A DNA stretch of 64,000 bases from Auanema rhodensis (taxonomy: Eukaryota; Animalia; Nematoda), in assembly GCA_964057225.1 (NCBI GenBank), contig OZ059894.1, positions 15,686,001-15,750,000 of the forward strand, read 5' to 3'. Positions 1-64,000 of the stretch are shown in pieces. How positions within the stretch are numbered: position 1 is the first letter of the stretch; every line of letters begins with the position of its first letter. The notes below the pieces were generated by a model. The model was not told where the DNA came from and did no database searches. It saw only the letters and a program-made list of their open reading frames with translations. The position numbers were made by a program, and so were the translations under genes.

Positions 1-1
1 G

Positions 2-514
2 AGAGGGAACAGAAGAAGAAGGAGAGAGAACAGGTAAAGAAGGAGAGAGAACAGGTAAAGAAGGAGAGGAAACAGAAGGAGGAGAAGAAGAAAGAGAAGA
101 TGACGGTGAAGAATGAACGGCAAAAGAAGAAGAAGAAGAAGGCTGAATAGAAAGATGTGAAGTAGAAGAAGAGAACAGTGGAACGCTGTTGACAGTAGGA
201 ACAGTAACTGTAGCAACAGATTCAACTGAAGAAGATGCCGCAGATGAATTTGCTAGAGAAAGAGCAGAAGCAAAATTAACATTTTGCTGCCTCAATGGAG
301 GGATATTGAAAGATGGAAGAATGAAATTCAAAAATGAGAGTGAAGTTACATCATTTGAATAAACTTCAAGATTCTGAGTATTTACCGAAGAATTATTGAA
401 AAAGATAGCTATGTTCTCCGAAGGAACATTATCAAAAGGCTGAGAAACAAGAACAAATTTACCCTGAGCGTTAATCATCAGAGAAAAAGGACAGAAAGTA
501 GAAGGAAAAATCAT
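2..514 (-). CDS. 5' part of a Ser/Pro-rich ORF running off the left edge (MIFPSTFCPFSLMINAQGKFVLV...SSPSLPVLSPSLPVLSPSSS); probably the first ORF of an element inserted in a tRNA gene
   Basis: Manual translation: ATG at 514, 171 codons without a stop to the window edge. It starts about 350 bp from the broken tRNA at 863. Confidence 0.5.
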   Translation of the reverse strand, partial: MIFPSTFCPFSLMINAQGKFVLVSQPFDNVPSENIAIFFNNSSVNTQNLEVYSNDVTSLSFLNFILPSFNIPPLRQQNVNFASALSLANSSAASSSVESVATVTVPTVNSVPLFSSSTSHLSIQPSSSSSFAVHSSPSSSLSSSPPSVSSPSLPVLSPSLPVLSPSSSVPS

Positions 515-862
515 GATGAACGAGAAAAGATGAGAAAGTGTGAATAAGCAAACTTATCGAAAGAAAAGATAAACTAACAACTATTACAATGAACTCACGT
601 AACTGTTGACTTGAAACTGTTTGATGATAGCCTGGTTGATAGAACTGTATATTTATTTTAATTTCTGCTTTTTTCAATTTATAATTTGATGGCACTTCAA
701 GGTATGTAGCCACTTATATCTGACTTCTATAGATTTATAGCTTTAATAGCACCCCGAGTTACATGAACACTGACACTTGTCAGCACATTATCATAAAGTT
801 TGCCCTCTAATGATCAGCCTGAACTAGTTCACAAACTAGAGACGACGAAACGTCCGCCACCC

Positions 863-885
863 CGCTTCCACTGCGCCACGCTGCT
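863..885 (-). pseudogene. 5' fragment (nt 1-23) of tRNA-iMet, joined to unrelated sequence
   Basis: Reverse complement AGCAGCGTGGCGCAGTGGAAGCG continues as GGGTGGCGGACG instead of TGCTGGG. Confidence 0.9.
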
Positions 886-984
886 TCGAATTTAGCAAAC
901 ACCGAGGTGTATGATGAATTCTGAATCGGTAAAACCAAAAAATCAAAAAATTGATGAATCAGATTTCTGGAATCGGTAAAAACC

Positions 985-1056
985 TAGCAGCGAGTGGTTT
1001 CGATCCACCGACCTCTGGGTTATGGGCCCAGCACGCTTCCACTGCGCCACGCTGCT
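985..1056 (-). tRNA. initiator tRNA-Met (CAT), inverted relative to the main array
   Basis: Exact reverse complement of the 72-nt array tRNA. Confidence 0.95.
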
Positions 1057-1155
1057 TCGAATTTAGCAAACACCGAGGTGTATGATGAATTCTGAATCGG
1101 TAAAACCAAAAAATCAAAAAATTGATGAATTAGATTTCTGGAATTGGTAAAACAC

Positions 1156-1227
1156 TAGCAGCGAGTGGTTTCGATCCACCGACCTCTGGGTTATGGGCCC
1201 AGCACGATTCCACTGCGCCATGCTGCT
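1156..1227 (-). tRNA. tRNA-iMet variant with 2 substitutions
   Basis: Reverse complement copy with changes in the acceptor stem (C6T) and D stem. Confidence 0.85.
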
Positions 1228-1327
1228 TCGAATTTAGCATACACCGAGGTGTTTGATGAATTCTGAATCGGTAAAACCAAAAAATCGAAAAATTGATAAA
1301 TTAGAATTCTGGAATCGGTAAAACACC

Positions 1328-2340
1328 GTTACATATTGTTTCTTCCAGCCCTTTCATGGTCGGAAGATATCTGTACTTTTACCTTGTTGCTTAGGTAGGC
1401 AGACTCGAACGCCCCGATTTCCTTATTAAGACAAATATTTAAAGAGAAAAGGATTCATTATCAGTTAACAAGAAAATACAATAAAAGAATTACATTAAGA
1501 AAGAATATAAAAAGATATAATAAAGTATTAAATAGAGTATATATACATATATATATATACAGTCATGTGCAAAAAACCTCGGACAACTTTTAGAATCCCT
1601 TATACCTTCTCAGACAAACTACAAAAATTCAGAAAAAATATATTTTGGGTGTTAAAAAACGATAATGAATTCAGAAAAAATCTTAAAAATTTTAAAAATC
1701 ATGTTTAAAAGTATTTTTTGGAGTCTCCGAAATTTTCATAAACTGCTAGAAGTCTTCTTTCTTGAATTTCAGAAGTTTCATTAAGATTTCAGAAATAATT
1801 TTTTGATAGAATGTTAGGAGTACACTAAACGTCAATTTTTCTTTTAAACGGGAGAATTTGGTTGTACGTAAACCAAGTTCTCTTCATAGATATTCAGTAA
1901 GATTCAGATGCTGAAGCTTACTTGTTTGAAGCTATGCCATAGGAAAAACTTAGTTATTGATCGAGCTTTGTGCTAAGAATCATTTTAAAATATTTCGAAT
2001 GAATTAACATGTTCCTAATTTCAAATTTTGTTATATTAAGATGAATTATTCAAAATAGTCAAAAAACACTATTTTTCCTTATAAATTTAGAAAAAAATAT
2101 TGAAATCAGTTTTAGTTATATTAACATATATTTTGACTGAATATATACTATGTGACTTTACGAAACTTATGAAATTAAAAAAAAAATTTTTTTTGTAGTT
2201 TGAAGGGGTTTCTGGGGCCTCTAAGATATTTTTGTCCGAGGTTTTTTGCACAGGACTGTATATGATATAGAGATGAGACTCACACGGCTATAAGGCAACC
2301 TATCTGCGTCAGGCCAGAAGCAAGAGTGCCATGTGTGTCC
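1328..2340 (-). mobile_element. LTR remnant ending ...ATGTAACG, interrupted by a Tc1-type element and cut off by the inverted repeat at 2341
   Basis: Array spacer breaks at ACAC|CGTTAC. The AACG terminus and T-rich minus-strand tract resemble the 344-bp LTRs, but the sequence is different. Confidence 0.55.
1560..2258. mobile_element. Non-autonomous Tc1/mariner-type element, 699 bp
   Basis: TIRs CAGTCATGTGCAAAAAACCTCGGACAA / TTGTCCGAGGTTTTTTGCACAGGACTG (1 mismatch), TA on both sides, no ORF. Confidence 0.9.
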
Positions 2341-2506
2341 CTTCGATTATTGTTAGTTCATTAAAATTTTTGTACTTGTTCTCCTTTGTTTTGCGTTGGA
2401 GAATTATTCTGCTGTGTTTTGTTTTGATCCACTTTTCCTTGTAGTTTCAATTATCCATTATTTCTGATTTCTGCGTCTTGTGTTTTTCTTTTGGGTTGTA
2501 GTTTAA

Positions 2507-4891
2507 CACATTCAGGACGGCGTGACCCAGCATTGGGTCACGGTCGGTAAATTAAAAAACGTACAAAAAATTTAAAAATTTAAAAAATAGATTTTACTTG
2601 TTAATTTCAATATTATGTTAATAAACAACACGGAAATGATCTAAAAAAGGGAAATGATACAAAACTAAGATAAAATGATAAAAAAAACTGTCAATTTTTC
2701 TATTAATTTTTGTTCATTTTTGAACGTATGGCATAATTTAAACTTGATCTATTTATGCCTAAGAACTTACTGTGATTAGATATTTAGTTGAATGATAGAT
2801 GAGATATCACTCTTCACATGCCTAAAGTTTTGATTCATAGATCCTTTTATTTTTGAAGTTATACAATCTCAAATATACGATATCGTCATAAACTGTTTCA
2901 CAATTTATTACATGCGTTTTAGCCATGAGCACTGTGTCGATTATTTTTTTTTTTTTTTCAAAATTTTTATGACTTTTACCTGGTTTTCTATCTTATTTAG
3001 GTATTAATTTACTTTTTACCATTATGAATTTTTTTACTTGCAATGCATGAATGTGAACAAGAAGTAAAACAATTAGGACAATAAGGTTTCAAACATTCAC
3101 TACACATGTTCCTTGTTTTCTTGGTTGATGCTGATGCTTCTTTTCTGTTCTTTCCTTCTCGCTCTTGTGCATAACATCCAAAACAGCGCTTCCTATTATC
3201 CGACCTTTTTTCCATGTTCACAAGAAGTGGTCGCGGTCCATCTTCTCTTTCATCGAGTCAAAATCAAGAAGATCTTCTATAATTCTGATTTTGAAAGCCG
3301 TTATAGAGATTTTGGCATCAGGAAACATTTGGTTATAGAGAACCCATGCGTTAACCATACTAGTTTGAAATATAATATGGTAAAACAATCTGATGTACCA
3401 TTTCTTCGTCTTTCTTATGAAAACACTGTAAGCGGCCATTTGATCACTAGTGTCTACGAATAATTTTGCATTATTATAGTCGTCGACAACTGTTGCTTTC
3501 CTGCTTCCTAGTTGGAAAAACAATTTCAGTCCAAAACGATGATGTTTCTGAGGTATGTATTGCTTGAAAAGGATCCGTCTTCGGAATGGAACAATCGACT
3601 CATCTATGCAGATCTGTTTTCCTGGCATGCATGCCTTAGCAGCACTATCGTTGAAGATCTTCAGAATTGGCTCAATCTTGAACAGCCTGTTGTTCTTGTT
3701 TTTTTCTGTATCAGCATTGTTCACAAAATGTAATGACCGGAAAATTTGTTCAAATTTTTCACGACTTATTACTTTAGAACCGATCGCTGATCCAAAAACT
3801 GGGTGACTGCTCCAGTAATTTTTGAGTTCTGGTAGTCTAACTATTCCCATTTGTAGACACAGACCAAAAAATTTGAGGAGCTCCGCAGTGGTGATGTCAT
3901 TCCAGTGAGTGTTGAACTTGTTCGATCCATAACGATTTGTCTCATTCACAATCATCATGAGCATATGAGATGTGACGAACAAACTCCAGAACTGATATGG
4001 TGTCCGACGATTTCCTATCCAAGTTTCGTTAGGTCCAATTCTGCCGGTGAAGTCAAAGCTGGAGTTCTTGAATGTCTCATCCTTTCAATCGTCATTCAAG
4101 ACATTCTCCATTACATCCTCTTCCATTTCGTCCTCATCGCAGGAAACACCTCCAGACAGATTTCCGTCGTTCTCCTCGTTGTCGTCATCCCAATCAGAAT
4201 CCTCAGAATCGAGGTAGAAGTTGTCAGCTTCGAGGTAGAAGTTTTCAGCGTCCATTTGTGAACAAAGTACGAATGAGTAGCCTAAATAATTGAATGAGAA
4301 AAACTAAATATTGGAATAAGTGAAACTGAAAGACGAGAGAAAGTTGAAAAATGCAATAAAAAAAAGTAAAAAAATTCATAATGGTAAAAAGTAAATTAAT
4401 ACCTAAATAAGATAGAAAACCAGGTAAAAGTCATAAAAATTTTGAAAATAAAAAAAAAATAATCGACACAGTGCTCATGGCTAAAACGCATGTAATAAAT
4501 TGTGAAACAGTTTATGACGATATCGTATATTTGAGATTGTATAACTTCAAAAATAAAAGGATCTATGAATCAAAACTTTAGGCATGTGAAGAGTGATATC
4601 TCATCTATCATTCAACTAAATATCTAATCACAGTAAGTTCTTAGGCATAAATAGATCAAGTTTAAATTATGCCATACGTTCAAAAATGAACAAAAATTAA
4701 TAGAAAAATTGACAGTTTTTTTTATCATTTTATCTTAGTTTTGTATCATTTCCCTTTTTTAGATCATTTCCGTGTTGTTCATTAACATAATATTGAAATT
4801 AACAAGTAAAATCTATTTTTTAAATTTTTTAATTTTTTGTACGTAATTTACCGACCGTGACCCAATGCTGGGTCACGCCGTCCTGAATGTG
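2507..4891 (-). mobile_element. piggyBac transposon, defective
   Basis: TTAA at 2503-2506 and 4892-4895; termini CACATTCAGGACGG; subterminal palindrome CGTGACCCAGCATTGGGTCACG; transposase remnant inside. Confidence 0.9.
3009..4255 (-). pseudogene. piggyBac (PGBD-like) transposase pseudogene
   Basis: Acidic N-terminus from ATG 4255, CIDESIVPF, FKQYIPQKHHRFGLK, YN...VDTSDQ and a C-terminal Cys-rich domain. Premature TGA near 4085, apparent internal deletion after FGLKLF, frameshift near 3220. Confidence 0.9.
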
Positions 4892-5929
4892 TTAAACTAC
4901 AACCCAAAAGAAAAACACAAGACGCAGAAATCAGAAATAATGGATAATTGAAACTACAAGGAAAAGTGGATCAAAACAAAACGCAGCAGAATAATTCTCC
5001 AACGCATAACAAAGGAGAACAAGTACAAAAATTTTAATTAACTAACAATAATCGAAGAATTGTAAAAATAATTTTTCTTTCTTACTTATAGTACATGAAA
5101 CATAAGACATAGATCAAAATCATCCAAACTTTACTTTCTATCTTTTAATTTTAACAAATTGTAACAATCACTTCAAAAACAAACTATATAAAGAGAAAAT
5201 TTTAAAAGAGAAAATTTAAAAACACTTTTACTCAAAACGACCTCCTCTCTCGCCAACGTCACCCTCTCTACATTCCTCGTAACTCCAACACCACTGGTCC
5301 TTCTAGCCACCACTATTGAACAAAAATGGATAGAGCTAGAAAACCTTCGTGAAGGTTTTCTACCTATCAACTGCATGCAGCCTAACTTAGGACCCATATT
5401 AACCTCCAAACGAGCAAATTGGAGAAGAAAACACAGCACATTCTATTCATAATGGAACTATTGGAGGAGAAAACCAAAAGCTATAAAGAAAACGATCTAG
5501 AGGAGCTCGCCAGCATCAAAAGAAATGGACAGAAGGACGCTCTCTTAGCCAGAAAGAGAACAGAATCTGACATATAATGCTGGGACAACCCGCCAGAATG
5601 AAGACCACAGCTGACATCTACAAAGCAATGCTCCAACAACACAGATGACACAGCAAGCTGTAGGAAATAGCAAAACCCAATAAGAAGCCTCATGAATAGA
5701 GATAGGGCAAAACCTATCAGTAATAATCACAAAATTACTGGCAAAAAGGACAACGAACATATCAGCATCAAAAAGTAAGGCGAAATCAGTTAGCCAAACA
5801 ATCAGAACAATGGAGCTGCTTGGACTTGCATCAATGACAGAAATGATCCAGGAAATAGACCAACTGGCGGATGAAAGAGAAGAGGGAAGGTTTAAATCAC
5901 TTGTAAATTCTATCTCTTAAATTTTTTAA

Positions 5930-6292
5930 AATAAAACTAATGCAGATAGTTTTTAAAATATTCTGAGAATATTCTAGATGTACTTTTTATAAGCATTGTA
6001 ACATTTTTGTGTAAACTGAGTAGGAGTTGTATGGATATATAAACCTGAGTGTTCAAGACTCTGGCATCTCTTTATCTCATTATCTCATCATTATCTCTTT
6101 ATCTTCTCTTTCTTTACTCTAGCTTAAATCTTTGTATAATTATATTATGATGCAAACAATACACTTTTATATATTTTATCTCTTGTTTCTTATTTCACCA
6201 TACATTACACACTTATGTTTAAAATCATACTCATCCTCTCATAGTCTGTTTGGACTTCTCAACCTGGAACCATTGAGAATCTAAATGGAACG
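5930..6292 (+). mobile_element. LTR remnant ending ...AATGGAACG (5' boundary approximate)
   Basis: TATATAAA near 6036, T-rich tract, GGAACG terminus identical to the Gypsy LTR end, followed directly by array spacer ACACCTCGG. Confidence 0.55.
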
Positions 6293-6317
6293 ACACCTCG
6301 GTTTCTGCTAAATTCGA

Positions 6318-6382
6318 AGCAGCGTGGCGCAGTGGAAGCGTGCTGGGCCCATAACCCAGAGGTCGATAGATAAACCACTCGC
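6318..6382 (+). pseudogene. Degenerate tRNA-iMet (damaged T arm, truncated 3' end)
   Basis: Matches the tRNA to GAGGTCG, then ATAGATAAACCACTCGC and unrelated sequence. Confidence 0.85.
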
Positions 6383-6509
6383 ACTCTTAAAACTACCCCC
6401 TAATCATTTGAAAAGAAGCTTACATTTTCACATCTTTGTCATATTTGTTTGTTATACCTGAAAACTGCTTCAAAATTCTCAAAACTCTTTTTAATCTATT
6501 TTGTTTAAT

Positions 6510-6770
6510 TTGGTATACTTGGTAAACCTTGCGAAGTGTTCACAAATTAATATTGGCAAACTGACAAGTTCAAATTAATATTGGTAAGCTGACAACGGTG
6601 GTAAACTGACAAGTTTACCAAACTTTAGGTTTACCAAACTAGGTTTACCATGTAATAGACAAGTTTACCATAGTTATAAGGTATACCAGGTTTACCAGGT
6701 TTACCAAAATATAGCCAATATTACATTGTGAAAACTTCGCAAGGTTTACCAAATTTATCAAGTATACCAA
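6510..6770. repeat. Imperfect palindrome filled with short (GG/AG)TTTACCA repeats
   Basis: TTGGTATACTTGGTAAACCTTGCGAAGTGTTCACAA pairs with TTGTGAAAACTTCGCAAGGTTTACCAA...AAGTATACCAA. Confidence 0.7.
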
Positions 6771-7159
6771 GTTTACCAAAAAATTATCTTTATACTGAGT
6801 ATACCGAAATACAAAAGTTGTAGTTTGAAATTGTATGTTTTTTCAAGTTAGAGATAATAATATCAGGAAAAAGAATTTTACATTAATTGAACATGAAGTG
6901 TTAAAAAAATGGAAATGTAATACTTAAAAAAACTTTCAGTTTCGCATGTTTTCTTTTTGTGGAGCTGTTGCATACATGAAAAGTGTTCATTGAAGATGTT
7001 AAGTAATCGTTCTAACTAACCTTTTGATAATGATTTTCAAATTGCTGAGAGTGTGTGATGGATCAATATTGTAAATGTAATGAAATATTAAATTTTAAAT
7101 ATATTAGTTTACTGACCTTATTAATGCTCATTGTTGTTTGATTTTTGTAGCTACGACAC

Positions 7160-10060
7160 TTTATGATAGTGAGTAGTAGCGTTCCTGTTGTCCCCCTGGC
7201 CCTGGTATCAGAATCTCGTCATCTGAATCGGCTGTTGAGCTATAATGAAAATTGATTACAAATCGAGGTATTTGAAACTCACTCCATGTCGTAGTAGTTT
7301 CTCTTACGGTTCGTTTTCGAAAATTGAGAGCCAAATCTTCTGTGATCAAACTTTGACCCGTCAGCTGGTCTCAATTGCTCAGCTTGTACATCTCGCACTG
7401 TTCTATCATTTCTTTTTCGCTCTAGAGTTTCCACGATCGCTCTTTTCTTTGTTTCCTTTTTTAACGATATGAAGACAGCTAGCCTGGAACAAAAATATAA
7501 ATTTTGTTTCTCATACTTAAGAAACCTGTGTTGGCATAGAGCATGCTTAGGGCAATTTTGTTGCGTGCATCCCGGACTGGAGCATACAAGCTCATTATTG
7601 GTCTCATTGACACATCCTAATCTGGAATAACAATGATAAACTCAAAATAAAAAATCTTAGCTTACGCTCCCGTGCTGTCCTTGGTAAAATATATGCCTGC
7701 CTTTGCAGCAGGAAATACCTCCAAACGCTGAACAGTTTCAAAAAACATGTCCGCATTGCTGGTCTCGACTGGCTCACTCATCCATGATGACAGTGAATTT
7801 TCAAAAATGAAATCACTCAAAGCTTGACAGTGAATTTTCAAAAATGAAATCACTCAAACCAAAAAGTTTGAGCTTAATCATTTTTTCAATGCGTGTCATT
7901 ACTAACCACTCATGGTTTTCAACATGAAAATGAGTGCACAGTTTGTCGGCTTTCTGATGAACGGCTCCAATTCGTTCTTTAATTTCTTCTATAACAAAAT
8001 TACTAGTTATTTTCATTATGTTTTGATTACCAGTAGTTGCAGCATTTTTTCTAAAACTTGATGAGCCGGAATAGGGTGAGGTATTCTAGCTTTCAATTGA
8101 GAATTCTTCGACTCCAACAAGTTTGTTGAAAAAAATTGTTGGCTTTGCCCAGCTCTGAATATTTGAATCACTATTGGTTTGATATAAATCGTCCTTGTTG
8201 GTAAGAAGCCTAAATTAAAAAAAATAATAGAATTAAAAAAAACCAACCATTGTCGAGTTCTTTTTCCACAATTCCTTACAATATCTTGAATTTTCCTTTC
8301 ATATTCATCACGGTTTTGATAGAGCCCCTTTCTTCATGATCGTTCCATATTCAGTCTTAAAACATAAAAATAGTGTTCAAAAACAATATCAAGTATGCCT
8401 CTTTTTTTCTTCCGAATATTTTATGTAGGATGTGTTCCTTTTTCTCAGCATCATCGTCCTTGCCGAATGTGCTTTTGATATTCTCCATTCGGAACATCTT
8501 AGCGGTACAGCATCTTTTAAAAAGAACAATTAAACATTATGTAAAAAAATTTCTTACAGTGTTGTATGCTTTAAAAGCATCTTCTCCATCATGACACAAA
8601 CCAGCGATTCTTTTTGTGTTTTCCATATTGTGAGAGCAGCTTATTTAAAAATGCTGAGAAAGCATCATGGTTGGAAGCATTTATGGTACTATGTACCATA
8701 CATGCAAGCATTATGCCTGCATTTTTTCCAGCTTTTTTCGACCTGAATATACAAAATTTTAAAAAAAGATGTGATTAATGAAAACTTACGTAAACATGTC
8801 GGATACACCAAGATCTAACGTGATGTACTCACCACTACTGATTGAGAACGTCGTATCAATCATTATAATGCTGCGTATTGTTGGGAGGGCTCCAGAAGCA
8901 TTTACTTGGTTTAAAATCCTCACTGAAATATGAAATAAATTAAGTTTCAATGATAAAATACTCACCAAAAGCTTCCTTTGCCTCTTGTTTTGGCAAATAT
9001 TGACCGTTGGCAATGACGCACAAAAATGTTTAAAAACTGCTGGCTATCCAACAATCGGACAAAACGCTACACCACGATCTAGAATGTAAATTATTACTAT
9101 TAAATCAAATAAAAATAAAATTGAACCTGTTCTTTTTACTTTAATTGGCTCCATATGATCTACCTTCATGCTGCCATTAGCGAATCTATCAACAAGCTTG
9201 TTGATATTGCTGTTTTGGCAAATATTGACCGTTGGCAATGACGCACAAAAATGTTTAAAAGCTGCTGGGTATCCAACAATCTGACAGAACGCTACACCAC
9301 GATCTAGAATGTAAATTATTACTATTAAATTAAATAAAAATAAAATTGAACCTGTTCTTTTTACTTTAATTGGCTCCATATGATCTACCTTCATGCTGCC
9401 ATTAGCGAATCTATCAACAAGCTTGTTGATATTGCTGGGTGATCGTTTGCCTGTGCCAGACTTAATGTGGGTGCTAACACTGCGAGCGAGACTGATCAGC
9501 TGAAAATGAAAATATAGAAAAAACATGAAACTTTCACACTTACCTGACTAGAGCTGATCTTAGAATCCTTGAGCACTTCCTTAACAGCAGATGTTGTTCT
9601 GTTTTCCAGAACATTTTTGACATCTTGGCTAACCGAAGGCAATATTCTCTGCTTCGCGGGCACAAAGTTTTGCAAAGATTCCTAAATATAGTACGTAGAG
9701 CAAGAAAAGAAAAATAAGAGAACTTGCCTGTACGTTGTAAATTATTAAAACGGGTTCAAAATTGTTTTCCTTGCCTTGTATAATCATATGAATCTAAAAC
9801 AAAAATTAATTGTAAATCTTGAATAAACAAAAAAACCTCTTTAGTGATATCCATATCGAGTTTCTTACAGCGGATGGTTCTGTAAGTATATTCGGCACAA
9901 TCATCCTTGGAGCAAAGGTTGTATTGCCCGTCAACCAGCTTACAACCTCTGGAAGATCATCTTTCTCGGTCTGAGACGTTTCGTCGTCTTCTATTTTTAC
10001 AACCTCTCCCCAGCAAGCCTAATGGTCGTAAATTATACCACACGTGTTGTACTATTAGTT
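7160..10060 (-). pseudogene. Decayed multi-exon gene of unknown product, possibly part of a transposon
   Basis: Alternating coding-like segments and short AT-rich introns with minus-strand TTTCAG/TTCCAG/TTTAG acceptors and GTAAG donors; stops and internal duplications. Confidence 0.4.
8986..9437. repeat. 225-bp direct tandem duplication
   Basis: TGGCAAATATTGACCGTTGG at 8991 and 9216; TTGATATTGCTG at 9201 and 9426. Confidence 0.9.
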
Positions 10061-10264
10061 TTTGGTCATTTAGACTTCTAAAAATTACCCAAAAACTTAA
10101 AAAGTTCATAAAAAATCAAGGTTTTGAGTCTAAACGGCAAGGAGGTTTTTGTGTTAAAAAAAGATATGGTTCGAAAAATTTATTAGAGTTTAATTTTTCA
10201 ATTGGAATGATTTAAAATTAAAATTTTCTGGTGTTAAACTTCGTCATCTCCTCGACATATGCTA

Positions 10265-10655
10265 TTATTTCCTCCTGATTAGGCAGTCGGTTATTGGAGA
10301 TATTCCTGAAGTTTTCAAACTGCACTCAATCCGTTGTTGCCTCTCAATTACGTTTCTTCTTTTTTTCCTAGAAGGCTCAACATTCAATGACAGAGCGATC
10401 AGGACATGATTAGCCATCAAATATTCATAATGAAAAAAAGTAATTAATTTAGAAAGAGGAGGATGAGAGCTAGATAAAATATTTTTCTTTTTACGGTGAA
10501 AAGATTCAACATTATTAGATGTACGAAACTGTTTTATGTTTTTTTTGCCATTTGCTCCAATAATGTCGCAAAGGTCCTTCAATCCATGTTTCATTCACAT
10601 AACTGATCATTTGAAGACAAGAAGAATATGATGGATGATCAGAAGAAACGGGAGA
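10265..10655 (-). pseudogene. MULE/Mutator transposase C-terminal fragment
   Basis: DHPSY..CLQMISYVNETWIEGP..HYWSKW, frameshift in an A-run, then RTSNNVESFHRK..HPPLSKLI (catalytic Glu region of MULE DDE transposases). Confidence 0.75.
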
Positions 10656-11277
10656 ATTAAGTAACCCGGTCATTGAGATTTTCTTTCTGTTCCATGGAGT
10701 GAAGATATCCCGAGTAATATCCTTGTAAACATTAAATTGTCTTTTTGAAATTCTAAGAAACTTTTTACCCTGATGCATGCTCAATAAATCAGGCATGCAA
10801 TCAAGAACAGCAAAGCTGTTATCGAAAAGAAGTTGGAAAGCATTCATAGTTAAAAGTTTTAGGGAAGCGTTAAACGTGAAGTTTGAAATTGGTTTGATAA
10901 AATCAAATTATTTTTTATGTTCATGATGATGTTCACAATTTTTGTTTTTTCATGAACTATATATGACGCCAATTGAGGTAGGTGTCACTACTATAGTATA
11001 CCGGAGGGTTCAACACAATAATGAACTTATGTTCCATTTTTCTTGAATATCAACAATATTTTTAACACTTAATAGACAATCTTGTCAAATATTAATATTT
11101 ATTTTCATTAATAAGTTCTATATCAGTCTAGAAAAAACATTTTAGAAATTTCATATGCATTAAGGTTCTTTGATAATAGATTCTATTTCAGTTTACAAGA
11201 ATTTTGATATTAGGATGATTTAGATTTTGACTTTTCTTAAAATATCTTTTTAAAACTTATACTTTTAAAATTACTCA

Positions 11278-13464
11278 TGCTGGGCCCATAACCCAGAGGT
11301 CGGTGGATCGAAACCACTCGCTGCTATTGTTTTACCAATTACTGAAATCTAATTTATCAATTTTTTGAGTTTTTGGTACTACCGATTTAGAATTCATCAT
11401 ACGCCTCGTTGTAGACCACATTCGAAGCAGCGTGGCGCAGTGGAAGCGTGCTGGGCCCATAACCCAGAGGTCGGTGGATCGAAACCACTCGCTGCTAGTG
11501 TTTTACCGATTCCAGAAATCTAATTTATCTATTTTTTTATTTTTTGGTACTACCGATTCAGAATTCATCATACACCTCTTTGTATGCCACATTCGAAGCA
11601 GCGTGGCGCAGTGGAAGCGTGCTGGGCCCATAACCCAGAGGTCGGTGGATCGAAACCACTCGCTGCTATTGTTTTACCAATTACTGAAATCTAATTTATC
11701 AATTTTTTGAGTTTTTGGTACTACCGATTTAGAATTCATCATACGCCTCGTTGTAGACCACATTCGAAGCAGCGTGGCGCAGTGGAAGCGTGCTGGGCCC
11801 ATAACCCAGAGGTCGGTGGATCGAAACCACTCGCTGCTAGTGTTTTACCGATTCCAGAAATCTAATTTATCTATTTTTTTATTTTTTGGTACTACCGATT
11901 CAGAATTCATCATACACCTCTTTGTATGCCACATTCGAAGCAGCGTGGCGCAGTGGAAGCGTGCTGGGCCCATAACCCAGAGGTCGGTGGATCGAAACCA
12001 CTCGCTGCTATTGTTTTACCAATTACTGAATTCTAATTTATCAATTTTTTGATGTTTTGGTTCTACCGATTCAGAATTCATCATACACCTCTTTGTATGC
12101 CACATTCGAAGCAGCGTGGCGCAGTGGAAGCGTGCTGGGCCCATAACCCAGAGGTCGGTGGATCGAAACCACTCGCTGCTATTGTTTTACCAATTACTGA
12201 AATCTAATTTATCAATTTTTTGAGTTTTTGGTACTACCGATTTAGAATTCATCATACGCCTCGTTGTAGACCACATTCGAAGCAGCGTGGCGCAGTGGAA
12301 GCGTGCTGGGCCCATAACCCAGAGGTCGGTGGATCGAAACCACTCGCTGCTAGTGTTTTACCGATTCCAGAAATCTAATTTATCTATTTTTTTATTTTTT
12401 GGTACTACCGATTCAGAATTCATCATACACCTCTTTGTATGCCACATTCGAAGCAGCGTGGCGCAGTGGAAGCGTGCTGGGCCCATAACCCAGAGGTCGG
12501 TGGATCGAAACCACTCGCTGCTATTGTTTTACCAATTACTGAATTCTAATTTATCAATTTTTTGATGTTTTGGTTCTACCGATTCAGAATTCATCATACA
12601 CCTCGGTGTATGCCACATTCGAAGCAGCGTGGCGCAGTGGAAGCGTGCTGGGCCCATAACCCAGAGGTCGGTGGATCGAAACCACTCGCTGCTATTGTTT
12701 TACCAATTACTGAAATCTAATTTATCTATTTTTTTAATTTTTGGATCTACCGATTCAGAATTCATCATACACCTCTTTGTATGCCACATTCGAAGCAGCG
12801 TGGCGCAGTGGAAGCGTGCTGGGCCCATAACCCAGAGGTCGGTGGATCGAAACCACTCGCTGCTATTGTTTTACCAATTACTGAATTCTAATTTATCAAT
12901 TTTTTGATGTTTTGGTTCTACCGATTCAGAATTCATCATACACCTCGGTGTATGCCACATTTGAAGCAGCGTGGCGCAGTGGAAGCGTGCTGGGCCCATA
13001 ACCCAGAGGTCGGTGGATCGAAACCACTCGCTGCTATTGTTTTACCAAATACTGAAATCTAATTTATCAATTTTCTGATTTTTTGGATCTACCGATTCAG
13101 AATTCATCATACACCTCTTTGTATGCCACATTCGAAGCAGCGTGGCGCAGTGGAAGCGTGCTGGGCCCATAACCCAGAGGTCGGTGGATCGAAACCACTC
13201 GCTGCTATTGTTTTACCAATTACTGAATTCTAATTTATCAATTTTTTGATGTTTTGGTTCTACCGATTCAGAATTCATCATACACCTCGGTGTATGCCAC
13301 ATTCGAAGCAGCGTGGCGCAGTGGAAGCGTGCTGGGCCCATAACCCAGAGGTCGGTGGATCGAAACCACTCGCTGCTATTGTTTTACCAATTACTGAAAT
13401 CTAATTTATCAATTTTTTGAGTTTTTGGTTCTACTGATTCAGAATTCATCATACACCTCGGTGT
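11278..13464 (+). repeat. tRNA-iMet tandem array, block 1: one 3' half-gene plus 12 full genes, 171-bp period, mixed spacer variants
   Basis: tRNA starts at 11426 + 171n up to 13307. Confidence 0.97.
11426..11497 (+). tRNA. initiator tRNA-Met (CAT); representative copy of the array
   Basis: AGCAGCGTGGCGCAGTGGAAGCGTGCTGGGCCCATAACCCAGAGGTCGGTGGATCGAAACCACTCGCTGCTA: A1-T72 pair, three G-C pairs at the base of the anticodon stem, GATCG T-loop (A54), TTTT Pol III terminator 3 nt downstream. Confidence 0.98.
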
Positions 13465-16400
13465 CGTTCCATTCGGACTTCCCATAAATGTAGCTGAAGG
13501 GTTAGAGCCAGACGACCAGAGGACCGAGGAATGGCTCCGCCTTCCCTCGTTCCCTTGGTCGGGAGTTCACCTCTTAGCAAGCTCATGGACGGCTTGTAGT
13601 TTAGTCTTTATACTTATCTTTATCTTATTGTATTGTATCTTTATATTTGTATATTATTGTTGTAGTTTCATGTCAATAAATCTTTCTCTCTTTTATCTTC
13701 TGATTGACCTTATGCTCAGTAATCCTACCACTACACCAAGGAATACTATTCGCGTCATGGTATAAACTACAATGATTTATATTATCGACGCAGGAGCATA
13801 ACGGAACGTGGAGGTTCCACCTCGAACTCATCTTTTGAACAAAAAAAAATTTTTTTTTTTATTTTAAAAGTCCATTTTTGCATTCTAAATTATAAATCCT
13901 CCACTTGAAACAACAAAATGAAGGCGCCAATTTGTTTTAAGGTACAAGGAATCTCGCTTAAATGCGAGATAGGACCAATAAAAATTTTTGCCCGCCGTCC
14001 TCAATTTAAAACCGTCTGAATGTCCACCCTTTTCTATATCGTATCTTGTACCGCTTCTCATGCCATTTTGAGGACGTTTGGATTGAAATAGAGGACAATT
14101 TCGCCAAACGAGAAAATATAGTTGTTCACATTTTTTTTTGGTGGCATAGAGAAGTTTGATTATTGGAACAAAAATTTATAAGACGCGCGCAATTGATTAT
14201 AGTTTGTATATTTTGTGGTCAGGACTAGAATTTTGAAAATATTATTATATTCAGACGTAAAAGACCATTTTACATATTATTTTGCGGGAAACCAAAAACG
14301 GTTACATAAATTGAATATAAAAAGAGACCACACTAGTCCGAAAAAGCCTGGTAAATCTGCAATAAGACTTCTCAGCTCTTAATTGACAGTCAGGTCAAGT
14401 TGGCGGAAGCATAACTGCTACGGATTTTATCCCCGTAGATTATGTCACCTTCCTCAAATCATTTCGTTGTTTCAACTCATAAGATACCCCTTATCTCCTA
14501 CAGTAATCCTAAGTTATTTGGAAATGTTCAAAAATAGACGTATTTTTCTCATTTTCAAAAAGAAATTCGCTTAGGAAAACGCATTTTTGCTTATTTTGAT
14601 CAAGAAAAGGGACAGACTTTTCAATAACTCTCCTCAAACCTCATTAGCATGCACAATGTCGAAAACATTTTGAGCAAAACATGCTATTTAAGGAAAAAGG
14701 AATGAGGACAAGATTGAAAAACACATAAGGCCATTTTCTTGACGAAAACAGAGCAAAGTGCACAAAAAAAAACACAGAGTACAAGCTTTGTTCAGTCAAT
14801 ACCCGTATTTGATTTGCAACCGAGTTCGAAACTCAGAGGCAAGAAACATAGGAGTTTCGCTCGCAATTAAATCTTCACTATATTCTAAACCTCGCGAAAC
14901 CCTAAGTTCCAAACCAAATAATGAGTCATCATAAACAATATAGATTTTAAACAATAATCTATATAAAAAAATAATAATAAAAATGACTCTTTTCCTGGTA
15001 CCAGGCCCAAGGACGTGCGGTTAATAAACCGGCCCTACCATTATATATATGAGCGCATAGATCAACTAAGCACCTCCGACCAACAAGCTCCACTTCGGGA
15101 GCTACATCTACGAAGGTGGCAAAGTTTATATGGCCCTGCCCCAAATAATACATTTGAAGATCTTCGATAAACTAAAGTAATCAAATAATCAAACATAAAA
15201 TGGAGATACACGAACCATTAAAATTATATCAAGATTTGGCCTATAAGCCAAAACTCCTTCTCCATCGTACTCAACGATGGATTCGTATAATTTCCACAGG
15301 ACATAAGTCATGCCAGTGGGATTATAACGTTGGAAATCCATTTTTTTTCCTTTCTTTCTTTTCTTTTCTTTTGTTTCTAACCTTAAAATAAATGTCCAAA
15401 GGCCGCAAAAGTACAAAGGGGACGACATGAATAAAGTTTTTTTTTAAAGATTCTAGAGCAGTAAAAAAACAAAATTAGAGGAAAGTGCAAGAGCGGATAC
15501 AAATAGTTTTTGCGAAGAGATAAACATCATTAACTATAATAAGCTTACGGTAGATAGGCGGAGTCAGATTCCTGGCCAGGATTTGAAAAACTCCCTCTCA
15601 TTTACCCTGCGCATCGCCCAGCAAAGTATGACTATCCTATTGCTCCCGAATCTTTCTCTCTCCCAACACACATCTAAAAGAATCTTACGCGCCTTACGTC
15701 AACATCCCACACGTAGCTCACCATTCTCGGTTTTTCCAAACCAAGAGTCCTATAAAGGTGGCCAAAAGATTCTCATCGGCTTTCCGAGCCCTTTACCCGT
15801 CCGATACCAACAGTGACGCTACTGTCGCAAGTCGTCGCAGAAGCCGTACCCGACTTCTTAGTGTTCAAATAGAAAAACCGCACCAACCAGCCGAGAAGCC
15901 GAAGCCGCAAGTCGACCAGTTTTATACTCCCCGAGAAGGAACATATTCACCTTCTGACGACACCTACGAAGATCCGGACTTCATCATAGCCGACGACAGA
16001 AAAAAATTTTATATACATTCTTTTCTTTTCTGTAGATTGTAAAATGAAAGTAACGGTGAATTAGAAAAATTTTGATGAGAGATTAAGGGAGTAAACAACC
16101 AAAAATAAGGAATAAGCAAAAATATAATAGAAATAAATGGCTACCGTAATCCTATACGACCGATAGAGATAATATTTTGCGCTAAACTGAGCTCCATATG
16201 TATCTCCAAGAAGAGACGAACATTGGCAGGCGCCTAAGCCACACCCCATCTGAGTGGTAGCCTCCATTAGTACTCAAGGATTCATTCAGAGAGACACATG
16301 AAGACGAAAAAAATTAATAACTAAAAATCTTTATCCCCATCATCATTAGGATACGAGTAACCATGCACGCAAAAAGTTGAATAATTCCTTATTATCTCAC

Positions 16401-17026
16401 ATAAATCTCAAATTCATGAAACAATTTTTTTTATTACAGTACTACAATGACTAAATTTATTTTTCTAATCCTCCGTTACAAAATAACATAAAACCCATTA
16501 TTGTATTCAAATTCTATCTTAATACCATAAAGAAACCTATTAATACCATTTAAATATCTTTCTACATGTAGATTTTAAAACTTTCAATTTTATTTGTAAA
16601 CTCCTAGACTCTAAAACTCAGCTACATATACACTAAAAACTCTTTATATCGCGCGGACGCGAAAAATCTTTGAAAAAGGGCACGTTCCATTCGGACTCCC
16701 CATAAATGTAGCTGAAGGGTTAGAGCCAGACGACCAGAGGACCGAGGAATGGCTCCGCCTTCCCTCGTTCCCTTGGTCGGGAGTTCGCCTCTTAGCAAGC
16801 TCATGGACGGCTTGTAGTTTAGTCTTTATACTTATCTTTATCTTATTGTATTGTATCTTTATATTTGTATATTATTGTTGTAGTTTAATGTCAATAAATC
16901 TTTCTCTCTTTTATCTTATGATTGACCTTATGCTCAGTAATCCTACCACTACACCAAGGAATACTATTCGCGTCATGGTATAAACTACAATGATTTATAT
17001 TATCGACGCAGGAGCATAACGGAACG
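13465..17026 (+). mobile_element. Internally deleted, non-autonomous copy of the Gypsy element
   Basis: 344-bp LTRs at 13465-13808 and 16683-17026, GTGT TSD, PBS at 13809. Colinear with 33425-35947 and then 61032-62070, joined at GACGACA near 15992-15998. Confidence 0.95.
14796..15341 (-). pseudogene. Antisense spliced accessory gene of the Gypsy, variant 1 (one frameshift in a T-run near 14965)
   Basis: MDFQRYNPTGMTYVL...DIILM, 44-nt GTTCGT...TTTAG intron, FIEDLQMYYLGQG...EFRTRLQIKYGY*. Homologous to 34766-35308. Confidence 0.7.
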
Positions 17027-20000
17027 GTGTATGCCACATTCGAAGCAGAGTGGCGCAGTGGAAGCGTGCTGGGCCCATAACCCAGAGGTCGGTGGATCGA
17101 AACCACTCGCTGCTATTGTTTTACCAATTACTGAAATCTAATTTACCAATTTTTTGATTTTTTGGTTCTACCGATTCAGAATTCATTATACACCTCGGAG
17201 TATGCCACATTCGAAGCAGCGTGGCGCAGTGGAAGCGTGCTGGGCCCATAACCCAGAGGTCGGTGGATCGAAACCACTCGCTAGTAGTGTTTTACCGATT
17301 CCAGAAATCTAATTTATCTATTTTTTTATTTTTCGGTACTACCGATTTAGAATTCATCATACACCTCGGTGTATGCCACATTCGAAGCAGCGTGGCGCAG
17401 TGGAAGCGTGCTGGGCCCATAACCCAGAGGTCGGTGGATCGAAACCACTCGCTGCTAGTGTTTTACCGATTCCAGAAATCTAATTTATCTATTTTTTTAT
17501 TTTTTGGTACTACCGATTTAGAATTCATCATACACCTCGGTGTATACCACATTCGAAGCAGCGTGGCGCAGTGGAAACGTGCTGGGCCCATAACCCAGAG
17601 GTCGGTGGATCGAAACCACTCGCTGCTATTGTTTTACCAATTACTGAAATCTAATTTACCAATTTTTTGATTTTTTGGTTCTACCGATTCCACTCGCTGC
17701 TAGTGCCACTCGCTGCTAGTGTTTTATCGATTAAAGAAAACTATTTAAATCAATTTTTTTTGATTTTTTGGTTCTACTGGATCAGAATTTATCATACACC
17801 TCGTAGTAGACCACATTCGAAGCAGCGTGGCGCAGTGGAAGCGTGCTGGGCCCATAACCCAGAGGTCGGTGGATCGAAACCACTCGCTGCTAGTGTTTTA
17901 CCGATTCCAGAAATCTAATTTATCTATTTTTTTATTTTTTGGTACTAACGATTTAGAATTCATCATACACCTCGGTGTATGCCACATTCGAAGCAGCGTG
18001 GCGCAGTGGAAGCGTGCTGGGCCCATAACCCAGAGGTCGGTGGATCGAAACCACTCGCTGCTAGTGTTTTACCGATTCCAGAAATCTAATTTATCTATTT
18101 TTTTATTTTTTGGTACTACCGATTTAGAATTCATCATACACCTCGGTGTATACCAAGTTCGAAGCAGCGTGGCGCAGTGGAAGCGTGCTGGGCCCATAAC
18201 CCAGAGGTCGGTGGATCGAAACCACTCGCTGCTAGTGTTTTACCGATTCCAGAAATCTAATTTATCTATTTTTTTATTTGTTGGTACTACTGATTTAGAA
18301 TTCATCATACACCTCGGTGTATGCCACATTCGAAGCAGCGTGGCGCAGTGGAAGCGTGCTGGGCCCATAACCCAGAGGTCGGTGGATCGAAACCACTCGC
18401 TGCTAGTGTTTTACCGATTCCAGAAATCTAATTTATCTATTTTTTTATTTTTTGGTACTACCGATTTAGAATTCATCATACACCTCGGTGTATGCCACAT
18501 TCGAAGCAGCGTGGCGCAGTGGAAGCGTGCTGGGCCCATAACCCAGAGGTCGGTGGATCGAAACCACTCGCTGCTAGTGTTTTACCGATTCCAGAAATCT
18601 AATTTATCTATTTTTTTATTTTTTGGTACTACCGATTTAGAATTCATCATACACCTCGGTGTATGCCACATTCGAAGCAGCGTGGCGCAGTGGAAGCGTG
18701 CTGGGCCCATAACCCAGAGGTCGGTGGATCGAAACCACTCGCTGCTAGTGTTTTACCGATTCCAGAAATCTAATTTATCTATTTTTTTATTTTTTGGTAC
18801 TACCGATTTAGAATTCATCATACACCTCGGTGTATGCCACATTCGAAGCAGCGTGGCGCAGTGGAAGCGTGCTGGGCCCATAACCCAGAGGTCGGTGGAT
18901 CGAAACCACTCGCTGCTAGTGTTTTACCGATTCCAGAAATCTAATTTATCTATTTTTTTATTTTTTGGTACTACCGATTTAGAATTCATCATACACCTCG
19001 GTGTATGCCACATTCGAAGCAGCGTGGCGCAGTGGAAGCGTGCTGGGCCCATAACCCAGAGGTCGGTGGATCGAAACCACTCGCTGCTAGTGTTTTATCG
19101 ATTAAAGAAAACTATTTAAATCAATTTTTTTTGATTTTTTGGTTCTACTGGATCAGAATTTATCATACACCTCGTAGTAGACCACATTCGAAGCAGCGTG
19201 GCGCAGTGGAAGCGTGCTGGGCCCATAACCCAGAGGTCGGTGGATCGAAACCACTCGCTGCTAGTGTTTTACCGATTCCAGAAATCTAATTTATCTATTT
19301 TTTTATTTTTTGGTACTACCGATTTAGAATTCATCATACACCTCGGTGTATGCCACATTCGAAGCAGCGTGGCGCAGTGGAAGCGTGCTGGGCCCATAAC
19401 CCAGAGGTCGGTGGATCGAAACCACTCGCTGCTATTGTTTTACCAATTACTGAAATCTAATTTACCAATTTTTTGATTTTTTGGTTCTACCGATTCAGAA
19501 TTCATTATACACCTCGGAGTATGCCACATTCGAAGCAGCGTGGCGCAGTGGAAACGTGCTGGGCCCATAACCCAGAGGTCGGTGGATCGAAACCACTCGC
19601 TAGTAGTGTTTTACCGATTCCAGAAATCTAATTTATCTATTTTTTTATTTTTCGGTACTACCGATTTAGAATTCATCATACACCTCGGTGTATGCCACAT
19701 TCGAAGCAGCGTGGCGCAGTGGAAGCGTGCTGGGCCCATAACCCAGAGGTCGGTGGATCGAAACCACTCGCTGCTAGTGTTTTACCGATTCCAGAAATCT
19801 AATTTATCTATTTCTTTATTTTTTGGTACTACCGATTTAGAATTCATCATACACCTCGGTGTATACCACATTCGAAGCAGCGTGGCGCAGTGGAAGCGTG
19901 CTGGGCCCATAACCCAGAGGTCGGTGGATCGAAACCACTCGCTGCTAGTGTTTTACCGATTCCAGAAATCTAATTTATCTATTTTTTTATTTTTTGGTAC

Positions 20001-20612
20001 TACGGATTCAGAATTCATCATACACCTCGGTGTATACCACATTCGAAGCAGCGTGGCGCAGTGGAAGCGTGCTGGGCCCATAACCCAGAGGTCGGTGGAT
20101 CGAAACCACTCGCTGCTAGTGTTTTACCGATTCCAGAAATCTAATTTATCTATTTTTTTATTTTTTGGTACTACCGATTTAGAATTCATCATACACCTCG
20201 GTGTATGCCACATTCGAAGCAGCGTGGCGCAGTGGAAGCGTGCGGGGCCCATAACCCAGAGGTCGGTGGATCGAAACCACTCGCTGCTAGTGTTTTACCG
20301 ATTCCAGAAATCTAATTTATCTATTTTTTTATTTTTTGGTACTACCGATTTAGAATTCATCATACACCTCGGTGTATGCCACATTCGAAGCAGCGTGGCG
20401 CAGTGGAAGCGTGCTGGACCCATAACCCAGAGGTCGGTGGATCGAAACCACTCGCTGCTAGTGTTTTACCGATTCCAGAAATCTAATTTATCTATTTTTT
20501 TATTTTTTGGTACTACCGATTTAGAGTTCATCATACACCTCGGTGTATGCCACATTCGAAGCAGCGTGGCGCAGTGGAAGCGTGCTGGGCCCATAACCCA
20601 AAGGTCGGTGGA

Positions 20613-22049
20613 GGTAGGGCTCTTTTTCCATATCTATACCCCCCGATTTTAGCCCCGCCCCTTTTGCCGTCGAGCGCATACTTTTACTACCAGCTTACTT
20701 CCCTTCCTAAAACGGGGGGTTTGGAGGGGTTTCCCCCCCCAATGGGGTTATAATATTTCAACACAGTAACCATGGATTTAGAAAGCGTGTAATACATTGT
20801 AAAACCATGAATTTAAAAAGCGTGTAATACATTGTAATTAGCTGTAATTACAACAATAAAACTGGAATATATTATGATATTAATAACTGAATCTTAATTT
20901 ATCATTGCATCTGCGTTACCGACCGTATTTTCTCAAAATGTTCGCTCTGAAAGAAAGACTCCGTACTGAAGCTGATGCAGTACAATTTTTACAAGAGAAA
21001 GGAATAATTCCTCAAACTAAGGAATGTGATAGATGCGCGAGACAAATGAACATTTCTGTTGTTCGAAATAAGTGGAGATGCACCAGAAAGGACTGTAGAA
21101 AAGAAGTTTTAATTAAGAAAGGAACATATCTTCAAGGTTATAAAGTTAAAAACTAAATATTAACAGCATTAACATTTTAGGCTCAAAATTGTCGTACACA
21201 AAGTTCATTCTTTTCGTGTATTGTTGGAGTAAAGAATATACCACCATTACGTTTTGCCAAGATGAATTAGATATGAAATCTTGCCAGACCGCTGTTGACT
21301 ACAACAATTATATGAGGGAAATTTGTGCGTTCAGGATCTTGAAGCATCCCATGAAGATTGGAGGTCCAAATATGACTGTGGAAATTGTTGAAACGTTGGT
21401 TTCACGTAGGAAGTTCAATGTAGGAAGGGTAAGACCAGCTCAATGGGTTTTCGGGGGAGTATGTAGGGAAACAGAAGAGTGTTTTTTATATGCTGTTCCT
21501 GATAGAACTACAGAAACCTTTAACAGCTGCATTACTAACTGTATAGAGCCACAAACTACCATAGTTAGTGATTGTTGGAGAGCATATGGGGGAATTGATG
21601 GTCTTATCCAACAGTATAGACACTTAACAGTTAACCACAGATACAACTTCACGGATCCAGAGACAGGAGCTAACACTAATATGATTGAAGGACTTTGGAG
21701 CTTGGCTAAAGCGAAATTCAAGCGCATGTATGGGGTACGTCAAACAATGCTAGACGGATACCTATGTGAGTTTATGTGGCGTAGAAGAAATAGGAACAGG
21801 GACCTTTTCGAAACTATATTACAAGATATTGCTGAATTTACTCAAGAAGAAATTTGAAAAATGTTAAATTCTATTAATCAAATCTGTTAATGATTTAATA
21901 ATAATAACTTTTGTGTTTATATTTTCGTTTTTTTAGCTCTTATATATTCTATGAACCTCCGTATCTCATATTGTTATCACATTAAACAAAAGTATGCACC
22001 AAACGGCAAAAGGGCGGGGCTAAAATTGGGGGGTATAGATATGGAAAAA
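20613..22049 (+). mobile_element. Merlin (IS1595/ISXO2-like) DNA transposon inside a tRNA-iMet gene; right end truncated
   Basis: Left end GGTAGGGCTCTTTTTCCATATCTATACCCCCC; right TIR ...GGGGGGTATAGATATGGAAAAA lacks the outer 10 bp and any TSD. Confidence 0.9.
20938..21857 (+). CDS. Merlin transposase, 2 exons (20938-21136, 21181-21857); first catalytic Asp appears replaced by Val
   Basis: N-terminal zinc ribbon (CDRC...WRCTRKDC), GGPNMTVEIVET (consensus VEIDE), IVSDCWRAY, VNH..F.DP.TG, TNMIEGLW, YLCEFMWR; 44-nt GT-AG intron joins the two ORFs in frame. Confidence 0.88.
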
Positions 22050-24601
22050 CCACTCGCTGCTAGTGTTTTACCGATTCCAGAAATCTAATTTATCTATTTT
22101 TTTATTTTTTGGTACTACCGATTTAGAATTCATCATACACCTCGGTGTATGCCACATTCGAAGCAGCGTGGCGCAGTGGAAGCGTGCTGGGCCCATAACC
22201 CAAAGGTCGGTGGATCGAAACCACTCGCTGCTAATTGTTTTACCGATTCCAGGAAATTAGTTAATCAATTTTTTGATTTTTTGGTTCTACCGATTCAGAA
22301 TTCATCATACACCTCGGTGTATGCCACATTCGAAGCAGAGTGGCGCAGAGGAAGCGTGCTGGGCCCATAACAAAGAGGTCGGTGGATCGAAACCACTCGC
22401 TGCTATTTTTTTACCAATTCCAGAAATCTAATTTATCAATTTTTTGATTTTTTGGTTCTACCGATTTAGAATTCATCATACACCTCGGTGTATGCCACAT
22501 TCGAAGCAGCGTGGCGCAGTGGAAGCGTGCTGGACCCATAACAAAGAGGTCGGTGGATAGTGTTTTATCGATTAAAGAAAACTATTTAAATCAATTTTTT
22601 TTGATTTTTTGGTTCTACTGGATCAGAATTTATCATACACCTCGTAGTAGACCACATTCGAAGCAGCGTGGCGCAGTGGAAGCGTGCTGGGCCCATAACC
22701 CAGAGGTCGGTGGATCGAAACCACTCGCTGCTAGTGTTTTACCGATTCCAGAAATCTAATTTATCTATTTTTTTATTTTTTGGTACTACCGATTTAGAAT
22801 TCATCATACACCTCGGTGTATGCCACATTCGAAGCAGCGTGGCGCAGTGGAAGCGTGCTGGGCCCATAACCCAGAGGTCGGTGGATCGAAACCACTCGCT
22901 GCTAGTGTTTTATCGATTAAAGAAAACTATTTAAATCAATTTTTTTTGATTTTGTGGTTCTACTGGATCAGAATTTATCATACACCTCGTAGTAGACCAC
23001 ATTCGAAGCAGCGTGGCGCAGTGGAAGCGTGCTGGGCCCATAACCCAGAGGTCGGTGGATCGAAACCACTCGCTGCTAGTGTTTTACCGATTCCAGAAAT
23101 CTAATTTATCTATTTTTTTATTTTTTGGTACTACCGATTTAGAATTCATCATACACCTCGGTGTATACCAAGTTCGAAGCAGCGTGGCGCAGTGGAAGCG
23201 TGCTGGGCCCATAACCCAGAGGTCGGTGGATCGAAACCACTCGCTGCTAGTGTTTTACCGATTCCAGAAATCTAATTTATCTATTTTTTGAGTTTTTGGT
23301 ACTACCGATTTAGAATTCATCATACACCTCGGTGTATGCCACATTCGAAGCAGCGTGGCGCAGTGGAAGCGTGCTGGGCCCATAACCCAGAGGTCGGTGG
23401 ATCGAAACCACTCGCTGCTAGTGTTTTATCGATTAAAGAAAACTATTTAAATCAATTTTTTTTGATTTTTTGGTTCTACTGGATCAGAATTTATCATACA
23501 CCTCGTAGTAGACCACATTCGAAGCAGCGTGGCGCAGTGGAAGCGTGCTGGGCCCATAACCCAGAGGTCGGTGGATCGAAACCACTCGCTGCTAGTGTTT
23601 TACCGATTCCAGAAATCTAATTTATCTATTTTTTTATTTTTTGGTACTACCGATTTAGAATTCATCATACACCTCGGTGTATGCCACATTCGAAGCAGCG
23701 TGGCGCAGTGGAAGCGTGCTGGGCCCATAACCCAGAGGTCGGTGGATCGAAACCACTCGCTGCTAGTGTTTTACCAATTCCAGAAATCTAATTTATCTAT
23801 TTCTTTATTTTTTGGTACTACCGATTTAGAATTCATCATACACCTCGGTGTATACCACATTCGAAGCAGCGTGGCGCAGTGGAAGCGTGCTGGGCCCATA
23901 ACCCAGAGGTCGGTGGATCGAAACCACTCGCTGCTAGTGTTTTACCGATTCCAGAAATCTAATTTATCTATTTTTTTATTTTTTGGTACTACGGATTCAG
24001 AATTCATCATACACCTCGGTGTATACCACATTCGAAGCAGCGTGGCGCAGTGGAAGCGTGCTGGGCCCATAACCCAGAGGTCGGTGGATCGAAACCACTC
24101 GCTGCTAGTGTTTTACCGATTCCAGAAATCTAATTTATCTATTTTTTTATTTTTTGGTACTACCGATTTAGAATTCATCATACACCTCGGTGTATGCCAC
24201 ATTCGAAGCAGCGTGGCGCAGTGGAAGCGTGCGGGGCCCATAACCCAGAGGTCGGTGGATCGAAACCACTCGCTGCTAGTGTTTTACCGATTCCAGAAAT
24301 CTAATTTATCTATTTTTTTATTTTTTGGTACTACCGATTTAGAATTCATCATACACCTCGGTGTATGCCACATTCGAAGCAGCGTGGCGCAGTGGAAGCG
24401 TGCTGGACCCATAACCCAGAGGTCGGTGGATCGAAACCACTCGCTGCTAGTGTTTTACCGATTCCAGAAATCTAATTTATCTATTTTTTTATTTTTTGGT
24501 ACTACCGATTTAGAGTTCATCATACACCTCGGTGTATGCCACATTCGAAGCAGCGTGGCGCAGTGGAAGCGTGCTGGGCCCATAACCCAAAGGTCGGTGG
24601 A

Positions 24602-26038
24602 GGTAGGGCTCTTTTTCCATATCTATACCCCCCGATTTTAGCCCCGCCCCTTTTGCCGTCGAGCGCATACTTTTACTACCAGCTTACTTCCCTTCCTAAA
24701 ACGGGGGGTTTGGAGGGGTTTCCCCCCCCAATGGGGTTATAATATTTCAACACAGTAACCATGGATTTAGAAAGCGTGTAATACATTGTAAAACCATGAA
24801 TTTAAAAAGCGTGTAATACATTGTAATTAGCTGTAATTACAACAATAAAACTGGAATATATTATGATATTAATAACTGAATCTTAATTTATCATTGCATC
24901 TGCGTTACCGACCGTATTTTCTCAAAATGTTCGCTCTGAAAGAAAGACTCCGTACTGAAGCTGATGCAGTACAATTTTTACAAGAGAAAGGAATAATTCC
25001 TCAAACTAAGGAATGTGATAGATGCGCGAGACAAATGAACATTTCTGTTGTTCGAAATAAGTGGAGATGCACCAGAAAGGACTGTAGAAAAGAAGTTTTA
25101 ATTAAGAAAGGAACATATCTTCAAGGTTATAAAGTTAAAAACTAAATATTAACAGCATTAACATTTTAGGCTCAAAATTGTCGTACACAAAGTTCATTCT
25201 TTTCGTGTATTGTTGGAGTAAAGAATATACCACCATTACGTTTTGCCAAGATGAATTAGATATGAAATCTTGCCAGACCGCTGTTGACTACAACAATTAT
25301 ATGAGGGAAATTTGTGCGTTCAGGATCTTGAAGCATCCCATGAAGATTGGAGGTCCAAATATGACTGTGGAAATTGTTGAAACGTTGGTTTCACGTAGGA
25401 AGTTCAATGTAGGAAGGGTACGACCAGCTCAATGGGTTTTCGGGGGAGTATGTAGGGAAACAGAAGAGTGTTTTTTATATGCTGTTCCTGATAGAACTAC
25501 AGAAACCTTTAACAGCTGCATTACTAACTGTATAGAGCCACAAACTACCATAGTTAGTGATTGTTGGAGAGCATATGGGGGAATTGATGGTCTTATCCAA
25601 CAGTATAGACACTTAACAGTTAACCACAGATACAACTTCACGGATCCAGAGACAGGAGCTAACACTAATATGATTGAAGGACTTTGGAGCTTGGCTAAAG
25701 CGAAATTCAAGCGCATGTATGGGGTACGTCAAACAATGCTAGACGGATACCTATGTGAGTTTATGTGGCGTAGAAGAAATAGGAACAGGGACCTTTTCGA
25801 AACTATATTACAAGATATTGCTGAATTTACTCAAGAAGAAATTTGAAAAATGTTAAATTCTATTAATCAAATCTGTTAATGATTTAATAATAATAACTTT
25901 TGTGTTTATATTTTCGTTTTTTTAGCTCTTATATATTCTATGAACCTCCGTATCTCATATTGTTATCACATTAAACAAAAGTATGCACCAAACGGCAAAA
26001 GGGCGGGGCTAAAATTGGGGGGTATAGATATGGAAAAA
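24602..26038 (+). mobile_element. Second Merlin copy, 3989 bp downstream, with identical junctions
   Basis: Same sequence and same defects; one silent change seen (AGA/CGA near 25421). Confidence 0.9.
24927..25846 (+). CDS. Merlin transposase, duplicate copy (exons 24927-25125, 25170-25846)
   Basis: Translation identical to the first copy. Confidence 0.88.
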
Positions 26039-29000
26039 CCACTCGCTGCTAGTGTTTTACCGATTCCAGAAATCTAATTTATCTATTTTTTTATTTTTTG
26101 GTACTACCGATTTAGAATTCATCATACACCTCGGTGTATGCCACATTCGAAGCAGCGTGGCGCAGTGGAAGCGTGCTGGGCCCATAACCCAAAGGTCGGT
26201 GGATCGAAACCACTCGCTGCTAATTGTTTTACCGATTCCAGGAAATTAGTTAATCAATTTTTTGATTTTTTGGTTCTACCGATTCAGAATTCATCATACA
26301 CCTCGGTGTATGCCACATTCGAAGCAGAGTGGCGCAGAGGAAGCGTGCTGGGCCCATAACAAAGAGGTCGGTGGATCGAAACCACTCGCTGCTATTTTTT
26401 TACCAATTCCAGAAATCTAATTTATCAATTTTTTGATTTTTTGGTTCTACCGATTTAGAATTCATCATACACCTCGGTGTATGCCACATTCGAAGCAGCG
26501 TGGCGCAGTGGAAGCGTGCTGGACCCATAACAAAGAGGTCGGTGGATAGTGTTTTATCGATTAAAGAAAACTATTTAAATCAATTTTTTTTGATTTTTTG
26601 GTTCTACTGGATCAGAATTTATCATACACCTCGTAGTAGACCACATTCGAAGCAGCGTGGCGCAGTGGAAGCGTGCTGGGCCCATAACCCAGAGGTCGGT
26701 GGATCGAAACCACTCGCTGCTAGTGTTTTACCGATTCCAGAAATCTAATTTATCTATTTTTTTATTTTTTGGTACTACCGATTTAGAATTCATCATACAC
26801 CTCGGTGTATGCCACATTCGAAGCAGCGTGGCGCAGTGGAAGCGTGCTGGGCCCATAACCCAGAGGTCGGTGGATCGAAACCACTCGCTGCTAGTGTTTT
26901 ATCGATTAAAGAAAACTATTTAAATCAATTTTTTTTGATTTTTTGGTTCTACTGGATCAGAATTTATCATACACCTCGTAGTAGACCACATTCGAAGCAG
27001 CGTGGCGCAGTGGAAGCGTGCTGGGCCCATAACCCAGAGGTCGGTGGATCGAAACCACTCGCTGCTAGTGTTTTACCGATTCCAGAAATCTAATTTATCT
27101 ATTTTTTTATTTTTTGGTACTACCGATTTAGAATTCATCATACACCTCGGTGTATACCAAGTTCGAAGCAGCGTGGCGCAGTGGAAGCGTGCTGGGCCCA
27201 TAACCCAGAGGTCGGTGGATCGAAACCACTCGCTGCTAGTGTTTTACCGATTCCAGAAATCTAATTTATCTATTTTTTGAGTTTTTGGTACTACCGATTT
27301 AGAATTCATCATACACCTCGGTGTATGCCACATTCGAAGCAGCGTGGCGCAGTGGAAGCGTGCTGGGCCCATAACCCAGAGGTCGGTGGATCGAAACCAC
27401 TCGCTGCTAGTGTTTTATCGATTAAAGAAAACTATTTAAATCAATTTTTTTTGATTTTTTGGTTCTACTGGATCAGAATTTATCATACACCTCGTAGTAG
27501 ACCACATTCGAAGCAACGTGGCGCAGTGGAAGCGTGCTGGGCCCATAACCCAGAGGTCGGTGGATCGAAACCACTCGCTGCTAGTGTTTTACCGATTCCA
27601 GAAATCTAATTTATCTATTTTTTTATTTTTTGGTACTACCGATTTAGAATTCATCATACACCTCGGTGTATGCCACATTCGAAGCAGCGTGGCGCAGTGG
27701 AAGCGTGCTGGGCCCATAACCCAGAGGTCGGTGGATCGAAACCACTCGCTGCTAGTGTTTTACCGATTCCAGAAATCTAATTTATCTATTTTTTTATTTT
27801 TTGGTACTACCGATTTAGAATTCATCATACACCTCGGTGTATGCCACATTCGAAGCAGCGTGGCGCAGTGGAAGCGTGCTGGGCCCATAACCCAGAGGTC
27901 GGTGGATCGAAACCACTCGCTGCTAGTGTTTTATCGATTAAAGAAAACTATTTAAATCAATTTTTTTTGATTTTTTGGTTCTACTGGATCAGAATTTATC
28001 ATACACCTCGTAGTAGACCACATTCGAAGCAACGTGGCGCAGTGGAAGCGTGCTGGGCCCATAACCCAGAGGTCGGTGGATCGAAACCACTCGCTGCTAG
28101 TGTTTTACCGATTCCAGAAATCTAATTTATCTATTTTTTTATTTTTTGGTACTACCGATTTAGAATTCATCATACACCTCGGTGTATGCCACATTCGAAG
28201 CAGCGTGGCGCAGTGGAAGCGTGCTGGGCCCATAACCCAGAGGTCGGTGGATCGAAACCACTCGCTGCTAGTGTTTTACCGATTCCAGAAATCTAATTTA
28301 TCTATTTTTTTATTTTTTGGTACTACCGATTTAGAATTCATCATACACCTCGGTGTATGCCACATTCGAAGCAGCGTGGCGCAGTGGAAGCGTGCTGGGC
28401 CCATAACCCAGAGGTCGGTGGATCGAAACCACTCGCTGCTAGTGTTTTATCGATTAAAGAAAACTATTTAAATCAATTTTTTTTGATTTTTTGGTTCTAC
28501 TGGATCAGAATTTATCATACACCTCGTAGTAGACCACATTCGAAGCAGCGTGGCGCAGTGGAAGCGTGCTGGGCCCATAACCCAGAGGTCGGTGGATCGA
28601 AACCACTCGCTGCTAGTGTTTTATCGATTAAAGAAAACTATTTAAATCAATTTTTTTTGATTTTTTGGTTCTACTGGATCAGAATTTATCATACACCTCG
28701 TAGTAGACCACATTCGAAGCAGCGTGGCGCAGTGGAAGCGTGCTGGGCCCATAACCCAGAGGTCGGTGGATCGAAACCACTCGCTGCTAGTGTTTTACCG
28801 ATTCCAGAAATCTAATTTATCTATTTTTTTATTTTTTGGTACTACCGATTTAGAGTTCATCATACACCTCGGTGTATGCCACATTCGAAGCAGCGTGGCG
28901 CAGTGGAAGCGTGCTGGGCCCATAACCCAGAGGTCGGTGGATCGAAACCACTCGCTGCTAGTGTTTTACCGATTCCAGAAATCTAATTTATCTATTTTTT

Positions 29001-32000
29001 TATTTTTTGGTACTACCGATTTAGAATTCATCATACACCTCGGTGTATGCCACATTCGAAGCAGCGTGGCGCAGTGGAAGCGTGCTGGGCCCATAACCCA
29101 GAGGTCGGTGGATCGAAACCACTCGCTGCTAGTGTTTTACCGATTCCAGAAATCTAATTTATCTATTTTTTTATTTTTTGGTACTACCGATTTAGAATTC
29201 ATCATACACCTCGGTGTATGCCACATTCGAAGCAGCGTGGCGCAGTGGAAGCGTGCTGGGCCCATAACCCAGAGGTCGGTGGATCGAAACCACTCGCTGC
29301 TAGTGTTTTACCGATTCCAGAAATCTAATATATCTATTTTTTTATTTTTTGGTACTACCGATTTAGAATTCATCACACACCTCGGTGTATGCCACATTCG
29401 AAGCAGCGTGGCGCAGTGGAAGCGTGCTGGGCCCATAACCCAGAGGTCGGTGGATCGAAACCACTCGCTGCTAGTGTTTTACCGATTCCAGAAATCTAAT
29501 TTATCTATTTTTTTATTTTTTGGTACTACCGATTTAGAATTCATCATACACCTCGGTGTATGCCACATTCGAAGCAGCGTGGCGCAGTGGAAGCGTGCTG
29601 GGCCCATAACCCAGAGGTCGGTGGATCGAAACCACTCGCTGCTAGTGTTTTACCGATTCCAGAAATCTAATTTATCTATTTTTTTATTTTTTGGTACTAC
29701 CGATTTAGAATTCATCATACACCTCGGTGTATGCCACATTCGAAGCAGCGTGGCGCAGTGGAAGCGTGCTGGGCCCATAACCCAGAGGTCGGTGGATCGA
29801 AACCACTCGCTGCTAGTGTTTTACCGATTCCAGAAATCTAATTTATCTATTTTTTTATTTTTTGGTACTACCGATTTAGAATTCATCATACACCTCGGTG
29901 TATGCCACATTCGAAGCAGCGTGGCGCAGTGGAAGCGTGCTGGGCCCATAACCCAGAGGTCGGTGGATCGAAACCACTCGCTGCTAGTGTTTTACCGATT
30001 CCAGAAATCTAATTTATCTATTTTTTTATTTTTTGGTACTACCGATTTAGAATTCATCATACACCTCGGTGTATGCCACATTCGAAGCAGCGTGGCGCAG
30101 TGGAAGCGTGCTGGGCCCATAACCCAGAGGTCGGTGGATCGAAACCACTCGCTGCTAGTGTTTTACTGATTCCAGAAATCTAATTTATCTATTTTTTTAT
30201 TTTTTGGTACTACCGATTTAGAATTCATCATACACCTCGGTGTATGCCACATTCGAAGCAGCGTGGCGCAGTGGAAGCGTGCTGGGCCCATAACCCAGAG
30301 GTCGGTGGATCGAAACCACTCGCTGCTAGTGTTTTACCGATTCCAGAAATCTAATTTATCTATTTTTTTATTTTTTGGTACTACCGATTTAGAATTCATC
30401 ATACACCTCGGTGTATGCCACATTCGAAGCAGCGTGGCGCAGTGGAAGCGTGCTGGGCCCATAACCCAGAGGTCGGTGGATCGAAACCACTCGCTGCTAG
30501 TGTTTTACCGATTCCAGAAATCTAATTTATCTATTTTTTTATTTTTTGGTACTACCGATTTAGAATTCATCATACACCTCGGTGTATGCCACATTCGAAG
30601 CAGCGTGGCGCAGTGGAAGCGTGCTGGGCCCATAACCCAGAGGTCGGTGGATCGAAACCACTCGCTGCTAGTGTTTTACCGATTCCAGAAATCTAATTTA
30701 TCTATTTTTTTATTTTTTGGTACTACCGATTTAGAATTCATCATACACCTCGGTGTATGCCACATTCGAAGCAGCGTGGCGCAGTGGAAGCGTGCTGGGC
30801 CCATAACCCAGAGGTCGGTGGATCGAAACCACTCGCTGCTAGTGTTTTACCGATTCCAGAAATCTAATTTATCTATTTTTTTATTTTTTGGTACTACCGA
30901 TTTAGAATTCATCATACACCTCGGTGTATGCCACATTCGAAGCAGCGTGGCGCAGTGGAAGCGTGCTGGGCCCATAACCCAGAGGTCGGTGGATCGAAAC
31001 CACTCGCTGCTAGTGTTTTACCGATTCCAGAAATCTAATTTATCTATTTTTTTATTTTTTGGTACTACCGATTTAGAATTCATCATACACCTCGGTGTAT
31101 GCCACATTCGAAGCAGCGTGGCGCAGTGGAAGCGTGCTGGGCCCATAACCCAGAGGTCGGTGGATCGAAACCACTCGCTGCTAGTGTTTTACTGATTCCA
31201 GAAATCTAATTTATCTATTTTTTTATTTTTTGGTACTACCGATTTAGAATTCATCATACACCTCGGTGTATGCCACATTCGAAGCAGCGTGGCGCAGTGG
31301 AAGCGTGCTGGGCCCATAACCCAGAGGTCGGTGGATCGAAACCACTCGCTGCTAGTGTTTTACCGATTCCAGAAATCTAATTTATCTATTTTTTTATTTT
31401 TTGGTACTACCGATTTAGAATTCATCATACACCTCGGTGTATGCCACATTCGAAGCAGCGTGGCGCAGTGGAAGCGTGCTGGGCCCATAACCCAGAGGTC
31501 GGTGGATCGAAACCACTCGCTGCTAGTGTTTTACCGATTCCAGAAATCTAATTTATCTATTTTTTTATTTTTTGGTACTACCGATTTAGAATTCATCATA
31601 CACCTCGGTGTATGCCACATTCGAAGCAGCGTGGCGCAGTGGAAGCGTGCTGGGCCCATAACCCAGAGGTCGGTGGATCGAAACCACTCGCTGCTAGTGT
31701 TTTACCGATTCCAGAAATCTAATTTATCTATTTTTTTATTTTTTGGTACTACCGATTTAGAATTCATCATACACCTCGGTGTATGCCACATTCGAAGCAG
31801 CGTGGCGCAGTGGAAGCGTGCTGGGCCCATAACCCAGAGGTCGGTGGATCGAAACCACTCGCTGCTAGTGTTTTACCGATTCCAGAAATCTAATTTATCT
31901 ATTTTTTTATTTTTTGGTACTACCGATTTAGAATTCATCATACACCTCGGTGTATGCCACATTCGAAGCAGCGTGGCGCAGTGGAAGCGTGCTGGGCCCA

Positions 32001-33424
32001 TAACCCAGAGGTCGGTGGATCGAAACCACTCGCTGCTAGTGTTTTACCGATTCCAGAAATCTAATTTATCTATTTTTTTATTTTTTGGTACTACCGATTT
32101 AGAATTCATCATACACCTCGGTGTATGCCACATTCGAAGCAGCGTGGCGCAGTGGAAGCGTGCTGGGCCCATAACCCAGAGGTCGGTGGATCGAAACCAC
32201 TCGCTGCTAGTGTTTTACCGATTCCAGAAATCTAATTTATCTATTTTTTTATTTTTTGGTACTACCGATTTAGAATTCATCATACACCTCGGTGTATGCC
32301 ACATTCGAAGCAGCGTGGCGCAGTGGAAGCGTGCTGGGCCCATAACCCAGAGGTCGGTGGATCGAAACCACTCGCTGCTAGTGTTTTACCGATTCCAGAA
32401 ATCTAATTTATCTATTTTTTTATTTTTTGGTACTACCGATTTAGAATTCATCATACACCTCGGTGTATGCCACATTCGAAGCAGCGTGGCGCAGTGGAAG
32501 CGTGCTGGGCCCATAACCCAGAGGTCGGTGGATCGAAACCACTCGCTGCTAGTGTTTTACCGATTCCAGAAATCTAATTTATCTATTTTTTTATTTTTTG
32601 GTACTACCGATTTAGAATTCATCATACACCTCGGTGTATGCCACATTCGAAGCAGCGTGGCGCAGTGGAAGCGTGCTGGGCCCATAACCCAGAGGTCGGT
32701 GGATCGAAACCACTCGCTGCTAGTGTTTTACCGATTCCAGAAATCTAATTTATCTATTTTTTTATTTTTTGGTACTACCGATTTAGAATTCATCATACAC
32801 CTCGGTGTATGCCACATTCGAAGCAGCGTGGCGCAGTGGAAGCGTGCTGGGCCCATAACCCAGAGGTCGGTGGATCGAAACCACTCGCTGCTAGTGTTTT
32901 ACCGATTCCAGAAATCTAATTTATCTATTTTTTTATTTTTTGGTACTACCGATTTAGAATTCATCATACACCTCGGTGTATGCCACATTCGAAGCAGCGT
33001 GGCGCAGTGGAAGCGTGCTGGGCCCATAACCCAGAGGTCGGTGGATCGAAACCACTCGCTGCTAGTGTTTTACCGATTCCAGAAATCTAATTTATCTATT
33101 TTTTTATTTTTTGGTACTACCGATTTAGAATTCATCATACACCTCGGTGTATGCCACATTCGAAGCAGCGTGGCGCAGTGGAAGCGTGCTGGGCCCATAA
33201 CCCAGAGGTCGGTGGATCGAAACCACTCGCTGCTAGTGTTTTACCGATTCCAGAAATCTAATTTATCTATTTTTTTATTTTTTGGTACTACCGATTTAGA
33301 ATTCATCATACACCTCGGTGTATGCCACATTCGAAGCAGCGTGGCGCAGTGGAAGCGTGCTGGGCCCATAACCCAGAGGTCGGTGGATCGAAACCACTCG
33401 CTGCTAGTGTTTTACCGATTCCAG

Positions 33425-33768
33425 CGTTCCATTCGGACTCCCCATATATGTAGCTGAAGGGTTAGAGCCAGACGACCAGAGGACCGAGGAATGGCTCCGC
33501 CTTCCCTCGTTCCCTTGGTCGGGAGTTCGCCTCTTAGCAAGCTGATGGACGGCTTGTAGTTTAGTCTTTATACTTATGTTTATCTTATTGTATTGTATCT
33601 TTATCTTTGTATATTATTGTTGTAGTTTCATGCCAATAAATCTTTCTCTATTTTATCTTATGATTGACCTTATGCTCTGTATTCCTACCGCTACACCAAG
33701 GAATACTATTCGCGTCATGGTATAAACTACAATGGTTTATATTATCGACGCAGGAGCATAACGGAACG
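33425..33768 (+). repeat. 5' LTR, CGTTCC...GGAACG
   Basis: Direct repeat of 61727-62070, no difference seen by eye; contains AATAAA. Confidence 0.97.
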
Positions 33769-33781
33769 TGGAGGTTCCACC
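33769..33781 (+). promoter_or_regulatory. Primer binding site, tRNA-Gln type
   Basis: TGGAGGTTCCACC abuts the LTR and is complementary to the ...GGTGGAACCT-CCA 3' end of animal tRNA-Gln; same site at 13809. Confidence 0.8.
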
Positions 33782-34765
33782 TCGAACTCATCTTTTGAAA
33801 AAAAAAAAAAAAAAAAAATTTTTCTTTTTATTGTAAAAGTCCATTTTTGCATTCCAAATTATAAATTCCTCCACTTGAAACAACAAAATGAAGGCGCCAA
33901 TTTGTTTTAAGGTACAGATACAAGGGATCTCGCTTAAATGCGAGATAGGACCAATAAAATTTTTTGCCCGCCGTCCTCAATTTACAAACCGTCTGAATGT
34001 CCACCCTTTTCTTTATCGTATCTTGTACCGCTTCTCATGCCATTTTGAGGACGTTTGGATTGAAATAGAGGACAATTTCGCCAAACGAGAAATTATAATT
34101 GTTCACATTTTTTTTGGGCATGGAGAAGTTTGATTATTGGAACAAAAATTTATAAGACGCGCGCAATCGATTATAGTTTGTATATTTTGTGGTCAGGACT
34201 AGAATTTTGAAAATATTATATTCAGACGTAAAAGATCATTTTACATATTATTTTGCGGGAAACCAAAAACGGTTACATAAATTGAATATAAAAACAGACC
34301 ACACTAGTCCGAAAAAGCCTGGTAAATCTGCAATAAGACTTCTCAGCTCTTATTTGACAGTCAGGTCAAGTTGGCGGAAGCATAACTGCTACGGATTTTA
34401 TCCCCGTAGATTATGTCACCTTCCTCAAATCATTTCGTTGTTTCAACTCATAAGATACCCCTTATCTCCTACAGTAATCCTAAGTAAATGGGAAATGTTT
34501 AAAAATAGACGTATTTTTCTCATTTTCAAAAAGAAATTTGCTTAGGAAAACGCACTTTTGCTTATTTTGATCAAGAAAAAGGACAGCCTTTTCAATAACT
34601 CTCCTCAAACCTCATTAGCATGCACAATGTCGAAAACATTTTGAGCAAAACATGCTATTTAAGGGAAAAGGAATGAGGAAAAGATTGAAAACATAAGTCC
34701 ATTTTCTTGACGAAAACAGAGCAAAGCGCATAAAAATAAAAACACAGAGTACAAGCTTTATTCAG

Positions 34766-35308
34766 TCAAAAACCCCACTTGAAAGCTAGCTGTCTCTCAA
34801 ACTCTGCAGCAAGAGAGATAGGCTCGTAACTGGGGGTGAGGTATTCGGGATACTCTCTCCCCAGTGAGGCCCTCAGCTGCAATCCAAGCGAAGAGCTATC
34901 ATAACATACATAAATTTTAAACAAAATTTTACATAATAATTCATAGAATAAAGGCTGCCTCTCGGTATACCATCTCCAGGGACTTCCTACAAGTCCACAC
35001 GGGAGAGCGGCATAAGAATGCGCGCAGAGGTCACGGAGGCAGAGACGCCCTACGAGCTCAATCTCGGGCTCAATTTCCGCCATAGCGGAAAAATTAACGA
35101 GGCCCCTGCCCAAATAGAACATTTGCAGATCCTCAATAAATTAAAATAGCAAAAGAAAATACTGAAAATTGAAATTGACTAATGCACCAACCATTAACAC
35201 TAGATCAGGATGGGGCCTATAAGCCAATCTCTCTTCAGCATCATAAAAGACAATAACGTCATACAGCTTTTGCATGACAAAGGTCATTCCAGTAGGCTGG
35301 ACGCTCAT
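34766..35308 (-). CDS. Antisense accessory gene of the Gypsy, variant 2, unknown function; intron acceptor appears mutated (TTTTAA)
   Basis: MSVQPTGMTFVMQKLY...PDLVLM | FIEDLQMFYLGRG...EFERQLAFKWGF*; aligns over its full length with the 14796-15341 product. Confidence 0.65.
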
Positions 35309-35705
35309 TTTCAAAAATTCTTAGCTCTCAAAATAATAAAATATAGCTTGGTAAACAAGAGAGAAAAGGGGGATAAAAACATGATTGAAAGCTACTCGTA
35401 AAGAGAGAGATTAAAGCAAGTACAAGCGGAAAGTGCAACAGCGGATAAAAATAGTTTTTGAGAAGAGATAAACATCATTAACTATATTAAGCTTACGGTA
35501 GATAGGCGGAGTCAGATTGTTGGCCACGATTTGAAAAACTCCCTCTCATTTACCCTCCGCATCGCCCAGCGAAGCACGACTATCCTATTGCTCCCGAATC
35601 TCTCTCTCTCCCAACACACATCTAAAAGAATCTTACGCACCTTACATCAACATCCCACACGTAGCTCACCATTCTCGGTTTTTCCAAACCAAAAGTCCTA
35701 CAAAG

Positions 35706-38700
35706 GTGGCCAAAAGATTCTCATCGGCTTTCCCAGCCCTTTACCCGTCCGATATCAACAGTGACGCTACTGTCGCAAGTCGTACCCGAAGCCGCACCCG
35801 ACTTCTCAGTGTTCAAATAGAAGAACCGCACCAACCAGACGAGAAGCCGAAGCCGCAAGTCGACAAGTTCTATACTCCCCGAGAAGGCACATATTCACCT
35901 TCTGACGACACTGACGAAGACCCGGACTTCATCATAGCCGACGACAGCACTCAAACTCCAACTACAAATCCCAAGGTACGCTCAGTTGATACTAATAAAA
36001 ATTTGCGAAAAATTCAAAAGAAAAAGCCGACAACCGCATCTGCCTCACCGGTAACCTCAGACCCAAACGCGTCGAACTTATCAGTTATCACTGATAACGC
36101 ACCTTCCCCATCCCTCGGGTTAACACAAAGCCCCCAAGCGTCTTCCACGCCTATTAATCAACCACATTCGCTAACTTTAGAACCCACCCAACTTAGTGAC
36201 AACCCTTCAACCTTATCAAAAATCACTGATAAGATCAAAAAGAATATCCCTAATAAGCGGAAGACAAAAACACCCAGTAAGCGCGCAACAGAAACTTTGT
36301 CAGCAGAAGCCAGCCTCGAAGGCATACAAGAAGCTTCACCCTTATCATTAACAACTGATAAGTTTAAAAACAAAAGATCTTTAACAACTCGACTGATAAA
36401 GATTTTAAACTTATCCCCAGGCGATAAAACAACACCCGGCGGAACAGCAAAACCCCGGTTTTCTTCACATAATCCTAATCTTAACAGATCAGATAGTGCG
36501 ATCCCTAGCTCACGATCAACTGATAGAACATCGCCTCAGGCATCTGGTAAAGTCATCCAGGTTCCAAGAGCCCGTTTCGCAACAACTACACCTATAATAG
36601 GCTCCTCTAGCAGAAACCCTAAGGCAATAGAAAACACTCATCAAGATCCAACAAGGAGCGAAGTGATAATATCACCTATCACATACCCTGAGGGCATCTC
36701 ATCCGAAATGACCGAAACATCACGGCTTCCAGGAGCGGGTAAATCTACCATTGCTCAGGCATTAAGCTCCCCATATTGCCCTATATACGACGGAAGTCGC
36801 AACTTTAGAGACTTCGTGGCCAAGTTTAACACCTTTGCAAACGCCTTAGGCTTAGTTATGCCAGAAAGATTAACAATCTTACCACTACTTCTCAAAAACG
36901 AACGAGCTGAAGAAGCTTATACACAGCTTAGCGATACTATCAAGACATCTGGCTCGTGGAATACTCTCATCGAAGAACTTACCTCTAGGCTATGCCCAGA
37001 GTATAATCAAGATCCGGCGCTGATAACGCTACAGAATTCCACCCAAGGCGAGCTATCAGTAGATGGATTTGCACAAACTTTACGAAGCCTAAGCTTAAAC
37101 GCTTTCTCCCATACAGACCCACACAAGGACCATATCCTTAGATCCACCTTTCTACGCGGTCTCAAAAACACAATACGCCCGGGGGTAATCAGAGCTAAAC
37201 CAAAAACGTTTGCCGAGGCAATTGATAATGCCAGATGGGAGGAATCAATTGCTAACCAAGTAGCCGACCCTCAGGCGCTACTGGTTAACGCAATCGATAG
37301 AACATTCCCTCCCAGGCGCGACACCGGAAGGCGAGGAATCGGCAGAGGCTATCAATCATTTAACAATAGAAACTACCAAAATTATCAAAATTATCAAAGT
37401 TATCAAAATTCATCAAATAATCAGAAACCACAAAATCTGCAAAATTCTTTCGCAAGAAACCGCAATCTTGGTAATCGCGGTAGAAATTTCTCAAATCCAA
37501 ATTGGTATCAAAGAAATAACAACTTATCACGTAATCAGGAGAGTGATAACCGTCAACGCGGTAATAATCCCTTCAGGGGAAACAACAATAATAGAGGTAG
37601 AGGAAGAGGCTCAAGAGTCAATAATTTGACCTTGATATCCCCCTTAACACTAGCAGTAGCTTTATCAGTGATCTTATCACTAATCACTATAACTGATGCT
37701 TATCAGATGTGCACTAAAGCTACAGGTGGAGCCCTCCTTATACCCCCACCCCTGAGGAAATGCACAATACCACCTACCAAACATGTCATTGTTCGAATTG
37801 AGCCAACAACAGAAAACGAATGTAGACTGGCTGTCCGCGACCGTAAATGGAAATCAGAAGACCTGATTAAATTGGATAGCTTGACATACGCGACAACCGA
37901 ACCTACATTCTCTCCAGCGCGCTCATTCAATTACGAACAATGCGAAGAAAAAGAACGACTGGTTTTGGAAAGAGGCGTTATGACCAGGATGCCAGACGAC
38001 ACCATATTGACAAATCTATTACTCAATACGGAAGGCTGTCTTGCACATCATGGCCAATGCGCATCCAATACTTCAATGATTATCTGGGAAATCCAATCAT
38101 ACGAACAGAGATGCAACTATATAGACATGAGCGAATATGATGCCATCATTGGAGACAGCATAATACTGATTCCCAATACGCAGTCAGCCCTTGTTATCGA
38201 CAATAAACAAATTCCAAAACAGATTACATCATGTTTTTCGCAACCTATATTTCAATCAACCACGGGCAATTATATACTCTTTCCCAAATATCCAAATGAG
38301 AGTAATATACACAACTTAATTGAAAGAGAATATAAAAAGTTGCCAGCTAAGCGTCAAAAAAGGGCTATAGCGCAATGCGCACTGCAATTGGACGAAAGCT
38401 GGATAAAAGAACAAGAAGACTACGAAACTTTAACATTGAACATATGCCCATACCCATTTTTACGTCCAGTAATGAGTAACCCTGGGATATCACAAATAAT
38501 TCCTATAATTCGAGCCAGACGGACAATAGATCCAACATATTCTATCGTTAAGTGGATCTCAGCACATCCCGAGCAGTTCAAATTCTTCCTACGAAGCACT
38601 ACTTCGGATAGATCAATAGAAAGATTCTTAAAAATATATGAATTCTACGACCCGGAAGAAGCAATGCTTCAATTCTTCGCCCAAAAAGAACTGGCAGCCA

Positions 38701-39560
38701 CCACAAGAGGAGCCGTTAAATACCTCACCTCCCTGCAACTCTTAGAGCAGATAGGCGACAGATTAACAGCAGAAGAATTTGACGAAAAAATACTCACAAA
38801 AGAAGGAAGTTATCGAGAGCGAACCGAAAGTATAGCGCTCGAGTTGGCATTTACACCGACCATTTTCGCTCAAAATAACATGTCGGTGCCATCAAAACAA
38901 GAAGTTTTGAAAGCATTTGTAAACATGCCGCCAATCAGGCCCGTATTATCAACTAATAACGAAAAGGAACAACTGATTATTAAAGAAACAATTGACCTAT
39001 ATCACCAAGTCCTCAAACTACGTACAATAAAACCCAATCGAACAGCGGCCAGAGCAGACGATGAAAGATTTCGACATCTGCCTGTACCAACTATTATCCT
39101 GCCAGATATAGAGAAATTATATCGAGATATGGAGAATAATTTTGGTATACCTGTTGGGCCCCATCAACAAACAAAAAGTCCTAACAAATATACACGAAAT
39201 CTTCTCATTCAAACCTTCCTACCGCTACTAGAGGATAAAAGAACACCTCCCTACTCAACCAGACGCCTGACAGACAAAACGGAATATATAACGACAACAA
39301 CGGAAGTAACAAAGCTAATCCAGGACCCTCAAACAACGCCAGAGATCGATACAACTCAAAACATAACATCCACGCGCGCGCCAACAACGGTTACATTAAT
39401 ATATGGTGTTCACAAAGAACAGCCTATTACTACGTTTGCAACGGTCACAGATATGTCTTTAAGATCGCAAAGAAAGCAGAGAACGTCATCACCACCTTTG
39501 GAGATTGAAACGAAAGCAGTACAAGCGCAAGCACATTATATAGGCTCCCAAGTAAACAAC
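35706..39560 (+). CDS. gag-env: Gypsy polyprotein, N-terminal part: S/T/P-rich leader, Gag capsid, N/RG-rich region, internal signal peptide, Env ectodomain; interrupted by the Maverick
   Basis: YDGSRNFRDFVAKF, QGELSVDGFAQTL, FLRGLK, PKTFAEAI (retrotransposon Gag); hydrophobic LTLAVALSVILSLITITDA|YQMC; Cys-rich ectodomain; basic sites KRQKR and RARR. Confidence 0.9.
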
Positions 39561-40650
39561 AGTAGAGAGCCATGCCGAATTTACTAACCACGCCCCCAAA
39601 CAGTTGCTAAAAACATACTTTTGAGGGCGTCAGCTGCTAAAATCATACTTTTGGGGGCGTCAGCTGTCAAAATCATATTTTCGGCGTCAGCTGTCAAAAA
39701 TATACTTTTCCTCCCGAGGCAGGCTCTCGAGCCTGCGCATGGATCAAAATGCATGATTTTTTTTTAAAAATTATTTTTTAATGTATTATTTTAAATGAAT
39801 TTTTATTATTTATATATTTGTTAATTGTATTTGTAAATATTTTTAAACTTATTTCTTTTTAAATGAATTTTTATTATTAATATATGTTTTAAATATTATT
39901 ATTTAATTATTTCTTTTTTAAATGTATTTTATATATTTTTAAAATATTATTAAAATTATCTCCTTTTAAATGTATTTTTAATATATATACATTTGAATAA
40001 ACTTTTTAATATATATTGTGTTTGTTTTAATTTATAAAATTTGAATATTTTTCAAAGCTAATAAATATGTTCACCGTACCTCTTATGGGTTAATTAATGG
40101 AACACATATCGAAGGTTAATTCGATAAGAGCGATATGAAATACAAAAGTTAATGGAACACATATCGAAAGTTAATTCGATAAGAACGATATGAAATACAA
40201 AAGTTAATGGAACACATATCGAAGGTTAATTCGATAAGATCGTTAAAACAGGTGCACTGACCCACACAAGAACCACATGGCAAACGTTTTGTTCATAAAA
40301 ATATGATAAATAGCTGTACACCACATGTACCAAGTTGTCTAATATTTTCAAATTACATGAAAGAATAGTTTAAAGAACCTTTTTTTTTTTTAAATTTTAT
40401 ATTAGTATATTCTAATATACTAACTCAATAAAACACATATCGAAGGTTAATTCGATAGGATTCACAAACAATTGTGTTGTTTCCAATGGAACACATATCG
40501 AAGATTAATTCGATAAGATCGTTAAAACAGGTGCGCTGCCCCACACATGTACCACATGGCAAAAGTTTTGTTCATAAAAATATGATAAATAGCTGTACAG
40601 CACAAGTACCCATAACGCTAAAGAATACTTACTATGCCAAGGGGTCATGG
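39561..40650 (+). repeat. Left TIR of the Maverick (near-perfect for about 200 bp, patchy to about 1.1 kb); partner about 55490-56261
   Basis: Reverse-complement matches, including ~30-bp GCGTCAGCTG subrepeats and GTACCCATAACGCTAAAGAATACTTACTATGCCAAGGGGTCATG. Confidence 0.9.
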
Positions 40651-41159
40651 GTATATAGTTTTTTAGTATCAAAAATGTTAATGGAACACATATCGAATAT
40701 CAATTCGATAAGATTGGTGAAACAGATACGTTGACCTACAATGAACCAAATGGCAAAGCACTTGTTCATTAAAGTATAACAAATAGCTGTATAGCATATG
40801 CATCAAGATTTCTAATATTCTCAAATTACATGGAAAGAAGAGTATATAGAAAAAGTTTTAGTGTGTATATTACTAATATTCTAATACCCTAACTCAAAGA
40901 ACACATATCGAAGATTAATTCGATAAGATTGTTGAAACAGTTGCGCTGACCACAACAATACATGCGTATTTATTAACAGCGGATTGGCAACTGCCACTGT
41001 TGACAGCTGTAATATGATACAATGTTGAGTGTTGGCAACATTGTTACGTGACAATAAAACAACTGACTGTTCTTGCAATGAAGTGTAATATAAATGTGTA
41101 AAATGAAATATGGATAACTACCTCTCAGAGTTTGCATAATTTTATTCTAACAAGATACA

Positions 41160-44100
41160 ATGGCTGCTAACAGGTTGTGTTTTTTCCTATTTTTTTTTTA
41201 ATTAAAATATTTATTTTCAGTTATAAGCGTGTATGTGAAGAGTTGGGGTTCGATTATGAGGAAATTTATCAACTCAGGTAATTTAACAATATTTTTAAAA
41301 TATACATCTTTGTTTTTTTTTTTAGTAAGCGCATAAAACTTACCGAGAGTGGTGGTGTTGAGCTGTGTGACCCCGCAATAACCACTTCCAATAGTGGTCC
41401 CTCGTCATCGAGGGTTATTGAAGTTATCACCTTGGATGACAGCGATGATGAGTAAGCTATCATATAATGAAAAAGCATGAAATTTTTTTTTCAGAGAATG
41501 GAATCCCGAGATGCCATCAACTAGTGGAGAACAATTAGGAGGCGGTTCATCCTTCAACGATGTTTGTCAAATAAAGGTACGAGCTTTTAACCTTTTTTTT
41601 TTTTTTTCATGTTACAATTCTTTTCACTCTATATCTTTTATTTGATTACATATCTTGAGCAATTTTGAATTCTGCCATCTATTTTTAAACAAATCATCAT
41701 ACATTTGGTGGCTTTTTGAAAAATAAAATAAAATCTTATCCCAAATCCATGCCATAATATCATTCATTAAATTTTTATTCATTAAAATACACTTAAATTT
41801 AAATATTTTGATGCTCAAAAACTGACACATTTAAATATTTTGTATTTTTTAAATCATTTCACTCCATCTCTTTTATTTAATTTCATATTTTAAACAATTT
41901 TAAATTTTTACCACTACTTTATAATTTTTATTTATTAAACTTTTTAATCATTAAATTACACTTAAATTTAAATATTGTGATGCTCAAAAACTGAAACATG
42001 AAATTGATTTATATTTTCTAAGCCATTTCACTTCATCTCTTTTATTTAATCACATATCTTGAACAAATTTAAATTTCTATCACTTTTTCATAATTTCGTT
42101 TATTAAATTTTTAATCACTAAAAAACATTTAAATTTCAATATTGTGATGCTCAAAAACTGAAACATTTAAATATTTTGTATTTTCTAAACCATTTCACTT
42201 CATCTCTTTTATTTATATATATTTTAAACAATTTTATAATTCTACTGTTATTTAATTTTTATTTATTAAATTTTTAAACATTAAAAAAAAAAAAATTGAT
42301 GCTCAAAAACTGAAACATTTAAATATTTTGTATTTTTCTAATCGTTTTGAAACAAACTAAACATATATTTGAAACCATTTCAATTAAATAAAAAATAACG
42401 ACTATAACAAACAAAGAGACATAATAATTTTAAGCAAACAAAGAGACATAATAATTTTAAGCAAAAGATGAAACAATTCATATATATTCTTAAAACTATT
42501 TTTATTTAAACTTTAAAAAAAAAATAAAAAAGCATGTAAACTGTTATAAATGTTGTTTATTATAGTGGTCACACCGGCGCATAAAACGCACCGGTCGTTT
42601 TACCAACGTGGTCGTTCGATCGCTCACGTTCCCACACTTGGAAAATGTTGATGAACCAATGCATGTTATCATGCCGCGGTTATTCAACGAATTCCTTGAT
42701 CGTTGTCTTGCTGAAAGCGGTGTGCCTGATAAGCAAAAAGCCTTATTTTGTTTATCAATTGAGCACCCTTCCTTTGAAAAGGGCTCCATATTTATGGACT
42801 TTCGTAGAAGGGAGCATCTGGATGGCGTAGCCATTATGAATGCCATCAGCAAGGTGCAGCAATCAAAACGAGAGGCTGTGATCAGCCAGGCAATGAATAT
42901 TGAGATGTATGTGTTTGATGAAAGGCCAGCGCAGCCAAGCCTGATGCCTGGTGAAGGTAGAGTCGGGTTTTATTTTGACCCCGAACTCAAAATACCTGGA
43001 ACCATTGCCAACACTGACTCACATTGTCTGGCTAGATCAGCAGTTGTGGGAATGTGGAAAGCTGACGAGTTGGCTACTGAAGATGGCGATGAGAAGCGAA
43101 GGCTGCAAAACCTTCGTCGCAATTACATCTTATTGCCAAATCAGCCACACCATATCAATTTATTAAATAGGTGTGGTATTTCTGTAGATTTACCAAATTA
43201 TAATTTAATTCATTTAAACATTATTGCCAGCTGTAATACAAACTATAAGTTTGTAGTATATGCTAGACCGCCTGGACAGCGTATGTACACTATCCAGAAA
43301 ATATTTAATGAAGCGGCTAGCAAATTGGTAACACTAGGTTACCGAAATAATCACTATGATTGTATTACAGCTGGTAGTCGTTCGAAAATTTTTGATGGTA
43401 TTATATGTCAACACTGTAAGTTATCTTACAATACAGTGTTGCATAGATGTAAAGCCAAATGTAAAAAATGCCACACCTATAATTGTAATGCGATGGGGAA
43501 TGTGGTTGAGAGTAGCGTGAGGTGTGATAGTTGTAGAGTTTTGTTTAAAACTCAACAATGCTTCGATAGGCATTTGCGAAAAGCCTGCCGAAAATTCAAG
43601 GTATTTTGTGAAAATTTAAAGTTGTACATAACAAGCTTAAATTCAGACATGTGTGGCGTGTGATCACTATCACATGGTCCGTGCTGATAGACCGCACAAT
43701 TGCAATGAAAAATTCTGCAAAAAGTGCGGTCAGACAAAGCCTGAAGAGCACTCTTGTTGTTGGGTTCCACCTAACGACAAGAAGAAGGCTCAGCTAAAAA
43801 AGAAGCAAGAAAAGTTCAAGGTTTGTATTTAACATCTTTACAAGTGTAATGCGTACTTGTTTAAGATTATATTTTATGACTTTGAAACAGTTGTGTTAAA
43901 AAACGGCACAAATGTTCATGAATATGCAGATGAACAATGGCCCAATATGGTTGTGTATAACAAATTTTGTGAAAGTTGTATAGATGCCAATTCCTGTGAG
44001 AAATGCACAACCAAGGAGGGCCATTTTGGGTACCAACAAGGTGATAGTGAATGGTCTGTAACAGATCGTTTCCTTGATTGGTTACTCAACTTTTCTGAGA

Positions 44101-46801
44101 ATGATAATGCAATTTTGATTGCGCACAACGGGTCGCGCTTTGACATACATTTCTTGGTGTCTAGGCTGATAAACCGTGGAATATATCCTGACCCCATTTT
44201 AAATGGGACCAAGATTATTAGCATGGTTGTCAAGCCTTTAAGAGGTCAAAACATTAACCATTTATGTTTTAAAGATAGTTATTTACTAGTGCCTTTACCC
44301 TTATCAGCGTTACCCAAGGCATTTGGTGTACCTGATATGAGTAAAGGACAATTCCCATACCTCTTTAACCACCCAATAAATTATGGCAAAGTGCTACCAT
44401 CCTTGCCACCAAAGCATTACTATTGTACTGCTAGAATGAAAGCAGAAGACCTAGCTTCATTCAATATTTGGTATGAGGAGCGTAATCAAAGTGTGTTTGA
44501 TTTTGATGAGGAGCTTCTGGAATATTGTAGGACAGATGTCCGTATTTTAACCAACTGTATGAAAGTGTACATGAAGTTGGCCACCGCCACCACTGGCTGG
44601 AATCCTGTCATACAATGTATGACATTTGCCAGTTTCTCTTTATTCCAGGCAAGTTTTTTAAAATACAAGCATTTTCAAAACTAGTATATTACAGTTGAAA
44701 ATGAACCACATTAAAGAGAACCAAGTGGGTATTCTGCCTGAGACTGGTTATTATGCCGGCCAGAAGCAGAGTATAATTGCCATAAAATACATAAAATGGC
44801 TAGAACACGGATTAGGCCGACCATTAATGCATAAGCTTAATGGTGGTGAATTTGTTGTGAGAGTAGATGGCCAACGCTATCTACTTGATGCTTATGACAG
44901 TGTGGCTAATCACGGCTATGAGGTGAGTAATTTGTAATAAATGTAAAAAAAAAAAATGAAAAATTTTGTAGTTTAATGGCTGTATTTATCATGGTTGCCC
45001 CCAGTGCACCAACAAGACTGCTATTGCACCAGGCAGAAATGGTGAAACAATGGAAGAGGTAACCAATACTTTTTTAAATCATTTTAAGCTGAAACATTTA
45101 GGTTTATGAAAAAACCATGAAAAGGCTTGAGGCTATTCAAAGCCAGGGCATTAGTGTAACCACTGTGTGGGAACACGAAATTACTGCTCAAATGTCATCA
45201 AATGAGCAAATGGCAAATTTTATGAAGGACACTGAGGTTGTAACTCGATTGGCACCTCGAGATGCCTTCACCGGCGGCCGAACTCAAACATATAAGCTTC
45301 TGGCCCAAGCTTCGGATAGATACTCACTAGAGTATGTGGACTTTTGTTCACTTTATCCATATGTAACGGCATTTGATGCCTATTACCCTGTGGGTAATCC
45401 TAAAGTGATTACTGAGGGCTTTGAGAGTTTTGAGGCATGCTGCCCATACAAGGGCCTTGTGAAATGTGACGTGCTTGCACCCACAAATTTGTTGTATCCT
45501 GTATTAGGAACACGCATAGGCGGTAAATTAATTTTTACAAACTGCCGCACATGTGCAAACAGAGGCAAAAATGTAACATGCCCGCACCAAGATGATGAAG
45601 ACGCTCGAAAGCTGCATCTGACTGTAACGCATGTAGAGCTCGAATGTGCCATACAGCGTGGCTACAAAGTGCTTCATGTTTATGAGGTTTGGCACTGGGA
45701 TGAATGGCAGCAAGGAGGCCTATTCAAGGATTTTGTACAAAAGTACATAAAAATTAAGCAAGAGGCATCGGGCTGGCCTAAGCCAAATATGACAGAGGCT
45801 GAAAAGGTATGTGTCATGAAAAGTATGGCATTAAATAGAATTTTACAGCTAAAATATCTCCAAGAGCACGAGGAGAACACTGGTGTTGCTCTGGAGAGCA
45901 ACAAAATTGAAAAGAATGCGGCCATGCGTAGCATTGCCAAACTACAGCTGAATAGGTATGTAAACTTTTAAAAATAAAAATTTACAAATTTGCTTATAGT
46001 GTATGGGGTAAAATGGGTCAAAGACCGGATAAAGCCCAAACCAAGATTATTGGTGTTGAGGATCCTGAAATTGGTAGGATCATAACTGATCCTGCAAGGG
46101 AACTCACGGGCTTCAAAATTGTGGACGATGTGGCGTACTGTACAACAGTGCCAGAAGACTCACACTTGGCACCAGCGCCGTTTACAAATGTAGCCATAGC
46201 GGCTTATACAACCGCTCATGCAAGGCTACTATTGTATAAGGCAATGGAGAAAATTGGAAAGAACTTGGTGTATACAGGTAATTTTATACTTTGTATACAA
46301 TTTAAACGTACATCATTTAGACACCGATTCTCTAATTTATTTAAAATGCCTCGATCAGCCTGATCCAATTGAGGATATGAAGGGTGAATGGTTAGGTAAA
46401 CTAACCTCAGAAATACCCGATGGTTGGTCAATGACCAAATTTGTTTCACCAGCTGCAAAAGTTTATAGTTATGAGCTAGTTAATGCAGCTGGTCAGGTCA
46501 AGTATATCACCAAGGCAAAGGGGGTGGTAAGTATAAAAATATATTATTGAGAAACTTTTTAAAATTACAGACGTTGGACCACACGGCAGCCACCGTGGTA
46601 AACTATCAAAGTATGGAACGATTGGTTCGAGGACTCGTGATGGATGGAGAAAAATTGGTTTTAAAAACCAAAACAACGTTATTAAAGAGGCAGCTTGGTG
46701 CCATATCCACGATGGACATGACAAAGAGTACCAAGGTCGTAATGGATAAACTTTGTTATCTAGACGATTTTAGTACTTTACCCTATGGTTATTGTGAATA
46801 A
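41160..46801 (+). CDS. pPolB: Protein-primed DNA polymerase B, 14 exons inferred
   Basis: Spliced frame gives IIFYDFET (Exo I), AHNGSRFD (Exo II), YCRTDV (Exo III), YEFNGCIYHGCPQC, YVDFCSLYP, KLQLNSVWGK and YTDTDS. Donors near 41174, 41278, 41452, 41577, 43601, 43821, 44649 (GC), 44923, 45059, 45807, 45956, 46278, 46528. Confidence 0.92.
41780..42470 (+). repeat. Degenerate ~155-170-bp AT-rich tandem repeats within the long pPolB intron
   Basis: TGATGCTCAAAAACTGA(A/C)ACAT recurs near 41810, 41978, 42145 and 42297; there is also a 31-bp duplication near 42407-42465. Confidence 0.7.
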
Positions 46802-46939
46802 TTTTTAATATATTTGAATTTATAAATTTTATTATTGCGTGTATATTTGTATATGGTTGTATTTATAGATTTTTATGTATAGTTGTATTAATAAATTTTA
46901 TTCTTCTCATCAAATGTTTTAAAGAGTTTATTACATACA

Positions 46940-48274
46940 TTACAAACTGGTATCAATATATGGAGCACGATTGTTGTCAATTGAAAGAATAGAGTCATAT
47001 TCTGCATAAACAATAGCATATAAACCCTCTTGCGGCGTTTGTTGACCAAATTCCAATTTCAGGGCCACATTACCTTGTCGTATAACATCAAATAACTCGG
47101 ACGAGTGTACAGTCGGTGAAATATCAAATACAAAAAATGTGAACCCAGCTTTATACATTGCTGGTGTAATACCATTGGATGAATCTGTACGACCAAGGCC
47201 CAAACCTTCCAACATGTCAATATATGCTGTGGCATAGGAAGAACGCCATTCTAAATTATAAGGGCGGGTAGGTATTACCCGATTGTTGAGCGTCAAGTAT
47301 ATATTTTTCAATTCAAACGGTTTAAAGTTGAATGGCGAATGTTTAAAAGTACCATTATAGGCGTGTGCGCCGACTAGACCTACTACAACACGTTTCGGTG
47401 TATGCGACGTGAATAATATGTTATTGGGTGAATCCAAACGACCTCCTTCTATGAAATAAGATCGCATTTTCACTGACGTCATGGGGTAGTGTATTCGTTC
47501 CTTCACAAGTTTATCTTCTATAGCCATAGCTAATCCAGCGTTTAGATCAAACTCTTGAATAAGCAAGTGCACATCGTTGATATCTATTTTCAGGTTTGGA
47601 AACTCCTCCTTCATTGCAGCATCCTTGCTTTCATTATTCCATCCCAGTGTGTCAATTAAGAAATTATCACGGTTTGGATATGCAGTTAGCTCCATTTTTG
47701 AATAGTTCACAAACAGTCGTTCCTGATTGAATAAGTCGATACTGATGGGAGCAGCCATCTCACACAATATGCCATTTTTAACAAGCCCTTGTCGCGCTCT
47801 AAATCCAGGACTGGCTGCATTATCTATATATCTATCCGCATAATAGCCTGATATGGCAAGTTTGCTCTCTTTAACATCGTTGCTATACATTAGAATATTC
47901 TCAATATATGTTTTGTAGGCATGATTTACGGTAGAGTCATACACGCTAACATCACCAATTTTTAAATGATACGAGTGTATCAAACTGGCTGCAAATTGTT
48001 GGCATGGTGCAAAAACAAGGTTGTCTGGTACTGGATCACCGTTTGTGGTTACAATTTTGAATTTTACATTCAACCAACACCTTCTCAGATTAAGAAATGA
48101 TTTGGAATTTTGGGCTATAACAAATTCCCATGGTCCTTGAGGAAGAAAAGTATTTTTTAAAGGAACTTGTACAGTACGAGTGGATTCAACACCTAATGCC
48201 GACGCCGGTATGTCACTATAATTAATATTAGGTAAAAGGGCTTGTGCTGATTTTGAATCTATCAATTTAGCCAT
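46940..48274 (-). CDS. Maverick major capsid protein (double jelly roll)
   Basis: 444 aa; GPWEF, SIDLFNQER, PKRVVVGLV, YNGTFKHSPFNFKPF, GFTFFVFDISP, VYAEYDS are typical Polinton MCP motifs. Confidence 0.9.
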   Translation of the reverse strand: MAKLIDSKSAQALLPNINYSDIPASALGVESTRTVQVPLKNTFLPQGPWEFVIAQNSKSFLNLRRCWLNVKFKIVTTNGDPVPDNLVFAPCQQFAASLIHSYHLKIGDVSVYDSTVNHAYKTYIENILMYSNDVKESKLAISGYYADRYIDNAASPGFRARQGLVKNGILCEMAAPISIDLFNQERLFVNYSKMELTAYPNRDNFLIDTLGWNNESKDAAMKEEFPNLKIDINDVHLLIQEFDLNAGLAMAIEDKLVKERIHYPMTSVKMRSYFIEGGRLDSPNNILFTSHTPKRVVVGLVGAHAYNGTFKHSPFNFKPFELKNIYLTLNNRVIPTRPYNLEWRSSYATAYIDMLEGLGLGRTDSSNGITPAMYKAGFTFFVFDISPTVHSSELFDVIRQGNVALKLEFGQQTPQEGLYAIVYAEYDSILSIDNNRAPYIDTSL

Positions 48275-48739
48275 TTAAATACGATACGACCGCTCACGAG
48301 TTATGCACAGACGCTTATGAGGTTTTGTGGTTTTGCGTCGTCGCCGCTTGCCCAAGCCGGTAAGATCTCGTATAGCCTGCCGGCCGGCTGTTTTAAGAGT
48401 TTGCTTGATATTATCGCCCTTGAGCACCCCATCAACAATTTCATTGCTAGTTTTTAGCAACTGGCCGCCAAGCGGTGAATTTACAACTGGACTATTGCTT
48501 ACAGCACTGGATAATGCATTCCTTCCAGCATTGATGAGATTTTGGGCTATAGGTGATTGAATAATGCGTGGTAAAAACGATGCCAAAGTTGCCAGTATAC
48601 CACCCAGGCCATGACCTCTCTGCATACCACGTTGAAACATCATTCCACTAAATGGCGCCCCACCCATTTGTTGATTCAAAAGTGTTGTCCATTGAATTGA
48701 GTTCAAGTCTAGAAGGAGGTGTGGCATATTGAACCGCAC
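48275..48739 (-). CDS. Putative virion core/cement protein
   Basis: QMGG and FSG..FQRG.QRGHGLGGIL cleavage-type motifs, basic C-terminus, adjacent to MCP. Confidence 0.7.
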   Translation of the reverse strand: MRFNMPHLLLDLNSIQWTTLLNQQMGGAPFSGMMFQRGMQRGHGLGGILATLASFLPRIIQSPIAQNLINAGRNALSSAVSNSPVVNSPLGGQLLKTSNEIVDGVLKGDNIKQTLKTAGRQAIRDLTGLGKRRRRKTTKPHKRLCITRERSYRI

Positions 48740-48777
48740 GTGCGCAATACAAAAGTTACACTAGATCATTTTACTAA

Positions 48778-49233
48778 ATGTATTCGTCTGAAATAGCGTC
48801 ACTATTGCGATCTGTCCGCATCACTCGAAAACTATTCCTCGGTGTATTTAGCGCGGATACTCTACCCAAAACACGTCGAAAGAACTTTGCACTTGTTGTG
48901 AATACTGACACACACGATAAACCGGGCACACATTGGCAAGTCATCTTTGTACGTAATGATCAAGCCTACTTTTTCTGTAGCTTGGGTTATAAAATGAACA
49001 AGTACGTTCGTCATTATCTGGCCAAATATAAAAATGTAAAAGTTAATACTTGCAAACCACAACGCATAATTGAATACACTTGTGGTGGTTATGCAATATT
49101 TGTAATACTAATGTTGTCAGCTGGTAATACATTTGAAAGCATTTGTTCATTTTTTAAACTATTACAAAACGATGATGTCTTTATTAAAGCGTTTATGCAT
49201 AAAGTATTCGACTATAAATTATCTAGCATATGA
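48778..49233 (+). CDS. Adenain-like cysteine maturation protease
   Basis: FLGVFSADTLP, VVNTD...PGTHW, Q.....TCGGY. Confidence 0.9.
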   Translation: MYSSEIASLLRSVRITRKLFLGVFSADTLPKTRRKNFALVVNTDTHDKPGTHWQVIFVRNDQAYFFCSLGYKMNKYVRHYLAKYKNVKVNTCKPQRIIEYTCGGYAIFVILMLSAGNTFESICSFFKLLQNDDVFIKAFMHKVFDYKLSSI

Positions 49234-49491
49234 TCAACTTTGCCATTAAAACGTCACCTGCTACATTAGGTGGTCAGTTATGAATATTCCCTGTCACTGT
49301 GAATTATGTATAAGATACACGTTGGAACAATCTGTGCCAACACCCCTGTACAAAAAGATTTTGAAACGTATTTCAGTGCCATTCATTAAAGGAATATCTC
49401 TGGGACTAGGCTTTTGTACAACACTAGTCATTATTCCACTCATTATATAAAAGTGAGCTGACTGTGTGTGGTTGTTTTTTATTTTCCTCTA

Positions 49492-49956
49492 ATGGAACTT
49501 TTATGTAACAAGTATTGTGTTACGTGCAAGGAAATATTTTCATCAGTCAAGCATTTTAGTGATCACATATTGAAAAGACATGACGGGATTCAACCCGTAT
49601 GTAACAGTTATATCAGCAATGCTGACTTTATTCAAAAATATGGACATTTGGATGGTGTTCGTAGACGTTTGTGCCCTTATTGTAGTGAAACTTTTGGAAC
49701 AAGATTCAATTGTCAGCGTCATATTCGGCGTCTTCATAATAGTAATGGAACGAATGGTAAAGATGGTGATGGAAATGATACCAGCAAACCCTCTGAAAAA
49801 ACTGAGGAGTTTGTACAGTCAACCGAACCAAAACGATGCCGCTGCAATAGTAACCGAGAATATTCACAACACGAGCCGCGCATCGAACAAAACGGCGCTG
49901 AACTACCTTTTAAACCTTCGAAAATCGTAATGTGGTCTTGTATAACTGTTGAATAA
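49492..49956 (+). CDS. C2H2 zinc-finger protein
   Basis: CVTC...F......HILKRH and CPYC...F......HIRRLH; TATA-like TATATAAAA near 49444; first ATG at 49492. Confidence 0.75.
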   Translation: MELLCNKYCVTCKEIFSSVKHFSDHILKRHDGIQPVCNSYISNADFIQKYGHLDGVRRRLCPYCSETFGTRFNCQRHIRRLHNSNGTNGKDGDGNDTSKPSEKTEEFVQSTEPKRCRCNSNREYSQHEPRIEQNGAELPFKPSKIVMWSCITVE

Positions 49957-49961
49957 AACAT

Positions 49962-50819
49962 TTATTTCACATTTTTAACATGTAATGTAACAACTGTAGA
50001 ACCATAATTAAATTGCATAGGGCGGCCAAATTCATCTAAAATTTCAATACGTATAGTATCGAGTGTTTGCTTAGTGATTGGTACATAACGAATAGGATTA
50101 AATGTTTTGGCAATCATTTTACCAAATTCGGTGGGAGGTGGTACAGGTAAACATGCAAGTAAATTAGCTTTCACATTACCGAGAATGGAATATTCTACAA
50201 TATCACAATATATATACATTGTATTAATGTTATTTGAAAAATCAATGGGGCGCCTGGCTATTAACGTGTCGTTGATAATTTTATTCTCAAAGCCAAGAAA
50301 ATATGCGAGAGCATCACCGAGTGTTGCATTCAATAATAGCCGCTTACTTGTTACAAACTCTATGCGTTGTAGTGTTTTGTTAAATCGAAACGTGGCGTCT
50401 GCCAGCATTTCCTTGACAAGTTTAGCCTCAGCTTGTCGATTATTATACCACTTTTTCACATCTTCATCTTTATCTATCAAACCCTTTATACGTGCTTCTT
50501 CCTCAGCTCCAAGAGGTTTAGTGCTGCTAGCAATAAATTGTTCTTTTCCAGCATTGATTCCGCGTATTATTTCATCACCATTTGCATAGTTACCTTTGGG
50601 CAAGTGCAGAATAAACTTTCTGTTGGAAAAACGTAGTGTATAAGAAAGATTTTCTTGTACATTTAATATCGAACACGGAAAGATTATGTCTGTCAGCCCA
50701 ATGCAATATCTGTTATTGCGTAGCCTTAATGTTTCAGGTAACCTGGTAAGAAACACTGATGAGGTATTACTTTTTTCAGAGTCAACTGATGACGGCAAAG
50801 TAATGTAAAAGTCATCCAT
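49962..50819 (-). CDS. Maverick minor capsid (penton) protein
   Basis: DDFYITLPS...NTSS.F.TRLP, MYIYCDIVE.SILGN...LL, Y.P...I.I.I.DE.G. Confidence 0.88.
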   Translation of the reverse strand: MDDFYITLPSSVDSEKSNTSSVFLTRLPETLRLRNNRYCIGLTDIIFPCSILNVQENLSYTLRFSNRKFILHLPKGNYANGDEIIRGINAGKEQFIASSTKPLGAEEEARIKGLIDKDEDVKKWYNNRQAEAKLVKEMLADATFRFNKTLQRIEFVTSKRLLLNATLGDALAYFLGFENKIINDTLIARRPIDFSNNINTMYIYCDIVEYSILGNVKANLLACLPVPPPTEFGKMIAKTFNPIRYVPITKQTLDTIRIEILDEFGRPMQFNYGSTVVTLHVKNVK

Positions 50820-50898
50820 CAGAGACCACCACCTGATGCGTGCACACTAGTATAAATGAAATCATTTGCATTATAGGTACATTTACGAGTGGTTGATT

Positions 50899-51546
50899 AT
50901 GGTTTTCAGCTTCAAACTACCCAGTCAGACAACTGTAATAGGGGCAACGCAATGTGGTAAAACTACCCTTATAAAACGTATATGTGAAAATACTGAAAAG
51001 TTTTTCAACGTCCCCATTGATAGAATATTCTGGTTCAGTCAATGTGGAGCATCGTCAGGTGTTCCATTAAATGATGAGCGTTTAATAGTTATTCAAGGAC
51101 CACCTGATCCGGATATAATAAAAGAGCAAAAGGGAGTAAACACCATACTAGTGCTGGATGATTTGATGAATTTTTTCTCATCGAATAAAGCGGCTAAAGA
51201 ATTACTCAACAACATTTTTACAGTGTGGGCACATCACTGGAATTTGGCAGTGTTTAATCTTGTGCAAGCTGCATTTCAGCTAGACAGGACCAGTCGAATT
51301 AATAGTACATATATAATACTGATGAAAAGTCATTCGGATATATTACAAATACGTAATTGTCTGCAACAATTATTTGGCCCCCGCTTTAAAAATGCTCTAG
51401 AAGCATATGATGATGCAATGTCTACACCCTATAGTCATTTACTGATTGACAACCATCCTTTAACAAATGAGAAACAGCGTATACTATCAGATATAACAGC
51501 GGAGCACCCTATTGTTTATGTAGCCAGAAATATATTCAGTGTTTAA
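50899..51546 (+). CDS. A32/FtsK-like packaging ATPase
   Basis: Walker A GATQCGKTT, Walker B LVLDD, HH.N, SRINSTY; first ATG at 50899. Confidence 0.92.
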   Translation: MVFSFKLPSQTTVIGATQCGKTTLIKRICENTEKFFNVPIDRIFWFSQCGASSGVPLNDERLIVIQGPPDPDIIKEQKGVNTILVLDDLMNFFSSNKAAKELLNNIFTVWAHHWNLAVFNLVQAAFQLDRTSRINSTYIILMKSHSDILQIRNCLQQLFGPRFKNALEAYDDAMSTPYSHLLIDNHPLTNEKQRILSDITAEHPIVYVARNIFSV

Positions 51547-51558
51547 TGTGCATGTTCA

Positions 51559-51867
51559 ATGAGTGGTCGTATTTTGTCAAATTACAACTTTTTATCTTCT
51601 TGTGCCAAAACCCCTTGTTCTGTTTCCTCATTTTCTTTTTCACAAATTGAAATTATTGTTGAAATTGTATTTAATATTGTGAAAAATAATAATTTTCTCT
51701 TAACTAACAAGGAATATAAAACCCTTTTGCCCATATCATCATTATTACGTCAAATAGCTTTGATACGCACACCCGAAAAGGCTAAATCTTTATTGGCAAC
51801 GATTTCACACAAACAATTGAAAACAATAGTTTCATGTGGAATTGCTTATTTTGGTTTTAAAAGATGA
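51559..51867 (+). CDS. Small Maverick hypothetical protein
   Basis: 102 aa directly after the ATPase; IVEIVFNI motif resembles the small conserved Polinton ORF found at this position. Confidence 0.6.
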   Translation: MSGRILSNYNFLSSCAKTPCSVSSFSFSQIEIIVEIVFNIVKNNNFLLTNKEYKTLLPISSLLRQIALIRTPEKAKSLLATISHKQLKTIVSCGIAYFGFKR

Positions 51868-52601
51868 AACTCAATCATAAATATCGTCTAATCCCTGTTG
51901 ATGATGAAACGCTGAATATAGACAAGTTTGATGCTGAATTGAAGCTCTTACGAGAGAATAAATCTATACCCGATTATAAAAAGGCTGAACTATACGAAGA
52001 CTTGATTACCCGTCTCAAAAATTATAGAGAAAGCATAGATGCGCCTATATCAGTACAAGTGGAAAATGCTGATCCACCATTATTGCCAGAATACAAGCTG
52101 CCACGAAAGTACAACGATCTGTGGGAAAGATTTCCAGAGGTGCGTACAAACAAAAATAACCAACTTGTGATTAATAATGAGCCCGTACCAAACACAAATA
52201 TTACAAAAATTTTGGATTTTGTACTGGATAAAACAAAGACGGAACCCAATGGATTCTCAGTATTAGCCAAATTCTTAGCCAGTAATGGGGTCTCTAGCCC
52301 TAACAAGAAGGCAAAAAATGTAGAGCCTGCCGTCAGTAACAAGGATTCAGTTGATCCCGTGCCTACATCCACATCGGCTGTCACAGACTTGGATGCTACT
52401 ATTAATATATTACCTAGAACACCACGTCATCGTAAGGCTGTTATTCGATATTCACCCTCTCCGCGTCGTACATTCAAATCCAAAGCTATAAATAAAAAGG
52501 CAAAACCCGCTGACACTGGTGAATCATATTACACACCTCAAGCTGGAGAAACACAGAATGGCAAAGGCCGTAAACGATTCTACATTAGATTATGGAAGTA
52601 A
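51864..52601 (+). CDS. Maverick hypothetical protein
   Basis: 245 aa, ATGA overlap with the upstream ORF, QNGKG motif near the C-terminus. Confidence 0.65.
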   Translation: MKLNHKYRLIPVDDETLNIDKFDAELKLLRENKSIPDYKKAELYEDLITRLKNYRESIDAPISVQVENADPPLLPEYKLPRKYNDLWERFPEVRTNKNNQLVINNEPVPNTNITKILDFVLDKTKTEPNGFSVLAKFLASNGVSSPNKKAKNVEPAVSNKDSVDPVPTSTSAVTDLDATINILPRTPRHRKAVIRYSPSPRRTFKSKAINKKAKPADTGESYYTPQAGETQNGKGRKRFYIRLWK

Positions 52602-53625
52602 TGTTTTGGAGAACATTTATTATAATATTAAGCATCCAGCTTCTTATACGTCTGCCAAAAATCTATTATTGGAAGCGCGAAAGCATGGCATCGCAAAAGC
52701 ACAAGTTGAAAGTTTTTTGCAAGACTCTGAAACTTTTACACGTCATAAACCAACCAGACTGCATATGCAGACTAAAAAGACTAGAGGCTGTGGTCGATTC
52801 CTAACAATGCAAGCAGATTTGGTTGATATGCAAAAATATAAAAAATCAAATGACGGCTATGCTTACATGTTGACCATGATTGATGTTTATACACGCATGT
52901 TATATGTTAGGCCTTTGAAAACTAAAGGTGGTTTAGAGGTTGCTACTGCATTTGAAAATGTATTCAAGGATTTTATACCAATCCAACTAATAACGGATAA
53001 CGGTGCAGAGTTTTATAATAGTCATTGTGAAAAACTATTCAAAAAATTTGCCATACTGCATGGATCAACAAGTTCACCACAAAAGGCGGCAATGGTGGAG
53101 CGAGCAAATAGAACTTTAAAAACGCGCATGATGAAATATCTCTATTACAAGAATAATCATCGATGGATTGATATACTAGATGACTTGGTCGAAGGAATAA
53201 ACAAATCTTATAATCGGTCGATTAAAATGCGCCCCGTAGATGTTACAGCAAATATATTCGTTGAAGAATATGCACCAGCTGTTCGCAACCGATTCAAAAT
53301 TGGTGATAATGTTCGCATAAGCAAGAACAGGCGTACTTTTGAAAAAAGTTACGAGTCTGGATATACAATGGAACTATTCACAATTGATGAGATTGTAGCC
53401 GGGAACCCAACCGTGTATAAACTTGTAGATTATAATGGTGAACGTATAAAGGGAATATTCTATGAGCCTGAACTTGTGTTGGCTACTAATAAAAGCAACC
53501 AGTACTATATTGAGAAAGTTTTGAAAGAGCGTACACGAAATGGTAAACGCCAAGTATTTGTAAAATGGAGTGGCTATCCCGACAACTTTAATGAATGGAT
53601 AGATGCAGAAAATTTAAATATATAA
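52558..53625 (+). CDS. Retroviral-like integrase with C-terminal chromodomain
   Basis: QADLVD, IDVYTR, ITDNGAEF, MVERANRTLK (DDE) and YYIEKVL...VFVKWSGYPDNFNEWI (chromodomain). Confidence 0.95.
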   Translation: MAKAVNDSTLDYGSNVLENIYYNIKHPASYTSAKNLLLEARKHGIAKAQVESFLQDSETFTRHKPTRLHMQTKKTRGCGRFLTMQADLVDMQKYKKSNDGYAYMLTMIDVYTRMLYVRPLKTKGGLEVATAFENVFKDFIPIQLITDNGAEFYNSHCEKLFKKFAILHGSTSSPQKAAMVERANRTLKTRMMKYLYYKNNHRWIDILDDLVEGINKSYNRSIKMRPVDVTANIFVEEYAPAVRNRFKIGDNVRISKNRRTFEKSYESGYTMELFTIDEIVAGNPTVYKLVDYNGERIKGIFYEPELVLATNKSNQYYIEKVLKERTRNGKRQVFVKWSGYPDNFNEWIDAENLNI

Positions 53626-53749
53626 TTTTTCACTGTTGTTGTAAACAATTGTATTAATAATAAATGATTTATTTGATCAATCGTTCATATTGTAACAATA
53701 AAAACCAGCAAAACATAAAAGCCAAGACAATGATATAACCTATAATTAT

Positions 53750-54770
53750 AAACTGATTAATATTTAAATTTTTAATGCTTACCAGTTGGTTAGAGAGTCG
53801 GCTGTTGATGGATAATTTCAAACTTCAAGAGCTGGAAAAAAAAATGTTACGGCTAAGAAAATTTAAATATAACATAACAAAATCAACCAACTGTCCATTA
53901 AACAGTTTGTGCTTGTTGTAGTCAAAACGATGGATCAAAACGGATAAGCATATTCAAGTTGAGCGCCTGTTGACTTAATTTAAAGTAGAACACATTCTGC
54001 TTATAACCAAAAGACTTGACAGTTGACTCATCAGTATAAATGGCAATGTAACCCATATTATTCAACAATTGTTTTGATGACATGCTAGAATAGGAACGCA
54101 TCTGTAAAAGAAAAAATAATAATTAGAATTAATAATTTTATAATCTCACATTGATTGTTGAATTTTCAGGTTTATAATGACGGAAAACTTTTAAAAGCCC
54201 TAAGGCATCATTCCTCGCTCTACACTTGACACAGAGGCTGAAACAGTGGTACTCGTCTACGACTTGCAATGTATCCCTACAAGTTTTGCAGAGACATATT
54301 GGTCTCATAACTACAGGCTGTTGTGGCGAGCTATCCTTTGAGATTTGTACCTGCTTTTTTGGTGTGTCTAAACAAAAAATAATTAATAACAAAAATAAAA
54401 CCTTACCAAAGAATGTGGCAGCAAAGTTGGGTCCTGGTGTGGGTGGTCTTGGAACATCCGGTTCCGGTGTCGAAGGTACAATATTCTCTACATCAACAAG
54501 AGCGGAACGCTTCATGTTTGTAGCCCAATTGGAGGCTTTTCCTAAACAACAACGAACTTTTACGTCTAGGGTCCAAGTAGAGTAGAGGAAAGTCCTAGCA
54601 GCAGTCTGTTGACGTTGGATCAGATCGTCGGCTTGTTGGCAGAGGTGGATCGGCGAGAAGACTTGGTGGCGGAGCTGGATCGGAGAGTAGACTTGTTGAC
54701 AGAGCTGGATCGTAGAGTCGACTTGTTGGCGGAGCTGAAATGCAAATTTCGGTCTAAAAAATTTTTCCAC
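53750..54770 (-). CDS. Spliced Maverick gene of unknown function; four 30-bp tandem repeats at about 54618-54737
   Basis: 210-aa ORF with a Pro-rich stretch and CxCxxC...HC..LC..C; minus-strand GTAAG and TTTAG/TTACAG/TTCCAG sites. Exon structure not resolved. Confidence 0.45.
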
Positions 54771-56267
54771 CTTTTATACAAACTTTGTTGTAAAGCTCTA
54801 CCCACTCCGCCTCTTCCACAAAACAGTTGACTGCTGTATGCGGCTTTTCTATTTGTTATATATTACAACAAATATATGCATTTATACATTAATTAGCAGT
54901 TTGTTGCGCAAACAGCTGCCAAATGCGCTAAAATACACCGATTGCGCCAACAGTTGCCGGATTAACAACCTGTAAACTATCCGCTTATTAATTACTTGTT
55001 ACAGCATTCGATTTCGTAAATCCAAATATTTAACAATAATTCAACTCATTTGTGACAAGTCCTTATACAATAACAACTGTCAGCCAAAATTGTGGAATAT
55101 TACAATAGGATCGTTTAATATTGTATTCATATTCTTATTATAACAGCTGTGGTACACTCTTACTTTTAGGAAACACTAATTCAAAATGTTGGATCCTTCT
55201 GAGGAAACGCAGGATTGTTGCGAAAAACAGACTTGTACACACCCGATTACAAGTACAACATTTCCAGACACTTTGTAAAAAAGAAACTCTTACAAAATGT
55301 TAACACATGTTCTAATTTTAAATGAAAATTTATTGTTCAATAAATATATTACGAAACATTTATTCTATTCTTGAACATAGTTATGAAATACATTAGCTAT
55401 CAGAACATTTATAAACTATTAGGGCTACAACAACAATTACTTTAAAGTAACATTTTTTGATGCTAAAAAGTTTGAAAATATTCGTATATACTCATGACCC
55501 CTTGGCATAGTAAGTATTCTTTAGCGTTATGGGTACATGTGGTGTACAGCTATTTATCATATTTTTATGAACACAACTTTTGCCATGTGGTACATGTGTA
55601 GTGCACCTGTTTTAACAATCTTATCGAATTAACCTTCGATATGTGTTTCATTAAATTTAGTTTAAATATTTATTACTTCTTATCGAATTAACCTTCGATA
55701 TGAGTTCCATTGATTAACCCATAAGAGGTACGGTGAACATATTGATTACCTTTTAAAAATATTTAAATAAATAAAAAACAATATATATGAGAAATAATTT
55801 ATTCAGTTTTAAAGACACAATTAAAAAATATATATATATTAAAATACATTTAAAAAGAAATATTATTAAAAACACATTTAAAAAGAAACAATTAAATAAT
55901 AATATTTACAAATACAATTTAAAATATATATAAATATTAAAAATACATTTAAAAAGAAATAAGTTTAAAAATATTTACAAATACAATTAACAAATATATA
56001 AATAATAAAAGTTCATTTAAAATAATACATTAAAAAATAATTTTAAAAATGATTTTAAAAAAAAATCATGCATTTTGATCCATGCGCAGGCTCGAGAGCC
56101 TGCATCGGGAGGGAAAGTATATTTTTGACAGCTGACGCCGAAAATATGATTTTGACAGCTGACGCCCCCAAAAGTATGTTTTTAGCAGCTGACGCCCTCA
56201 AAAGTATGTTTTTAGCAACTGTTTGGGGGCGTGGTTAGTAAATTCGGCATGGCTCTCTACTAACAAC

Positions 56268-59200
56268 GAGATACAATATACACAGAATATATCTCAGAGA
56301 ATAGCGCAAGATCATCTACAATATGCAACCACTCTTATACAGGAAGAATTGCAAAAGCATTTTATGGAATCTTACGAATCCATATGCGAGATACAAAATA
56401 GATATCTCGAATTGTGGCGTTCAATTCTCCAAATAGAGCCAACCATAGCAATGAGAACAATCCTTGGCAGAGAAGACATAGCAGCGCGTTTCGTGGGCAG
56501 CGAAATAGTTCATGTTCATATATGCCTACCAATAGAGCCTAAAACCGTTCACCACTCTCATAAAATCAATGAAACATGTTACTTAGAGACACCAGTAACA
56601 ACCGAAGACAACAAATTATATTTCGCAGCACCGGGATCAAGAGATTTACTCTCGTACGGGAAAGAAATCGACTGCGAACACGTACCAACTGATATTTATG
56701 AGAAAAACGGGGAATGGATGAACATTAATGGGTCTGCGGAAGTCAATCCCATCACACTTTTTGATGGAGCCCACCAACATAAAGTTACGCCTTTAAAATT
56801 TACAGGTGCTCATCTTTATACTAATCTTTCATCAAGAGTCTATTCAATGACTACCGCAATAGCGTATGGAGCTAGTTTAGCTTCAATACGACAAAATCAC
56901 GTACTAAATACGATTCACAACGACCCAAAGATAACGTCAGCCTTTATTCTTTTGAAAAAGGGCAGCGATTATATTTCGAAAGCAACTGAGTTCACAACTA
57001 CAGCCTGGAATAGCATAAAACAATTCTTAATGGGGACAATTGAAAGAACCTTAATATTAATAGGATCTACTGTTCTAATCATTGCAGCAATCATAATTAC
57101 CATCTTTGCCGGAAAATTTTACTTTTTCAAAGCAATGCCACTACCAGTCATGCATATTCAAAGAGCAGACAACGAGCCCCCAGGCTACGAGGAAACATTA
57201 GAACTCGTTAGCCGCCCAGACCAACCAATGCCAGAAAATATAATGAAGCAGTATTACCCGGCGCTCGTAACATTCATTCCACTAGCAATACCATTTATTG
57301 CTTCTATTAAATCAAAAGAAACAAAGCTACCACTTATCTATATATCAGTAGAAGATAAGCTGATATTAGCTTTATGGGATTCAGGCTCGTCAGTCTCATA
57401 TGTCAGGCTATCGACATTAAAATACCTGAACATGGCTCAACACGTCAAAAAGCGACGATTAGTGGCAATGGCAGCAAACAAAACAACGTTTACATTATAC
57501 GGAAAAATAAATTTAAACATCGAAATTGCTGGCTATGAGATAGAACATACCTTTTTGGTCTCAAATGACTGTGATTGCCCAGCCCCTGCTCTTATTGGGA
57601 TGGACTTTATGAGCACGCTCGACAGTGAAAACATTGATGTCAGTTTAAAACCATCGAAAAAGATGCTAGAGATCGGAAATTACGCACTCCCTTTAATTGA
57701 ACAGGACGCCATTAAACAAACGGCAATAACAGTAAATATCATCAATTTGAAGAAAAGAATCATACAACCCGATGAAGAGTCCACTATTCCAATCAAAGCT
57801 GATAGACCACTTAAATCAAACGAAGTGGTAATCTTAAGGGACAACGGAAATGCATTAGCTTCAAGTTATCCAACAGCTTTCCGTGAGACAAGTGGAGTAT
57901 ATGTAGTTTTCCGTAACAATACGGACAAAACATTAGCTATGGAAGCTAATTCAGTCATAGGGCAGGCAACAATAGGAGAAGTACCAAGCTGGCAAACAAT
58001 ACAAGAAGACCCTATGCAACCATATATTCCACCAGAAGCAGATTGGGAGAATAAATTACCCCACTTTCCAAGAAATTTTATGAATGACCTTAATCTGGAT
58101 AAAGCAGATTTGAATAATGAAGACAAGCACGAGCTCACAAACATAGTTAAGAACCATCGTGAGGCCTTTCTTAATGAAGATAGGAAGATAGGTCTATTTA
58201 AAGGACCCATTGAGCATACAATTCCACTAAGATCGGATATGGACATGCCAAGGTCAAGAATAACGAGGATTCCACTTGGTAAACAGGAAGAAGTGGAAAA
58301 GCAAGTAAAAGAAATGCTAGAGCAAGGCATAATCGAACCCTCTACATCCCTCTTCAATAGCCCTGCTGTGCTAGTGAAGAAGAAGGATGAGACATATAGG
58401 TTCGTGACAGATTTTCGAGCCCTCAATAGTGTCACGCGTAAACAAACATACGTTATACCAAGCATATCGGATATAGTTGACATGGCAGCTGGAGCTCAAT
58501 TCTTCTCAAACTTTGATTTAGTATCAGGATTTTTTCAAATATCACTACGTAAATCTGATCGTCCTTTAACAGCATTTACAACAACATCAGGCACGTATCA
58601 ATATAAAAGAATGCCTATGGGTCTCTGTGGAGCCCCTCATACTTTTCAAACAGCAGTAAGATATTTGCAAAGTAAATGCTCTTGCAAATTATTTGTATAC
58701 TTGGACGATCTGCTGATAATCTCTGATACAAGAAAGCAACACCTTGAAGATATCGACGAATTATTACATGCAGTCGAAAGCTTGGGAATGAAAATTAAGT
58801 TAAAGAAATGTGCCTTTGCTCAACCAGAAGTAAAATTTCTCGGATTAATAATTGGAAGAGAAGGAATAAAACCGGACCCTCAAAAAGTGGCTGCGATACA
58901 AGAATATCCGGCACCAAAGAACGCAACAGGCGTTCGCGCATTCTTAGGAATGGTTGGATTTTTTCGCAAATTCATTAAAGATTTTGCAAGTATCGCAAGC
59001 CCATTGTACGATTTGACAAAGACGGATACCGAATTCGCTTGGGAAAAGCAACATCAGGAAGCTGTAGATCGATTAAAAAGAAGTCTCACCCAAGCGCCTG
59101 TATTAAGTCCACCAAAATCTGATCGATTATTCATTATCGAGAGTGACGGCAGCAACATAGCAGTGGGCGCAGTATTATTGCAACCAGAAGATCCCACGCA

Positions 59201-61028
59201 ACCATTGAAGCATCTTCATCCTATCGCATTTGCCAGCAGAAAACTGGTAAAAGCGGAACGCAATTACGCACCAATCGAAATTGAAGCCTTAGGGTTAGTA
59301 TACGCACTGAATCAATTTCGCACATACATACTGGGAACGCATACTATATGTATCACTGACCATCGCCCTCTCACAAGTTTACTAACTCGCAGAGACCTAT
59401 TTGGTCGTCTTGCTAAATTTCAGTTAGTAATACAAGAATACGACATTGAGATAAGGTACAGAGAGGGCCAGCTCAATAAAGTATGTGATGCATTGTCACG
59501 TTATATAGGCGATGAAGCAAATGATGCAAAGCCGGAAAAGAAGAAAAAGAAAAACGCAGAATCGATCAGAATAAATACTATTGATACACCTGCTATAAAA
59601 GAAATTCAACAAAATACTCTATGGATAAAGAAAACAATCGCGGACATCGAATATAGAACGCAAAAGAAAATGGTCTCTAACGATAGATATTGCGTTATAA
59701 ATGGATTACTCTACACAAAACCAACAGACAAGAAACCACATCCTGCAATCGTTGTGCCACAAGATCATCCAATCAAGGACGAGATAATAGAATTATTTCA
59801 CGAAGATCCTACAATCGCAGCGCATCAAGGAATTAATAAAACTAAAGAAGCTATCCTACGGAGATTTTATTGGACCAACATGCAAAATGATATCATGATA
59901 TATATCAAAAACTGCATTAAATGCGCACAAAGGAAGAAGGACCCACATTCTATGACAGTACAGCCAATAGGTCAATTTGAAATACCGACCAAGCCTTTTG
60001 AACGAGTTCATATGGATGTAATGGGACCTTTTCCCCCGTCAAAAAGGAATTGTACTTACGTTATTACCATCCAGGATGCTTTTACTAAATGGTCAACAAC
60101 GATAGCAGTACCGCAAATTACGACAGAAATAACAATTGACAGATTTCTACGCAACTTTGTATACATATACGGACCGCCTCATCGACTGATCACCGATAGA
60201 GGATCTAATTTTGTATCTCAAAAGTTTGAAGAAATGTGTACAAAACTGGGAATTCAACATGAACCCACCCTTCCTCACCAAAAGAACTCAAACGGACAAG
60301 TCGAAAGACTACACAGAACTCTTGAGGAAGGATTAACACACTACTTGAAGGAAGATCTAAGCGACTGGGATAGCGTATTGCCGAAAATTACATTCGCTAT
60401 CAATAACATTCAGCATGCTACAACAGGCATAGCCCCATACGTAGCACTTTTTGGAAAAGAATGCAGAATGAAAATTGATGCCGAATTACCGGGAACCATA
60501 ACAAAAATCAAAGAGATTTCGGAAGAATTACTCACGAGAAGACCTCAAATGATGAAAATAGACCAAATAATACGTGAACGTATCGCCCAAAACCAAGAAA
60601 ACGCCAGAAAGAAGAAGGATAGAACACAAAGGACGCACGAAAGGAACATTCAACCCGGCGACATGGTGATGACAACAATAAAGTCACATAAAATTGGTCA
60701 GAAACTGAGGAAAAGCTATGACGGACCTTACGAAGTTATTAACGTACAAGGATCCAAGGTGCAGATAAGGAATTCATCAGGAAAGATACAAGATATCCAC
60801 AAGGATAATCTCAAACTCTTCTCAAACGCTACTCAAAATATCACTCACAATACCCGCTCTAATACACGCAACAATCACGAAGAAGAAGAAGAGGACAGCG
60901 ATATAGAGATACTAAGAGTGATCAAAAGAAACGAGCAAGATAACACCGATAGCGAACCGGAATCAGAGAACGAAGATGGAGACGAATTATGGTTACCACG
61001 GATGAAAAATCAAAAAGAGAAAGCATGA
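56268..61028 (+). CDS. env-pol: Gypsy polyprotein, C-terminal part: gB-like Env C-terminus with TM helix, protease, RT, RNase H, integrase
   Basis: EPTIAMRTILGREDIAARFVG..V.V..C and TCY..TPV (gB-like); TM LILIGSTVLIIAAIIITIF; LWDSGS; MPMGL and YLDD; IESDGSNIAVGAVL; HHCC, VHMD, TDRGSNF, NGQVERLH, YDGPY. Confidence 0.95.
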   Translation, partial: EIQYTQNISQRIAQDHLQYATTLIQEELQKHFMESYESICEIQNRYLELWRSILQIEPTIAMRTILGREDIAARFVGSEIVHVHICLPIEPKTVHHSHKINETCYLETPVTTEDNKLYFAAPGSRDLLSYGKEIDCEHVPTDIYEKNGEWMNINGSAEVNPITLFDGAHQHKVTPLKFTGAHLYTNLSSRVYSMTTAIAYGASLASIRQNHVLNTIHNDPKITSAFILLKKGSDYISKATEFTTTAWNSIKQFLMGTIERTLILIGSTVLIIAAIIITIFAGKFYFFKAMPLPVMHIQRADNEPPGYEETLELVSRPDQPMPENIMKQYYPALVTFIPLAIPFIASIKSKETKLPLIYISVEDKLILALWDSGSSVSYVRLSTLKYLNMAQHVKKRRLVAMAANKTTFTLYGKINLNIEIAGYEIEHTFLVSNDCDCPAPALIGMDFMSTLDSENIDVSLKPSKKMLEIGNYALPLIEQDAIKQTAITVNIINLKKRIIQPDEESTIPIKADRPLKSNEVVILRDNGNALASSYPTAFRETSGVYVVFRNNTDKTLAMEANSVIGQATIGEVPSWQTIQEDPMQPYIPPEADWENKLPHFPRNFMNDLNLDKADLNNEDKHELTNIVKNHREAFLNEDRKIGLFKGPIEHTIPLRSDMDMPRSRITRIPLGKQEEVEKQVKEMLEQGIIEPSTSLFNSPAVLVKKKDETYRFVTDFRALNSVTRKQTYVIPSISDIVDMAAGAQFFSNFDLVSGFFQISLRKSDRPLTAFTTTSGTYQYKRMPMGLCGAPHTFQTAVRYLQSKCSCKLFVYLDDLLIISDTRKQHLEDIDELLHAVESLGMKIKLKKCAFAQPEVKFLGLIIGREGIKPDPQKVAAIQEYPAPKNATGVRAFLGMVGFFRKFIKDFASIASPLYDLTKTDTEFAWEKQHQEAVDRLKRSLTQAPVLSPPKSDRLFIIESDGSNIAVGAVLLQPEDPTQPLKHLHPIAFASRKLVKAERNYAPIEIEALGLVYALNQFRTYILGTHTICITDHRPLTSLLTRRDLFGRLAKFQLVIQEYDIEIRYREGQLNKVCDALSRYIGDEANDAKPEKKKKKNAESIRINTIDTPAIKEIQQNTLWIKKTIADIEYRTQKKMVSNDRYCVINGLLYTKPTDKKPHPAIVVPQDHPIKDEIIELFHEDPTIAAHQGINKTKEAILRRFYWTNMQNDIMIYIKNCIKCAQRKKDPHSMTVQPIGQFEIPTKPFERVHMDVMGPFPPSKRNCTYVITIQDAFTKWSTTIAVPQITTEITIDRFLRNFVYIYGPPHRLITDRGSNFVSQKFEEMCTKLGIQHEPTLPHQKNSNGQVERLHRTLEEGLTHYLKEDLSDWDSVLPKITFAINNIQHATTGIAPYVALFGKECRMKIDAELPGTITKIKEISEELLTRRPQMMKIDQIIRERIAQNQENARKKKDRTQRTHERNIQPGDMVMTTIKSHKIGQKLRKSYDGPYEVINVQGSKVQIRNSSGKIQDIHKDNLKLFSNATQNITHNTRSNTRNNHEEEEEDSDIEILRVIKRNEQDNTDSEPESENEDGDELWLPRMKNQKEKA

Positions 61029-61715
61029 AAAGACGACAAGAAATAACTTTATATACATTCTTTTCTTCTCTGTAAATTGTAAAAATGGAAGTAACGGTGA
61101 ATTAGAAAACTTTTTGACGAGAGATTAAGTGAGTAAACAACTAAAAATAAGGAATAAGCAAAAATATAATAGAAATAAATGGCTACCGTAATCCTATACG
61201 ACCGATAGAGATAATATTTTGCGCTAAACTGAGCTCCATATGTATCTCCAAGAAGAGACGAACATTGGCAGGCGCCTAAGCCACACCCCATCTGAGTGGT
61301 AGCCTCCATTAGTACTCAAGGATTCATTTAGAGAGACATATGGAGACGAGTAAATTATTAACTAAAATTATCCCCATCATCATTAGGATACGAGTAACCA
61401 TGTACCCGAAATGTTTAATAATTCCTTATTGTCTCACATAAATCACACATTCATGAAACTAAGAAAATTTTTTTTTATTACAGTACTACAGTGACTAAAT
61501 TTATTTTCTAATCCTCCGTTACAAAATAACGTAAAACCTATTATTGTATTCAAATTCTATCTTAATACCATGAAGAAACCTATTAAAACTATTTATATAT
61601 CTTTCTACATGTAGATTTTAAAACTTTTAATTTTATTTGTAAACTCCTAGACTCTAAAACTCAGCTACATATACACTGAAAATCTCTTTATATCGCGCGG
61701 ACGCGAAAAATCTTT

Positions 61716-61724
61716 GAAAAAGGG
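61716..61724 (+). promoter_or_regulatory. Polypurine tract
   Basis: GAAAAAGGG followed by CA and the 3' LTR; same arrangement at 16672-16680. Confidence 0.7.
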
Positions 61725-61726
61725 CA

Positions 61727-62070
61727 CGTTCCATTCGGACTCCCCATATATGTAGCTGAAGGGTTAGAGCCAGACGACCAGAGGACCGAGGAATGGCTCC
61801 GCCTTCCCTCGTTCCCTTGGTCGGGAGTTCGCCTCTTAGCAAGCTGATGGACGGCTTGTAGTTTAGTCTTTATACTTATGTTTATCTTATTGTATTGTAT
61901 CTTTATCTTTGTATATTATTGTTGTAGTTTCATGCCAATAAATCTTTCTCTATTTTATCTTATGATTGACCTTATGCTCTGTATTCCTACCGCTACACCA
62001 AGGAATACTATTCGCGTCATGGTATAAACTACAATGGTTTATATTATCGACGCAGGAGCATAACGGAACG
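61727..62070 (+). repeat. 3' LTR
   Basis: Direct repeat of 33425-33768. Confidence 0.97.
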
Positions 62071-64000
62071 CCAGAAATCTAATTTATCTATTTTTTTATT
62101 TTTTGGTACTACCGATTTAGAATTCATCATACACCTCGGTGTATGCCACATTCGAAGCAGCGTGGCGCAGTGGAAGCGTGCTGGGCCCATAACCCAGAGG
62201 TCGGTGGATCGAAACCACTCGCTGCTAGTGTTTTACCGATTCCAGAAATCTAATTTATCTATTTTTTTATTTTTTGGTACTACCGATTTAGAATTCATCA
62301 TACACCTCGGTGTATGCCACATTCGAAGCAGCGTGACGCAGTGGAAGCGTGCTGGGCCCATAACCCAGAGGTCGGTGGATCGAAACCACTCGCTGCTAGT
62401 GTTTTACCGATTCCAGAAATCTAATTTATCTATTTTTTTATTTTTTGGTACTACCGATTTAGAATTCATCATACACCTCGGTGTATGCCACATTCGAAGC
62501 AGCGTGGCGCAGTGGAAGCGTGCTGGGCCCATAACCCAGAGGTCGGTGGATCGAAACCACTCGCTGCTAGTGTTTTACCGATTCCAGAAATCTAATTTAT
62601 CTATTTTTTTATTTTTTGGTACTACCGATTTAGAATTCATCATACACCTCGGTGTATGCCACATTCGAAGCAGCGTGGCGCAGTGGAAGCGTGCTGGGCC
62701 CATAACCCAGAGGTCGGTGGATCGAAACCACTCGCTGCTAGTGTTTTACCGATTCCAGAAATCTAATTTATCTATTTTTTTATTTTTTGGTACTACCGAT
62801 TTAGAATTCATCATACACCTCGGTGTATGCCACATTCGAAGCAGCGTGGCGCAGTGGAAGCGTGCTGGGCCCATAACCCAGAGGTCGGTGGATCGAAACC
62901 ACTCGCTGCTAGTGTTTTACCGATTCCAGAAATCTAATTTATCTATTTTTTTATTTTTTGGTACTACCGATTTAGAATTCATCATACACCTCGGTGTATG
63001 CCACATTCGAAGCAGCGTGGCGCAGTGGAAGCGTGCTGGGCCCATAACCCAGAGGTCGGTGGATCGAAACCACTCGCTGCTAGTGTTTTACCGATTCCAG
63101 AAATCTAATTTATCTATTTTTTTATTTTTTGGTACTACCGATTTAGAATTCATCATACACCTCGGTGTATGCCACATTCGAAGCAGCGTGGCGCAGTGGA
63201 AGCGTGCTGGGCCCATAACCCAGAGGTCGGTGGATCGAAACCACTCGCTGCTAGTGTTTTACCGATTCCAGAAATCTAATTTATCTATTTTTTTATTTTT
63301 TGGTACTACCGATTTAGAATTCATCATACACCTCGGTGTATGCCACATTCGAAGCAGCGTGGCGCAGTGGAAGCGTGCTGGGCCCATAACCCAGAGGTCG
63401 GTGGATCGAAACCACTCGCTGCTAGTGTTTTACCGATTCCAGAAATCTAATTTATCTATTTTTTTATTTTTTGGTACTACCGATTTAGAATTCATCATAC
63501 ACCTCGGTGTATGCCACATTCGAAGCAGCGTGGCGCAGTGGAAGCGTGCTGGGCCCATAACCCAGAGGTCGGTGGATCGAAACCACTCGCTGCTAGTGTT
63601 TTACCGATTCCAGAAATCTAATTTATCTATTTTTTTATTTTTTGGTACTACCGATTTAGAATTCATCATACACCTCGGTGTATGCCACATTCGAAGCAGC
63701 GTGGCGCAGTGGAAGCGTGCTGGGCCCATAACCCAGAGGTCGGTGGATCGAAACCACTCGCTGCTAGTGTTTTACCGATTCCAGAAATCTAATTTATCTA
63801 TTTTTTTATTTTTTGGTACTACCGATTTAGAATTCATCATACACCTCGGTGTATGCCACATTCGAAGCAGCGTGGCGCAGTGGAAGCGTGCTGGGCCCAT
63901 AACCCAGAGGTCGGTGGATCGAAACCACTCGCTGCTAGTGTTTTACCGATTCCAGAAATCTAATTTATCTATTTTTTTATTTTTTGGTACTACCGATTTA
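62071..64000 (+). repeat. tRNA-iMet tandem array, block 3: 11 genes, continues beyond the window
   Basis: tRNA starts at 62156 + 171n up to 63866; one A-box variant (GTGACGC) near 62335. Confidence 0.97.

What the first reader, a model, noticed from the sequence alone, without database searches (positions are those of the whole stretch)
35706..61028. Single gag-env-pol polyprotein with a gB-like fusogen between Gag and protease
Seen: removing the Maverick and one AACAAC copy joins the two long ORFs in frame (...GSQVNN|EIQYTQ...) into 2871 codons with no stop. The order is Gag, internal signal peptide (~37620-37700), Cys-rich ectodomain, TM helix (~57050-57110), PPGY motif, a second hydrophobic stretch, then PR-RT-RH-IN. 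Known: retroviruses and errantiviruses place env after pol, and gB-like env captures exist in nematode LTR elements. The EPTIAMRTILGREDIAARFVG segment resembles herpesvirus gB domain III/IV. Inference: an enveloped Gypsy virus whose polyprotein threads through the ER membrane, or whose env is spliced out to make Gag-Pol. Related layouts may already be described in nematodes.
Basis: partly seen in the sequence, partly recalled or inferred. Interest (0 to 1): 0.8.

Follow-up and report, generated by a model that had tools for sequence, protein, structure and literature searches.

The report
Broken nematode gag-env-pol retroelement, known layout
This is a retrovirus-like jumping gene, likely from a roundworm, that carries a herpes-like membrane-fusion protein between its capsid and enzyme genes; the layout is real but already published, and this copy is broken twice, though it has an unexplained extra domain and unusual ends.

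Summary
A Ty3/gypsy element with identical 344-bp LTRs (33425-62070) encodes Gag, an internal signal peptide, a gB-like class III fusogen, one TM helix, then PR-RT-RH-IN. Pfam, PDB and an AlphaFold model of a natural Auanema relative support the fold. Nematode relatives carry the same order in one chain. This GAG-ENV-POL, HSV/gB-type layout is published for nematodes, bryozoans and flatworms (Chary and Hayashi, eLife, citing Sacco 2022), and this scan found it twice before in flatworm DNA. Contigs from other runs pass both sites without these lesions. Likely mechanism (inferred): a polyprotein threaded once through the ER and cut by viral protease, signal peptidase and furin. Splicing is unsupported but untested. 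Less ordinary features: a ~300-residue helical domain with no fold match in the furin loop, CG...CG LTR ends, and two insertions in a 98-copy initiator-tRNA array. Verdict: new member of a known kind.

The parts
33421..33424 (+). 4-bp target-site duplication, left copy (right copy 62071-62074)
   Evidence: neighbouring array units give the empty site
33425..33768 (+). 5' LTR, 344 bp, ends 5'-CG...CG-3' rather than TG...CA
   Evidence: 344 of 344 identical to the 3' LTR; ends
33769..33780 (+). primer-binding site, tRNA-Gln type
   Evidence: its reverse complement equals the 12-nt Gln PBS listed for Clat_errantivirus_4 and Ctro_errantivirus_1 in eLife supplementary file 1
35535..36707 (+). open 391-codon, Ser/Thr/Pro-rich N-terminal part of the frame with no in-frame ATG; start unresolved
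36903..37244 (+). Gag capsid domain
   Evidence: PF03732 E 2.7e-4 and PF19259 E 8.8e-3, both below Pfam cut-off
37305..37616 (+). Arg/Gly/Asn-rich nucleocapsid-like region without a CCHC knuckle, bounded by predicted viral-protease sites at 37284 and 37617
37617..37706 (+). internal signal peptide of env
   Evidence: hydropathy 2.29; h-region of 1.9 or more in 19 of 22 sequences
37704..38309 (+). gB-like domains I-II; 43 residues missing near 37787 in this copy
38352..38363 (+). furin-type site RQKR
   Evidence: a KR/RR-type basic site in this loop in 13 of 20 relatives measured
38370..39284 (+). inserted all-helical domain of about 300 aa, no family or fold match
39291..39482 (+). Thr/Ser-rich mucin-like stalk ending in a second basic site
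   Evidence: 35% S+T; the matching region of the relative is low-confidence in AF2
39561..56261 (.). Maverick/Polinton inserted in env, with a 6-bp TSD at 39555-39560 and 56262-56267
56307..56738 (+). gB-like domains III-IV
   Evidence: PF24664 E 4.8e-17, PF00606 E 2.5e-9; herpes gB fills the top PDB sequence hits
57027..57137 (+). transmembrane helix of env
   Evidence: hydropathy 2.92
57177..57188 (+). PPGY late-domain-like motif in the cytosolic tail
   Evidence: PPxY-like motif in 2 of 14 tails examined, this one and P0003
57345..57614 (+). aspartic protease (WDSGS at 57375)
58374..59441 (+). reverse transcriptase (YLDD at 58698) and RNase H
59769..61028 (+). integrase (HHCC, DDE, GPY at 60723) and the stop codon
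61727..62070 (+). 3' LTR, preceded by a polypurine tract
13465..17026 (+). second, internally deleted copy of the same family, with its own 4-bp TSD and CG...CG LTRs
   Evidence: LTRs 340 of 344 identical to each other and 96-97% to the main copy

Best explanation
This is a recently inserted, now broken copy of an envelope-bearing Ty3/gypsy element of the published GAG-ENV-POL, HSV/gB-type kind, likely from a nematode, whose intact relatives likely make one polyprotein that is threaded once through the ER membrane. Shown: domain order, gB-like fold, LTRs, PBS, both lesions. Inferred: Gag is made in the cytosol. The internal signal peptide sends the fusogen ectodomain into the ER lumen. The single TM helix stops transfer, so PR-RT-RH-IN stay cytosolic. 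The viral protease would cut just before the signal peptide, in the env tail and before PR. Signal peptidase would free the env N-terminus. Furin would open the loop between gB domains II and III and could release or loosen the inserted helical domain and mucin-like stalk. Capsids would then bud through env-bearing membranes, perhaps helped by PPGY.
For: Env fold: Pfam and PDB sequence hits. An AF2 model of the natural relative P0003 (mean pLDDT 72) has herpes gB in every listed PDB row (best E 2.8e-9) and nyami/rhabdo-like G and gB on top in BFVD (best E 1e-12). One chain: P0003 aligns to both halves (42% and 49%). Of 23 relatives scanned, 5 have gag, env and pol Pfam hits in that order and 6 more have env then pol; named ones are Auanema, Caenorhabditis, Acrobeloides and Pristionchus. 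Other copies: contigs in runs X1 and X11 leave the window exactly at 39560 with 503 and 1036 further letters, and contigs in all 4 runs break at 37787. Topology: a signal h-region in 19 of 22 sequences, and a [VI]N.[ILV] motif just before it in 11 of 22 against 2.65 expected. No consensus splice sites at either env edge. Published layout and matching Gln PBS.
Against: There is no RNA or protein evidence. The protease-site motif was picked after looking at the sequences, and its link to Ty3-type cleavage is recalled. A 1:1:1 Gag:Env:Pol ratio is awkward and no frameshift or readthrough signal was identified. PPxY is present in only 2 of 14 tails. No in-frame ATG precedes the first 391 codons. 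Several database relatives are gene models that may hide introns (P0015 and P0027 lack RT). Whole-model TM-scores to gB are low (TMq 0.14-0.17; pTM 0.44), because the insert and the domain arrangement are poorly placed. The letters that follow 39560 in the X1 and X11 contigs were not shown.
Confidence: 0.7

Rival explanations
1. Env is spliced out of part of the RNA to give Gag-Pol, and the single frame only serves env synthesis.
For: It would ease the stoichiometry problem; spliced env RNAs are usual in retroviruses and errantiviruses (own knowledge).
Against: No nematode-type donor or acceptor in 37200-37760 or 56990-57400. A conserved signal peptide, one TM and protease-type sites on the cytosolic side already make a workable single chain.
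Confidence: 0.15
2. The element moves only inside the cell. Env is kept for another use, such as membrane anchoring of assembly or soma-to-germline passage, or is decaying.
For: This copy has lost part of domain I in frame. Internally deleted derivatives without env exist and are deeper in all 4 runs.
Against: Ten of the 14 core Cys columns are at least 92% conserved and the other four are 76-91%. Copies in 4 runs keep the stretch lost here. This reading is compatible with the polyprotein model; it only questions infectivity.
Confidence: 0.2
3. The second hydrophobic stretch (57252-57308) is a true TM helix, so the chain crosses the membrane again and Pol must be made another way.
For: Hydropathy 1.68 over 19 residues, similar in P0003 and P0015. 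The eLife paper mentions gB-type envs flanked by two TM domains.
Against: It holds two prolines and ends at a protease-type site. The equivalent peak is under 1.4 in 8 of the 12 sequences where it could be measured, the window's included; two further rows were mis-windowed and are left out. It would put PR and RT in the lumen.
Confidence: 0.07
4. The gB-like sequence belongs to the Maverick (nematode Mavericks carry the gB-like MFUS-1), or the layout is an assembly chimera.
For: MFUS-1 is described in bioRxiv 10.1101/2022.07.12.499685 (passages).
Against: The gB halves lie outside the inverted repeats and TSD. Relatives hold the env between gag and pol with no Maverick. One X1 contig spans gag to the insertion edge.
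Confidence: 0.01

Closest known systems
GAG-ENV-POL, HSV/gB-type Ty3/gypsy 'errantiviruses' of Nematoda, Bryozoa and Platyhelminthes (Chary and Hayashi, eLife 2026, PMC13524379)
   Same: Gene order, gB-type env with signal peptide and TM, Ty3/gypsy pol, element size of about 12 kb without the Maverick, and the tRNA-Gln PBS of the Caenorhabditis entries.
   Different: No Auanema element is listed in their supplementary file 1, although file 7 as served counts ENV-POL hits in two Auanema genomes. The main text has no mention of a mucin-like or linker insert or of target sites. This copy is broken.
Non-canonical nematode endogenous retroviruses (Sacco et al. 2022, J Gen Virol, PMID 35550022; paper not held, title and gist seen only through PMC13524379; the continuous gag-env-pro-pol ORF and nyamivirus-like env are recalled)
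   Same: Env placed before pol in nematodes; the top BFVD fold hits here include nyamivirus-type glycoproteins.
   Different: No direct sequence comparison was possible. Whether they describe the insert or the CG ends is unknown to me.
Troyka LTR retroelements (Kojima 2025, PMC12440569)
   Same: 5'-CG...CG-3' LTR ends.
   Different: Troyka has 3-bp TSDs, CGCCA/TGGCG ends, a CCHC knuckle and no envelope, and the text has no nematode mention. Here the TSDs are 4 bp, the ends are CGTTC/GAACG, and env and GPY are present.
Flavivirus and alphavirus structural polyproteins (recalled; analogy only)
   Same: Capsid followed by an internal signal peptide, cut by a viral protease on the cytosolic side and by signal peptidase in the lumen.
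   Different: Unrelated class II fusogens and no reverse transcription.

Membership tests
GAG-ENV-POL HSV/gB-type Ty3/gypsy elements | gag, env, pol order between LTRs | tested here: met
GAG-ENV-POL HSV/gB-type Ty3/gypsy elements | env with class III gB fold and conserved Cys bridges | tested here: met
   sequence hits; fold of natural relative P0003; Cys columns. The window copy lacks two of these Cys.
GAG-ENV-POL HSV/gB-type Ty3/gypsy elements | ectodomain flanked by a signal peptide and a TM | tested here: met
   hydropathy only, no SignalP
GAG-ENV-POL HSV/gB-type Ty3/gypsy elements | Ty3/gypsy pol, PR-RT-RH-IN with catalytic motifs | tested here: met
   RT-RH 57% identical to the C. japonica env-pol protein P0012
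GAG-ENV-POL HSV/gB-type Ty3/gypsy elements | tRNA primer-binding site next to the 5' LTR | tested here: met
   Gln type, same 12-mer as two published Caenorhabditis entries
GAG-ENV-POL HSV/gB-type Ty3/gypsy elements | placement among the published elements in an RT tree | not tested
GAG-ENV-POL HSV/gB-type Ty3/gypsy elements | nematode, bryozoan or flatworm host | tested here: inconclusive
   host unnamed; all named relatives are nematodes
GAG-ENV-POL HSV/gB-type Ty3/gypsy elements | uninterrupted copies exist | tested here: inconclusive
   the window copy is broken; contigs of other runs pass both lesion sites, but none spans a whole element
Troyka | 5'-CG...CG-3' LTR ends | tested here: met
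   4 of 4 LTRs in the window
Troyka | 3-bp TSD | tested here: not met
   4-bp TSD at 2 of 2 insertions, empty site known from the array
Troyka | no envelope gene; CCHC knuckle in Gag | tested here: not met
   env present; no Cys in the nucleocapsid-like region

The most novel reading that the evidence does not exclude
This is a distinct sub-lineage of nematode gag-env-pol viruses. Its gB has gained a furin-releasable, ~300-residue helical domain of undescribed fold plus a mucin stalk, acting as a built-in receptor-binding or shielding subunit, which herpes gB delegates to separate proteins. Its integrase processes CG...CG ends, otherwise treated as a Troyka hallmark, and targets Pol III genes, a behaviour documented for LTR elements mainly in yeasts and social amoebae.
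Probability: 0.25. Interest if true: 0.6.

Novelty: new member of a known kind. Interest (0 to 1): 0.3.

Why it matters
The layout itself adds one family to a published class. The remaining value is mechanistic. The papers I could read do not say how a gag-env-pol chain is made and cut, and the conserved signal peptide, single TM and protease-type sites give a testable model. The helical insert may show how a stand-alone gB gains receptor binding. CG...CG ends on an env-bearing gypsy element would show that this signature is not unique to Troyka. tRNA-adjacent insertion, if general, would be a rare animal case of Pol III targeting by an LTR element.

Full report
Observation. The window holds an LTR element from 33425 to 62070. 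Its two 344-bp LTRs are identical. It has a 4-bp TSD, a PBS and a polypurine tract. Two long frames, 35535-39587 and 56193-61028, contain no stop where shuffles give 72 and 104 on average. Between them lies a 16,701-bp Maverick with inverted repeats, a 6-bp TSD, pPolB, an ATPase-like ORF and an integrase-chromodomain ORF. Both frames meet it on codon boundaries. Pfam gives weak Gag hits in the first part; the second part gives Monjiviricetes fusion (E 5e-17), herpes gB (E 2.5e-9, below cut-off), PR, RT, RH and IN. The best PDB sequence matches of the env C-part are herpes gB.

The proposed start 35706 is GTG, and the first in-frame ATG is 36708, just before the capsid. The copy has a second lesion. 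It lacks 43 residues of fusogen domain I that 20 of 20 relatives covering both sides have, including two Cys found in 25 of 25 and 23 of 25 rows. Contigs of all 4 runs laid break at 37787, and the X1 contig carries about 129 more letters there. This copy therefore cannot make a working fusogen.

One gene in relatives. P0003 from Auanema sp. runs from the end of Gag through env and PR into RT and aligns to both halves. A full HMMER search with the env N-part gave 36 proteins. I scanned 22 of them plus P0003. Five have gag, env and pol hits in that order and 6 more have env then pol. One (P0029) has a related env after integrase and DUF5641, which I read as BEL/Pao-like. The other 11 are partial or lack one of the hits. 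Of 20 looked up, the 15 named ones are all nematode proteins. Some are gene models that may hide introns. In two runs, contigs leave the window exactly at the Maverick edge and go on for 503 and 1036 letters, as expected for copies without it; those letters were not shown and no contig spans a whole element.

Fold. The natural P0003 ectodomain (964 aa, 39-row alignment) folds with mean pLDDT 72 and pTM 0.44: a beta-rich N-part, a long central helix and a beta crown. All listed PDB rows are herpes gB (best E 2.8e-9, TMq about 0.16). BFVD lists Beihai rhabdo-like virus 3 and Midway nyavirus glycoproteins first. The low TM-scores reflect the large insert and uncertain domain placement.

The insert. 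The linker between gB domains II and III is 18 to 492 residues in 20 relatives measured and about 440 here. It starts at a furin site, continues as an all-helical domain of about 300 residues (core pLDDT about 70-90), then a Thr-rich stalk and a second basic site. The named proteins that share the helical domain are all from Auanema sp.. No family or fold match was found (see Tried and rejected). Its role as receptor-binding or shielding subunit is a guess.

Mechanism (inferred). A signal h-region precedes env in 19 of 22 sequences. A [VI]N.[ILV] motif lies just before it in 11 of 22, against 2.65 expected; the motif was chosen after inspection, and its likeness to Ty3 protease sites is recalled. 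In the window's first half the motif occurs only twice, at the capsid end and directly before the signal. One strong TM follows the ectodomain. The second hydrophobic patch is weak in most relatives and would misplace Pol if it crossed the membrane. The simplest model is a chain threaded once through the ER and cut by viral protease, signal peptidase and furin, as in flavivirus capsid release (recalled analogy). Against it: no expression data, the 1:1:1 stoichiometry, PPxY in only 2 of 14 tails, and the missing ATG. No consensus splice sites flank env.

Known. Chary and Hayashi (PMC13524379; I read the abstract, section 6 part 1, passages, 30 of the 36 Nematoda rows of supplementary file 1 and a few rows of other supplements) state that elements of Nematoda, Bryozoa and Platyhelminthes carry HSV/gB-type env arranged GAG-ENV-POL. 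They credit Sacco et al. 2022 for the nematode case. That paper is not held; its content beyond title and gist is recalled, and it or its supplements may already describe features I treat as open. The PBS here equals the Gln PBS of two of their Caenorhabditis entries. A search for gag-env-pol with nematode, retrotransposon and glycoprotein listed only this work. Two earlier notes of this scan reached the same verdict for flatworm elements; they are not independent evidence.

Side features. All 4 LTRs in the window end CG...CG, which Kojima 2025 calls unique to Troyka (PMC12440569, passages); the element fails the other Troyka tests. The 171-bp repeat is an array of 98 tRNA-Met genes with initiator features (the initiator call is from my own knowledge). 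The main copy sits 18 bases after a tRNA end, and a second, internally deleted copy sits 17 bases before a tRNA start, both in the tRNA's orientation. These distances fall within the ranges reviewed for Skipper-2 and DGLT-A (PMC5911963, passages). But the two positions differ, the spacer is only 99 bases, and a Merlin-like element also lies in the array, so two insertions do not show targeting.

Verdict. Real, correctly read in outline, already described as a class. New member of a known kind; interest 0.3.

Noticed in passing
window 11278-33424 and 62071-64000, plus 863-1323: The 171-bp 'satellite' is a tandem array of tRNA-Met(CAT) genes with initiator features: 98 genes, 84 identical, running off the window's end.
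   Followed up: partly
window 33425-33768, 61727-62070, 13465-13808, 16683-17026: LTR ends are CG...CG with 4-bp TSDs, not TG...CA; CG ends are reported as a Troyka hallmark.
   Followed up: partly
window 13465-17026: A 3.6-kb internally deleted copy of the same family that lacks capsid, env and pol. Public contigs show much higher depth and several deletion joints over the shared 5' part, suggesting abundant non-autonomous derivatives.
   Followed up: partly
window 33407-33424 and 17027-17043: Both LTR copies sit within 18 bases of a tRNA gene, one after and one before; possible Pol III targeting, unproven.
   Followed up: partly
window 35535-36707: 391 open codons upstream of the first in-frame ATG; non-AUG start or an upstream exon unresolved.
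   Followed up: partly
window about 20612-22047 and 24601-26036: A Merlin/IS1595-like DDE transposon (PF12762, E 1.6e-15) inserted inside a tRNA gene and duplicated with about 4 kb of the array (99.9% identical).
   Followed up: no
window 39561-56261: The Maverick has pPolB in pieces and ORFs that look like capsid, adenovirus-type protease and ATPase genes (labels from my own knowledge); no gB-like MFUS-1 was detected with the env profile.
   Followed up: partly
window 3218-4084 (-): A 288-codon frame that looks like a piggyBac-type transposase fragment (by eye, not searched).
   Followed up: no
P0029: A related gB-like env lies after integrase and DUF5641 in a BEL/Pao-like protein, hinting at env exchange between LTR families.
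   Followed up: no
P0025: The C. nigoni relative has two protease-like domains and an extra H2C2 segment between env and RT.
   Followed up: no
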